DNA from: Malacoraja senta
Lineage: Eukaryota
Assembly: GCA_038087875.1 (NCBI GenBank)
Contig: CM075991.1
Coordinates: 1,798,001 to 1,862,000 of the forward strand
DNA length: 64,000 nucleotides
Direction: 5' to 3'
Under the pieces are notes generated by a model. The model did not search any database. It saw only the letters and a list, made by a program, of their open reading frames with translations, and was not told where the DNA came from. The position numbers and the translations under genes were made by a program. Shown here piece by piece: positions 1 to 64,000 of this stretch; position 1 is the first letter of the stretch, and each line of letters opens with the position of its first letter.

Positions 1-612
1 AACGCTGCTATTCGGCAGTGAGACATGGACTATATATGCCAGACAGGAGAGAAGACTCAACACCTTCCACCTTAGAAGCATCGGCCGTATCCTGGGCATA
101 TCGTGGCAAGACAGAGGGTCCAACGTCGAGATCCTGTCTCGCAGTGGCCTTCGTAGTATGTACACTCTGCTCAGGCAGCGCAGACTGCGGTGGCTGGGCC
201 ATGTCCACCGCATGGAGGATGGCTGTATTCCAAAAGACTTCCTCTATGGAGAGCTGACACCTGGGAGGAGAACCATCGGCCGCACCCAGCTACGTTACAA
301 GGATGTCTACAAGAGGGATATGAAGGCGCTCGACATCGACGTGGAGTCCTGGGAGAGCCTTGCAGCTGACCGCATGATGTGGAGAGATACCCTGAACCAA
401 CATCTCAAACAGGGGAAGAGAAACTGGGGAAGGGAAAGCGGGCACGCAGAAAGGAGCGCAGCAACTTCAACAAACCAGAGACCACACACAAGTGTGACCT
501 TTGCCACAGAGACTGTCAGTCCCGCAGTAGTCTCTTCAGCCACAGGTTTGGAACAAGCAGCCAACAACTAGCATGCACCACCTATGGTCAGTCATGACCG
601 AGGCGGGCCTAC
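1..612 (+). mobile_element. RTE-clade LINE 3' fragment (ORF2 C-terminus)
   Basis: ORF 158-571 reads RRLRWLGHVHRMEDGCIPKDFLYGEL...GRTQLRYKD...WESLAADR..WR, the typical RTE/BovB C-terminus. Truncated by the window start. Confidence 0.85.
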
Positions 613-959
613 GATCCATACCGACTCCACATCTCCTGATTAAATGTGACTCCCAGCAAGGGACTGAATTTCATTCCTCACCAACAGAGCTACCCCACCC
701 CCAGTTTTATTACGGGTGACAGTTATAGCATGAACCTGCTGCACATTTATATCTTGGCAGAAGTGTTTGTAGGTTTGTGACGCGCTGTCAGAGTGGGCTG
801 GATGAGTAACTGCAATCTAATTTGTTGTTGTACACCCAACAACCATTGTGCGCTGGTGCTGGAGGGAAAGGGTGTTGAGGGCGGTGATGTGGTGCCAATC
901 TATCGGATGCTTTCTCCTAAATGTTTCTAGCCGTTTGAATGTTGTTGCAGCTGCATTCA

Positions 960-1185
960 TCCGCCCACCAGCGATCCCAGCATACTAACACTATCTTACC
1001 CCACTAGGGACAATTTTACTAAGCTAATGAACCTACAAACCTTTACGTATTTGGTGCGTGGGAGGAAACCGGAGTTCCCGGAGAAAACCCTCGCAGGTCA
1101 TGGGGTCAGCGTACAAACTCGGAGAGGATCGAACACGGGGCTCTTGACACGTAAGACAGCAACTTTAGCGCTGCGCCACTGTGTC
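960..1185 (-). mobile_element. tRNA-derived SINE, degenerate
   Basis: Reverse complement begins gtggcgcagcgctaaagttgctg (A-box-like); body matches the copy at 11876-12170. Confidence 0.7.
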
Positions 1186-1966
1186 TCCTCTTGTTGAGGT
1201 TAATATGAAAAACCTCATAGCACCAGTACCTTAGAATAAAGGACGTACCTTTATGATGAACATGAGGAGGAATGTGTTTAGTCAGCCGGATGGTGAATCT
1301 GCGGAATTCATTGTGGAGGTCACATTGAGGAGTTTGACAGATTCTTGATTTGTAAAAGGTGTGAAAGGTTGTGGGGAGAAGGTGGGAGATTAGGGTTGAG
1401 AGTGAAAGATAGATATCCCACGAATGGATGGCAGGGTAGAATCGATGGGCCGAATGGCCTACTTCTGCTCCAATTATTTATGCACCATTAAAAGACTAAA
1501 GGAAGGAACGCCATGAGAGGGGGGGGGGAGAAAAAAAGAGGGACCTGGCACTTTGGAAGCGCCCTTCATTGGGCCGCTCTTTGCATACATTGGGTATGTA
1601 AGAATTTCACTGTGACTTGTCACATGTGACAATGAAGTATTCATTCATTCATTCACTGTCAAATATGCATTTACCAAAACCGTTCTCAGCGAACTAAGTA
1701 TTGAACAATTAAATTTTCAACACTTAAATAAACATAAATCTAGATGTGGTCTTAAAAGGACAATTTATAATTGGAGCATTTTGCCCAGGTTATTTAAATT
1801 TCCCTACAGGGCGACAGTGTTCCGTGTTTCATGTACCGTGATACTCAGGCCCTCACTAACACCATTGTCATTCAAGTTATCTTTATTATTTGTCCTAGAT
1901 GATATTATTGATGGTTCATCCAGTGAGGGTGTATGAGCGGGGCTGAGAAATTAAAAAGGAATGATC

Positions 1967-2720
1967 ACCACTGTCTCCCCATCTCCTCAGGCACGCAACC
2001 TTGGCGTGATCTTTGACTCAACCCTCTCCCTTGAGCCTCACATCCGCCATGTTGTCAAAACATCATTTTTTCACCTCCGCAACATTGCCAAAATCAGATC
2101 CTCTCTCACCCCCCCCCCCCCGCTGCTGAAAGACTCATCCATGCCTTCATCTCCTCCCGACTAGACTACTGTAACTCTCTTCTCTTTGGAATCAATTCCA
2201 GCAGCATCAACCGACTCCAACTGGTCCAGAATGCAGCCGCTCAACTCATTACCCACACCAAATCCTGGCACCACATCACCCCAGTTCTCAAAGAACTTCA
2301 CTGGCTTCCCATTTCCCACCGGATCACCTACAAAGCCTTCAACAACTTGCCCCCCCCTTATCTCATTGACCTCCTCTCCCCCTACCAACCCTCACGGTCC
2401 CTCAGATCCACATCAGCTGGTCCCCTCTCCACTCCGAAATCAAACCTCTGCACTTTTGGAGGCAGAGCCTTCTCCAGGGCAGCTCCCAGGCTCTGGAATT
2501 CCCTCCGACAACTGGTCCGAAATTTTGAGTCCCTCTCCATCTTCCAGTCCCGCCTCAAGACCCGTCTCTTCACCTCTGCATACCCTTAGTCCCATGTTCC
2601 CCTCCCCTTTGCATCTCTGTTACTGCTCTATTTTGTTTTGTTTATTCCTGACTCTCAATGTAAAGCGACTTTGAGTCCTGAAAAGCGCTATATAAATAAA
2701 ATCTATTATTATTATTATTA
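1967..2720 (+). mobile_element. L2-clade LINE 3' fragment, left arm only
   Basis: RNLGVIFDSTLS..HIRHV.KTSFFHLRNIAKIR and GGRAFSRAAPRLWNSL motifs with a (TTA)n tail. Empty site in the right arm near 23832. Confidence 0.9.
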
Positions 2721-5700
2721 CCATGTGGGGAGCGTAGTCCCCCACCCCCCCCCCCCCCCAAAAAATAGTGAACGGGAATTGGAACCGTTAATATGCCGGG
2801 AGATTGCAGGCAGCTGCAGAGTTGTCACAGTTCGGGGATATTTACTTTCCCAATATAGACTGGGACTGGCATAGACGTAGAGCCATGTCATAGAGCCCTT
2901 CGGCCCAACTCATCCATGTCAATCATGGTGCTCAGGGATTAGATGGGATGGAATTTGTCAAATATGTTCAGGGAAGTTTCATTTGGCAAAATGTAGAGGG
3001 ACCTACAAGGCAGAGGGCAGTGCTTGAACCATTCTTATGCAATTGGGATGGGCAAGGGACGTGTCAGTGGGCGAGCCTTTTTTGGACCACGGGACCGCAG
3101 TTCCCACACACCCGAACAAACTATTCACACAAACTTGATAATAAGGAACAGAAAAGCACTTATGATTTCATGATGTTATTGGCAACTTAGCAAAGGTTTT
3201 GTCAATGTGGTGAACATTATCCACTTTACAGTTTGGAACAAACTATGTGACGGATCTGCTCCGCCATCTACTGGCTGTGCCTCTGGTGATTCTCTTCAAA
3301 CTGATAATTAGGTTCGAGGTAAACAAAAAGCTCGAACAAACTGCTGGAGTAACTCGGCGGGCCAGACAGCATTTATGGAGAACATGGCTAAGCGACGCTA
3401 CGGATCGTGTCTTTGCTTACTTTGGTTTAAACTCAACAATCTGTGGGGATATATTTATTCTGATTCCGGTTCTCCAGAAATGCTGGCTGGCACAATGAAT
3501 GATTTCAGCATTTTGTAGTTTTTGCAGAAGCAAAAATACAAATATGTCTGACGAAAGGTATTGACCACAACGTCACCTAGCCATGTTCTCCAGATATACT
3601 GGCTGTCCCGCTGAGATTTTTTCGCACCTTTCTCTCCTATTGTCGCTTTGGGTTTCTGCTCAACGTTCGGCATCTGCAGTTCCTTGTGTCTATTTAAGTT
3701 CTGGTGACCATGTTCACAGGTATCACAGTAATATATCATGGTTACGGCACAGCCTTACATCTGGTGTGGCGGAGACAACAACGCAACAAAATGAAGTGCA
3801 TTCAATATTAACAGGTTAACACGGGTTACACAATTCCACAGAATTCTCAGTTTAATAACAGTTGTGAGGCAGTTCCTGATATTTGAAGAGTGGCACCGCC
3901 GTCACACAAGCTGAATAAAGCGGAACTGTGAAGTTCACCATGACTAAATAACTCTTTTGGAACCGGTAACAACTTTGGTCTAATGTACGCTGAGGCCTCC
4001 ACAATATGCATGCAGCCATCGAAGCCCTGGACTTTGAATGTCAGTTCCAGCCCCAGTTCAACATCCTGTCAACAATGCAGCAGCAACACACTGTCCTCCC
4101 ACAACACCATGCTGGAATGCAAGCCCAGATATTTGTCTTTAAATCTCTACAGTGCACATTAAACCAAAATTCTTCTGATGCTGAATTCATACACATTTTA
4201 AATGTTAATCTGAAGAGATGAAAAGTAAATCACTTTGGAATTTACTGTGAAGAGACGTGTGGTCAGTGTCCTGTGCTCTGGTGTGTTTTTGTTGGCTTCA
4301 TGACGCAAAAAGCACATTAGGTTGGATGAGCCTTACTGTCATTGGTAACCCTCAGGTGTGTATGTTGGAGCTCAAGCCTCCCATCCTAAGATGTGTGTAA
4401 TAGCTCCTCAGGGCTGCGAACTCGGCCCAGCTGCTTCATGAATGACATTCATACCAGTGTAGGGATGCGCATAATGTTCAATTCCATCTGCAACCTTTCA
4501 CCAAACAGGGCAGTTCATTTTTACAGCAAACAAGATCTAAGCAGCATCTTGTCGATTACCATGTGCCCCGCTGGTGCTGGCACTGATCATCTCCAACAAG
4601 AAGCAGTGTAACTACATTTCCTTGCTATTCATTTGGATAACTTTTGGCTCCACATTCACTATTCTGGAGGTTAGCATTGAGCAGGAACTCAACTGGACCA
4701 GCCATGTAAATTCAACAAAAGTAGTTCATGGGGAAGGGTTATGAATTCTACTGCAAACAACTCGCCTCTTGACATGATGTCCTCGCATAAATAAAATGCT
4801 TCGTACAGAATACATCCTCCCATTGACTGAAAAACAGAATATGAAAATCTATTAAGGAAACGGTCATGCTCTGCAAACATTAGCAGCTCACAGCATTCTC
4901 TCTGTTTCAGTTTCTTAGTGAAGTTTTTTTAATTTCTAATTCAGATCTCTGCTGTGCATTTTAGCATTTCATAAACCTAGTATTCAAAGTATGAATATGA
5001 TAATCCAGCACAAAATCAATAATTTAACATATTGTAATAACGAGTCTGGGATTCGAGCCGAAATGTCACCCATTCCTTCTCTCCGGAGATGCTGCCTGTC
5101 CCGCTGTTTTACTCCAGCTTTTGTGTCTATCTTCGTAGTAATTAGAGAATCAGCTGTTTTGTATAATTTATTTTTGGTGTCAAGAATTCAGCAGCTTCTT
5201 GTTCGGTTGGTCAGGTGGAATGGGTGATGGAGTAGAATGCAGATAAATGTGAGATGCTGCACTTTGGGAGCACTAATGGGCAGAACAGGTAGGGCTCTGG
5301 GAAGTATTGTAGAGCTGACGAGTTTAGGAAGGCTATTTTTTTCACACTAAGTGTGGTGGGGGTAGAGAATGTGCCAGAGGAGGTAGCTGAGTCAAGTACT
5401 ATTGCAACGTTTAAGAAACATTACACAGGTACATGGATAGGATAGGTTCCAAATGCAGCAAGTGGGAGTAGTGTAGATGGGACATGTTTGCCGGTGTGGG
5501 AAAGCAGGACTGAAGGGCCTGTTTCCACGCTGCAAGATCCTATGACTATTCCTTATAATGAGCTCCTGGAGGCATACCGAGGCAGCAGGCCTGGCTCGCC
5601 CCCTGTGGGAACGGGGGAGCCCACCTGGAGTGGGTCCCAGGCTCATCGTCTGCTTCTTGTACTAGAGGACCAGTAACTGGAGAGTGGAGAGAGCCTGCGC

Positions 5701-6379
5701 TGGCAGTGGACGCTGGAACAAAGGTCCGGGAAAAGAACCAGCGGTCTTATCCTCTTGCCCTCAAGGCCGGCTGTGGGAGCCGCCCCACTCTAACCCTCAC
5801 TCCGCCAACCCTCACCCCTCCCCCTCCGGGCATGAATGCACGAAGGCTGAATGCCGGAAGAGGAGCGAATGACAGTTTGCTCCGGATGGAGGCAACGGCT
5901 TCAACGGGGCTTTACAAATGAACTGACACAATGCTCAATTAACCCCTTCGGGAAGGGCCAGGCCATTCTTTGCTCATCCCATCAGGAATAATGGTGGGAT
6001 CTGATAAAGCCACTCAATCATGCTTCCAACGGGAAACAAATTTATATGCAAGTCCTATAATCATGAAAACTTATGGAAATCCTCAGTATACTGTCCCTTC
6101 AATATATCTGTAACATCAGGATTTCCAAAAAGGTAACAAATATCCAATGAGGGCAGATGAAATTGCTGTCTGATGCCGTGGCACCATCAAATAACGTGAA
6201 CTTCACACCATCTCCCAAAAAGGGGCTTTTGTTGAATAAAATAGCATCAGAAATGTTTGCCAAGTGAGGGAGAAGGATGAAACCGGTAAACATAATACAT
6301 CTAGTAAATAAACGTAAAATATCTGGCTCCAGAGAACATTGATGAACAAAAGAGGGATGACTCAGATTGGAGAATAGTG

Positions 6380-7945
6380 AAGTCCTTCTTTGACTCCCCA
6401 ATACACTGGTGGGAAGCTACCTTGGAGAGCATTCGAGGTTCTACATCCTCAAAGATGTTCAGAAAGCAAGAAAGGGTCAACGGGAATTGTACCAATTCCT
6501 GACAGACTTGCAGTATCTCATACATTTGCATTTGAGAGGGACGAATGTGAGGGCGGAACTCCCAGAGGTGAAGTGCCAGCAAAGTTCTCCAAGATCATGT
6601 TCTCATCCAGAGTCTGCTCCATGGAGCAAGATGAGTCGCGCTCACGCTTCTCCTTGACAAAGGTCCACAAGAGGAGTTCTGTGAGTTCACAGCCTTAAGA
6701 AAGAGACTGCTCGGTCACATTGTCACATACAAACATATTGAGGATCTGTAGATCCTTCTATACTGGTCTGTATGTCAGACAGACCATAGGTAGCACAGAT
6801 TCCCAGAACGCCCTGTATATGGAGATCTTGGCGGACAGCAAATTGAAGAGCCTGGAACAACTAATGATCCTGGCGGAACTGACTGGCTCCACCCATCCCT
6901 TTGACTTGAATACGGAAGCGATGGTTTGCCGTCTGAATTGTACTTGGCTCTGTGCGACTCGGTGTGCCAGGCCTGCTGGAAATGTACAATGATATGCTTC
7001 TGGTTGGCAGTATCTTAGACTCCTTGATGAAGGGCATCATCACCCTCATCTCCAAGCAGAAAGGGGAAGAGGATTATAGTAGACCATCTGATACCTTGCT
7101 GATACAATACCTTGTTGATGGTGAGGGACCTTCCCAGTCAGACCCTTCCTATACCACCAGAGTGTCTAAAAATGCATGTTGCTGCTGCTACAGAGAGGAG
7201 TCGGTGATAAGGTCATAACTGATAGAAGCAGAATTAGACCATTCGCACCATCAAGTCTATTCCTCCATTCAACCATGGCGGCTTTATCGCTTTCTCCTAA
7301 CCCCATTCTCCTGCCTTCTCCCTATAACCTCTGACACCCAATACAAATCTACCGGTTGCCCACCTCTTTGCAGAGCGTGGATTTACAAAAAGGCACTGGA
7401 GACAATTCATTGTCATGGTTCATCCCAAACAGTTCCGTAACCGAGGACGATCTGATTTACCGGTTGTTCCCATGGACACGTTGATGTCTCCAGACAGACA
7501 TCATGTGCTTCTGGAAGAAACATCAACATGACCAAAGATACTTATTCTTCCTCCCAAAACCTGTTGGTCTTCCAGCATAGCGTGATGTCCATCAGGGAAT
7601 GTTGCCGATGGCCCATTCTCGACTGTACGAATATGTGATGAATGAGGGTTGCACTGAAGCTTGGTGCAGCCAACACCACGGGTCTGTGAGGGAGGAGCAC
7701 AGACTAGAGTCCTTCTACTTCTGGACATGAAGGCCAGTGCAGTGGAGACGCCTCTCAAACAAGGGAAGGTACACCCTTGGTGGCAACATGAGTGGCAAGG
7801 GTGTTTTCTTTAAAAATAGATGAGAAAACTACTGAGTAGACACTATTGAATTTATAGACAATGAGAATGTATGGAGAGTTCTTGCAGTTTTTATTTTGTA
7901 TATACTTGTATTATAAATAAAGTTTATTTGTGGAAAAAATCTATT
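6380..7945 (+). mobile_element. Tx1/L1-group LINE fragments, internally deleted, with a nested CR1 3' piece at ~7205-7345
   Basis: FYILKDVQKARK.QREL, KIMFSSRVCSMEQDE.SRF, MKGIITLISKQKGE (RT N-terminus); degenerate C-terminus AHLFAE..SWFIP.SSVTED..LKLGAAN; AATAAA plus A-rich end near 7915-7940. Confidence 0.8.
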
Positions 7946-8060
7946 AATCATATACGTTATGCTATTTTTTTTTAAAGAATCCTAATAATGTAAATATTAG
8001 ATATCTTAAATAATTCTGCTCCTATCATTATTTGAAGACATATTTTCCTCTTCGTTCTCC

Positions 8061-8362
8061 TTAGTTCCTCATTACTTTTTCGTCCCGATGGATCCGTGGC
8101 AAAGTGTCGCCTCTCCAGAGTCCCAAGAGCTGAATTGTGACAAGTAGCAGAGAAATATAAGTGTTCCAATGCAATTTTCGTTTATCTTCAGTTTCTACAG
8201 ATGCATTGTTTGTTGTATTTTGATCACGGTAACATTTTTCCTGCACTTCTTTCTGGACCCGGTCTATCTCCAGTTTGTACAGGTATTCATGTTCCTTTAT
8301 TCTGTCTTGGATCTCCTCACTCTCCACTTCATCACTCAGGAGGTGGGGGTAGTACAGGCTCC
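8061..8362 (-). CDS. Candidate terminal coding exon of an unknown small coiled-coil protein with a C-terminal hydrophobic segment (left copy)
   Basis: Acceptor tgttttaatgatcacag|GG (phase 1). Open frame GSLYYPHLLSDEVESEEIQDRIKEHEYLYKLEIDRVQKEVQEKC...TYISLLLVTIQLLGLW...RN*, kept open in both arms. Confidence 0.55.
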
Positions 8363-9058
8363 CTGTGATCATTAAAACACACAGGTTGAAAAACTGCAGC
8401 ACAGTTGGCATCCTGTGAACGACAGCCAGACAAGATATTCAGAAGGTGCACGTATAATTAAAGTAGTAACTACATTTGTACATCTATCAGATACTCATCC
8501 TCCAACCTTTTATTAAACCTTCCTGGTCTACAATTGTCCTCAGACTTTTCCCGGCAGGCAGCGGAGAAGCCGAGGCTGCTGCTTCGAGAGACGGAGCCCG
8601 CGGCCGACAGAGTTGACGGAGCCTGCGGCGGAGACCTGGGTCGGCGCCACAGAGGACCTGGCAGCAATAGTGGAGAGGTCAGGAGATGGCGCCGACCGAC
8701 GGACTAGGGCGGATCACGTGGGATTGAAGACGCCATTGCCGGATGAAGCACAAAGGAGGACTCGGCGTGGGGGGGGGTCGTCGTGAGGGATGCGGGAGGG
8801 AACACCGGAGGACCCGGCGTGGGGGCCTGGCGCGGGGGAGGGGAAGAACAAAGGGGACCTTGTAACTTTGTAAGCGCCATTTATGTGGCGATTATTTGCA
8901 TATCTTGGGTATGCAAGTCAAGCATTTTACCGTGACTTGTCACATGTAATAATAAAGTATTAATTAATTCATCCATTCAGATATTTCACTGGAGGTGGCA
9001 AGTGAAGAGCAATTAATGAAATCAGGACACTGACAATCATTGTAACCACATGAATTAC

Positions 9059-9120
9059 CGGCACCGAAACCCTTTAGAAACATATTTAGATTTCATGAGA
9101 ACTTTGTCATCTATTTAAAT
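9059..9120 (-). CDS. Candidate 62-nt exon carrying the start codon (ATG at 9083-9081; MFLKGFGA-)
   Basis: Acceptor ttttctattatttag| and donor CCG|gtaatt. The ATG is in phase 1 register with the exon starting at 8362. Confidence 0.4.
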
Positions 9121-9329
9121 CTAAATAATAGAAAATCATAGATGGCATGTGTCTGGTGCATTATGATCAGTTAATCCCAAGTTTGGACTTTAAAAATCTC
9201 TATTTCCATCAGCAAGAAAAGACGAATGATACTAAAGCCAGTGGGCAAGCATTGACAGAGTGCTAATGATAATTAATCAGATAAAGACACAGCAGCAATA
9301 AAACGAAAAGCAGGTTAAATGAATACAGG

Positions 9330-9860
9330 TTGGCTAGTTGGCAGGAGGCAAAAGGTAGCAATAAAGGGGGCTTTTTCTGGTTGGCTACGAGTGACCAGCG
9401 GAGTTCCGTAGAGGTCATTGCTGTTGCCGCTACTCTTCACTCTTCACTCAAACCTCATTCAAAATTACCAAACAGTGAAAGACCTGGATCGAGTGGATGT
9501 GGAGAGGATGTTTCCACGAGTGGGAGAGTCATCAAGGACCAGAAGGTCGTAGCCTCCGAATTAAAGGAAGTTCCTTTAGGAGATGAGGAATTTATTTCAT
9601 CAGTGGGTGGTGAATCTGTGGAATTCATTGCCATAGATAAGGTGAAGTTCCGAAGGTAAGCCAGCCAAGAATATAAAAGAGGATAGTAAAAGCTTCTTTG
9701 GTTTGTGAAGAAGAAGAAAATAGTTAAGACCAAAATTGGACCCTTGGAGATTGAAAAGGGCAAATTTATTATGGGGAACAAGGAAATAACAGACGAGTTG
9801 AACAGGTACTTTGGATCCGTCTTCATATAGGAGGGCACAAGCAAGATTTTCACTGTACTT
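9330..9860 (+). mobile_element. Composite CR1 fragments (mirror at ~14890-15430, minus)
   Basis: KKKIVKTKIGPLE.EKGKFIMGN.EITDELNRYFG.VF CR1 ORF2 segment joined to 3'-end pieces. Confidence 0.75.
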
Positions 9861-9939
9861 GTGCATCACCATAGATGTGCACATGAGCATAAACTTGACG
9901 ACTTGAAATGCCTTAAAAGACACTTCACAAACTCGTCGA

Positions 9940-10195
9940 TCACCAGGCCAGGAAGGCATCGAGCGCCCACCGACTCTTACCTGGTCGCTTGTGGCCCAAA
10001 GTCGCTGTTGAGTGGGAGCTGGGGCGTCGCTACACAGGGCGCGGTTCACATTAGAGTGTGCGGGAAGCGCCGCCCGCCTCGACTCGCACCGGCGACGCGG
10101 GACAATGCCACTCCCTGTGACGTCACTGCCGTCCAACGGGCGCGAGATCAGGCGGCCGTTGGTCGATCGGAATTCAAAATCTCCCGAAGATCGAC
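9940..10195 (-). promoter_or_regulatory. CpG-rich promoter / candidate non-coding first exon
   Basis: High CpG density; palindromic CRE GTGACGTCAC 10117-10126; MYB-type sites CAACGG 10134-10139 and CCGTTG 10156-10161; CHR-like TTCAAA 10173-10178; strong minus-strand donor CAG|gtaaga at 9981/9980. Confidence 0.55.
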
Positions 10196-10204
10196 ATTAA
10201 AAGC

Positions 10205-11390
10205 CGGAGTAACTGAGCGGGAAACGCAACATCTTTGTAGAGAAGCAATGGGAGACGTTGCGGGTCGAGACCCTTCTTCAGACTAGTTAGGGATAAGGGG
10301 AACGAGAGGTATTGACGATGATGTAGAGAGATAAAGAACTAATGAAAGATATGCAAAAAAGTAACGATGATAAAGGAAACAGGCCATTGTCTGTTGGGTG
10401 AAAACGAGAAGCTGGTGCGACGTGAGTGGGGGAGGGGTGGAGAGAGAGGGAATGCAGAGGTTACTTGAAATTAGATAATTCAATATTCATACCATTGGGC
10501 TGTAAGCTGCCCAAGCGAAATATGAGATGCTGTTCCTCCAATTCGCGTTTCGCCTCACTCTGACAATGGAGGAGACCTAGGACTGAAAGGTCAGTGCGGG
10601 AATGAGAAGGGGTGTTAAAGTGTTTAGCAAACTGTAGGTCAGGTGGGTACAGGCGGGCTGAGCGAAGGTGTTCAGCGAAACGATCGCCCAGTCTACGTTT
10701 AGTTTTGCTGATGTATAAGAGTCCACATCTTGAACAATGGATACAATAAATGAGGTTGGAGGAGGTGCAAGTGAAACTCTGCCTAACTTGAAAGGAATGT
10801 TATGGTCCCTGGACAGAGTCGAGGGAGGAGGTACAGGGACAGGTGTTGCTTCTTCTGCGGTTGCAGGGGAAGGTATCTGGGGAGGGGTGGTTTGGGTGGG
10901 AATGGATGAGTTAACCAGGGTGTCGCGGAGGGAATGGCCTCCGCGGGAGGTGGAAAGGGGTGGAGATGGGAAGACGTGGCTAATGTTGGGATCCCGCTGG
11001 AGGTGGCGCAAATTTCAGAGCATTGTGTGTTGTATGTGACGGCTGATGGGGTGAAAGGTAAGGACGATGGGGACTCGGGCTCTGTTGTAAATAGGGGAGC
11101 AAGGGCGGAGCTGCAGAGACACGAGTGAGGGTCTCATCTATGATGGCAGAGGGGAACCCCTGTTCCCCAAAGAAAGAGGACATCTCGGATGTCCTGGTAT
11201 GGAACACCTAATTTTGGGAGCTGATGCGGCATAGACGGAGTGTTTATGGGGAAAGAGTCTTTGCTGGAAGCAGGGTGGTAAGACATGTGGTCGAGATAGT
11301 TGTGAGAGTCAGTGGGTTTGTAATAGACATCAGTCTATAGACTATTTCCCGTGCTGGAGACAACGAGATCAAGAAAGGGGAGGGAGGTTT
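10205..11390 (-). mobile_element. Penelope-like element 3' part (RT thumb, GIY-YIG endonuclease, pLTR), degenerate
   Basis: RHLQRDP..SHVFPSPPLS..SLRDTLVNSS, FHTRTSEMSSFF..QGFP; hammerhead-like module at 10253-10283. Confidence 0.85.
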
Positions 11391-11875
11391 AAACTACGCG
11401 ATGGTGGAGATACCCGCCTGCGGTCACGTGGTGTTGGGTGGCTTCTGTGTCGGATGTTGGAATGTCGGAGAAATTGTTCTTCAAGAAATTCCTTCAAAGG
11501 TCATTGCTGTTCATAGAGATCCACTGAATTCCCAAGGTAACTATCGATGAAGGAGGTCATGCAGCCTTTCCGAATTAATCCATTGACACAGATCCCATGT
11601 CCTCTGTCATTCTGGCTTCCAGGTTGGTTTTAGTAAGTCCAGAATTTTCTTCTCCATTTGCTCACCTTGGGAATAATTTAATGTTTCGCGCTCTTCTTAT
11701 GGTGATAAAAATGTACTGATATCTGGAATATGTTTACGATAACAGCTGATGTGACATATATGGACTTCCAAAAAGCCATCTGACAAAGTGCCACATGGGG
11801 ACTTTGCCCCCTCAGTATTGAAGGTCTCGGAATAAGAAGGCCTTCAAGAAGCATAGATGGAGAATTAATTGGGAG

Positions 11876-12170
11876 GTTATGGTGGCGCAGCGGTGGAGTT
11901 GCCGCCTTACAGCGAGTACAGCGCCGGAGACTCGGGACCGATCCCGACGACGGGTGCTGTCTGTACGGAGTTTGTACGTTCTCCCCGTGACCTGCGTGGG
12001 TTTTCTCAGAGATCTTCGGTTTCCTCTCACACTCCAAATTTCTACATATTTGTAGGTTAATTGGCTTGGTAAATGTAAAAATGGTCCCTCGTGCGTGTAG
12101 GATAGTGTTAAAGTGCGGGGATCGCTGGTCGGCGCGCACCCGGTTGGCCGAAGGGCCTGTTTCTCTAAAC
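11876..12170 (+). mobile_element. tRNA-derived SINE with CR1-like tail
   Basis: A box TGGCGCAGCGG, degenerate B box, tail ggccgaagggcctgtttc. Related copies at ~14040-14500 (-), 26340-26570 (+), 57570-57770 (+) and 59440-59750 (-). Confidence 0.8.
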
Positions 12171-13948
12171 CAGGGCTCGTACGGTCCTTGAAAGTCATGG
12201 AATTTGAAACGCTGTTTATGAATGCCTTGAAAGTCCTTGGATTTATCATAGGTCCTTGAAAATTTCGTGCTTGAAATTTCACTTTTTATGATAAAAGTAT
12301 TAATTCAGTAATAGAGTAATTTGGCGTTTTTCCCTCAAGTTTATAATGCGTATTTTGTTTAAAAGTCGGGAAACATTGTTAAACTAAACTAAACTAAACT
12401 GAATTACATTAAGTTTGTTTTATACAGAATTGAAGAATGTGCAACATGGTTCGTGGGTGGAGCTAAGAAATGTAAGGTAAATGACATGGTTGTTGTGAGT
12501 GTAACATAGGTCATCAAATATTCAACAGGGATTAGGAGAACAAATATGCCAAGAGATTACAGGCAGCTGCAAATCTAATAGGATTATCATAGTAGTGGAT
12601 TTATCTGCCCAAAAATAGCCTGGCACTGCCATGGTGCTAAAGGCTTAGATGGTAGAATTTTGAAATGTTTTCAGAAAAGTTTCCTCAGGCAACATGTTGT
12701 AGGTCATGTTGTAGGTCCTACAAAAAGAGAGGACAAACCTTGATTTTCAATTAGGAAATTGTGAAGGGCAATGACTAAAGTGGCTGTGAGCGAGACTTTT
12801 GAGACCAATGAGCGCTGTTTTATTTGCTTTGGAATTGTTACAGATAAAACATGGTGGGCCCACACGTTTAACATTTTGAATCGGGAAAAGGTTACATTTG
12901 ATTGTACCAAACAGTAATTTGCTGAAGTTGACTGAAATAGGTTGTTTGTGGGCAAATGGTCCTAAAGAAAGTGAGATAATTTGAAAAGTGTGATGAGTTC
13001 ACGGCATGCATATTCCTGTTGGAGTGTAGCGCGTGTGGGTAAGGATGCTTGGATGATGAGAGAAATTAAAGGTGTGTTCAGGAACTGAGGAGCATACTTA
13101 AGAAGGAGATCAAAACAGGGGCATGAGTTAGCTCTGGCAGAGAATATTAAGAAAAATCCAAAGAGATTGTATGTACATTAAAGGGTAGAAGGTGACTTGA
13201 AAGAAAATAGAGGTTGATCACAAACCAAAGCAACCATCTCCGTGTTGGGCAACTTGGGACAGTTAATATATTGTGGACAATCCGTATGTTGCATCTTTTG
13301 GACCTTGTCAATACCTACTCCCAATCATTTAGCACACTAATCTCTTGTGAGGGACTTTGTCAAAGGCTATTTAAAAGTCCAGATACACCAAATCCACAGG
13401 CTCTCCCTTATCCATTCTACATATTATATCTTCAAAAAAGTCCAGACGTTTAGTCAAGCATGATTTCCCCTTCATAAATGAATGCTGACTTTGACCGATC
13501 CTGTCACTGCTTTCGAAATGCGCTGCTATTACAAATTACGCTGCTGGAAATTTGGCCCTCCAGGTGGGTTCCCGTTGGTCATCGATCCGCGGCGGGCGAG
13601 CCGGGCCTTCCTGGCGAGTCCCTGGTCTCCGGCAAGTGAGCTGCACCTTCCAGGCGGGTCCTCGCTCTCGGGGCCGCAACTCCCCGGGATAATCCCGCCG
13701 TGCGAGAGAAAGTCTCTGAATGCTGGTTCTCCGTTTAGAATTTCTGTAGTTTAAGTATATGTATGCTTGACATGTTAATGTATCTGAATGTTTTTTTGTC
13801 TAAATACCAATTTCTATGACAAGATACGAAGAGGTCAGGTTGGTTCACATTCAAACAGAATGTGGGACCAGAATCAGTCACTGGAGTGTAACGTTCTCAC
13901 TGGGATTTCAGTAAAGAAAAAACATGGTAAAATAAAATGACATATAAA

Positions 13949-14025
13949 AGTGACTTTGGTAAATCATTACATAGCTTTTACTAAATGTTTTAGTAAAAGC
14001 TATGTAATGATTTACCGAAGTCACT
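13949..14025. repeat. Near-perfect palindrome: 37-bp arms, 3-nt loop
   Basis: agtgactttggtaaatcattacatagcttttactaaa-tgt-tttagtaaaagctatgtaatgatttaccgaagtcact; one mismatch (a G:U pair in RNA). Confidence 0.95.
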
Positions 14026-15632
14026 GTTAATTTGTTTGGTTTAGTTTAGTTTGGAAATGCAGTGCAGAAATAGGCCCTTTGGCCCATCGAGTCCGCACTG
14101 ACCAGCAATCCCCGCACATTAATTTTAAGGCAGAGATGGATAGATTTTTGATTAGTGCGGGTTAAGGGGAGAAGGCAGTAGAATGGGGTTAGGAGGAAAG
14201 ATAGATCAACCAGATGGGCCGAATGGCCTAATTCTGCCCCTATCACTTACGACCTTATGGCCTTAATATTACCCTGCACACACCAGGGACAATTTTACAC
14301 TTATACATGTATACCAAGACAATTAACCAACAAACCTGTACGTCTTTGGAGTGTGGGGGGAAAACGAATATCTTGGAGAAAACCCTAGCAGGTCAAAGGG
14401 AGAATATACAAGCGCCGTACAGACAAGCATCCGCAGTTAGGATCGAACCCGGATTTCTGGAGCTGTAAGGTAGCAACTCTACCGCTGCGTCAACATGGCG
14501 CCAGCTGCCGCCGTAAAGGCTAATTTCTAAGGCTCAGAAAACAGTTAAAGAAAAATCTTACTATACATACACGTAGGTACAATCATACTTAAGCACAAGA
14601 GTGTAAGAATAGTAGATTACACCGAGGCGGTACACCAAAGGCACCACGTTTCCAGCACCATTTGTGTGATTCAAGTCCAAAGTAGTTCAAAGTGAAGAGT
14701 CTTAACGTGGCCACAAAGGCCGGTTGTCCTGGCAACGACATTGGATCGGAGTGGCAAGGTCGACCTTGTGTTTGTACGGGGAAATGAGACTAGCTTAAAT
14801 GGAGCATCTTGGTCGGTATGGACAAGTTGAGTTAAAGGGCCTGTTTCTGTTCTGTATGACTAGGTATGACCTTTTATATGAACAGCTATGGTGATGCACA
14901 AGTACAGTGAAAATCTTGCTTATGTCCTCCTTAGTGAAGACGGGTCCAAAGTACCTGTTCAACTCATCTGTTATTTCCTCGTTCCCCATAATAAATTTGC
15001 CCTTTTCAGTCTCCAAGGGTCCAATTTTGGTCTTAACTATTTTCTTCTTCTTCACATACCAAAGAAGCTTTTACTGTCCTCTTTTAAATTCTTGGCTGGC
15101 TTACCTTCGTACCTCATCTTATCTGTGGCAATGAATTCCACAGATTCAACACCCACTGAATTCCTTATCTCCGAAAGGAACTTCCATTAATTCGGAGGCT
15201 ACGACCTTCTGGTCTATGATGACTCTCCCACTCGTGGAAACATCCTCTCCACATCCACTCGATCCAGGCCTTTCACTGTTCGGTAATTTTGAATGAGGTT
15301 TAAGTGAAGAGTGAAGAGTTGCGGCAACAGCAAGGACCCCTGCGGAACTCCGCTGGCCACTCGTAGCCAACCAGAACCCCCCCCCCTTTATTGCTACCTT
15401 TTGCCTTCTGCCATCTAGCCAACCTCTATTCATTTTAACCTGCTTTTCATTTTATTGCTGCTGTGTCTTTATCTGATTAATTATCATTAGCACTCTGCCA
15501 ATGCTTGCCCACTGGCTTTAGTATCATTCGTCTTTTCTTGCTGATGGAAATAGAGATTTTTAAAGTCCAAACTTGGGATTAACTGATCATAATGCATCAG
15601 GGACATGCCATCTATGATTTTCTACTATTTAG

Positions 15633-15694
15633 GTTTAAATAGATGACAAAGTTCCCATGAAATCTAAATACGTTTCTAAAGGGTTTCTGCACTG
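15633..15694 (+). pseudogene. Mirror 62-nt exon in the right arm; start codon is ACG at 15670-15672
   Basis: Splice sites tttag|G and CTG|gtaatt are retained; the ATG of the left copy reads ACG here. Confidence 0.35.
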
Positions 15695-16402
15695 GTAATT
15701 CATGTTGTTACACTGATTGTCTGTGTCCTGATCTCATTAATTGCTATTCACTTGCCACCTCCAGTGAAACATATCTGAATGGATGAATTAATTAATACTT
15801 TATTATTACATGTGACAAGTCACAGTAAAATTCTTGGCTTGCATACCCAAGATATGCAAATAATCGCCACATAAAGGGCGCTTACAAAGTTACAAGGTCC
15901 CCCTCTGTTCTTCCCCTCCCCCGCGCCAGGCCCCCACGCCGGGTCCTCCGGTGTTCCCTCCCGCATCTCTCACGGCGATCCTCCCACGCCGAGTCCTCCT
16001 TTGTGCTTCATCTTGCAATGGCGTCTTCACTCCCACGTGATCCGCCCTGGTCCGTCGGTCTGCGCCATCTCCCGACCTCTCCACTATTGCTGCCAGGTCC
16101 TCTGTGGCGCCGACCCAGGTCCCAGTCGCAGGCTCCGTCAACTCTCTCGGCCGGTATCTCCGTCTCTCGAAGCAGCAGCCTCGGCTTCTCCGCTGCCTGC
16201 CGGGAAGAGTCTGAGGACAATTGTAGACCAGGAAGGCACCTACACATACTATTAAAAGGTTTGAAGATGAGTATCTGGTAGATGTACAAATGTAGTTTCT
16301 ACTTTAATTACACGTGCACCTTCTGAATATCTTGTCTGGCTGTCGTTCACAGCACGCCAACTGTGCTGCAGTTTTTCAACCTGTGTGTTTTAATGATCAC
16401 AG

Positions 16403-16704
16403 GGAGCCTGTACTACCCCCACCTCCTGAGTGATGAAGTGGAGAGTGAGGAGATCCAAGACAGAATAAAGGAACATGAATACCTGTACAAACTGGAGATA
16501 GACCGGGTCCAGAAAGAAGTGCAGGAAAAATGTTACCGTCATCAAAATACAACAAACAACGCATCTGCAGAAACTGAAGATAAACGGAAATTGCATTGGA
16601 ACACTTATATTACTCTGCTACTTGTCACAATTCAGCTCTTGGGACTCTGGAGAGGCGACACTTTGCCACGTATCCATCCGGACGAAAACATAGTGAGGAA
16701 CTAA
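16403..16704 (+). CDS. Candidate terminal coding exon, right-arm paralog
   Basis: Same acceptor and an open frame of the same length as 8061-8362, with few amino acid differences, all in the C-terminal half. Confidence 0.5.
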
Positions 16705-16821
16705 GGAGAACGAAGAGGAAAATCAATGTCTTCAAATAATGGTGGAAGCAGAATTATTTAAGATATCTAATATTTACATTATTAGGGTTCTTTTTTTTAA
16801 TTAACATAAAATATATGATTA

Positions 16822-18390
16822 ATAGATTTTTTCCACAAATAAACTTTATTTATAATAAAAGTATATACAAAATAAAAAGTGCAAGAACTCTCCATACATT
16901 CTCTTTGTCTATAAATTCAATAGTGTCTACTCAGTCGTGTTCACATCTATTTTTAAAGAAAACACCCTTGCCACATGTTGCCAGCAAGAATTTACCTTCC
17001 CTTGTTTGAGAGGCATCTCCACTTGACTGGCCTTCATGTCCAGAAGTAGAAGGACCCTAATCTTTTTCCTCTCTCACCGACCCGTGTTGTAGGCTGCACC
17101 AAGCTTCAGTGCTACCCTCATTCAGCACATACTCGTACAGTCTGGAATTGGGCCTTCGGCAACATTCCCTGATGGACATCACGCTATGCTGGGAGACCAA
17201 AAGGGGATTGGGAGGAAGAATAAGTATCTTTGGTCATGTTGATGTTTCTTCCAGAAGCATTTGATGTATGTCTGGGAACATCAACGTGTCCCTGGGAACA
17301 GCCCATAAATCAGATAGTCCTCTGTTACGGAGCTGTTGGGATGAACCATGATAATGAATTGTCTCCAGTGCCTTTTTGTAAATCCACACTCTGGAAAGAG
17401 GTGGGCAACCGGTAGATTTGTATTGGGAATCGGAGGTTATGGGGAGAAGGCAGGAGAATGGGGTTAGGAGAAAGCGATAGAGCCGCCATGATTGAATGGA
17501 GGAATAGACTTGATGGGCAGAATGGTCTAATTCTGCTTCTATCACTTATGACTTTATCACCGTCTCCACTCTGTTGCAGCAGCAACATGAATTTTTAGAC
17601 AGACTCTGATGGTATAGGAAGGATTTGACTGGGAAGGTGCCTCTCACCATAAGCAAAGTATTGTATCAGCAAGGTATCAGATGGTCTAATATAATCCTCT
17701 TCCCCCATCTGCTTGGACATGGGGATGATGATACCCTTCCTCAAGGAGTCTGAGATACTGCCAACCAGAAGCATAGCATTGTACACTTCCAGCAGCCCTG
17801 GCCCACCGAGTCCCACAAAGCCAAGTACAAGTCAGACGGCAAACCATCGCTTCCGTGAGTTTTATTCAAGTGAAAGGAATGGGTGGAGCCAGTCAGTTCC
17901 GCCAGGATCATTAGTTGGTCCAGACTCTTGCTATCCTCCAAGATCTTCATATACAGGGCGTTCTGGGAATCTGTGCTGCCTATGGTCTTTCTGACATACA
18001 GACCAGTATAGAAGGATCAGCAGATCTTCAATATGCTTGTATGTGACAATGTTACCGAGCTGTCTCTTTCTTAACGCTGTGGATCACAGTATTCCTCTTA
18101 CGGACCTTTGTCAAGGAGAAGCGTGAGCGCGACTCACCCTGGTCCATGGAGCAGACACTGGATGAGAACATGATCTTGGAGAACTCTGCTGGCACTTCAC
18201 CTCTGGGAGTTCCGCCCTCATATTCGTCCCTCTCAAATGCAAAAGTATGAGATACTGCAAGTCTGTCAGGAATTGGCACAATTCCCGTTGACCCTCTCTT
18301 GCTTTCTGAACATCTTTGGGGATGAAGAACCTTGAATGCTCTCCAAGGTAGCTTCCCACCAGTGTATTGGGGAGTCAAATAAGGACTTCA
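16822..18390 (-). mobile_element. Mirror copy of the Tx1/L1-group fragments in the right arm
   Basis: ORFs 18111-18359, 17741-17950 (KTHGSDGLPSDLYLALWDSVG) and 17595-17816. Confidence 0.8.
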
Positions 18391-21300
18391 CTATTCTCGA
18401 ATCTGCGTCATCCCTCTTTTGTTCATCAATGTTCACTGGCGCCAGTTATTTAACGTTTACTTTCTAGATGTATTATGTTTACCCCTATCATCCTTGTCCC
18501 CCACTTGGCCAAACATTTCTGATGCTATTTTATTCAACAAAAGCCCATTCTTGGGAGATGGCCTGAAGCATGATTGAGTGGCTTTGTGAGATCCCACCAT
18601 TATTCCTGATGGGATGAGCAAAGAATGGCCTGGCCCGTCCCGAAGGGGTTAATTGACCATTGTGTCAGTTCATTTGTAAAGCCTCGTTGCAGCCATCGCC
18701 TCCATCCGGATCGTCAGCGAACTGTCATTCTCTCCTCTTCCGGCATTCAGCCTTCGTGCTTTCATGCCCGGGGGGGGGGGGAGGGTTGGAGGGGTGAGGG
18801 TTAGAGGGGGGCGGCTCCCACAGCCGGCCTTGAGGGCAAGGAGATAAGACCCCTGGTTCTTTTCCCGGCACTTTGTTCCAGCTTCCACTGCCATCGCCGG
18901 CTCTCTCCACCCTCTGGTCCTCTCGTACAAGAAGGAGACGACGAGCCTGGGACCCACTCCAGTAGGGCTCCCCCGTTTCCACGGAGGGCGAGCCGGGCCT
19001 GTTGCCTCGGCATGCCTCCAAGTGCTCGTTATAAGGAGTAATTATAGGATCTTGGGGCGTGGAAACAGGCCCTTCAGTCCTGCTTTCCCACACCTGCAAA
19101 CTCTCTACTCTACTTCTACTCTACTCCCACTTGCCCGCATTTGGCCCAAGTAACCTGTCTAAATGTTTCTTAAACGTTGCAAAAGTACCCGACTCAGCTA
19201 CCTTCTATGGCACCTTGTTCTATACCCCCACTACCCTTATTGTGAAAAAGTTACCCTTCCTAAATCCCTCAGCTCTGCAATACTCCCCAGAGCCCCACTG
19301 TTCACCATGTAGGTTCTGCCCATTAGTGCTCCCAAAGTGCAGCATCTCACATTTATCTGCATTCTATTCCATCAATCATTCCTCAGCCCACCTGACCAAC
19401 CGAACAAGAAGCTGCTGCAATTTTTGACACCAAAAATAAATTATACTCAACAGCTGATTCTCTAATTATTACGAAGATAGACACAAAAACCTGGACTAAA
19501 TCAGCGTGACAGGCAGCATCTCTGTAGAGAAGGAATGGGCGACGTTTCGGGTCCGGTCCCAAACACTCATTATTACAATATGCCAAATTATTCATTTTGT
19601 GTTGGATTATCATATTCATACTTTGAAAACCAGGTTTATGAAATGATAAAATGCACAGCAGAGATCTGAAGTAGAACTTAAAAAGACTTCAGTAAGAAAC
19701 TGAAACATACAGAATGCTGTGAGCTGCTGGTCTGCAAAGCCTGACAGTTTCCTTAATAGATTTTCATATTCTGTTTTTCAGTCTTCTGCACGAAATTGTA
19801 TTTATTTTATTTATGTGAGGACATCATGTCAAGAGGCGAGTTGTTTGCAGTAGAATTCATAACCCCTCCCCCTGAAATACTTTTGTTGAATTTACATGGC
19901 TGGTCCAGTTGAGTTCCTACTCAATGCTAACCTCCAGAATAGTGAATGTGGAGTCAACAGTAATCCAAATGAATATCAAGGAAATGTGGTTACACTCCTT
20001 CTTGTTGGAGATGATCAGTGCCAGCACTAGCGGGGCACATGGTAATCGTCAAGATGCTGCTTAGTTCCTGTTTGCTGTAGAAATGAACTGCCCTGTTTGG
20101 TGAAAAGTTGCAAATGGAATTGAACATTATGCACATCCCTACACTGGTATGAATGTCATTCACGAAGCAGCTGGGCCGAGTTCGCAGCCCCGAGGAGCTA
20201 TTACACTCACATCTTTGGATGGGAGGCGTAAACTCCAACAACCACACCTGAGGGTTTCCAATGGCAGTAAGGCTCATCCAACTTAATGTGCTTTTTGCGT
20301 CATGAAGCAAACAAAAACAGTCCAGTGCGCAGTACACTGACCACACGTCTCTTCACAATAAATTCCAAAGTGATTTACTTTTCGTCACTTCAGATTAACA
20401 TTTATAATGTATTTGAATTCAGCATCAGACGAATTTTGGTTTAATGTGCACTGTAGAGATTGAAAGACTAATATCTGGGCTTGCATTCCACCATGGTGTT
20501 GTGGGAGGACAGTGTGTTGCTGCTGCATTGTAGACATGACGCTGAACTGGGGCTGGAACTGACATTCAAAGTCCAGGGCTTCGGAGGCTGCATGCATATT
20601 GTGGAGGCCTCAGCATACATTAGACCAAAGTTGTTACAGTTTCCAAAAGAGTTATTTAGTCATGGTGAACCTCACAGTTCGCATTTATTCAGCTTGTGTG
20701 ACGGCGGTGCCACTCTTCAAATATCAGGAACTGCCTCACAACTGTTATTAAACTGAGAATTCTGTGGAATTGTGTAACCCGTGTTAACCTGTTAAGATTT
20801 AATGCACTTCATTCTGTAGCGTTGTTGTCTCCGCCACACCAGATGTAAGGCTGTGCCGTTACCATGATATATTACTGTGATACCTGTGAACATGGTCACC
20901 AGAATTTAAATAGACACAAGGAACTGCAGATGCCAGAATTTGAGCAGAAACCCAAAGCGACAATAGGACAGAAAGGTGTGAAAATATCTCAGCGGGACAG
21001 CCAGTATATCTGGAGAACATGGCTAGGTGACGTTGTGGTCGAGACCTTTCGTCAGACATATTTGTATTTTTGTTTCAGCAAAAAACTACAAAGTGCTGGA
21101 ATAACTCAATGTGCCAGGTAGCATTTCTGGAGAACCGGAATCAGAATAAATATATCCCCACAGATTGTTGAGTCTAAACCAAAGTAAGCAAAGACACGAT
21201 CCGCAACGTCGCTTAGACATGTTCTCCATAAAGGCTGTCTGGCCCGCCGAGTTACTCCAGCAGTTTGCGCTTTTTGTTTCGCTCGAACCTCATTATCAGT

Positions 21301-21999
21301 TTGAAGAAAGTCACCAGAGACACAGCCAGTAGATGGCGGAGCAGATCCGTCGCATGGTTTGTTCCAAGCTGTAAAGTGGATAATGTTCACCACATTGACA
21401 AAACCTTTGCTAAGTTGTCAATAACATCATTAAATCATAAGTTATTTTCTGTTCCTTATTATCAGGTGTGCGTGAATAGTTTGTTCGGGTGTGTGGGAAC
21501 TGCGGTCCCGTGGTCCAAAAAAGGCTCGCTCACTGACACATCCCTTACCCTTCCCAATTGCCGAAGAATAGATCAAGCACTGCCCTCTGCCTTGTAGGTC
21601 CCTCTACATTTTGCCAAATGAAACTTCCCTGAACATATTGGACAAATTCCATCCCATCTAATCCCTCAGCACGATGATCGGCATGGATGAGTTGGGCCGA
21701 TGGGACTTTATCCGTGCTCTATGACATGACTGGACTTTGTGCCTTCCCCACAGTGGGAACCATTGTGGGGGGGATGTTTTTATGTTTAATGTTAAATTCT
21801 TCTTTAATGTTCTGTTGTATTCTTATTAGTGTGCTGCAATGGCAACTCGAATTTCACTACACCAATTGGTGTATGTGACAATAAATGAACCTTTGAACCT
21901 TTGAGTCTACGGCTATGCCAGTCCCAGTCTATATTGGGAATATCACCTAACTGTGACAACTCTGCAGTTGCCTGCAATCTCCCGGCATATTAACGGTTC

Positions 22000-22480
22000 A
22001 TTAGCATATTAGCCAAGAATATAAAGGATAGTAAAAGCTTCTTTAGGTCTGTGAAGAGGAAAAAATTAGATAAGGCAAATGTGGGTCCGTTGAGGATAGA
22101 AACAGGTGAATTTATTATGGCGAACAAGGAAATGGCAGACGAGTTGAACAGGTACTTTGGATCTGTCTTCACTAAGGAAGACACAAACAATCTCACAGAT
22201 GTACTAGTGGACAGAGGACTTAGGGTGACGGAGGAACTGAAGGAAATTCACATTAGGCAGGAAATGCTAATGGGTAGACTCCTGGGACTGAAGGTTGATA
22301 AATCCCCAGGGCCTGATGGTATGCATCCCAGGGTACTTAAGGCAGTGCCTCTAGAAATCGTGGACGCATTGGTGATCATTTTTCCAATGTTCCATAGATT
22401 CAGGATCAGTTCCTGTGCATTGGAGGGCAGCTAATGTTATCCCACTTTTTAACAAAGGAGGGAGAGAGAATAAACAGGGG
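22000..22480 (+). mobile_element. CR1 ORF2 internal fragment, right arm only
   Basis: ORF 22051-22434 ...DKSPGPDGMHPRVLK...; WRAANVIPLFNKGGRE. Confidence 0.9.
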
Positions 22481-23643
22481 ATTTTACTTCGGAGTCACGT
22501 GAGTGATTCCGTGAAGAACCACCAGCCCGCATGCGCATCATTACGTCTGTCGCATGGTGAAGCATCCGACTGGCAGGCGCGTCGCTACTGCCATCAGTAA
22601 GTTTAAACCTCCAGGTAAGTTTTGTATTTCTTACCAGGTTCCGGTTTTCTTGCAGGAACCTTTTTTTACAGAGGTTTCCTGCTGGATATTGTCGCGAAGT
22701 CCGGCGAGCCGCGGGGAAACCGGCTATGGGGTGTGGGGAGACTCTGGTCCCGACCGCGGAAGCTCGGATAGCCGGCGGACGACGGGTTCGCTACTCCAGT
22801 CACTGACAATGCGGTCAGCGGCTCCCAGACCGCTGTGGTTCCCAGGACATGGGGTAAAACCAACAAAAGTTGGTCAGGCCTATGGACTCGGACGAGTCGG
22901 GCCGGGAGGATTCCCCTCCGTTAATGGATAACATATTTGGACGGTTGTCCAGGATGGAGCTCCTAATGGAGAGGATGCTCCAACAAGATACACTCCAACA
23001 GGAGGAGTTGTGTCAGCGCCGGCCTCTTCGAGAGCCCGTGCCAGCGGCACCTGTTTCAGGGCTGCTTAATGTCTCCCTCTTGGAGGAGGAGAGCATGCGG
23101 GGCCAGTATTATTCTGCCGCTGAGTCTGTGGGTTTAGCCGTGGAGCATACACCAAGGGATGAAGAGCACGAGTCAGAGGTACCATTCCTGGCAGCAAGGT
23201 TTGCCATCCCAACAGAATCAGGGACAAAATGTTACATCCTGGTATAGGTCCGTTGGAAGGGCCATATCAGCGCAGGTATCTTCAGGGGCCTGCGGCAGCA
23301 CCGGTTTCAGGGCTGCCTACGAATCGCCCTCTCTGAGGAGGGGAGTGCGAGTGGTCAGTATGTAACTGGCTTCAAATTCTAAAGTATGTCCGTGGAACAT
23401 ACTGGAGCACATGCGTTTGGCTTCAAGAGAATCCTCACAACCGAAGGTGTTGCTGCTAGAAGAGTTGGTTACCAGCCGTTGGCAGAATACGCGGAAGGGG
23501 CCAGAGTTCCCCTCACGCTACGTGCCGCATTAGAGCCAGCCGCCGAATCTTCTATTCAGGTAAGACCTATTCAACAGGCAAAACCTGGATGAGGAAGCAA
23601 AAGCTGTCAGACCAATCAAGGTACCAACGTCGAGCAAAGCTTC
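22481..23643 (+). mobile_element. DIRS1-like 5' terminal / gag-region fragment, right arm only
   Basis: Starts with attttacttcggagtcacgtgagtga, identical to the terminus at 59897; peptide RPMDSDES matches RPVDSDES in the 59897 element. Confidence 0.7.
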
Positions 23644-24398
23644 ATGAGTTGGGCCGAAGGGCCTGTTTCCGTGCTCTATGACATGACTCTATGGCTATGC
23701 TAGTCCCAGTCTATATTGGGAAAGTAAATATCCCCAAACTGTGACAACTCTGCACCTGCCTGCAATCTCCCGGCATATTAACGGTTCCAATTCCCGTTGA
23801 CTATTTGGGGGTCAAAAACTACGTTCCCCACATGGTGATCATTCCCTTTTAATTTCTCAGCCCCGCTCATACATCCTCACTGGATGAACCATCAAAAATG
23901 TCATCTAGGACAAATAATAAAGAGAAATTGAATGACAAAGGTGTTAGTGAGGGCCTGAGTATCTCGGCACATGAAACACCGAACGTTGTCGCGCTGATTT
24001 TGCAAACAGCCAGGCATCTATTGGTGGGAAATTTGAATAACCTGGGCAAAATGGTGTGTTCCAATTATAAATTGTTCTGGTAAGACCACATCTAGAATTA
24101 TGTTTAACCAAATGTCTGTAGCCTCCTTTTGCTCTGGTATTTTATTTAATTCACATGTTTAATCGATAATGTTTGATTATTAATGTTTAATGTTTTATGT
24201 GTCATTCCTAACTGTCACTGTATGTCATGTTGTCACTTGCGGGCGGAGCACCAAGGCAAATTCCTTGTCTGTGAATACTTGGCCAAAAACGTATTCATTC
24301 ATTCATTTATCCATTCATTCACTCATTCATGTATATAACTGTAAACAATGTAAATGGTCAATACTTAGTTCGCTGAGAACGGTTTTGGTAAATGCATA

Positions 24399-24489
24399 AG
24401 AGAAGGGTCTCGACCCGAAATGTCGCCCATTCCTTTTCTCCAGAGATGCTGCCTCACCCGCTGAGTTACTCCAGCATTTTGTGTCTAGC
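24399..24489 (+). mobile_element. 91-bp Penelope pLTR-derived mini insertion with 15-bp TSD
   Basis: TSD tttggtaaatgcata at 24384-24398 and 24490-24504; absent from the left arm. Confidence 0.85.
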
Positions 24490-24513
24490 TTTGGTAAATG
24501 CATATTTGAAAAG

Positions 24514-24579
24514 TGAATGAATGAATGAATGAATGAATGAATGAATGAATGAATGAATGAATGAATGAATGAATGAATA
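24514..24579 (+). repeat. (TGAA)n microsatellite, tail of a minus-strand L2-tailed SINE-like repeat
   Basis: About 16 TGAA units versus about 4 in the left-arm counterpart at ~1639-1655. Confidence 0.85.
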
Positions 24580-25004
24580 CTTCATTGTCACTGTGACAAG
24601 TCGCAGTGCAATTCTTGCATACCCAATGTATGCAAATAGTGGCCCATGAAGGGCGCTTCCAAAGTTACGAAGTTCCCCGCGCCAGGTACCTCTTTTTTCT
24701 CCCCCCCACCTCATGGCGTTCCTTCCTTTAGCCTTTTAATGGTTCAGAAGTAATTGGAGCAGAAATAGGCCATTCGGCCCATCGAGTCTACCCTGCCATC
24801 CAATCGTGGAATATCTATCTTTCCCTCTCAACCCTAATCCCCCGCTTTCCCCCCACAACCTTTGACACCATTACAATGAATTCCGCAGATTCACCACCCG
24901 GCTGACTAAACACATTCCTCCTCATCTTCATCCTAAAGGCACGTCCTTTTATTCTGAGGTACTGGTGCTATGAGATTTTTCACATTAACCTCAACAAGGG
25001 GAGG

Positions 25005-25785
25005 AGGTAAAGTTCTCCCTTACATCGCAAGGCACTCCACAAACTCCCTTTCTTTGGAGTCCAGTACAAACCTGATTTTTGCAGTCTACCTGCATGTTGA
25101 AACCACCCAAAACAACCGTAGCATTACCTTTACAACATGTCAATCTTAACTCTTGATTCAACTTGCACCCTATATCCAGGCTATTGTCTGTGGGCCTGTA
25201 GATAAGTCCTATTAGGGTATTTTACCATTACAATTCCTTAGTTCTATCCATACTGATCCCACATCTCTTGTTTCAATGTCACCCCTTGCATGGGACTGAA
25301 TTTCATTCCTCATCAACAGAGCTACCCCACCCCATTTGCCCACCTGTCTGTCTTTTCGATAGGACGTATACCCTTGAATATTCATTTCCTTGCCCTGGCC
25401 ATCTTGCAGCCATGTCTCTGTAATTCCCACAAAATCATACTTGCCAAACTCTAACTGAGCCTCAAGCTCATCAGCTTTATTTCTTATACTTAGCGCATTT
25501 ATATACAACACTTTGACTTTGGTGTTCACCTCCCCTCTCACACCGGTCACTATTGGCCCTGACCTTACTCTCTTATCCTTTCTCGAACATTCCTTCCCAT
25601 TAATTGGGGAGTCTTTTGTAACTTTTTCCCGCACTCACTTCCCCATTAACTCCATCTTTATATTCCCAATTTGTCAACCCCCCCCCCCCCATTATTTGGT
25701 TTAAACCCACACGTGTAGCACGAGCAAACCTGCCTGTCAGAACGTTGGTCCCCCTCCAGTTAAGGTGTAACCCATCCCTTTTGTA
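25005..25785 (-). mobile_element. CR1 fragment (end of ORF1 and APE endonuclease)
   Basis: YKRDGLHLNWRGTNVL (SGNH end); LYINALSIRNKADEL, GITETWL, GY..YRKDR..GKWGGVAL. Confidence 0.9.
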
Positions 25786-28104
25786 CAACAACATATTGAA
25801 TTGCAGTTACTCACCCAGCCTACTCCGACAGCGCGTCACAAACCTATAAACACTTCTGCCAAGGCATAAATGTGCAGCAGGTCCATGCGATTATTGTCAC
25901 GCGTAATAAAACTGTTGATCGGCCACAACTATAGTATTGGCTCTGTCCCGCACGCCGAAGTTCAGGAAGTGTGTTAATGGCTTAGATAAGTTTCAAAGTA
26001 GATTTACTGGAGTGATTCCAAGTGCAACATTTTATTCACATAGAAAGGTTGAAGAGGAAGCTGTTCAAATGTGAACGGGATGCCAACGTCCGAAACCAAC
26101 ATAACAATCAGGAAGCCTCAAGGGCATGTGGATAAAACAGAACGACAAGCCACTAGAGAAAAGTTAAAACAATCCGGAAGGAAATGAAATAAAACGAATG
26201 GCAAAGGAAACTAAAGTGAAATGTGGGAACATTTACGTCCTGTCCACGCTGCAGCCTAACGGGAATCTTTTCACTCCTTCCAACTTCTGACAATGGTCTT
26301 CCACCTCAAAAATCAACTCGGTTACTCCTGCCATGGGGCTGTCCAGAGGCGCAGCGGTAGAGCTGCTGCCTCACAACGTCGGGTCGGATCCTGTCTCCGG
26401 GTGCTGTCTGTGCGGAGTTTGTACGTTCTCCCGGTGGCCGCGTGGGATTTCTCCGGGTTCGCGCCATTTCATAGAAACAGAAACAAAAACATTTCCTTTC
26501 ACACTCCAAAGACTTGCAGGTTTGTGGGTTTATATTTTCCGTAAATTGCCCCTAGTGTGTAGGATGCAAGTGTGAATACAAAAGGACTGTACTTTTTGCA
26601 TTTCCAGCATCTGAAGCTTTCTGTCAGGGGTTGTTTACAATTCGCCAGTGGCGAGGATCTGGAAGGCTCTGGCATTTGAGGTGGGGGAGGGGGGTTGGCG
26701 GATTAAAATTCAGCTGATCGGGGACTGAAAGGGAGAAAAGGAGCTTCGGGCAAGTGAGGAGCGGGTTTACGCGGGATCATATCATATGGTTGTGAATACG
26801 ATGACACCCATCATTAAAGGGGAAGTAGATTGGACTTTTCTGCCTTCAATCACAGTGAGAAATGTGGGAAATCCGATGTGGTGGATGTTTATGTTAACTT
26901 TTATATAGTTGTGTGTCTTGTTGCTCTTTTTTTCGTATGGCTGTATGGTAATTCGCATATCGCTGTATCTTAATTGGTACATGTGACAATAAAAGACCTT
27001 TGAAACCTTTACACTTTTACCGCTATATCGTTACGAACGCCATGGGAGTGTCCGCAAAAACGAGTATTGTTTGTATCCCCGCACGAGGGTTGGGTGCTGA
27101 CCAGAATGTTCGTCCGTAATACGAGGAAGATCAAAGGTTTTTTAACAGTTGTCTTGGAAGTGGGAATCTAGAGAGAGTTGAGAGTTATCTACACAGGGTT
27201 ATGAAATGTGTAAATCAGACAGGGAAACATGAGTGGCGGTGACTGTTTGCAAAAGAGGAAGCAACAACGGCGATTTACTGGCCCTTGTGGACACCGAAGT
27301 GAGAACAATCAGAAGAGATGTAACTGACAGACTGCGCATGGGATATTGTTATATGTTATGTTTAAGAAGGAACTGCAGATGCTGGAAAATCGAAGGTAGA
27401 CAAACATGCCGGAGAAACTCAGCGGGTGAGGCAGCATCTATGGAGCGAAGGAAATAGGCGACGATCCTTCTTCAGACTGATGTGGGGGTGGGAGGGGCGG
27501 GAAGATGAAAGGAAGAGGCGGAGACAGTGGGCCGGGAGAGATGGGAAGGGGAGGGGAAAGAAGGAGAAAGCAGGGATTACCTAAAATTGGAGAAGTCAAT
27601 GTTCATACCGCTGGGGTGTAAACTACCCAAGCGAAATATGAGGTGCTGCTCCTCCAATTTACGGTGGGACTCACTCTGGCCATGGAGGAGGCCCAGGACA
27701 GAAAGGTCGGATTCGGAATGGGAGGGGGAGTTGAAGTGCTGAGCCACCGGGAGATCATGTTGGTCATTGCGAACAGAACAGAGGTGTTGGGCGAAGTGAT
27801 CGCCAAGCCTACGCTTGGTCTCACCTGACTGCTTGGGTCCTTGGATGGAGTCAAGGGGGGAGGTAAAGTGACAAGTTTAGCATTTCCTGTGGTTGCAAGG
27901 GAAAGCGCCAGGAGAGGGGGTGGTTTGGGTGGGAAGGGACAAATTGACCAGGGAGTTACGGAGGGAGCGGTCTCTGCGGAAAGCCGAAAGGAGAGGAGAT
28001 GGGAAGATGTGGCCAGTGGTGGGATCCTGTTGGAGGTGGCGAAAATGACGGAGGATTATTTGTTGTATGTGACGGCTGGTAGGGTGGAAGGTGAGGACAA
28101 GGTC

Positions 28105-28960
28105 AATGTGTACACCGGTCACTGGAAGTTGGCTTACAAGTACAGCAGGCAGTGAAGAAAGCTAATGGGTTGTTGGCCTTCATAACAAGAGGAATTCAGT
28201 ATAGGAGTAAAGAGGTTCTTCTGCAGTTGTATAGGGCTCTGGTGTGACCACATCTGGAGTATTGTGTTAAAGAAGGAACTGCAGATGCTAGAAAATCAAA
28301 GGTACACAAAAATGCTGGAGAAACTCAGCGGGTGCAGCAGCATCTATGGAGCGAAGGAAATAGGCAATGTTTCGGGCCGAAACCCTTCTTCAGACTATGG
28401 AGTATTGTGTACAGTTTTGGTCTCCTAATTTTGAGGAAGAACATCCTTGTGATTGAGGCAGTGCAGCATAGGTTCATGAGATTGATCCTGGGATGGCGGG
28501 GCTGTCATTGAGGAAGAAAGATTGAAAAGACTAGGCTTGTAATCACGAGTTTAGAAGGATGAGGGGGCTTCTTACAGAAACATATAAAATTATAAAAATG
28601 ACTGGACAAGCTAAGATGCAGGAAAAATGTTCCCAATGTTGGGCGAGTCCAGAACCACGGGCCACAGTCTTAGAATAAAGGGGAGGTCATTTAAGACTGA
28701 GGTGAGAAAAAACTTTTTCACCCAGACGATGTGAATTTATGGAATTCCCTGCCACAGAGGGCAGTGGAGGCCAAATCACTGGATGGATTTAAGAGAGAGT
28801 TAGATAGAGCTCTAGGGGCTAGTGGAGTCAAGGGATATGTGGAGAAGGCAGGCACGGGTTATTGATAGGGGACGATCAGCCATGATCATAATGAATGGCG
28901 TTGCTGGCTCGAAGTGCCGAATGGCCTCCTCCTGCACCTATTTTCTAAGTATCTATGTTT
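28105..28960 (+). mobile_element. CR1 3' fragment nested in the Penelope element
   Basis: QQAVKKANG..EYC..FWSP region with many indels and a (TCTATGT)-like tail. Confidence 0.85.
28268..28397 (-). mobile_element. 130-bp Penelope pLTR-derived mini insertion with hammerhead core and 13-bp TSD
   Basis: TSD tggagtattgtgt at 28255-28267 and 28398-28410; minus strand begins tagtCTGAAGAagggtttcggcccGAAAC. Confidence 0.85.
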
Positions 28961-30048
28961 CTGAGGGGGACTTTGCCCTTGTTACAAGTGGGGGGATGGG
29001 GGAGTGAGAGCAGAGTTACGGGGTATAGAAGAGACCCTGGTGAGAGCCGCCTCATCTATAGTAGAACAGGGATTCCCTGTTCCCTAAAGAATGAGGACAA
29101 CTCTGATGCCCTGCTGTGGAACACCTCATCCTGGGTGCAGATGCGGCATAGACGGAGCTATTGGGAGTGGGGGGTGGAGTACTTACAGGAAACAGGGTGG
29201 GAAGAAGAGTAGTCTAGATAGCCATGTGAGTCAGTGGGTTTATAGTAGATGTCGGTCAGTATTCTGTCACCTGCGATGGAGATAGTGAGGTCTAGAAACT
29301 GTAGGTAGATGTTGGAAATCGTCCAGGTGTATTTGAGTGCCAGATGGAAGTTAGTGGTGAATTGAATGAAGTCAGTCAGTTCTGTATTGATGCTGGAGGT
29401 AGCACCAATGCAGTCGTCGATGTAGCGGAGGTAGAGGTCAGGGATAGGGCCATGGTACGCCTCGAACAAGGATTGTTCGACATACCCTACAAAGAGGCAG
29501 GCATAGCTTGGGCCCATGCGCGTGCCCATAGCTACGCCTTGGATTTGGAGGAAATGGGAGGAGTTAAGCGAAGAGTTTTGAGATAAGGACCAGCTCCGCT
29601 AGGCGGAGGAGAGTATCAGTAGATGGGGATTGGTTGGTTCTGCAGTCGAGGAAGAAACGGAGGGATTTAAGACCCTCCTGGTGGGAGATGGAGGTGTAGA
29701 GTGACTGGACCATCCATGGTGAAGATGAGGGAATGGGGCCTAGAAAATGGAAGTCAAGACAAAGAGCGTGTGAGGTATCTTGAACATACGTAGGAGGGAT
29801 TTAACCAAGTGGGATGGATGGAGTCGAGGTTATGTGAAATATGTTCGTGGGGCACGAATAGGCCGAAACAATGGGTCTGCCAGGACAGTCAGGTTTGTGG
29901 ATTTTGAGGAGAAGGTAAAATCGGGCCCTGCGGGGCTGCGGAACGATGAGGTTGGAGGCTTGGGAGGGCAGGAAGCCGGAAGTGATGAAGTCAGTGAAGT
30001 GGCCTGGTGCTCGTCTGTGAGGTCATGGTCCAAGGTTAAGTAGGAGGA

Positions 30049-30133
30049 AGGCACACAAAAATGCAGGAGAAACTCAGCGGGTGCAGCAGCATCTATGGAG
30101 CGAAGGAAATAGGCAACGTTTCGGGCCGAAACC
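30049..30133 (-). mobile_element. 85-bp Penelope pLTR-derived mini insertion with 12-bp TSD
   Basis: TSD taagtaggagga at 30037-30048 and 30134-30145. Confidence 0.85.
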
Positions 30134-31169
30134 TAAGTAGGAGGACGTGTCTTAGATTTGGCAAGTGGCCTCAGCCTTGTAGAGATCAGCGCGCCAGACT
30201 ACCACGGCACCTCCCTTGTCGGCAGTTTTGATCACCCAGTCTGGGTTGTTGCAGAGTAAGTGGAAGGCTGGTCCTTGGGGGGGGGGGGTTAGAGTTCGAA
30301 AGGGGAGTGGAGAAGTTGAGGCGCTGATGTCCTGCCGGCAGTTAAAATAAAAAGGTTTAAAGCCGGTAGATGGCCACGAGGGGGAGTCCAAGAGAAGGGT
30401 TCCGTTGGAGACGAGAGAAGGGGTCACACTGGGTGGCGAGGACTCCTTCCCATGGAAAAACGCTTTGATGCGGAGGAGACGGAAGAAGAGCTCCACATCG
30501 TGGCGGACGCGGAACTCATTGAGGTGGGGACGGAGGGGAACAAAGGTGAGGCCTCTGCTGAGGACAGACCGTTCCGTATCCGAGAGGGGGAGGTCAGGGG
30601 GGATGGTGAACACACGGCAAGGATGGGGGTTGGGGCCGGAGGAAGGCAGGTGAGTGGACTGACGCCGAGGCGGTGGGTGGTCAGGGAGGAAGGGGGTATG
30701 AGGCCTATAGTGTGGGTGGGGAAGAGCTGGGGTAACATGGTTTGAGGGGGAAGGGGAAGACCAAGTGGAACAACCATTGAGGTTGTTATAGTCACTGTGT
30801 TATGGTCACTGACACAAGTCCAAAGAAGGGTCTCGATCCGAAACGTCACCCATTCCTTCTATCCAGAGATGCTGCCTGTCCCACTGAGCTGCTCCAGCAT
30901 TTTGTGTCTATCTCAGAGTTTTTTTGCTTTGCCTCCTGAAGGCGCACCTGATAACGATGGCGACATCTCACTATTAAGGTCTTGGGAAGATCGCGATAGA
31001 ACAAATTGCCAGAATCGCGATAAGTGAGAAGATTATTAAAAAATGACCCCCCTGTAATGACAAGCACCAATCAGCTAATCAGTTTTAATGGCTCGTGTCA
31101 ACTTCCCCGAGCATTGTATCTGCAATAGAGCTGTTTACATTAATTGTTCACGACCCATTGACATAGCAG

Positions 31170-32850
31170 TCCTCAGCAGAGGCGATATATTTGCATCCCA
31201 TGCGCCAACTCCTCGATCTGTCCCGAGGCGCCAGGATGTCGAGCTTTTCGTGCATCGTCTACCCCGGCATGCCTATTTATTTCGACCACACTGATGACCC
31301 CCTTCTCCCGACTCAAATACTCCTCCCCTGGACAACCCCTGCATGACGGCCAACCTCCCTCGACTGTTTGATCTCCTACTGCCACCACAACATCGACCAT
31401 CGCTATTTCTCCACTACCCCACACAGCTCTCGACTTACTCAATACTACTCCCAATATTAGCATCAAACCCACTGACAAGGGAAGTGCCATCATAGTCTGG
31501 TAGACTGATCTCTAGCGTGCTGAGGCCAGGCGTCAGATCTCAGACACACCCATGCTCACCATTGACACTGAACCAGTGACGCCTCCACAGCTTCCAACCC
31601 GTTTCCCCGTTGCCCAGTCGTTATAGTCCAGTTCCTTTACAGGTCCAGTCCCCATCAGGAAGGCCTCGGGGCTTCCGTTTCTTCCGCGAACAGATAACCA
31701 ATCAGATTCCCTCAGCTAACATTCTGCTCCAGGGTCGAGACCAAGGGTGGACTCGGCGACCGTTTTGCCGAACAAGCGCTCGGTCCGCCAAGGCCTATTG
31801 GATCGCCCGGTTACTAACGGTTTTATCTCCCCTTGCAATCCCCATACTGCCCTTTCTGTCCTGGGCCTTCTCCATTGATAGAGAGAGGCCACGCTCAAAT
31901 TGGAGGAACAGAACCTCATATTATTATTGTGCAGCTTGAATCCCTACAGTATGAACATTAAATTCTCCACATTTAGGTAATGGCAATCCGCCCCTGCCCC
32001 CCTGCCCCCCTGACCCCCTCCCCCCCGTGCCCGACGTGGACTCGCATGCATATCTCCCTCCTTCCATATACATTCCTTCTCAAGCTTCTAAATTCATAAC
32101 TCTTCAATCCTTGTGTCTCACAACTGTCTTTTCATCTCTGGCCTTTGTCCAAATATCAGCCTGCAAAATACCCCCACCCTCCACCATCACCTGCCTATTA
32201 CCTGCCAGAATTTGCTCTGTCCCTCCTCCCTATAGCTCCCCAACTCACCCACTACCATCAGTCGGAAGTAGGATCCCGATCTGAAACCTCGCCTATCCAT
32301 GTTCCATGGGGATTCTGCCTGATCCGCAGAGTTTTTGCCTTTTTCCTCTGCTCCACCTGATGGATATCTCACCCAACAAGCTTTCTTTTGGTTTCTCTTA
32401 TTTTCCCCGTGTCAAAAGTGTAGCATGTATACTCGCATCGGCCCATTTATGCCTGTCCTTTCGTTGATTACAGCGAATGCTCTTTGCTCTACACATAACC
32501 CGCAGAATCCCCAAACATGTGTCTGCTACATCGATGGTTGTGTCTGGGCTGCCTCCTGTACACAGGGACCGATTGATTGCGTCAATTTCACTAATAATTT
32601 CGACCCAGCCCTAAACTTCATTTGGTCTATCTGTGATAACTCTCTCCAGTCTCTTGAGATCTCTGGATCGATCACGGGGGATAGAATAGAATATCCACCG
32701 ACACGTAGTAGAAACCCATTGATTCTCACAGCTACCTTTACTACACCTACACCCACGCCTCTTGCAAGGTCTCCATATCTTACTCTGAGTCTCTCTGCCT
32801 TTTCTCCAATTGTTCCCAAGATAATGCTTCCACTCCAGGACATCTGAAAT
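31170..32850 (+). mobile_element. Old, rearranged Penelope-like fragments
   Basis: Degenerate VLSRG..DVELF, KPTDKGSAIIVW, CYIDGCV and KLEEQNLI segments. Confidence 0.7.
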
Positions 32851-32949
32851 GTCCTCTTCTCGTTTTAAGATTACAAAAAAAACGAATGGGTGTTGTTTCA
32901 GTCTCTCTGAGACACTTGTTTCTTGACAAAATAAAACACACATTAATAT

Positions 32950-33446
32950 CAAACATCATCCAAAGTATTTATTACGTTTTTCGATCTTTCCATTAAACAC
33001 GGTGAGAATGAAAAAAATATTACTGACCATAGCCAGAACAATGTAAGGTGTGGTAAAACCGAGATTGCATTAATTTGATCTCTCGTGCTCTCTTAAGCAA
33101 TTATGCCGAATATTGGAAAAAGCTCAAAAAGACAAATTCCGATAAATTGTTTACCATTGAATAAATGTAACTTTGATCTCTCTTCCAAGGGTTTCCTACA
33201 AATCCAGTCAGTTTCCTACACGTGCGCATTAGCAGAATAAAAATGTTTTCATGCAAGCTCTCGGACAAACATCAAATGCAGTGATCTCAAAACCAATCAA
33301 TATGTGTGTTTGTGATTATACAGCGAGTGAAGGCAATGCAGTGGAGATCTGCTTGTTCATGTTGCTGGAAAGGTGAGAGGTATGTACTGTCCAATGAAAC
33401 TCAGAACCTTTTTCATCACTTCAGGACTCGCGTTGGAAGAAAGTAC
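32950..33446 (-). other. Candidate 3'-UTR terminal exon of the SRCR receptor gene
   Basis: Acceptor ttttattcctcag| at 33447/33446; minus-strand AATAAA at 32973-32968. Confidence 0.5.
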
Positions 33447-33824
33447 CTGAGGAATAAAAACATTGCGTAAGCTAAAATGTACAATGGAGTTAAATAGAAA
33501 TAGTCGTGATAATATTGTCTCCATTAAAGCCTCTAAATTACCAATGCATGGTCTAAGCATACGGAAAGTATTTCCTGAAAATTAATAGATACCGGCGTCA
33601 TGATATCATGTAGAGGCAATGTAAAAGTAACTTTTTTTTTCAACGCAAGTATCTGCAATATTCTCATTGATAAATTTAATTCGTATAGCGTCACTGATAC
33701 TTCACCATAGTCCTCATTGTTCGGTGGGAAATGCATCCTGAATTGCACAACTCCCAACCCACACATCGCTGGTGTCGGGATACAGACAGAGGAAGCAAAC
33801 AATGAAATGTTTTCCTTACCGCCT

Positions 33825-33979
33825 TCATGGCTCTGATGTTAAACATGGAAACGAATCATCGACCCGAATGGGTGCTGCAAGGGCAGGAACAGTGAATGTG
33901 CCGCAGTGAAGTTGGTCATTGCTGTTTGTAGAGCAGGCAGCCGGGAAAGCAGGATCGGGGAGAATCTGCGGAGTCCGCT
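33825..33979 (-). CDS. SRCR receptor: last coding exon (ERTPQILPDPAF...LTSEP*)
   Basis: Acceptor tcactcccgcag|, phase 1; TGA at 33827-33825, 5 nt before donor CG|gtaagg (33820). Confidence 0.6.
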
Positions 33980-34437
33980 CTGCGGGAGTGATAAAGAATG
34001 ACAGGAATCTCAGTGCGTGAGAGACGGCATCGCACGGCGAGGTTTGTCCAATTATGGAAGAACGGCGACATTGGAAAAATCATCAGGACAGATTGTGTAT
34101 AATTCTGTTATGTACAAGGACCCGTTGTTGGTGCACGGCGACTGGGAATGGTTTCTGTTTTCTACCTCCATTCAAGTGCAGGTCTACAACACAGTATATG
34201 GAAAACAAAAGCCGACATGAACATGTACTATCTAATAGGCATGTGGTCGACATTACAGTCGGGAGTGTCACCTTCTTGGAGTGAGAACAGAACTGCTCGT
34301 GGGCTGCTTTCTCGGAACATTGTATTTCATTTCATGAAAACTTTGAAGCACGGAAGTGAATACAGAAAAACTCAATCCGTGGAACGATTTCCCACACAGA
34401 TGCCCGGTTACTGTGTGATGGAAGAGACTGAACTCAC

Positions 34438-34569
34438 CGTCATTGTCGACATCATCGCCGGCAACTGTGGTCTTCAGAAGGTCATCGTCGCCAGCGCCCA
34501 TCGAGAACTGACAACCCCGAGAAGCGATGGTTTTACTCTCGGCATCGTCGTAGTCGTCAGGAACCAGGT
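34438..34569 (-). CDS. SRCR receptor: cytoplasmic exon (DLVPDDYDDAES...)
   Basis: cctcctag| and ACG|gtgagt; 132 nt, phase 1-1; YDDA motif. Confidence 0.8.
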
Positions 34570-35012
34570 CTAGGAGGAAGCATAAGCCAGAATTATGGTC
34601 CTGAAAGTCAATATTGTACAGCAAGCTCCGCCTGATAAGAGATTCTGTTGATCGTGTGAATGGGGATTTGGAAGGAGAGAGGATCTTGAGCCTTCTTGTG
34701 GCGATGAACTAATTAATCGCGCATCAAGCCTGCGCATTCATTTCACACAGCAAGGCCTACAACGCATTGTGTGTCAAAGGAGAAACATTGAATGTTTTGT
34801 TCAATCACACAGCTGGTTACAGACGAGAGATGTTTCTTCAAATTCAAACTCGATCACTGTTCTCTCGGAAAGAAAATATTTTCCAACACCTTGAGATCTT
34901 TTCCCACTCATTCTCGGCGGACATTATCGCACACATTTCTATGTTCGTTTCTGATCACAGGCAGAATGAAATAAAATAAGAAAAAGAGGAAACAAAATAA
35001 ATTTGTACCAAC

Positions 35013-35123
35013 CGTGAACGTTGGAGGAGTTTCCTTCGGGATATTCTTGTGCAAGTAGAGAACCATCCAGAGGGTCGCTGGTGTAATATTCGAGTTGATT
35101 GATGGAATCAATGGAACCAGAGA
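35013..35123 (-). CDS. SRCR receptor: cytoplasmic exon (VSGSIDSINQLEYYTSDPL...)
   Basis: gacttttag| and ACG|gttggt; 111 nt, phase 1-1, open frame. Confidence 0.7.
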
Positions 35124-35618
35124 CTAAAAGTCAACACAGCACAACCGACAGTTATTAAACTCTCCAATTTCAGGTTCCATATTTTACTTGCACTTTTCTT
35201 TCTCTTCTGATTCCAACTTCTGCCGACCTTTGACTTCTCCATGTCTCCGCTTATCACCCCCAGCCTTGGTGTCGACCTCCACTCTTCACCCCCAAATTCA
35301 CTCATCTGCAAATTACCCCCCCCCCCTCCGTATGGATATACCTCTCATTTTTCAGATCTTGCCCCACCTCATCCCCTTGCTTCTTTCTATTATCTGCTTC
35401 CACGTGGTCCTCTTGATGAAGGGTCCCGACTCCAAGCCCCTCTGCCCATTTCCCATCATAGATTCTGCCTGACCGCTGAGATCCTCCAGCAGATTGTTTT
35501 TATTGCATGGAGGATCTGTTGTTTTTGTTTTCTCTTTATTAAGTGATCATTAATGCGATTTTTGGAAATGAGGCCACATTTATCCTTTCAAAAGTGGATG
35601 TCAGGTGCAAATACTCAC

Positions 35619-35726
35619 CTGAATCATGTGTCTGGCTGAAATTATTGGCAGCAGGAAAATCCGCAATCTCTTCATAAATTGCCTGGTAAAAGCCGATCGG
35701 TGATCCCCTGCCACTAATATCTGCAG
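35619..35726 (-). CDS. SRCR receptor: first cytoplasmic exon (..FYQAIYEEIAD..)
   Basis: ccggcag| (alternative in-frame AG at 35720) and CAG|gtgagt; YEEI motif. Confidence 0.8.
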
Positions 35727-36109
35727 CTGCCGGAGACACGGTTGGGTTTAACTTACTGACATGCAAGACTTGAATTTAACAGTTCAAACTTTGTGAACAA
35801 GATGCAAAATGGTAACGCGTTGATAATCAAGGTAAAGTGTTGGTGAGCAGAAACATCGAAGAATCCCGCTGCACGGACTAATGTCTAATTGCATAAACGA
35901 GCTAATGATATTAACATCAGGAAGATCTAAAGCATGCTGCGTCAGTAGGACTTCTTCGCGTTGACAATGATTACATTCTGGGTGGCGTTGCCCGAGAGCC
36001 GTTGGAGCGGTCGGTCGCAGAGGGAGGAGGAACCGGAATCTGTAACGTTTCAAGTTCCACTCGCACTTCAAAAACAAGTGGGCTTAAGGAAGCCGCTGAT
36101 TGGTGGAAG

Positions 36110-39100
36110 CAGACAAGAGGGAGCAGCTGATTGGGAGTCAGATCCCTGCTGATTGTACTGTATTGTAGCAGTTTGTTTTGTATTGTATCCAGGGTAAGGG
36201 GAGTATGAGGGCCAGGGCAGTTTACTGTTCTGGATGTCAGATGTATTGTATCCAGGGTAAGGGGAGTATGAGGGCCAGGGCAGTTTACTGTTCTGGATGT
36301 CAGATGTATTGTATCCAGGGTAAGGGGAGTATGAGGGCCAGGGCAGTTTACTGTTCTGGATGTCAGATATATTGTATCCAGGGTAAGGGGAGTATGAGGG
36401 CCAGGGCAGTTTACTGTTCTGGATGTCAGATGTATTGTATCCAGGGTAAGGGGGGAGTATGAGGGCCAGGGCAGTTTACTGTTCTGGATGTCAGATGTAT
36501 TGTATCCAGGGTAAGGGGAGTATGAGGGCCAGGGCAGTTTACTGTTCTGGATGTCAGATGTGGGAAGTCATGGAGTCTGATAGCCCTCCAGACGTCCACA
36601 TCTGCGCCAGGTGTATCGAGATGGGGCTCCTAAGGGACCGTATTAGGAACCTGGAGCAGCAGCTCGTTGACCTCCGTCTGGTCAAGGAGAGCGAGGAAGT
36701 CATTGAGAGGAGTTACAGGGAGGTGGTCACTCCAAGACCACAGGAGGCAGGCAAGTGGATCACGGTTGGGAGAGGCAAGGGGCACAGGCAGGGACTAGAG
36801 AGTACTCCGGTGGCTGTACACCTTGACAATAAGTACTCCTGTTTGAGCACTGTTGGGGGGGACAGCCTACCTGGGGTAGCGACAGCGGCCGGGCCTCCGG
36901 TACAGAGACCGGTCCTGTTGCTCAGAAGGGTAAGGAAAAGAAGAGGAGGGCAATACTAATAGGGGACTCTATAGTTAGGGGGTCAGACAGGCGATTCTGT
37001 GGACGCAGTTGGGAGACCCGGATGGTAGTTTGCCTCCCTGGTGCCAGGGTCTGTGATGTGTCTCAACATGTCCAAGATATCCTGAAAGGGGAGGGAGAGG
37101 AGCCTGAGGTCGTGGTACATATAGGTACCAATGACATCGGTAAAAAAAGAGGTCCTGAAAGGAGAATTTAGGGAGTTAGGAGGGGAGTTAAAGAGTAGGA
37201 CAGCAAAGGTAACAATCTCGGGATTACAGCCTGTGCCACGCGACAGTGAGAGTAGGAATGGAGCGAGGTTGAGGATAAATGCCTGGCTGAAGGACTGGTG
37301 CAGAGGGCAGGGATTCAACATTCTGGATCATTGGAACCTCTTTTGTGGAAGGTGCGACCTGTCCAAAAAGGATGGGTTGCACTTGAACCCGAGGGGGACC
37401 GATATCCTGGCTGGGAGATCTGCAAAGGCTACTGGGGAGACTTTAAACTCGAATGGTTGGGGGGAGGGACTCAAATAGAGAAAGCTATTAGACAGTGTGT
37501 GAGGCAGGAGGCAGAGAAAGATAGCACTCAGACCCAACATGTAGGGGGGAAAGAAGAAAACAATAATAAACAGAGAATAAGAGGTGGTGGGGTTCTTAAG
37601 TGGGTGAGCAGAGAAACCGAGGGGTGTAAAATGCGGGCGGAAGCAATAGGTAGCAAGGTGAAAAGTAAAAGTGGCAGGCAGACAAATCCAGGGCAAAAAT
37701 CAAATAGGGCCACTTTTCAACATAATTGTATAAGGGGTAAGAGCGTTGTAAAAACAAGCCTGAAGGATTTGTGTCTCAATGCAAGGAGCATTCATAATAA
37801 GGTGGGTGAGTTGAACGTGCAGATAGCTATTAATGATTATGATATAGTTGGGATCACGGAGCCATGGCTCCAGGGTGACCAAGGCTGGGAGTTGAACATC
37901 CAGGGATATTCAATATTCAGGAGGGATAGAGAGAAAGGAAAAGGAGGTGGGGTAGCGTTGCTGGTTAGAGAGGAGATTAACGCAGTGGAAAGGAAGGACA
38001 TTAGCTTGGAGGATGTGGAATCGGTATGGGTAGAGCTGCGAAACACTAAGGGGCAGAAAACGCAGGTGGGTGTTGTGTACAGGCCACCTAGCAGTAGTGG
38101 TGAAGTTGGGGATGGCATCAAACAGGAAATTAGAAATGCGTGCAACAAAGGCAAAACAGTTATAATGGGTGACTTCAATCTACATATAGATTGGATGAAT
38201 CAAATTGGCAGGGGTGCTGAGGAAGAGGATTTCGTGGAATGTATGCGGGATAGTTATCTAAACCAACATGTACAGGAACCAACGAGAGAGCAGGCTATTC
38301 TAGACTGGGTATTTAGTAATGAGGAAGGGTTAGTTAGCAGTCTTGTTGTGCATGCCCCCTTGGGCAAGAGTGACCATAATATGGTTGAGTTCTTCATTAG
38401 GATGGAGAGTGACATTGTTAATTCAGAAACAACAGTTCTGAACTTAAAGAAAGGTAACTTTGAGGGTATGAGACGTGAATTGGCCAAGATTGACTGGCAA
38501 TTAGTTCTAAAAGGGTTGACGGTGGATATGCAATGGAAGGCATTTAAAGACTGCATGGATAAACTACAAAAATTGTTCATCCCAGTTTGGCAATAGAATA
38601 AATCAGGGAAGGTAGTGCATCCGTGGATAACAAGGGAAATCAGGGATAGTATCAATGCGTACAAATTAGCCAGAAAAAGCAGCATTCCAGAGGACTGGGA
38701 GAAATTCAGAGACCAGCAGAGGAGGACAAAGGGCTTAATTAGGAAAGGGAAAATAGATTATGAAAGAAAACTGGCAGGGAACATAAAAACTGACTGCAAA
38801 CGTTTTTATAGATATGTGAAGAGAAAGAGCTTAGTTAAAACAAATGTAGGTCCCTTGCAGTCAGAAACAGATGAATTGATCATGGGGAACAAGGATATGG
38901 CGGACCAATTGAATAACTACTTTGGTTCCGTCTTCACTAAGGAAGACATAAATAATCTGCCGGAAATAGCAGGGGACGGCGGGTCAAAGGAGATGGAGGA
39001 ACTGAGTGAAATCTAGGTTAGTCGGGAAGTGGTGTTGGGTACATTGAATGGATTAAAGGCCGATAAATCACCAGGGCCAGATAGGCTGCATCCCAGAGTA

Positions 39101-40612
39101 CTTAAGGAAGTAGCTCCAGAAATAGTGGATGCATTAGTGATAATTTTTCAAAACTCTTTAGATTCTGGAGTAGTTCCTGAGGATTGGAGGGTAGCAACGT
39201 AACCCCACTTTTTAAGAAGGGAGGGAGAGAGAAAACGGGGAATTACAGACCAGTTAGTCTAACATCGGTAGTGGGGAAACTGCTGGAGTCAGTTATTAAA
39301 GATGGGATAGCAGCACATTTAGAAAGTGGTGAAATCATTGGACAAAGTCAGCATGGATTTACGAAAGGTAAATCATGTCTGCGGAATCCTATAGAATTTT
39401 TCGAGGATGTAACTAGTAGAGTGGATAGGGGAGAACCAGTGGATGTGTTGTATCTGGACTTTCAGAAGGCTTTCGACAAGGTCCCACATAAGAGATTAGT
39501 ATACAAACTTAAAGCACACGGTATTGGGGGTTCAGTAGTGATGTGGATAGAGAACTGGCTGGCAAACAGGAAGCAAAGAGTAGGAGTAAACGGGTCCTTT
39601 TCACAATGGCAGGCAGTGACTAGTGGGGTACCGCAAGGCTCAGTGTTGGGACCCCAGCTATTTACAATTTATATTAATGAACTGGATGAGGGAATTGAAG
39701 GCAACATCTCCAAGTTTGCGGATGACACTGCTGGGGGGCAGTGTTAGCTGTGAGGAGGATGCTAGGAGACTGCAAGGTGACTTGGATAGGCTGGGTGAGT
39801 GGGCAAATGTTTGGCAGATGCAGTATAATGTGGATAAATGTGAGGTTATCCACTTTGGTGGCAAAAACAGGAAAGAAGTCTATTATCTAAATGGTGGCCG
39901 ATTAGGAAAAGGGGAGATGCAGCGAGACCTGGGTGTCATGGTACACCAGTCATTGAAAGTAGGCATGCAGGTGCAGCAGGCAGTGAAGAAAGCGAATGGT
40001 ATGTTAGCTTTCATAGCAAAAGGATTTGAGTATAGGAGCAGGAAGGTTCTACTGCAGTTGTACAGGGTCTTGGTGAGACCACACCTGGAGTATTGTGTAC
40101 AGTTTTGGTCTCCAAATCTGAGGAAGGACATTATAGCCATAGAGGGAGTGCAGAGAAGGTTCACCCGACTGATTCCTGGGATGTCAGGACTTTCATATGA
40201 AGAAAGACTGGATAGACTTGGCTTATACTCGCTAGAATTTAGGAGATTGAGAGGGGATCTTATAGAAACGTACAACATTCTTATGGGGTTGGACAGGCTA
40301 GATGCAGGAAGATTGTTCCCGATGTTGGGGAAGTCCAGGACAAGGGGTCACAGCTTAAGGATAAGGGGGAAATCCTTTAAGACCGAGATAAGAAAAAACG
40401 TTTTCACACAGAGAGTGGTGAATCTCTGGAACTCTCTGCCACAGAGGGTAGTTGAGGCCAGTTCATTGGCTATATGTAAGAGGGAGTTAGATGTGGCCCT
40501 TGTGGCTAAAGGGATCAGGGATATGATCAGCCATGATCATATTGTATGGCGGTGCAGGCTCGAAGGGCCGAATGGCGACCTGCTGCACCTATTTTCTATG
40601 TATCTATGTATG
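36110..40612 (+). mobile_element. Near full-length CR1 LINE (ORF1 Zn-finger/zipper/SGNH esterase; ORF2 APE plus RT), inactivated; intronic and antisense to the SRCR gene
   Basis: CxxC..Cxx[44 protein letters not shown]; stops at 38594 and 39014 plus several frameshifts; TATGTATC-type tail. Confidence 0.95.
36181..36560 (+). repeat. Six tandem 63-bp units spanning the CR1 ORF1 start codon
   Basis: Units start at 36181, 36244, 36307, 36370, 36433 (65 nt, two extra G) and 36498; each encodes MRARAVYCSGCQMYCIQGKGS. Confidence 0.95.
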
Positions 40613-41095
40613 TGCAGATAGCAGCAGTGTGGCGGACGGTGACGAGAAATTGAAATTTCCGCAGATTTGTCAATTTAGGAAGTGACAGATAAGTGACAGA
40701 TAAGGATTGCGTTGCATCAAATGAATGTTAAGAGATGGGGAATAAGGAAGTCCTAGTTCATTAAACGCGAGGAAAGTGCAACATCTTGATGTGATGAATA
40801 GAATCTAATCAGAATGTTCGAGGTTCTGCAGCGGGTTCGCATCAGTGGAATGAGCCAAATGTTGAACAGATATTTGAACGACGGTCACGTGACTAATCGA
40901 GCAGGCATCCAACAAGAAACCATTAACCTTTCCATTCTGTTGCTACAAATGGAGAATTTGAATAGAACCATTTAAAGAGTTACAAAATATACTTATTTAA
41001 TAATGCAAGAACATTGGGAAAAGTGGTTGGAACCGGAGTCTCACCGAGTTGTGAAATACTATCCGCAACAATAATTGTGTAAAGTTGAACCTCAC

Positions 41096-41212
41096 CTCTT
41101 TTTGCTGCCCGTCTCCGTGATATCATCATCAGTGCGAGTAATTCACCGATGAGGACAATTCCAAGGGTTATACAGGCGACAACAATCATAGAGGGCATTT
41201 TATTCCCCAACA
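41096..41212 (-). CDS. SRCR receptor: transmembrane exon
   Basis: tatttcag| and GAG|gtgagg; 117 nt; MIVVACITLGIVLIGELLALMMI followed by basic stop-transfer SRRRAAKR. Confidence 0.85.
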
Positions 41213-42578
41213 CTGAAATACAAATTCAGGGATAACTTCATAACAGACGTTGTAGCTCCATAGTTAAAGCAGGCGCAGCGAACTTTGATTAATTTTCACC
41301 TCTGATTGTGCATCTTCCTTCGCCACGAATGTTCCCAATAATCCTCTGGGGCATTGCAGCAGATTAACACGTGAGTGGAAACCAATAAAAATACTAATTC
41401 TCAATGAGGCCTGGTTTATCAGGACTATCCCTTGCATAGTGGTCCCCATTGGCTGCAGGCCGCGTGATTTCTCATGCCATGGAGAACAAACTCGACCGAA
41501 GCAAGTTATTTTGGTTTCCACTCACAATTCTGGATTTGGAACGATTGCCCGTTCAAGAATACATAAAAATATCCCCAGATTAGCCGCGTCTGCAAATAGG
41601 TTGTGTGATTCAATGATCATCACCAAGCATCTCGCGATAGAGGAACTCGAATAGGATACATTTTCGGAGTCGAGTGAACTAGTTTAATGAAAACAAGACA
41701 AGCAATAACACTTATAATTAGGGCTCTGCCGTTGATGTTTTGTTTTACATTTTCCTGCCGATGACCACTACACAGGGGTTATGACGGCACAGAGAGATGT
41801 GGTGAAATCAACGGAATTCTCTGTCGTGCTGGGCAGAACGGAATGAATACAGAACATATCGGAAAGTCCTGATTCCTAACCAGTGGCGCCCTGTATCCAA
41901 CTAGCAGATACATAATTATATTCAAACATAATGTGTATCCACAGAGCTCGGCACACACCCGGTGTCATAAAATCCAAATCAGAGGAATACTGACACCAAG
42001 AAGTGCATGTCCTAAATGTTAACATCGTTTTGCTCAGGATGATGCTTGTTACAAAGGGCCGAACATGTATGATATGCACTAAGAGTAAGTCATCAGGGGT
42101 ATTTCGACAATACTTTATAAAAGAGCGAACCATTTTCTCCACTGACTCGAAATACAACCGTCAGTTAGGAATAATGACACCGACAAATTCTTCTCAACGT
42201 CACAACTTATCTTGTTTCCAACACATGATACGAATTCATTAATAGCCGCGACTCTAAAATCAGTAATCCTAACCGAAATGCGCATTAAAAATTCTACCAA
42301 CTGCCGCCTTTCATTGAGGCAGCTGATCGCCACTTTATTGGGGGTGTCGAGGGCGGACAACAATGCGGACGTCCGCATTCTGTGCCGTCACAAAGATATT
42401 TTGGCTGTAGTTGGACACACAGTTTTAGAAGTTTACAAGACTGGTTCGAATACTGGGCTAAACAATGTGTAAACTATCCATCGTGTACTTTGTAATTAGC
42501 AAATCGTACACAGCGAGTATCAGCATTGTCAGCAAAGATTGGAATTCTAAACATCAACAACGCGTGAATAATAAATAC

Positions 42579-42614
42579 CTGAAATGCTGGAGCCAGTGGG
42601 AATCAAAACTGGAC
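42579..42614 (-). CDS. SRCR receptor: 36-nt stalk exon (GPVLIPTGSSIS)
   Basis: gttcacag| and CAG|gtattt; phase 1-1. Confidence 0.65.
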
Positions 42615-42747
42615 CTGTGAACATTATTGCAAACACATTTTATCAACTTATTCTAATTAGGTTTTCTGCATTAAAGAAACTAAAAACACATTTAATTGTG
42701 ATTTTAAAGTGTTATAATGATTCAGGAATCTGTCGAACACGACGTAC

Positions 42748-43059
42748 CGGAACAAATAACAATGACATCCTCCTTGTGATCACAGTCATGCTGACCGAGC
42801 GGTGAAGCCAGACACCGGGACAGGAATGATTCACTTCCTGTGCATTTGACTTCATCCAGCCAGATATCCCCGGAGACTGGGGCAATGGGAGCCGCTCCTG
42901 GAGTCCAACGAGCAGCGCCACATCCCAACTGTCTGCAGACGACATTGGCATCAGCAACATCCCAGGAGTCATCACACACTGTGCCCCAGCTGTTGTTGAA
43001 CAATAACTGAACCCTTCCGGAGCAATTGTTGCTGCCGCCATCAAGCCGCAGTGGTAAAT
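42748..43059 (-). CDS. SRCR receptor: membrane-proximal group B SRCR domain exon
   Basis: LRLDGGSNNCSGRV..WGTVCDDSW..VVCRQLGCG..IWLDEVKC..CDHKEDVIVICS; 312 nt, 8 Cys. Confidence 0.95.
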
Positions 43060-43149
43060 CTGTAAAGTTAAAAATAATCACTTATTATGCGTTAAATACA
43101 CATGCGGAATTGACGTCAGGCTGATGCTAAAATTAATAAGATGACTCGC

Positions 43150-43224
43150 CTGGTAAACGGCGAGATTGAGATTCATTTCCTTCGTCACAGGCCTTTCCAC
43201 TGGATCTCTCTGGCATTTCGGCAT
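43150..43224 (-). CDS. SRCR receptor: 75-nt interdomain linker exon with GC donor
   Basis: cttctccacag| and CAG|gcgagt; DAEMPERSSGKACDEGNESQSRRLP; phase 1-1. Confidence 0.7.
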
Positions 43225-43307
43225 CTGTGGAGAAGAGGTGGATGCTGACGGTTTTATACATGCAGGTTTAATATGTCAGCCGCCATATGATGTCTTTCTT
43301 GTGTTAC

Positions 43308-43625
43308 CTTCACATGCAACACCTACATCCTCTCCGTGGCGACAGTTGTGTTTCCCCCAAGGGTCTGACTGACACTGCCAAAGGGTCGACTCGTGCGAAA
43401 TACATTCCATCTCATCGAGCCATATGGGCCCAGAACCCGCTCCATATTTCCAGACGCCATAATAAATAGATTTGAGAGGTCCACATTTTACTTGTTTACA
43501 GATCACTTCCGCTTCCTTTCTGTGAAACTTCTCGGAGCACACTGTCCCCCATGTCCCGTTGTACCGCACTTCCACTCTCCCTTCACATCGATGCTCTCCG
43601 TTCACAAGGCGCATCTCTTTGTGCT
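43308..43625 (-). CDS. SRCR receptor: SRCR domain exon
   Basis: HKEMRLVNGEHRCEGRVEV..WGTVC..PIWLDEMEC..NCRHGEDVGVACE; 318 nt. Confidence 0.95.
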
Positions 43626-45321
43626 CTGTGAACGAAGCGGGTAATATATAGATTATCACAATGTTTCCATCAACAGCCAGCAAAGATTCTTTGTCGCTGA
43701 ACAAAAAGGCGCATCTAGTTTAACAAAACAAATCGCCGGAAAACACTCATCAGCGAGGCTGAGTTGGGAAAAATAACTGCGTCAGATAATCACAAAGTGA
43801 GCTGTTCAGTCAAGTTGCCGAAAGTGGAGGGGAGGGGAATATGCATCTGGCGGTGAAATGTTGTTGAAGTTGTGGGAAATTGCGGAAGATCAAACACTGA
43901 AAGTGGATACTGGTGGGATGGAAGTTAAATGAACGAGGAAACATTGTTCTTGTCCATGTTGAGGGGACGCGAGCAGTGATTCCAGAAATAACAACGGCAA
44001 TAATTGGTCAATGATTCTACAATCGTTCGTGAAGAAACCGCACGGTTTAACACTTCAAAGGGAACGCTCACTTCACGACCCGCTGGTCCTTTCTTCTAAT
44101 GCGCCGACCAAATTCCCACTCATACTCTGTCACTTCTCTCTGTGACCTCCTTCATTGTAAACTCCGTCGCAATAGAAGCTCGAGGTACCACGTTCCATCT
44201 CCGCCTGGGAATTTGAAGTTCCACCGCACTCAATAACGAATTTCTCATCGTTAGGTGTTTCGATGTTTCTCTCTGAATGTATGACAACTGTCGTTCCTAT
44301 CTGTCAGTATTTGGGGGTCAGATTTGTTTAAGGAGATTAACCAGTCCCATGGTAGTTTCAAAATGTTTTGCGGTCCAGGAAATTTTCTTGAAACATGCGT
44401 GTACCACAGAGCGGACATGGACGTTTAGAAGCTGCATGGCATATAATTTGGATCTATCGGTTTCAATGGGTAGGTTATGTAGAATCATGATTAAAATCAC
44501 AGCACGCAATACGAGAAATCCAATTGTGAAAATATATGGGAGAATAATTTCGAGAGTTAAAGGCTGAAAGTGAAATCGGCAGAATTTCAAGAGAAAAAAT
44601 AATTTTCCAGCACGTCAAAATGACGTTTCACAGTCATAATACCCATTATAAGTGTATAACATCAAGTGCATAACCGGGGAATCTGGATGGTCTACCCTTC
44701 TATTTCCCGAAAGATAAAAATGCGTAAACTTGAGGTTGTAACTACAATTATTTGTATATTCAAATTAAATTTAAATCCAAATCTAAATTATTCGTATATC
44801 CAAATGCATTTGAATGTATGAAAGGGGATATGTTCCTCATTGATAGAAGTTCACATTGCAGGTTATAATGTGAGGGAGTTGATATTCAACGCAAACGTGC
44901 GTTTTACGAAAGACGTTTCTGGAATTGTAGACGACTGTAGGCACACAAGGAGATAGAGTTGTAAAGAAGGCGTTAGGTATGCTTGCCTTCCTCTGTCGGG
45001 GAAATGAGTATAAGAGTCAGGAAGTCACATTTTAGCTTTAATTAGGTTAGGGCGCATTTGCTGTATTGTGTGCAGTTCTGGTCGCCCCGTTCCAGGAAGA
45101 ATGTGGAGGCTTTGGAGTGGGCGCAAAACAGATTGAATAGCGGTGTAATTTTTAATCACGAGAGGGCAGAGCTTTACGGTGAGAGAGGCAAAGATTAAAG
45201 AAGATGTCCATGCCAGGTTTCTCACACATGGAGTGGCGGGTGCCTGAAACATGCTGTCAGGTTGGTCGCGAAGGGAGATAGGATATTGACATTTAGAAGG
45301 CTTTTCCATCGGTGTTTGTTA

Positions 45322-46124
45322 CATAGAAACATAGAAAATAGGTGGAGTAGGCCATTCGGCCCTTCGAGCCTGCACCGCCATTCAATATGATCATGGCTGA
45401 TCATCCAACTCAGTATCCCGTACCCGCCTTCTCTCCATACCCCCTGATCCCTTTAGCCACAAGGGCCACATCTAACTCCCTCTTAAATATAGCCAACGAA
45501 CTGGCCTCCACTACCTTCTGTGGCAGAGAGTTCTAGAGATTCACCACTCTCTGTGTGAAAAATGTTTTTCTCATCTCGGTCCTAAAGGATTTCCCCTCTA
45601 TCCTTTAGCTGTGACCCCTTGTCCTGGACTTCCCCAACATCGGGAACAATCTTCCTGCATCTAACCTGTCCAACCCCTTAAGAATTTTTTAAGTTTCTAT
45701 AAGTTCCCCCCTCAATCTCCTAAATTCTAGCGAGTACAAGCCGAGTCTATCCAGTCTTTCTTCATATGAAAGTCCTGACATCCCAGGAATCAGTCTGGTG
45801 AACCTTCTCTGCACTCCCTCTATGGCAATAATGTCCTTCCTCAGATTTGGAGACCAAAACTGTACGCAATACTCCAGGTGTGGTCTCACCAAGACCCTGT
45901 ACAACTGCAATGGAACCTCCCTGCTCCTATACTCAAATCCTTTTGCTATGAATGCTAACATACCATTCGCTTTCTTCACCGCCTGCTGCACCTGCATGCC
46001 TACTTTCAATGACTGGTGTACCATGACACCCAGGTCTCGTTGCATCTCCCCTTTTCCTAATCGGCCACCATTTATATAATAGTCTACTTTCCTGTTTTTG
46101 CCTCCAAAGTGGATAACCTCACAT
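45322..46124 (-). mobile_element. Young CR1 3' fragment of the same subfamily as 39838-40610
   Basis: ORF 45689-46045 is nearly identical to the corresponding part of ORF 39623-40621; (TCTATGTT)-like tail. Confidence 0.95.
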
Positions 46125-46342
46125 GTTCTAACTTCCCTGGACCCAGGAAACTGCTGATAGAGAAATCAACAGAGCGGAATGAGTCTGATGTTGAGTGGGT
46201 GACAACTTCCTCAGAGTGAAGCCTCTGCACCGTTACCCGCAGTCAATGCTCCCTGTGGATGCTGTAAATTATTTATTACATCTCTGGAATGAATCCTTCC
46301 ATCCCTTGCTGCAGGGAATCAGCAGATTTAAGGTACCCTTAC

Positions 46343-46657
46343 CAGAACACTTCATTGTCACATCTTCTTTATGACTGCAATCGTGTTCACCCAGTGGTGC
46401 GGAGGGACACTCCCAGAGATATGATTCGTTACCCGAGCATCTTACTTCATCCAACCAAATAGGACCACGACTTCCTCCACAGTATCCAAGAGGTTTATCT
46501 TGCAAAGCATATCCACAACCCAGCTGCCTGCAGACCACGTTATCATCAAGCAGATCCCATAAGTCATTACAAACTGTGCCCCAAGACCCGTGGTAATAAA
46601 GCTCCAGTCGTCCAGCACATGTACTTCCACCCCCGGTCAGTCGTAATCGGCGGTGGT
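46343..46657 (-). CDS. SRCR receptor: SRCR domain exon
   Basis: HRRLRLTGGGSTCAGRLELYYHGSWGTVCNDLW..CRQLGCG..CSHKEDVTMKCS; 315 nt; CTG|gtaagg. Confidence 0.95.
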
Positions 46658-47918
46658 CTGTTGAATAACAGCAGGGGAGTTGATCAAAGGTTTAGGTTAT
46701 TATTGTGTACAATGATCAACTTTTGCATCCAATCTAATCGGATCAATTGATACTATACATAAATACAAGCAAGTCAAACTGCAATAGATAGATACACGGA
46801 AATATACAATGTGCAGAATATACTTTTCCGCATCTAGCGCACCAGCTCTATCAACAAAGTCCGAAGTCCGCAATGGGGTGGAGGTGAATCGTACAGTATC
46901 CCAGCTCATGGAAGGATCGTTCATAAGCCCGATAACTGAGGGGAAGAAGATAAAACAGGGGGTCCCCTATGTAATTGCACATTATGTCTGTCAATTGGTC
47001 AGAATTTCTGAATCTGCTTGAGCAATTATATTTACAAGAATTCTACATTTAGCTCAGATTTAGCTCAGAGAAAATCTAAAGTATAAGTTGAAACATAAAA
47101 TGCTGGAAGACTCGGCGTGTTGGTTACGGTCTGAACCCCCAGACTGACTCTCCGACTTCAAACCCTGCAGAGATACATACATGGACATCACGACCATCCC
47201 AGCTGGCGACCGACTTCTTGGTTCGAGGAACTGCCCTCAGGACCACACTCGGTTTACAGTGGCAAGCATCGGCCATGTCACTCGGTGGTTGTAGATTATT
47301 CATATAAAACCGGATGTTTTCAGGGTCTGGGCCATGGGCTCCTCATGTCTCCACTGGGGGGCGCTCAGCCGCCAGGGCTGTCAGGCGAAGGGGTGGACCA
47401 GACGGTGGGGAAGCGACCAACATGGCGCTGTGGCTTGTTGTCAAAGCGCCCGACTGTCCGTTCACAATGGGGGTGAGGAGAACTCGGTGAGAACGGGGTG
47501 ATGACGCCCGGATAAACCCCGCTCGCCTAGAATTGTTCATTGGAAGCAGGCCCCGAAATCCCCGTCTGGAGTCAGCCCGGCAAAACCACGAGCTGTCCCT
47601 CGGAAATGCCCCCGGTGTTGTTCCACACCACACCAGGGCGTTTCTTGTGTAGACTTCTCCTTCACACGCTCCACTCCTCACCATCGCCTGCCATTGTATA
47701 TTGTCCCCAGTGTGTAAGTGAGTTGTAGTCTGGGGGTGGCAGTTGTCGGGAGAACACAATGGACATCGTGTAAAAGGGGATTTGATTATTGGCGCGGAAA
47801 TTATGAGCCCAAGAGCCAGATGCCGATCTACATATCTCTAGAACTCGAACTTCCTTCTCATTATTAATCTTTCACAATTTTATCATTTTTTAATTTCAAA
47901 CGTTGTTACAATATTCAC

Positions 47919-48232
47919 CTGAACACAGGACCCCAACGCCGTTGCTGTCAGTGAGAAACGGATTCATGGTAAATGTGCTGCAATTTCGGAGTTGCGCCTC
48001 GTCCCCTTCACAGTGAACGTCGTTCACCCACACGGGCAGCTCACTCTCTCCGTACCTTGAGGAATTGTAGGCGAATATGGCGGAGCCGCAGCCCAACTCT
48101 CTGCAGACCACGTTGGAATCATTGATGTTCCAGGAGCGATCCTGTACTCGCCCCCAGCTGCCATTGTGGTAAACCTCCACTCGGCCGTCGCAGCGGCTGC
48201 CCCATTGCTCAGCCTCAGAGACCAACTCTCAC
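47919..48232 (-). CDS. SRCR receptor: SRCR domain exon (6-Cys variant) with an apparent 1-nt deletion at 48200-48203
   Basis: ESWSLRLSNG shifts frame to GSRCDGRVEV; 314 nt rather than 315; splice sites tttgtag| and CAG|gtgaat intact. Confidence 0.85.
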
Positions 48233-48429
48233 CTACAAAACGAAACACGTTGACTGAAAATGTTAAACTGAAGCCAAAACATTCCATACATTATCAACGT
48301 GTAGCTGGTCAGCTACTAGTTGTAAGGGTTGTTTGCTGCCACAGTTGCCCACATTACCAAACTTCTGAATTCACTGGGATGGAACCTTCTCCAAGGCAGA
48401 CGTAAAACTCACCGTTTGGCCTGATTTTA

Positions 48430-48830
48430 CAAAATGTTAAATGTTCAGCTCGACATAGATTACCAAACCTACACCAAACATATCAGGAGCAGACGAGGGC
48501 ATCCGATCCAATTTGAGATACCTGCTACCAAGACAAATGTGTACAGCAATTCATGCTTCCCCCGCACAATTAAAGCATGGAATAGTAATCACCCTACCAT
48601 AGTTACCCAACCAGACGCAACTAAATTTAAGGTAGCTCTTTTACTCCAAGAACACTTTTTTGCTGAAGTCCACCCTCCGCCACCTCCAGTTTAAATTCCA
48701 CTTGGAATATTTTTGGAGGACCGGGAAACCAGGAAACCAAGCAACCACATGTCGTTTCGGCAGAAAAACAGCACCAGTCACTATCCTCTGCGTACACGGA
48801 AAAGCACACCGAGTAATATATGTGTCCAAC
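48430..48830 (+). mobile_element. CR1-group LINE 3' end of a different subfamily
   Basis: ..RSRRGHP..TNVYSNSCFPRTIKAWNS matches the SFFPRTI..WN C-terminal motif. Confidence 0.6.
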
Positions 48831-48908
48831 CTAGAGAGCCGGGTCCAGCAACAAGAAAAACAACAGTCTATTGAAGAAACACCAGTAAACGATAGTCACC
48901 TATTCATC

Positions 48909-49108
48909 NNNNNNNNNNNNNNNNNNNNNNNNNNNNNNNNNNNNNNNNNNNNNNNNNNNNNNNNNNNNNNNNNNNNNNNNNNNNNNNNNNNNNNNNNNNN
49001 NNNNNNNNNNNNNNNNNNNNNNNNNNNNNNNNNNNNNNNNNNNNNNNNNNNNNNNNNNNNNNNNNNNNNNNNNNNNNNNNNNNNNNNNNNNNNNNNNNNN
49101 NNNNNNNN
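48909..49108. other. Assembly gap (200 N) inside an SRCR gene intron
   Basis: Run of N. Confidence 1.
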
Positions 49109-49701
49109 TTGAGTTTTAAAAAACTCGTTAAATAATGGATTTCCCGTTTCCAATTCTACATTGAAAACCCGCGAAACCGTGCCAGTCTCTCCTCTTGGTC
49201 GCCCACTTTAAGGTCATAAAGTGTCTAATCGCGCATCCAAAGTTAAACCTATGACACATTTCTGCTGCAAATGTAGGATCGAACTGCAGGCACTGGTTTA
49301 CACGGGATATAGGCACAGGATGTTGGAGTAACTCAGCGGCACAGGCAGCATCTCTGGAGAGAATGAGTGCCTGTGTATTTCAGTGGCATGTCGATAATTA
49401 GAATCCGATCGCAGAGATCGCCATCGTTCTAGTCCCGATGAAGATCTGTATTGCTAAACTTCAGAATTCTGCACTACACACTCAAGTTCAGTCTATCGAC
49501 AGGTCATAGCACTGAAATGACCCCGCTACCTACCAGTGGGGGAGAGGAGATGAAGGACAACTAACGTTCCTCTGAAAAGAAAACAAAGATGGTTGCCACG
49601 ATATGGCAGATTCGTTCAACTGTTAAGAAAATTCACTCCTGTGAACATCTCTGCGACCGGAGAACCTTTACTTTTCCGTACAAAGGACTTTGGTGACTCA
49701 C

Positions 49702-50016
49702 CTGAGCAGATAAGACCGGCGTCGTTTCTGTGCGAACAGCTAATCTGATCCCAGGCTGAGACTGGACAATCAGCTAATCGGGACTCGTTCCCCAGACAAC
49801 GATAGTTTTCCTTCCACACGGGGCCGGTTCCTTCGCCAAAGTGAGCACCTCTGGGAGTTGCGGCCACTGCCCCGCACTGTAGGTGTTCACAGACCACACC
49901 GGCAGCATCCAAGCTGAAGTATTGATCACAAACTGTCCCCCACTTGTCTCCGTGTACAACTTCCACCCGGCCTGAACATCTGTTCTTCCCACCCTCCAGT
50001 CGTAGTCCATGGTTCC
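49702..50016 (-). CDS. SRCR receptor: most 5' SRCR exon found
   Basis: NHGLRLEGGKNRCSGRVEV..WGTVCDQYF..CSHRNDAGLICS; 315 nt; CAG|gtgagt. Confidence 0.95.
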
Positions 50017-51284
50017 CTGTTTTAGTAAAAAAAAAAAACACGAAGGCAGTTAATTACTCTGAAAAATAAAGGTACACAGTGAAATTGGAAGATTTGTTTA
50101 CTGTTTTCACTTTCTGACATAGCTGCCTTCCAAGTGTGAGTAAGCAGTGATATTTCAACAATATAATATTGAATTGTATAATGCCACAACGTTTTTTTTT
50201 ACATCGGTGTGACGGGATCATCTGTTTACAACAGAAGAGATACAAGTCCCGTGAAATTCTGTTGACTTCCATATTCTCTATGCGTCGGATGGGATTGGAG
50301 ATGCTGGTTTACACCGTTTTGCTCTGGTATTTTATTTAATTCACATGTTTAATCAAGAATGTTTTATTATTAAAGTTTAATGTTTTATGTGTCATTCCTA
50401 GCTGTCACTATATGTCGCTGTCACTTGCGGGCGGGGCACCAAGGCAAATTCCTTGTATGTGAATACTTGGCCCATAAACTTATTCATTCATTCATTCATT
50501 CAAGATAGCCGCAAACAGTTGTAACGCAGCGGCCATGCAGCATCTCTGACGAAAAGGAATAAGTGACGTTTGGGGTGGAGACTCTTCTTCAGACTTCCAC
50601 ACTGTACCGTGCTGGGGCTAGGCGGCAGCTCTCCAACATCTCCTAACACTTACCCTTAACCATGAACTTACAGACGTGCACCAGACCATCATCTCAGACT
50701 GTTTCTGATCTCATCACCTCTGTCGATCTGCCCTCCACAGCCTCCAACCTTATAGTCCCCCAGCCCCGCACCGCCAGCTTCAATCTCCTCCCCCAAATTC
50801 ACAAACAGGAATGTAAAGGCAGCCCCATTGTTTCTACCTGCTCATGCTCCAGGGAATTCATCTGCACGTACAATTCTACCCCCCCCCCCCCCCGCACCAC
50901 CCTCCCTCCCACACACAGCACGGCCGGTTTGGCGCTCACACGTTTAAACAGAGCGCTGTCACTTTAACGGATGGGGGTTTAAACAAAGAGCTCCCGGCTG
51001 CAGCTCTATGGGTTCTAAATATAGCGCTACCGGCTGCAGCGCTATGGGCATTAAACATAGCGCTATGGTCACTGCGCTATGGGTCACAGACTGTTCGGGA
51101 AAATTCTCGTATAACAATGAGTCTTTGGAATTCTCTTTCTCAGTGGAAGCTGCGCCTTTGATTATTTTTCAGGCAGTGGTAGAATTCTGTATAAGCCTAG
51201 TGGTGAAAAGCTACCAGTGGGCCGTGGGATTGCAGTCACAATGGAATTGACCTTGATTTTACAGAACGGAGGGTGGGCTCAATG

Positions 51285-51865
51285 GGCAGAGAGGGAGAGA
51301 GGGAGGGGTGGAGAGAGGGAGAAGAGGGAGAGGGAGAGAAGGGGGAGAGGAGAGAGAGGGGGAGGGGGAGTGGGAGATAGGAAGGGGGAGAGGGAGAAGG
51401 AGGGAGGGAGAGGGGTAGAGGGTGAGCAAGAGAGGAGGCGCGAGAGAGGGAGGGAGAAGAGTAGGAGGGAGGGAATGAGAGAGGGGGAGAAAAAAGGAAA
51501 GGGGGGAGGGAGAGAAAGAGGGGGAGAGTAAGAGGGGGAGAGAGACGGACGGTTAGAGGGAGGGCGAGTGGGAGGGAGGGAGAGAAAGAGGGAGGGGAGG
51601 GAGAGAGAGGGGAGAGAGAGAGGGAGAGGAGAGAGAGATTGAGAGGGAGGGAGCGAGGGAGGGGGGGGGATAAAGAGGGAGGGCGAGAGAGAGGGAGGGA
51701 GAGAGGGGTAGGGAGAGAGAGGGAGGGAAGGAGGGAGAGAGAGAGGGAGGGACAGAGCAAGTGATGGAGGGAGAGGGAGGGAGGGAAAGGGGGAGGGAGG
51801 GAGGGAGAGAGAGAGGGAGGGAGAGTGGTATGGAGAGTGGGGGGAGAGTGGGAGGGAGAGAGAGC
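51285..51865 (+). repeat. Polypurine GA-rich low-complexity tract
   Basis: About 580 nt, almost all G/A. Confidence 0.95.
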
Positions 51866-52522
51866 AGAGACTCAGACACATGAGAGCAGGTTGAAAAAAC
51901 GAAGACAACAAAAGCTGTTGGAGACAACGAAAGCTGCCTTGCAGAACACTGTATGTCAGTAACAGAAGCAGGCAGATACGGTGTAGTTACAAATATCTGT
52001 TTTGCCTTGTTCTTTGTGTTGTTAACGTGTGCCCGCGAAAACCCACCAACAAATCGCACGCAGGAAGCATTTTTGAAAACTTAAGAAAATACCATCAAAT
52101 TCCAGGAAATTTGGGATTCTATTTAAGGAATGATATTTTTGAGGTGTGGAAGCACTGGTTCCTTTACATCTCCATCACCAGGAAGGTCTCTATATTCTCC
52201 GGGTTTTCCTCGATCAGAGACCCAAAGAATTCCCGCCCATTAACCCCCGTCCCCTTCAGATCCCATAATCAGTCTGCAGAAGCGATGCTGCTGATCATAT
52301 AAAACCGGATGTTTTCAGGGTGTTGTTTTCAGAGATTCAACGCAGGGGTAAATTAGTTCACAATCAACTTGAACTGTTCTACATTATGTTTTATCAATTA
52401 GCAGATCTGTCCGGATTTGCTGGCGGATTGCTGTTTCAGCGCATGGAAGACACCTAATGTAGGTGTTCTTAATTTCCCCCTTCCTTACTCCATGTTGAGA
52501 AACTTACCACATCAAAATGGCA

Positions 52523-53430
52523 GGTGGATAAAAATGCTGGAGAAACTCAGCGGGCGAGGCAGCATCTATGGAGCGAAGGAAAGGGTGATGTTTCGGATCG
52601 GGACCTTTCTTCAGACTGATGTGGGGGTGGTGGGGGCCGGAAGGAAAAAGGAAGAGGCGGAGACAGTGGGCTGTGGGAGAGCTGGGAATGGGAGGGGGAA
52701 GAGGGAGGAAGCAAGGACTACCTGAAATTGGAGAAGTCAATGTTCATACCACTGGGGTGCAAACTACGCAAGCAAAATATGAGGTGCTGCTCCTCCAATT
52801 TACGGTGGGACTCACTCTGGCCATGGAGGAGGCCCAGGACAGAAAGGTCGGATTCGGAATCGGAGGGGAAGTTGAAGTGCTGAGCCACTTTATCCTCCGA
52901 CATTCTCGCCACCTCCAACGGGACCCCACCACTGGCCACATCTTCCCATCTCCTCCCCTTTCGGCTTTCCGCAGAGACCACTCCCTCCGTAACTCCCTGG
53001 TCAATTCGTCCCTTCCCACCCAAACCACCCCTTCTCCTGGTACTTACCCTTGCAACCACAGGGAATGCTACACGTGTCGCTTTACCTCCCCCCTTCACTC
53101 CATCCAAAGATCTAAGCAGTCTTTCCAGGTGCGGCAGAGGTTCACCTGCACCTCCTCCAACCTCATCTATTGCATCCGCTGCTCTAGGTGTCAGCTGCTC
53201 TACATCGGTGAGACCAAGCGTAGGCTTGGCGATCGCATTGCCCAACATCTTCGCTCAGTTCGCAATAACCAACCTGATTTCCGCACCACCCCCACATCAG
53301 TCGGAAGAAGGGTCTCGGCCCGAAACGTCACCTTTTCCTTCGCTCCATAGATGCTGCCTCACCCGTTGAGTTTCTCCAGCATTTTTTTCTACCTTCGATT
53401 TTTCCAGCATCTGCAGTTTCTTCTTAAACT
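52523..53430. mobile_element. Penelope-like insertion with inverted termini and 11-bp TSD
   Basis: TSD tcaaaatggca at 52512-52522 and 53431-53441; 52523-52888 minus, 52889-53430 plus; GIY-YIG NLIYCIRCSRCQLLYIGETKRRL..R...H. Confidence 0.9.
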
Positions 53431-53819
53431 TCAAAATGGCATAGCACTGAATTGTGTTGAAGCATTTTTATAAGCCCTTCTTAAAATAAATGTCAACAAC
53501 TGATCTCTGTCTTCCAAGTGCAATTGGATCCCTATATTAGTTCCCTATAACAGTCATTCCCTTGCTCCACTATTTTGTTTTCTCAGATTCACCATTTATC
53601 TGCCTTCATTTCCATGTCCACCCGCTCACATAATGGCACAAAGTCAGTGATTCCATGTGTTTGGCTGCAGAAGTGCAGAACCAATTACCAACCGAAGGAT
53701 TGGTATACTCATTCATATTAATTCATATTAATGGAAAAATCCATCCTGCATAATTTTACAGCGTTGATGTTTTGAATGTCATATTTCCAGCAGCCGGACA
53801 GTTTTACTTCCCTTCTCGA

Positions 53820-56800
53820 GAGCGTTCAGGGAAATGATGCAACAACACCCAGGGAGCTGTAAGATGACGTCCCAACTTCTCTGCTCAATACCATGACTGA
53901 TGAAGGCAAGCCTGCCAAAAGCTTTCTGCACTACCCTGTCCACCCGGGGCCATGAGGCCACCTTCATGGAACTGTGTACCTGCACCCCTTTGTCTCTCTG
54001 TTCGACAACACTGTCCGGGACCTTACCGCTTAGGTCCTGCCCTGCAAAATGCACCATCTCACAATTATCTGAATTAAACTCCATCTGCCGTTCATCAGCC
54101 TATTGACCCAGTTTATAAAATTCCGTTGAAATTCTAGATATCCTTCTTCACTGTACACTATACTACCAGTTTCAGTGTCATCTTCGAGGTTACTGACCAT
54201 GCTATCGGCATTATCACCCTGGTCCCGCGGTAAAGGTTTCCCTTGAATCTTATCTCCAGGTCCCTCGCTTCTGCCCCAGAACATTGAGCTGCATGTCCTG
54301 ACGCCATGATCTACATAATGAGCTATTGTATTCCATTCTCAGGTTTCAACCCAATTCCCGAATTCCTCTGTCAGTCCGGCAATGTATAAATGCAGGTTAA
54401 ACCATCAGACCATTCTCGTTGGAGACCTTCTCTCCAGAGATGCTGCATGTCTTGCTGAGTTACTCCAGCATCTTGTGTTTATGTTCGGTTTAAACCAGCA
54501 TTTGCAGTTCCTTCCCACACAGACCATTCGCGTTCCCTGCCATGTACCTGCAAGAACTGTCTGCCAAACTTGTTCGCTTGAACGTGTACTTGGCTCAACC
54601 TTCTTATCTGCCTCACCACTGATTTAAGTCCCATAGTCGAGACAGACTCATTTGACCCACCTATGTAGTCTCGGCATATCTCTCTGCAAGTCTATTTCTC
54701 CCGCTCTAGCTCAGGTGCAACACACCCCTCCTGTACAGGTCACCCCAGAAGAGATGCCAATGGTCCAAAAACGTGAACACCAGCCCCTCAGTCACATATT
54801 CACCTGCCCTGTGCTTCTCTCCCTCTTCCCACTGGCACTTGACACCTGAATTAATCCAGAGATTACTGCCCGTGAGATCAGTGTGTCCACTGACTCGATA
54901 TCATACAACAAAAGGTAATTTTTACTATATCTACATTTACAATAAACTAAACAAACTAATTTCCTTTATTCACACTGCAGGACCTTGTTCCTTTTCCTAC
55001 CTTTGTCGTTTGAAACAAAATATGTCCAACGACCTCTGGCAGCTCACATTTCCACTTGAGTATTTTCTGCAACCGCTCAGAGACATCCTTGACTGTGACA
55101 CCCCAAAGGCAAAGTAACATCCTGGTATCTCATTTGCTACTGTAGAATCTCCTGCTGTCCCTCTAACTATCGAGGGTCCTAATACGATAGCTCTCTGTCT
55201 CCACCCGCCCCTGATGTGAATTGAAGCCAGCTACCGTGCCACAGACATGGTAGCTGCTGCTCCTCTCTGAACGATTATCCCCCTAACTATACCCAATATG
55301 ATATAAAAAAAAGACACAAAGTGCTGGAGTAACTATGCAGGTCAGGCAGCATCTCTGGAGGACGTGGATAGGTGACGTGTCAGACCAGGACTCTTCTTCA
55401 GACTCAGGTCGCACACTAAAACGTCACCTATCCATGTTCTCCAGAAGTGCTGTATGACCAGCTAAGTTATTCCAACACTTTGTGGCTTTTTTTGTGAACC
55501 ACTAAACTTGTCAATGAGGTGAATCATCACAGAGGAATCCTGATTGCTCTGCTTATCTGCTGTCTTTCCTGGCACCTTGTTTGTGCTCACCTCACCGAAC
55601 CTCCTATCTATGACGCTCTCAGCATTACAGATGCACCGGGATGTGTCCATCCTGGGGTTCAGCCAACATGGTGTGGTCATTCAGGAGCAGTAGTTGGACA
55701 AACTTCCCAAATATAGTCACCAGGGACTAGTTTCCCTATAGTCACTTCCTGCAAGTGAAGGAAAAGGCAAGATAGTAGGGTTGAGAGGGATAGATCAGCC
55801 ACGATTGAATGGCAGAGTAGACTCGATGGGCAGTATCACCTAATTCTGCTCGTGTGACTTGGTTCTGGACATGGGAGATTGTGGCTCACAAATTTGATTC
55901 CGTTTTTTGAGGAAGTGACCAAAAAGGTCAATAAAGGCAGAGCTGTAGGTGTTGTATACATGGCTTCCAGTAAGGCATTCGAGAAGGTTACACATGGTGG
56001 GCTGCTGTGGAAGGTTAGATTCCATGGGACAGCTGAATGGATAGAAAATTGGCTTCATGGAAGGAAGCAGAGGCTGCCAGTATGCACAATATCACATCCT
56101 ACTGACCATTGGAAAACAGGATTAAACAAATACTTGTAAAATTCATTAATGAATTAATACTGGATTTTGTTGATTATTTCCCAATTATCCTCAGTTCTCT
56201 CGCTAGTTTCGAAGACAATTGAAAACATTCTAAATGCTCATTCGAAAGGATTTGAAAATCAAAACAAAACTGCACATCAAGGAAGTATGAAATAAACAGA
56301 AAAGTGCCGGAAACACTCAGAATGTCGGGCACCCTGCCGAGATTCAGCAATAATGTTCACATTTCAGGTTGAATTCGCTTCTTCATGTCTGAGAAGAAGA
56401 GAAAATATATCCATTTTAAATTTCAGGTTGAGGACAGAAGAGGTTTGGCCTGAAATCACCTGTGCATCGCTGCTAGAGTGCATGTGGAATCGTCTGTCAG
56501 AGTGAAGTTTGGGAGCGCGAGCAAACCGTTCCAGGAGATACAAGGAACTGCAGATGATGGTTTGTACAAAAACACACAAGAGTGTTGGAGTAACTCAGCA
56601 GGTCAAGCAGCATCTCTGGAGAACATGGATAGTGACAATTCACGAGTTCATAAGTCACAGGAGCAGGATTAGGCCATTAAGCCCATCGAGTCTATTCCGC
56701 CTACAATCATGACTGGTCTATCTTTCCATCTCAACAGCATTCTCCTGCCTTCGCCCCATAAACATTGATATCCTTACTAATCAAAAATCTATCCATTTCC

Positions 56801-59800
56801 GCTTTAAAGAAACTCAATCACGGCCTCCATAGCCTTCTGTGGCAATGTATTCCACAGGTTCTACACACCGACTGAAGAAATTCCTCTTCATCTCCTTTCT
56901 AAGCAAATGCTCTTGTGAGTAAATTTGTGCCCCATTTTTTGAGGAAGTGCTGGTTCTGGAGAGGGTCCAGAGGTTTACAAGAATGATTCCAGGAATGAGT
57001 GGGTTAGCATATGATCAGCGTTTGACATTACCGGGTTCTACTCGCTGGAGTTTAGTAGGTTAAGGGGGGACCTCATTGAAGCTTACAGAATAATGAAAAG
57101 CATAGATAGAGTGGATGTGGAAAGTATGTTTCCACTGGTGGTAGAGTCTAGGACCAGGGATCATAGCCTCAGAATCAAAGGACGCTCATTTAGCAAGGAG
57201 ATGAGGAGGAACCTTTTTAGTCAGAGGATAGTCAATCTGTGGAATTTATTGCCACAGAGGGCTGTGGAGGCCGTCAGTGGATATTTCTAAGGCATAGATA
57301 TGCAAATTCTTGATTAGAACATGTGTCAAGGGTTATGGGGAGAAAGCAGGAAAATTGGATTAGGAGGCAGAGATCAGCCATGATTGAATGGCAGAGTGGA
57401 CTTGATGGGCCTGATGGCCTAACTCTACTCATATAACTTGTGAACTTGTAAAGGTACATTCTTTTGTTCTGAGGTTGCACCCTCTAGACCTGGACACTCC
57501 CAGAAATGGAAACATGCTCTCCATATCCACTCTATCCAGGTCTTTCAAGTTTCACTGTGGTCCCCCTCGGAGATCACCGGTTTTATCTGAGATCTTTGGT
57601 TTCCGCCCACACTCCAAAGACGTACAGGTATGTAGGTTAATTTGCTTGGTAAATGTAAAAATTGTCCCTAGTGGTTATAGGATAATGTTAATGTGCGGGG
57701 ATCGCTGGTCAGTGCAGACCCAGTGGGCCGAAAAGGCCTGTTTCTGCACTGTATCTCTAAACTAAACTGAACTAATCCCTCCTCAGTCATGGTTCCCAAA
57801 ACTGTGCACCATTTCCAAATACAGTCTGACCAGTGCTTTAAAATGCTAAGCATTATATCCTTGATTTTATATTCGAATCCTCTCAAAATAAACACTAACA
57901 TTCTTTTTACCTTCCTAACTATCGATTCAATTTGCAAATTAACCTTTTGGGAAACTTGCACCAGCACTCACAAGTCCCTCTGCAACTCCGACTTCTGAAC
58001 CCTCTCCCAATTTAGTAAATTGTCTACGGCTTTTTTTTTTACTAACAAAGTGCATGATTGCACATTTTACGACACTGTATTCCATCTGCCACTTCTTTGC
58101 CCACTCTTCCAACTTGTCGAAGTCCTTCTGCAGACCCTCTGCTTCCTCTACACTATCTGTCCCTCCACCAGTCATCTGCAAACCTGGCCACAAAGCCTTT
58201 AGTTCCCTCATACAAATCATTGATATACAACGTGAAGAGCAATGGCCCGAACACCGGCCCATGCGGAACATCACTGGTTACCAACTGCCAACCAGAAAAG
58301 CCCACTTTATTCACACTCTTTGCCTTCTGTCATTCAGCCAACCTTCTATCCATGCTAGTATCTTCCCTCTAATACCATGGGCTCTCACCATCTCATTCTC
58401 ACCAAAGGTCCTCTGAAAACCCAGGTAAACAACATCCACTATCCTCCTTTGTCTATCCTGTTATTTAATTCCTCAAAGAATTCCAACAGATTCAGCAGGC
58501 AAGTCCTCCCTTTGACAAACCCATGCTGAACTCTGCCAATTTCATCATATGCCTCTAAGTACTCAGAAATTTCATTCTAACTAGTGGACTCTAAAATCTT
58601 ACTAAACACTGAGTGTTTAGGCTAACCAGCCTATAGTTTAGGCTAACGAGCCTGTAGTTTCCTCTCTTTCACTTTGCTTCCTTCGTGAACAGTGAGAAAC
58701 ATTTGCAATTTCCCAGTCCTCTGGGATGACTCCTGTCTCCATTGATTCTAAACATTACCACTAATGCCTCCACAATCCCTGAAACGACCTCATTCAGAAC
58801 CCAGGGGCGTCGTCCACCTGGTACAGGTGACTTACCTACGTCAGACCTTTCAGCTTCCCAAGCATATTCTCTTTAGTAATAGCAACTCCACTAACTTCTG
58901 TCCACTAACTCTCTTGAATTTTCGGCACATTGCTGGTGTCTTTGGCTGTGAAGACTGATGCAAAATACTTATTCAGTTCGTCTGCCATTTCTTCATTCCC
59001 CATTACTACTTCTTCAGCATCATTTTCAACTGTCCAATATCCATCCTTGCATCCCTTTTATTCTTCACGTATCTTAAGAGATCTTTGCTATCCTCTGTTA
59101 TATTATTGGCTACCATACTTTCATATTTCATCTTTTCCCCCTGCATTGCCTTTTTAGTTACCTTCTGTTGGTTTTTAAAAGCTACCCATTCCTCTGCCTT
59201 CCATGTAATTTTGGAAATATTATGTGCCTTCGCTTTTAGATTTCTGCTGCTATTGACTTCCGTTGTCGCCTCATTCTCCCAATCTTTATTTTTCTTAGGG
59301 ATGAAAAGATCCTGCGTCTTCCAAGTTACTGCCAGAAACTCCCGCCATTGTTGCTCCACCGTCTTTCCTGTTTGGGTCCCTTTCAACTTTAGCCAGCTCC
59401 TCCCCCATGCCTCTAAAGTTGCTTTTACTCAACAGTAATTTGGTTTCATTTAGAGATACAGCACAGAAACAGGCCCTTACGCCTGCCGAATCTTCGCCAA
59501 CCAACGATCACCGCATCATAACACTATCCTACATACAATAGGGACAAATTACAGTTATACCAAGCCAATTAACCTACAAACCTGTACATCTTTGGAGTGT
59601 GGGAGGAAACCGATGATCTCAGAGGAAACCTACGGTCACGGGGAGAACGTCGTAAATCCACACAGACAGCACCCATACTCGGGATCGAACCTGGGTCTCT
59701 AGCGTTGAAAGCGCTGTGAGGCAGCACCTCTACCGCTGCGCCACTATGCAACGCAGCCGCCCACATGATTATGCTACCGACATATACCGGTAATACCGAC

Positions 59801-59890
59801 ACATCGGATTCCATCCTCCCCTTCTCAAACTGCAGGCTGAATTTTATCATATTATGCTCATTACCTTCCGAGGATACCTCTACTTTAAAC
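53820..59890. mobile_element. Mosaic of old CR1 fragments on both strands, SINEs and pLTR pieces
   Basis: e.g. WAKKWQMEYSVVKC (57939-58274), RNLFSQRIVNLWNLLP (57093-57290), FDKV-like AFEKVTHGGLL (55879-56139). Confidence 0.75.
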
Positions 59891-59896
59891 TCCCTG

Positions 59897-62800
59897 ATTT
59901 TACTTCGGAGTCACGTGAGTGACTACGTGAAGAAGCCCCGTCCAGCCGCACACGCGTCATTATCGATCAGACGCATAGCGTTCATGACCGTGTGTCGAGG
60001 AGCAGGAGCTCCTCCAGCCGGTGAGTAAAACAAAAGTAAAACAAAAGTCGGAAGGTAAGTGGGTTACTTTTCACTTACAGGAGCGTTTCCTTCCCGTTTA
60101 GACTTGTTTGGTGGAGCTCCACTCAACTTTATTATGGAGAAATGGGAAGGAGAGGGGCCAGGGACGCACCGTAGTAAAACCCCAGATCCTAAGGGTAGCG
60201 GGCGTCAGTCAGGGGAGTCAGTGGCAGCGAAGCCATTAAATCCCGTTGTGGTCGAATGTGCTGTTAAACCGCCGGCGGCGGGGCGCAAGGCTGAGAAAAA
60301 AAAATCGGCCCGACCTGTAGACTCGGATGAGTCAGACCCGGAGGTATGCCCTCCTCAGGCAGGAAAGAGTATTACACAGCAAGGGTAAAAAACTTTATAA
60401 CTCCTTATGGGGCAGATGATTTGTAAAGAACCCCCACAGGAGGATTTAAGTCGGTGTTGGCCAATGAAGTATAGCACAGGAGGTGCCTTGGAACAGGCAC
60501 AAGGGTGGCCTACAGGAGAGCCATCAGTGCCTGTGCAGAAACATTAAAGATGTTGGCCTACAGGAGAGCCAATGCCCAAAAATGCCAGAAAAAAGGCAAG
60601 TTATCTGTTGGCCTATTGGAGAGCCAGTACTAGAAATGCCTGAACAAAAGGCAGCACAAACGTGCAATGATAAATGTGCCAGCACCGACAAATATAAAGA
60701 GTAAAAATAATGAAGCGTTGGCCTAGAATTGAGCCAGCGCCAGCAGCACCTGAAGCAGGGCTGCCTGTCCGTGGGCTTACAAGAGAGCCCGCGCAGGGGG
60801 AATCTGGCAGAGACTTACCTGAAACAGGGGAGCCAGAAATTACCCAACATAAAAATGAATATCTAGATTTAGATGATGATTTAAATGAGGACCAGAGCCC
60901 ATTATCAGAGCCACAAATGTTCCTAGGCTGGCACAAAACTTTGCTGTTCCCAGAGTAACAGGGGAACCTTTGAGAGTGGAAATAGCTATGACTATAAATT
61001 ATCTACTCTCCCATCAGCCCCAGGAATTAACCATGGATGAGACTATCAAAAAATATGAGACCCGGGAAATTGTAGCAGTTACAGCAGTGAATAACTTGAT
61101 ATGGGTAATTTGAGCAGTGGTTTACGCTCACAAGAATTGAAATTACACAAGTGCTGAAATTTCTGGGGTCAGTGGTTTGGATGAAGGTTATATATCGTAT
61201 TCACAACAAAATGCCTTAGCACTCATGTGTAGTGCGCACTTTGAAATAAATTGTATTCATAAAAATGCAATAAGACCAAATATTCATCCTAAGTATGCAG
61301 GCTCTGCAAACCATCCAATATACAAATGCCTAAATCTGTTTTGGAGAAAATCTAACAAAGAAACTAAAGGATCACCTATGCTGAGCAGAGCGGTGAGAAG
61401 GCAGTATCCCTACAGGCAAAATGTGGTGCTGGAGAAGGAACAATCCTATCATTCTCGTATACACGTTGACGTGCTGCACCGAGGATACGTGGAGGTTACA
61501 ATGTGCCTACTAGAAGGGGACAACAACTGCCGGTGGCAAACCCCGAGGTTAGGGGGCTTGGTCTGGTAAGAAACACAACAAATGTTTCACACTCACAAAT
61601 AGGGGGAAGGTTACGATTCTTCCTAAATGGCAATCAATAACAAATGATTCATTTATTCTATGTAGCATTGTAGGATTCAAAATTGAGTTATCTCCACGTT
61701 TGGATCCTCCAATTCAGCATAATTCAAACTTGTCACAGATTTTTTCAAAGGAAGAGAATGGGTTGATCAAAGGAGAATTGAAAAATGTTATGCAGAAAAG
61801 GATGATATAAATGTCAGTAGAACAACACCATCAGTTTGTGTCAAATATTCTCCTAGGAATATTCTCCTAGAAAAGGGATGGTGGACGTAGAATCATTTCC
61901 GATCTGACAAATCTTAACCTTTATGTACAATAGAAACATTTCAAAATGGAAACATTTACTAATGCCATTTAGCTAGTCACAAAGAATTGCTACAAGGCAA
62001 GCATAGATCTGCAAAATGCATATTATTCTGTGGCAATGCATGGTAATGATCAAAGATATTTGAAATTTAGATGGATGTCAGTTATGGCAATTTAAAGCAT
62101 TGCCCAATGGTCTGATTTCAGCACCAAGATTATTCACTAAATTGCTCAAACCAATTTTAGCTCTGTTAAGAGCTGAGGGCCATGTATTAATGGTTTATTT
62201 AGATGATATCCTCATTGTAGGGGACACTTTGGCTGCTGCAAAATTGTCAGTATCCAGTCAAATACATTTTGAGAAATTAGGTTTCATTATTCACCTACAA
62301 AAATCTAAATTGTTACCAAGCAAAAAGATTGATTACCTAGGGTTCACAATTAACTCCGAACACATGGTAATCACTTTGCCAAAAGATAAAAAGCTGCAGT
62401 TAATTGAAGGTTGCATAAAACTCATTAACGAGGGCACACCTTCAATCAGAGAAGTGGCAAGCTTGCTAGGCAAATTAATTGCAGGGTTTCCAGCGGTCAC
62501 GTTTGGACCATTGCATTATCAATGTTTACAGAGAGCTAAGGTACAAGTGTTAAAAATGAATGGAGGGCATTTTGATAGGCCCATGAAATTAACAATTCAA
62601 TCCATTACAGAAATAGAATGGTGGATTAACAATGTTTCTAATGCTTCCAGAAAAGTTCTGGTAGAAACACCTTCCGTCACTCGACAGACTGATGTAAGTG
62701 CGCTGAGTTTGGGCGCTACTAACATGATTTCCAGCTGTGGAGGTAGGTGGAATGTGAAGAAGTACCTTTGCTGGAAAAACTGGGAATCAATTACCTAGAG

Positions 62801-64000
62801 CTATTAGGCGCATTTTACGGCCTTAGAGCTTATTGCACTGATATGGGAAATGTGCATGTTCAGGTACAGGTTGACAATACTACAGTCTGTAGCATACATA
62901 AATCACATGGGTGGTATAAAATCAGAATCATGTGATAAATTGGCAAATGAAATTTGGACCTGGGGTATTGCCAGAAAAATGTGGCTGTCAGCAATAGTAT
63001 AGTATAGTATTTTAATGACCACACAGCCAAGCTGGTGGAATTTTGGTTTGTCAGCAGCGATACAATAATAAGAACACACAACCTCAATAAAAAAATGTAA
63101 CACAAACATCCACCACATCATTCATCACTGTGGTGGAAGGCACAAAAATTTGGCCAATCCTCCTCCATTTCCCCTCCGTGAACAGGACCAGAGTCCAGAG
63201 TCAGTCCAGGATCGGCTCTTCCTCACCGGAGACCGCGGCTTTAAGTTGTTGTAGGCCGCAGGCCGGCTGTCGAGATTTAAAGTCTCCGCCGCAGCCAGAA
63301 GCACCGTAGACTGCAGGGCCGGCGGTCGAAGCTCCCCTGCAGGGGTGTTGGTAAGTCCATGCCGGCCCCGCGGTAGAAGTTGGCCGCGGGCCGGCAGTGA
63401 TGGCTTCTTCTTCCCCCCCGGGTCCCCCACGAGGGATCCCGGGCTGTGGACGCCGCACCAGCTGGAGCTCTGCAGACCGCGACTTCAGGCTGCGACTTCA
63501 GGCTGCCGGCTGCCCCGGGCCAGCGAAACAGAGCGCTCCCCTCCAGCGAGGGCTCACCCGCTCCACGCCGAGAGTCCACGCTGCGCCCGCAGCTGAAGCC
63601 CCGGGCGCGTCTCCGGGAAAGGCCGCGCCGATCCTTGATGTTAGGCCACGGGGGAGGCGACCCGGAAAAAGTCGCCTCTCCATGGAGGAGGCGACCGAAG
63701 CGGTTTCCCCCTTACCCCCTTACCCCCCCACCATCCCCCACACAAGACACACAAAGAAACACAAAATACATACTTTAAAACATACTAAAAAATAAGAAAA
63801 AGTTGAAAAAACTGACACGCTGCTGACATGGCCGCTGCCCAGAGCAGCGCCCCCTACCCGGATTTTTACCAGGTATATTTACCAGGTAAAATTTAATACA
63901 ATTGCAGACAAAAGATCACGTAAATTTAATGATAATACAGAATGGATGTTAAATCGGAAAATATTCACACAAATTATCACACAATTTGGAATGCCAGAAA
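59897..64000 (+). mobile_element. DIRS1-like tyrosine-recombinase retrotransposon, degenerate, runs off the window
   Basis: RT PNGLISAPRLFTKLLKP and YLDD; RNase H TD(V)S..W..INYLEL..DNTT; after the insertion LPGK.N..AD..SR..EWMLN..FG.P, leading into the DIRS methyltransferase-like region. The recombinase itself is not within the window. Confidence 0.85.
62994..63858 (-). mobile_element. Non-autonomous GC-rich retroposon nested in the DIRS RNase H region
   Basis: Interrupts WLSA/YLPG; (ATACT)n tail at 62994-63010. Confidence 0.65.

Follow-up and report, generated by a model that had tools for sequence, protein, structure and literature searches.

A probable inverted segmental duplication carrying two truncated ITPRIP-like gene copies in Malacoraja senta

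The window, a 64,000-nucleotide stretch of Malacoraja senta DNA (assembly GCA_038087875.1, contig CM075991.1), contains a 25-kb imperfect palindrome, which probably arose in a skate-like batoid through a single local inverted segmental duplication and has since been decaying without arm-wide gene conversion. In each arm we found roughly the first 110 codons of an ITPRIP-like gene of skate type (ITPRIPL1-related, Mab-21 family), which is absent from an earlier note on this DNA.

Self-BLAST recovered collinear inverted blocks spanning 702–25914, exactly where the earlier note had placed the palindrome, and the 9–11 kb arms and 5 kb spacer described there were measured at 9,183 bp, 11,039 bp and 4,991 bp, respectively. 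The left arm (702–9884; self-BLAST, bridging contigs) holds the gene next to its own exon 1 and promoter, the right arm (14876–25914; self-BLAST, words from same-species runs) is the inverted duplicate, ~1.9 kb longer because of insertions, and the spacer (9885–14875) contains exon 1 and the promoter, repeats and a second CpG-rich segment. The two largest blocks were 2896–6026/21704–18565 and 6201–9884/18568–14876 (both E = 0), followed outwards by 2714–2913/23842–23644, 1729–1970/24106–23833, 1664–1730/24398–24332, 1185–1655/25003–24562 and 702–834/25914–25782. The continuously alignable part of the arms amounts to ~7 kb, and the outer 2 kb is interrupted by insertions. The outermost pair was considered as a dispersed CR1 match and this was rejected, as it represents collinear arm sequence outside the CR1 piece. 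No inverted homology was detected past 702/25914 when positions 1–760 were compared with 25000–36000. The sole N run in the window (48909–49108) lies far from the palindrome, which contains no assembly gap; the right junction (14875/14876) and the cis placement of both arms are known from the assembly alone.

Across the core (2896–9884), 478 mismatches were counted in 6,741 aligned columns (7.1%, K2P 0.075), along with 44 gaps. Ungapped identity of the collinear blocks was 0.88–0.96, and the sliding identity check proposed in the earlier note gave 86–97% between the arms in 300-bp windows. Arm divergence and arm-specific insertions ruled out a fold-back artefact and therefore point to an old local inverted duplication. 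Right-arm words were also present in same-species runs (fractions of 0.38 and 0.22), while only 0.129 of right-arm 31-mers occurred in the left arm, spacer or remaining window; the initial description of the locus as an old real duplication rather than an assembly fold-back was borne out by these three lines of evidence. Segmental duplications are, as a working definition, sequences of more than 1 kb with identity over 90%; the arms exceed 1 kb and 90% identity, include non-repeat sequence (the gene stub) and lie in opposite orientation. Applying the epaulette shark pedigree mutation rate, reported as 7e-10 per generation (PMC10587355), gave ~53 million generations, which was rejected as implausibly old, and we therefore assigned no age to the duplication; rates of 0.5–1e-9 per year, themselves an assumption, would give 37–75 My.

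Sequence private to the left arm included a fragment from the 3′ part of a LINE, with (TTA)n as its tail (1971–2719, plus strand; assigned from its sequence, with no Pfam match), and a 178-bp indel seen in the arm comparison (6023–6200). On the right, we identified an insertion of 106 bp bounded by a 15-bp target-site duplication (24399–24504), an insert of ~1.65 kb (22000–23643) composed of a LINE RT fragment and other sequence, with an internal direct duplication (100–200 bp) at its flanks, and a CR1-like LINE endonuclease fragment (25004–25781, minus strand; Pfam PF03372 at 25215–25634). Target-site duplications were clear in one of nine arm-specific indels, three had 6-bp matches that may be due to chance, and five had none. 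A transposable origin (giant DNA transposon or foldback element bounded by long terminal inverted repeats) was rejected: the outer flanks are unrelated and show no target-site duplication, the spacer has no transposase-like long ORF, and the arms carry a host gene with its intron. Contig depth in unique arm parts was near the spacer level, a hint rather than a copy number since some differences went uncounted. Extra copies of the stub and of 13605–13842 occur in same-species contigs.

The left stub (8061–8411, minus strand) begins with an ATG at 8411 and runs for 116 codons before a stop. It comprises an N-terminal hydrophobic segment, an acidic helical region and a second hydrophobic segment near residues 81–103 (hydropathy peaks at 1–19 and 81–103); family homology reaches ~codon 110, and a frameshift near codon 112 is common to both stubs. 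The right stub (16354–16704, plus strand) has the same frame and stop, with ACG replacing the ATG and no cognate exon 1. Matches to two full-length relatives had E values of 4.8e-33 and 2.5e-32, and both alignment and tree indicate that the N-terminal family features (hydrophobic segment, acidic helical region, membrane segment) are homologous in the stubs. In the tree, the two stubs were sisters (100/100) inside a skate clade (96/97 and 100/99), on a stem branch of 0.31–0.37 changes per site; ITPRIPL1 and ITPRIP orthology are not separated by this tree. Skate ITPRIP-like proteins (XP_055517974.1 of Leucoraja, XP_078284837.1 and XP_078284961.1 of Rhinoraja, XP_032869687.1 of Amblyraja) were 50–68% identical to the stub over the first 111 residues. 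The stub falls among these skate sequences and exon 1 matches the upstream extension of one relative, whereas the stubs differ from them in keeping only ~110 of 537 codons, in lacking PF20266 and in their long stem branch. The Mab-21 domain (PF20266) was present in 6/6 full-length relatives scanned, but neither it nor its coding sequence was detected by Pfam and tblastn in the stubs or the window; it could sit past the window's left end. A Pfam scan of the stubs returned no match over the cut-off, tblastn of the window with two full-length relatives as queries detected nothing below E 0.4 apart from the two stubs, and a word-based search among proteins of 63–203 residues, which is weak evidence, yielded no short homologue. 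Several ITPRIP-like paralogues occur in batoids, with three records for Rhinoraja and two for Narcine, the contigs within each set being of equal length. The part of the literature that was searched contained nothing relevant on ITPRIP in sharks and nothing on this locus.

A non-coding exon 1 was predicted at 9981–10130 (minus strand, with a donor GT at 9980 and an approximately placed 5′ end) from a relative's 41-residue upstream extension, for which the top tblastn match (10085–10053 plus 10000–9980, sum E 0.005) runs up to the donor site. The predicted intron 1 (8413–9980, minus strand, 1,568 bp) ends with an acceptor AG one base ahead of the ATG. Overlapping exon 1 is a CpG-rich promoter-like segment (10001–10250, minus strand; GC 0.60, CpG o/e 1.3) in which a TGACGTCA motif lies near 10125 and a GC box near 10075; we take these to be CRE and Sp1 sites. 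The predicted promoter and exon 1 in the spacer serve the left copy alone. Downstream, two AATAAA hexamers (7890–7928, minus strand), 135 and 168 nt past the left stop, may be poly(A) signals or a portion of a repeat tail. The second CpG-rich spacer segment (13530–13750, plus strand) has a donor-like site near 13636.

Contigs bridging 9884/9885 were available from the same species (covering 9845–10283) and from the related organism C (9828–10338); because contigs of two related species join the left arm to the spacer, we infer that the left copy is the original. Both outgroups were more distant from the left arm than the right arm was. Organism B differed from the left arm at 99 positions in 1,294 bp, compared with 68 in 1,289 for right versus left arm, and organism C at 14, 44 and 32 positions in three intervals, compared with 12, 29 and 23 between the arms. 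The two arms agree at 8258 and 9072 on a letter that none of the listed B and C contigs has. Counting against the main reading, the right-arm letter was found in outgroups or other contigs at 15 or more of 21 arm differences within 8932–9368 (40 of ~1,130 variant rows listed), a bias more asymmetric than expected.

The presence of the same already-broken 5′ stub in both arms implies that the gene break predates copying. About 9 kb of the left copy, from just within intron 1 outward, would then have been duplicated in inverted orientation 5 kb away, probably through template switching during replication or the repair of a break, once the lineage had separated from organisms B and C. The inner edge of the duplication (9884) falls ~96 bp within intron 1, at its 5′ end, so that the right copy is without the first exon; it would have lacked exon 1 from birth and lost its ATG later. 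An intron-internal boundary, a missing first exon and near-neutral decay are features shared with old inverted segmental duplications containing a partial gene duplicate. Unlike in an ordinary duplicated pseudogene, however, the gene-derived tract is better conserved here than the remaining arm.

This tract, 184 bp covering codons 2–62 (8226–8409, minus strand; partner about 16356–16539), is identical between the arms (P 0.0004–0.0006 in three permutations, and 0.11 in the most conservative treatment, with events within 10 bp merged), which suggests either local conversion of this patch or selection. The second and third longest identical runs (112 and 98 bp) also exceeded the permutation mean (P 0.003 and 0.001), so conversion may not be confined to a single patch, or mutations may be clustered. 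The whole stub was better conserved than the arm (11/348 versus 467/6,393 differences, Fisher P 0.002). Replacement changes were depleted (8 in 274 sites, P 0.002) and silent changes not clearly so (3 in 74 sites, P 0.22), a pattern that selection would give and that counts against the main reading. Codons 63–116, with seven replacement and three silent changes, were near neutral, and in codons 2–62 silent sites were unchanged as well (37 sites, P 0.07). Avoidance of family-conserved columns by replacement changes was not significant (P 0.35). An organism C contig over 8198–8538 showed just 14 differences, compared with 8–9% in its neighbours. Most simply, the identical tract would be a short, relatively recent conversion patch, perhaps over earlier protein constraint.

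The suggestion that the locus behaves like a mammalian palindrome did not hold arm-wide. Conversion-maintained mammalian palindromes are reported to have arms of at least 8 kb with identity >99% (PMC8327919); the arms here span 9.2 and 11.0 kb, of which ~7 kb aligns continuously, but are 92.9% identical over 6,741 columns, with at most one homogenised patch. Each arm contains a truncated stub and not an intact gene. Inverted arms of some 8 kb and upwards, a spacer a few kilobases long, a gene copy per arm and possibly a local conversion tract are shared with the X and Y palindromes of mammals, as described for primate X (PMC8327919) and Y palindrome P6 (PMC3723533); 93% identity, private insertions and truncated genes, one without promoter exon or start codon, set this locus apart. 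Maintenance by ongoing arm-to-arm conversion with occasional spacer inversion is quite improbable. The 184-bp tract would agree with it, as would a same-species contig at 8932–9368 that differs from the left arm at 10/437 positions and has right-arm letters at five or more of the listed sites, whereas same-species spacer contigs differ at just 4/1,679. That contig fits a deep allele or third copy equally well, though, the identity stays well below the defining >99%, 44 gaps and kilobase insertions stay unrepaired, and no inverted-spacer joint was seen among the 15 joints listed (4,733 others). We give very little credence to an assembly error fusing two haplotypes or distant paralogous loci head-to-head: the right junction has no bridging contig among the rows listed and the further same-species copies of the stub and of 13605–13842 agree with it, but 7% divergence with private insertions contrasts with 0–0.25% between the window and same-species spacer contigs, no N gap interrupts the palindrome, and right-arm words exceed the expectation for a left-only genome (0.38 versus about 0.12–0.13).

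It is unlikely, though worth weighing, that the left copy still works as a gene in truncated form, in which exon 1 is spliced to the ATG exon and a 116-residue membrane protein (outer domain and membrane anchor, no Mab-21 domain) is under purifying selection, the right copy being a conversion partner or having been selected too until its ATG was lost. Promoter-like segment, donor, acceptor and ATG are all intact, both AATAAA hexamers follow the stop, ~110 codons have escaped stops and indels despite the long stem, replacement changes are depleted and divergence from organism C is low; in human ITPRIPL1, the portion corresponding to the kept outer domain is the one for which CD3-epsilon binding is reported (PMC11357910). 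Against this, no short relative was found among proteins of 63–203 residues, silent sites of codons 2–62 are unchanged too, replacement changes do not avoid family-conserved columns, the open frame could date from the full-length stage, and two lesions (the frameshift and the missing 3′ part) are typical of pseudogenes. Its most specific form, an expressed and selected Mab-21-less ITPRIPL1-like gene acting as outer-domain decoy or stand-alone T-cell ligand in a cartilaginous fish, with targeted conversion keeping the first 62 codons as the remaining palindrome decays, is less probable again. A hairpin locus producing small RNAs against full-length ITPRIP-like paralogues seems extremely unlikely. 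Perfect complementarity does coincide with the gene-derived tract, and pseudogene-derived endo-siRNAs are a described class (PMC3616710); however, a single transcript, no shorter than 8 kb and looping out ~7.9 kb between the tracts, would be needed, the sole promoter candidate sits within the loop and is directed outward, the tract is not matched exactly by other paralogous contigs (difference at 8258), and an Rfam scan of 1–28000 gave 0 matches. As the stubs diverge in orientation, transcripts from a spacer promoter would each have sense orientation, with no pairing between them; dsRNA would require read-through from outside, of which no sign was found.

We regard the locus as a duplicate undergoing ordinary decay, with the unusually alike stub tract as its single small lead. 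As it stands it is of little importance, representing a clean case of a partial inverted duplicate born without its first exon and decaying, and it adds a broken member to the locally expanded ITPRIP-like family of batoids. If the stub were expressed and selected, it would indicate that, in a jawed vertebrate of an early-branching lineage, outer-domain function of ITPRIPL1-like proteins is separable from the Mab-21 domain, and that conversion can be limited to a coding patch within a 93%-identical palindrome.

Self-BLAST of the window recovered an inverted homology that was collinear from 702/25914 inward to 9884/14876, with a left arm of 9,183 bp (702–9884), a right arm of 11,039 bp (14876–25914) and a spacer of 4,991 bp (9885–14875) between the inner arm ends. 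Across the continuous core (2896–9884 versus 21704–14876), the arms differed at 478 of 6,741 columns (7.1%, K2P 0.075; 236 transitions, 242 transversions) plus 44 gaps. Differences affected 21.6% of CpG-context sites and 6.1% of other sites, and identity per 300-bp window ranged from 86% to 97%. Self-comparison and sliding identity thus bear out the palindrome of the earlier note, coordinates and description included. The outer 2 kb of the arms was interrupted by insertions present in one arm only. In the left arm these comprised a LINE tail of 749 bp and ~350 bp of other sequence, part of it SINE-like, and in the right arm pieces of 106, 175, 227, 778 and ~1,650 bp; a left-only indel of 178 bp lay inside the core. 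A clear target-site duplication (15 bp) was seen at one of nine arm-specific indels examined. An 88-bp LINE endonuclease piece (614–701) abuts the left outer boundary and matches 25246–25333 (86%) in direct orientation; it may have been inserted from a template when the breakpoint formed, or may lie there by chance.

Sampled right-arm words were found at fractions of 0.38 and 0.22 in two same-species sequencing runs (X1 and X2, respectively) and 0.06–0.10 in other organisms. Only 0.129 of right-arm 31-mers recur elsewhere in the window, left arm and spacer included, and the higher X1 and X2 fractions therefore indicate that right-arm-specific sequence exists in same-species reads. Same-species spacer contigs differed from the window at 4 of 1,679 and 0 of 1,720 bases, far under the 7% between the arms, which are therefore not ordinary haplotypes. 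Right-arm-specific words, core divergence and one-arm insertions together uphold the reading of an old, real duplication rather than a fold-back. No contig bridging the right junction (14875/14876) was found among the matches listed, so the cis arrangement there rests on the gap-free assembly, in which the window's one run of Ns lies at 48909–49108.

Each arm contains a 125-codon open frame holding a truncated gene copy (left stub, 8061–8411, minus strand; right stub, 16354–16704, plus strand). A search among longer proteins with the arm frame gave two relatives, P0001 (528 aa, E = 4.8e-33) and P0002 (537 aa, E = 2.5e-32; by name a Rhinoraja (skate) ITPRIP-like protein), both with Mab-21_C; ITPRIP-like proteins of Leucoraja, Rhinoraja and Amblyraja belong to the cluster of P0001. 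A wider search returned 42 proteins, chondrichthyan ITPRIP-like records on top, followed by coelacanth, lungfish and mammalian ones, mostly under the name ITPRIPL1. In trees of 16 sequences the stubs were sisters (100/100), their common stem branch being 0.31–0.37 long, and both fell within a skate clade (96/97; 100/99), which makes the host probably a skate. Family homology extends from codon 1 to ~110; a frame shift near codon 112 and a stop at codon 117 are common to both stubs, as is the downstream sequence, so the break is older than the duplication. Mab-21 coding sequence was not found by tblastn in the whole 64 kb window, and the 3′ part of the gene could lie beyond its left end. Another apparently shortened family member, P0005 (Amblyraja ITPRIP-like, 316 aa), lacks most of the Mab-21 region. 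Our literature search found no paper on locus 702–25914 or on skate ITPRIP-like genes.

One relative, P0012, carries 41 residues N-terminal to the usual family start. The best tblastn match of this extension in the window fell on the minus strand of the spacer at 10085–10053 (8/11) and 10000–9980 (6/7), with a sum E of 0.005, and stopped at the GT donor of position 9980. A single base separates an upstream AG acceptor from the left ATG (8411), and splicing predicted from this donor to this acceptor gives the frame of P0012; segment 10001–10250 has a GC content of 0.60 and CpG o/e of 1.3. From this homology we read the spacer segment as a predicted promoter and non-coding exon 1, followed by a 1,568-bp intron. 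The inner duplication boundary falls ~96 bp into this predicted intron, leaving the right copy without exon 1, and the right copy has ACG where the left has ATG. Contigs from 4 of 20 listed runs were compared with 7400–14870. The left junction was bridged by a same-species X1 contig (9845–10283, 2 differences) and by one from the related organism C (run X6, 9828–10338), which argues that the left arm is the original position; distance-to-end values suggest that a contig of organism B, another relative, also bridges it. X1 or X2 is possibly the assembly source, making the support from these two runs non-independent, while B and C are independent. A CpG-rich segment (13530–13842), whose donor-like site near 13636 points toward the right stub, may represent an alternative first exon or the promoter of another gene. 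Contigs of X1 and X2 show a second copy of it at ~90% identity, and organism C has a homologue.

Between organism B and the left arm 99 of 1,294 sites differed, against 68 of 1,289 between the two arms there; for organism C the counts were 14, 44 and 32, against 12, 29 and 23. At both 8258 and 9072 the arms share a letter absent from B and C contigs among the matches listed. Over 9151–9326, one contig each in B and C, at depth near spacer level, weakly hints at a single copy. These observations point to a duplication that probably followed the split from B and C, at ~0.7 of its age given equal rates; no absolute age is defensible. Counting against this order of events, in 40 of ~1,130 variant rows the right-arm letter was the alternative at 23 of 28 arm sites examined, among them 15 of 21 arm differences in 8932–9368, an excess which may reflect faster left-arm evolution or a biased row sample.

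The longest run identical between the arms, 184 bp (8226–8409, codons 2–62), would be expected to hold ~12 differences (permutation P = 0.0006; 0.0004 when CpG-stratified; 0.0006 in the inner 2 kb; 0.11 in a very conservative test merging events ≤10 bp apart). We lean to a local conversion patch, inseparable here from selection, as it accounts for both change classes missing in one block and for the neutral-looking tail (codons 63–116; 7 replacement and 3 silent differences). Selection keeping the stubs alike would account for the replacement deficit across the stub as a whole (differences at 11 of 348 sites, P = 0.002; replacement, 8 in 274, P = 0.002; silent, with no clear depletion, 3 in 74, P = 0.22) and for low stub divergence to organism C (14 in 341 bp), but the 37 unchanged silent sites would then be a matter of luck (P = 0.07), and selection would also have to act on a copy without an ATG. 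Replacement changes showed no detectable avoidance of family-conserved columns (P = 0.35). At 8932–9368, a second X1 record showed 10 differences from the left arm in 437 bases, with right-arm letters interspersed at five of the sites listed, and an X2 contig showed 5 in 440, both clearly exceeding the rate in the spacer; the X1 pattern would suit a deep allele, a third copy or patchy conversion alike. Additional contigs covering 8258 point to other related copies outside this locus. A remaining but improbable lead is that conversion locally protects an expressed, Mab-21-less ITPRIP-like protein.

Elsewhere in the window, at least five SRCR-domain exons of a DMBT1/CD163/WC1-like gene (42746–49993, minus strand; three by Pfam PF00530, five by tblastn) surround the N gap. 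A near-full-length, broken CR1-like LINE with endonuclease and RT domains (36179–40621, plus strand) is headed by six near-perfect 63-bp tandem copies (36179–36561, 98% matches). Penelope-like fragments lie at 52589–53350 (GIY-YIG match at 52589–53347), 27600–28060, 29158–30799 and, inside the spacer, 10577–11014. A 244-codon reverse-transcriptase frame (62064–62798, plus strand; PF00078) is presumably DIRS-like, and overlapping opposite-strand frames of 146 and 156 codons (34103–34708) had no Pfam match.

The observation of the earlier note was thus confirmed, its interpretation in part only. Primate X palindromes are defined, in PMC8327919, by an arm length of ≥8 kb and an identity of ≥99%; the present arms are long enough and far too divergent, which speaks against the proposed mammal-like palindrome maintained by conversion. 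As the stubs face outward, transcripts started in the spacer would read either copy in the sense direction and could not pair into dsRNA. With 7% divergence and insertions breaking up their homology, the arms are expected to recombine rarely, and spacer flipping would thus be unlikely.

We propose that an already truncated paralogue from a locally expanded ITPRIP-like family was partly copied, in inverted orientation, to a site 5 kb away, probably through template switching, a route suggested on general grounds; the inner junction examined had no clear microhomology. The right copy would have arisen without the promoter exon and then lost its start codon, both arms later drifting with slight conversion. 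Human ITPRIPL1 is described in PMC11357910 as single-pass, highest in testis and binding CD3-epsilon through its extracellular domain. The region corresponding to that domain is kept in the stub at only 17–19% identity to two mammalian ITPRIPL1 sequences, so any functional link would be by analogy. Taken together, the locus is an inverted segmental duplication of old date that carries a partial and broken duplicate of a gene.

Follow-up and report, generated by a model that had tools for sequence, protein, structure and literature searches.

What has to be decided at this locus is whether a short reading frame on the minus strand of the window (the whole stretch of 64,000 nucleotides that was analysed), which has a mirror copy in an inverted arm, is a functional gene, and from which family it came. 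An earlier note on this DNA had proposed an unrecognised small gene encoding a tail-anchored-like microprotein of 108 aa.

Structure and ancestry of the left copy

A gene-derived unit is indeed present, and its CpG-rich first exon (9981..10150, minus strand, 5' end approximate; CpG o/e 1.31 at 10001-10200) is a genuine feature of an ITPRIPL1-type gene family, with 6 copies in the genome, all on contig C15 and 74-82% identical, and with the donor CCAG|GTAAG after 9981 being the same in 5/5 other copies. The family splice acceptor, AG|G directly before the ATG, lies at 8412..8414 (AG|GATG in all five undeleted paralogs examined), and it is followed by a 116-codon frame with its TAA (8061..8411, minus strand, start ATG at 8411) and by a retained 3' UTR with two AATAAA signals (7890..7928, minus strand), the first of which aligns with an AATAAA in the undeleted paralog L013. 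From these sequences, we infer that exon 1 of the left copy splices directly to the acceptor at 8412, given that in the Logan protein P0059, the one protein sequence on which the exon 1-to-Met junction of the family is based, a leader matching exon 1 is joined straight to the family Met.

The splice sites that the earlier note had read are all there (a GT donor after 9981, AG/GT around 9120-9059, and AG before 8362, with compatible phases), and its 108-aa translation was reproduced, but its acceptor and start are not those of the family: 8362 sits inside codon 17 of the 116-codon frame, 50 bases into the coding exon and downstream of the conserved acceptor. The 62-nt exon (9059..9120, minus strand) would serve, if at all, as an optional 5'-UTR exon. 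Its GT donor is common to 4/5 undeleted paralogs (L013, L014, L016, and L017, with L015 not alignable there), its AG is confined to the two arms, and its ATG occurs in the left arm alone; this ATG is not conserved as a start and falls out of frame when the conserved acceptor is used. For a recent origin of this ATG by CpG decay, the outgroups do not fix the direction of change, and it can only be called unconserved.

By hydropathy and alignment, the 116-aa protein has a hydrophobic N-terminus (residues ~1-19; mean KD 2.1 over residues 5-15, a paralog-like start), an acidic helix (~26-79), a membrane span (~80-100), and a short tail, read in a shifted frame owing to 2 additional bases near codon 112; its AlphaFold2 model shows helices 2-19 and 26-101 (mean pLDDT 69, pTM 0.30). 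It is therefore predicted to be a type I membrane protein and not a tail-anchored one, which would have no N-terminal signal and a single C-terminal span, given that the conserved frame opens with a hydrophobic stretch. With the start and acceptor misplaced, this N-terminal stretch had been cut off, and thus the predicted type I protein looked tail-anchored.

By sequence comparison, the left-copy peptide corresponds to the N-terminal fifth of a gene of ITPRIPL1 type, within the Mab-21/cGAS-like family, with the enzyme-like domain gone, and hence the family that the earlier note left unassigned can be named. It is 62% identical over 111 aa (E 1e-37) to the intact paralog P0004, and a search of its own genome with the peptide gave 51 matching places above chance. 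The intact paralogs have 530-538 aa and lie on the same contig, clustered beside NCAPH; P0004 matches Mab-21_C in Pfam above the cut-off as well as proteins named ITPRIP-like/ITPRIPL1, and an intact paralog weakly matches cGLR1 and cGAS chains. The Mab-21 domain is present in 3/3 intact paralogs and absent from the window protein, and Pfam gave only sub-threshold matches and no domain on the short peptide, where Fucose_iso_N2 and the others were rejected as chance. Since homology to the ITPRIP/ITPRIPL family covers the hydrophobic leader, the acidic helix, and the membrane span of the N-terminal region but the Mab-21 domain is deleted, the left copy is derived from this family without being a full member of it.

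The whole Mab-21 domain was taken out by a ~1.3-kb deletion, at whose junction (8022..8042, minus strand) the similarity to L013 breaks off at base 6230 of this paralog and resumes at 7556; relative to L013, the loss takes in approximately codons 123-537, the stop, and the start of the 3' UTR. Common to the deleted copies is also a repeat-like intron insertion (8520..8980, boundaries approximate) that does not align in L013 and whose summed contig depth is high in the runs of whole-genome type.

In a midpoint-rooted tree, which has no ITPRIPL2 rows (the ITPRIPL2-like locus L034 was left out) and where the window row fills 21% of the columns, the skate family and the ITPRIPL1 rows split from the ITPRIP rows (100/100), and the window copy is nested in an 8-row skate clade (100/99). 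ITPRIP (DANGER) is more distant from the window copy than ITPRIPL1 in this tree, coelacanth and lungfish ITPRIPL1 score higher than lungfish ITPRIP, and a separate ITPRIP-clade gene lies on contig C905. With ITPRIPL1 (CD3L1) and the chondrichthyan “ITPRIP-like” proteins (such as XP_055517974.1 and XP_078284837.1), the left copy has in common the hydrophobic N-terminus, acidic helix, and membrane span (61-66% identity to skate proteins), the same first exon, the AG|GATG acceptor, and the cluster beside NCAPH. The latter is ~32 kb from the first intact paralog, with Cnd2 matches at C15:1.36-1.39 Mb adjoining the cluster, and a human gene list names, in this order, SNRNP200, ITPRIPL1, and NCAPH (PMC9352006). 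In contrast to ITPRIPL1, the left copy stops 16 residues past the membrane span, without a Mab-21 domain, and is a skate-clade duplicate; of the nucleotidyltransferase-fold domain of the cGAS, cGLR, and MAB21 proteins, to which the intact paralog has the matches given above, nothing is left in the window copy.

Inverted arms, mirror copy, and the SRCR-gene amplicon

The inverted arms (left, 2896..9884; right, 14876..21704) were confirmed, with 91.8% identity between 6201-9884 and 14876-18568 and 89.8% between 2896-6026 and 18565-21704. An assembly artefact is rejected on account of the 8-10% arm divergence and of run X1, perhaps the source sample itself, whose independent-looking contigs show 1 difference from the left frame over the 308 bases that they cover. 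The claim of a gene duplicated in the arms of a palindrome thus holds for the arms and fails for a two-copy gene, given that the deletion junction is carried by 23 copies (left, right, and 21 elsewhere) and that the mirror has no exon 1. The arm boundary (9884/14876) falls 97 nt short of the exon 1 donor, no match to exon 1 was found in the spacer and right arm, and among the 23 deleted copies only the left one has exon 1 nearby. As described before, the mirror frame (16354..16704, plus strand) is open, with 11 substitutions, an ACG at its start, and a G>C change at the first exon base, and the mirror of the 62-nt stretch (15633..15694, plus strand) also carries ACG. Having lost the real ATG and exon 1, the mirror copy is probably non-coding, in agreement with the earlier note.

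The amplified copies examined (13 of the 21) are all startless and frameshifted, with two frame breaks; a lost start or broken frame, as expected of an unprocessed pseudogene, is seen in the right copy and in 13/13 of these, and neither defect is seen in the left copy. The one amplified unit examined is an SRCR-gene amplicon, the copy number follows this large amplicon, and the truncated copy of the amplified unit on contig C685 occupies the position that corresponds to the right-arm copy. Of the 205 long frames in one amplified unit, the 100 that do not resemble frames of the window were scanned in Pfam; they gave 7 matches, 6 of them of mobile-element type or likely so and 1 a PHD finger, and no second clear gene. 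Most likely, the right-arm and amplified copies are promoterless passengers of the neighbouring SRCR-gene amplification. In the paralog cluster itself, L016 and L017 are frameshifted, and genes are often shed (birth-and-death). Our literature searches turned up neither a skate ITPRIPL1 expansion nor a large SRCR amplicon, and PMC10770237, searched by term, contained nothing of relevance.

Persistence of the frame and competing explanations

Sequencing runs X1-X4 behave as genomic DNA, with intergenic cover and very deep repeats (X2 and X4 being one sample), and therefore provide no splice junctions. The deleted form is also present in other organisms: in X3, which comes from another organism, two contigs span the 5' breakpoint with short sides of 34 and 38 letters, and two of X2 span it with a short side of only 21 letters, less than the 31-letter rule. 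Between the left copy and X2, codons 1-110 hold 10 synonymous and 8 non-synonymous changes among the differences listed (40/88; three single-copy-depth contigs stitched, with the ATG position outside the view in X2 and X3), a synonymous excess with p 0.005 when the neutral share is taken as 0.25, or p 0.04 if the 5 unlisted differences are all non-synonymous; omega against the X2 contigs is 0.27-0.43. The left and amplified copies differ by 9 synonymous and 15 non-synonymous changes (p 0.12, omega 0.55), the left and right copies by 3 and 8 (omega about 0.8-0.9), and the left branch has acquired mostly non-synonymous changes. Among the intact paralogs, omega is 0.4-1.0 in codons 1-60 and 1.2-3.9 in codons 61-110. 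Left-right divergence is 3.2% in the frame vs. 7.2% outside, and 0/132 overlapping windows are as low; this low divergence runs into the repeat insertion (5.2%), with shared derived bases, which fits arm-to-arm conversion. Left-right conservation was consequently rejected as proof of selection, because conversion explains it equally well.

We tentatively favour, at somewhat less than an even chance, a left copy that is an ITPRIPL1-type duplicate without Mab-21, likely transcribed, and making a membrane-anchored, ectodomain-only stub. Its balance against a decaying unprocessed pseudogene, possibly still transcribed, is about even. For the pseudogene, itself a serious possibility, the deletion and the 2-base shift would have disabled the gene, and the frame would survive by chance and arm-to-arm conversion; this agrees with the loss of the entire Mab-21 domain, the missing ATG of the right copy and the broken state of the amplified copies examined, the neutral-looking left-right comparison, the birth-and-death of the cluster, and one X3 contig in which 143 bases (8042-8184) are missing, and with them the membrane span and stop. 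The gap-free 348-nt stretch would also be expected with a probability of about 0.11 at the indel rate of the arms, and no short protein is on record: the 5.8-billion collection has no similar protein of 63-203 aa, exact look-up did not find the stub, and among 50% representatives there were only 3 matches, all long. Against decay, the ATG is kept only in the copy having exon 1, the synonymous excess was found against the X2 contigs, and the small indels listed in the X1-X3 contigs (4 in all) lie past the stop, with none inside the frame.

A role for the transcript rather than the protein, with an RNA carrying the family first exon and 3' UTR that would modulate the intact paralogs, is unlikely: exon 1, the donor, the acceptor, and the 3' UTR signals are kept, but the 3' flank diverges by 7-9% between the arms, no slower than elsewhere, and the sole sign of constraint is codon-based. 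Even less credit is due to the 108-aa tail-anchored microprotein spliced from the 62-nt exon to 8362; its sites exist in phase and the 9059 donor is shared with paralogs, but its start and acceptor are unconserved, as detailed above, and P0059 has no such exon between exon 1 and the Met. GIMAP proteins are recognised by their AIG1-type GTPase domain, and the likeness to a GIMAP tail seen earlier, or to a transposable-element remnant, goes no further than a loose coiled-coil-plus-hydrophobic layout and many dispersed copies. It is refuted by the alignments and can hardly be true, since no such Pfam match was obtained, the homologues are all ITPRIP-like proteins with no GIMAP among them, and the copy number tracks the SRCR amplicon.

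A putative ectodomain-only ITPRIPL1 stub

Since the left copy keeps exon 1, the acceptor and ATG, the frame of 116 codons, and the poly(A) signals, it is likely transcribed, and because its stop codon is in the last exon, a position for which nonsense-mediated decay is not expected, the transcript should escape this decay. According to the stub model, after an ITPRIPL1-type duplicate lost its Mab-21 domain, exon 1 (donor 9981) would splice to 8412, the N-terminal hydrophobic stretch would route the chain into the ER, and a single membrane span, followed by a tail of 16 residues, would hold the acidic helix on the side of the lumen or cell surface. In this way, the stub would display the outward-facing region of ITPRIPL1 but carry no cytosolic domain, perhaps acting alongside the intact paralogs as a ligand-only or decoy form. 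In general, truncated receptor paralogs that keep the ectodomain can act as decoys, and the likeness here is that of a partial duplicate with the outward-facing part and an anchor, its decoy role being hypothetical; no ITPRIPL1 example of such a truncated decoy was found in our literature searches. The ectodomain of human ITPRIPL1, and not its intracellular domain, binds NRP2 (PMC13365830), and ITPRIPL1 binds CD3-epsilon (10.1101/2022.02.25.481189). The identity of the skate helix to bony-vertebrate ITPRIP/ITPRIPL1 is just 16-22%, and therefore, this ligand activity need not carry over. That a natural ITPRIPL1/CD3L1 stub of 116 aa, consisting of the ectodomain only, arose in skates and is retained there as immune ligand or decoy, encoded where an SRCR receptor array with 20-fold amplification has its edge, is a speculative and rather improbable proposal by analogy.

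Whichever reading holds, the annotation needs correcting to the 116-codon model, and whatever the fate of the stub, the locus shows a skate ITPRIPL1 expansion and a large SRCR amplicon. If the stub is not made or selected, the left copy is an ordinary dead duplicate. If it is made and selected, nature would have divided ITPRIPL1 into its outward-facing and cGAS-like parts, in a lineage that stands at the base of T-cell immunity, directly testing the role of each part; a true skate ectodomain-only ITPRIPL1 would uncouple the ligand role from the Mab-21 domain and point to an origin of this role in the earliest jawed vertebrates.

Family identity and the paralog cluster

The peptide of the proposed terminal exon (8362-8061) has 51 matching places in the skate's own genome assembly (G000), including frames on the same contig that each run unbroken for 547-577 codons and encode proteins of 530-538 aa, with Mab-21_C above its cut-off in all three tested. 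When the intact paralog protein P0004 was searched, 45 proteins were found, and all named matches (excluding “hypothetical” or “unnamed” records) were ITPRIP, ITPRIP-like or ITPRIPL1; P0004 also matched cGLR1 and cGAS chains weakly. Over the first 111 residues of P0004, the window frame shares 62% identity with it. In a midpoint-rooted tree of 26 rows, with an ITPRIPL2-like row left out, the chondrichthyan proteins group with the ITPRIPL1 rows against the ITPRIP rows (100/100). The row of the window copy, which occupies 21% of the columns, falls inside an eight-row skate clade (100/99). The first intact paralog lies about 32 kb from NCAPH, and a human gene list gives the order SNRNP200, ITPRIPL1, NCAPH (PMC9352006).

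The ITPRIPL1-type cluster on the contig of the window (G000:C15:1.42-1.54 Mb and 3.08 Mb) comprises three intact and at least two frameshifted full-length copies, together with further fragments. Between intact paralogs, the differences in codons 61-110 are mostly non-synonymous (omega 1.2-3.9), which hints that selection close to the membrane span is diversifying. In P0052, a 316-aa skate record named ITPRIP-like, an internal loss that preserves the frame has taken away most of the C-terminal part of Mab-21, a second, distinct domain deletion within the family. Elsewhere, an 884-codon frame (G000:C5:82612000-82616500) carries two long tandem-repeat insertions, and we take it, from its sequence layout, to be ITPRIPL2-like. 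The ITPRIP/ITPRIPL1 family is already known; in open-access literature listings, we found neither an ITPRIPL1 duplicate without Mab-21 nor a skate expansion of ITPRIPL1.

Domain deletion and the corrected gene model

Around the minus-strand left copy (8411-8061), DNA similarity to L013, an intact paralog, extends over 8491-8042 and picks up again at 8022 after a jump of about 1.33 kb into the L013 3′ UTR; the entire Mab-21 domain is missing from the window copy. Relative to all five undeleted paralogs, two additional bases near codon 112 shift the final residues and lead to the TAA at 8063-8061, just ahead of the deletion junction. The frame starts at ATG 8411, immediately 3′ of AG|G, the same arrangement as in all five undeleted paralogs.

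The earlier note had proposed a 108-aa microprotein, and its splice signals (donor after 9981, AG/GT flanking 9120-9059, AG ahead of 8362), its compatible phases, its translation and the open mirror frame with ACG for ATG were all reproduced, with the 8362 acceptor falling within codon 17 of the longer frame. The CpG first exon proved to be genuine family anatomy: it has eight matches, six of them full homologues, all on C15, with four lying ahead of cluster paralogs and oriented like them, and the donor unchanged in five of five. The 62-nt exon shares its donor with four of five paralogs; its AG is confined to the two arms, and its ATG, the proposed start, to the left arm. In P0059, a Logan protein record of L013 type, a 41-residue leader matching exon 1 continues directly into the family Met, which we read as a spliced transcript. 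The best exon 1 match to this leader (G000:C15:3019716-3019871) faces away from the intact gene at 3083364, 64 kb off, an orientation that probably reflects a local inversion or a mis-oriented scaffold.

Like its paralogs, the 116-aa product begins with hydrophobic residues and has another hydrophobic segment at about residues 86-96, so that a type I membrane layout is predicted in place of the tail-anchored one suggested earlier; AlphaFold2 gives helices at 2-19 and 26-101 with modest confidence.

Inverted arms and the SRCR amplicon

The arms (2896-9884 and 14876-21704) form an inverted duplication of 90-92% identity around a 5-kb spacer, whose CpG-rich stretches (13401-13800 and 14401-14800) are unrelated to exon 1 and might give the right copy (16354-16704, plus strand) a promoter of another kind. 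The truncated gene is not confined to the two copies that had been supposed: 23 of 29 matches to a junction query span the deletion junction, namely the two arms plus 21 others spread over C15 and a further 10 contigs. All 13 distinct further copies examined have ACG at the start position, lack 7 bases and carry 8 additional ones.

Five minus-strand SRCR (PF00530) exons at 42722-50053 belong to a multi-domain scavenger-receptor gene, which probably extends to 34268 and beyond 60000; its cytoplasmic end may be encoded by a frame at 34268-34708 whose tyrosine-acidic stretch possibly resembles CD163/WC1-like receptors. A unit of roughly 100-160 kb is repeated about 20 times, on contigs C685, C173, C316, C1502, C5931, C128, C1038, C2869, C3258, C4760 and C1547 and at C15:3.23 Mb. 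The 147-kb unit examined, between two copies at C685:225-372 kb, matches window 20310-59898 at 91-98% and contains the same SRCR exons. Because the right arm holds the position, relative to the SRCR gene, of the C685 truncated copy, the right copy and those elsewhere are best read as passengers of SRCR-gene amplification. We infer that the left copy, the sole one with exon 1 and ATG, was the source of the right and amplified copies; beyond the frame, these three lineages lie at almost equal distances from one another. Contig depth over the arm, a rough guide, is 500-1700 in X1 vs. about 30-115 in X2 (runs behaving as genomic DNA, X1 possibly from the source sample and X2 from another organism), which suggests that the amplification is lineage-specific.

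On C128, a stretch 98% identical to the 3′ half of L013 (63529-64748) and a truncated copy sit 3.5 kb apart, on opposite strands. The window also contains a 63-base tandem repeat of about seven copies (36116-36621), scattered LINE-type reverse-transcriptase fragments and 200 N bases.

Possible readings: expressed stub or decaying copy

Our tentative preference, held at a little under an even chance, is that the left copy is an expressed, weakly constrained stub. It retains exon 1, donor, acceptor, ATG, frame and poly(A) signals. The deleted form is also present in contigs of two other organisms: two X3 contigs satisfy the alignment tool's requirement for crossing the 5′ breakpoint, and two in X2 lie over it with just 21 letters on the short side. 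All four small indels listed for the contigs fall after the stop. Between X2 and the left copy, codons 1-110 differ by 10 synonymous and 8 non-synonymous changes (p 0.005, or 0.04 if all five unlisted changes are non-synonymous), the tally covering listed differences (40 of 88) assignable to three single-copy-depth contigs; since the intact paralogs evolve fast in codons 61-110, dN/dS is a weaker test here. That the left copy is instead a decaying pseudogene is almost as probable, and left and right copies do differ by 3 synonymous to 8 non-synonymous changes. Their divergence within the frame is low (3.2% vs. 7.2% outside it), but this extends into a repeat insertion, with shared derived bases, the pattern that arm-to-arm conversion would give. 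Decay is also consistent with an X3 contig from which 143 bases at the end of the frame are missing, with a second contig whose stop is changed, with the broken neighbouring paralogs L016 and L017, and with protein database searches, where no short protein like the 116-aa product is on record.

Were it expressed, the stub would pass into the ER and be held in the membrane by one span; the acidic helix would then face the lumen or the outside of the cell, with no cytosolic domain attached. Human ITPRIPL1 is described as binding NRP2 through its ectodomain, not its intracellular domain (PMC13365830), ITPRIPL1 as binding CD3-epsilon (10.1101/2022.02.25.481189), and the outer nuclear membrane as the location of ITPRIP (PMC6550788). 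Identity between the skate helix and its bony-vertebrate counterparts is just 16-22%, which makes the analogy to human ITPRIPL1 a loose one. Given those descriptions, our best functional guess is that the stub may have a ligand-only or decoy role.
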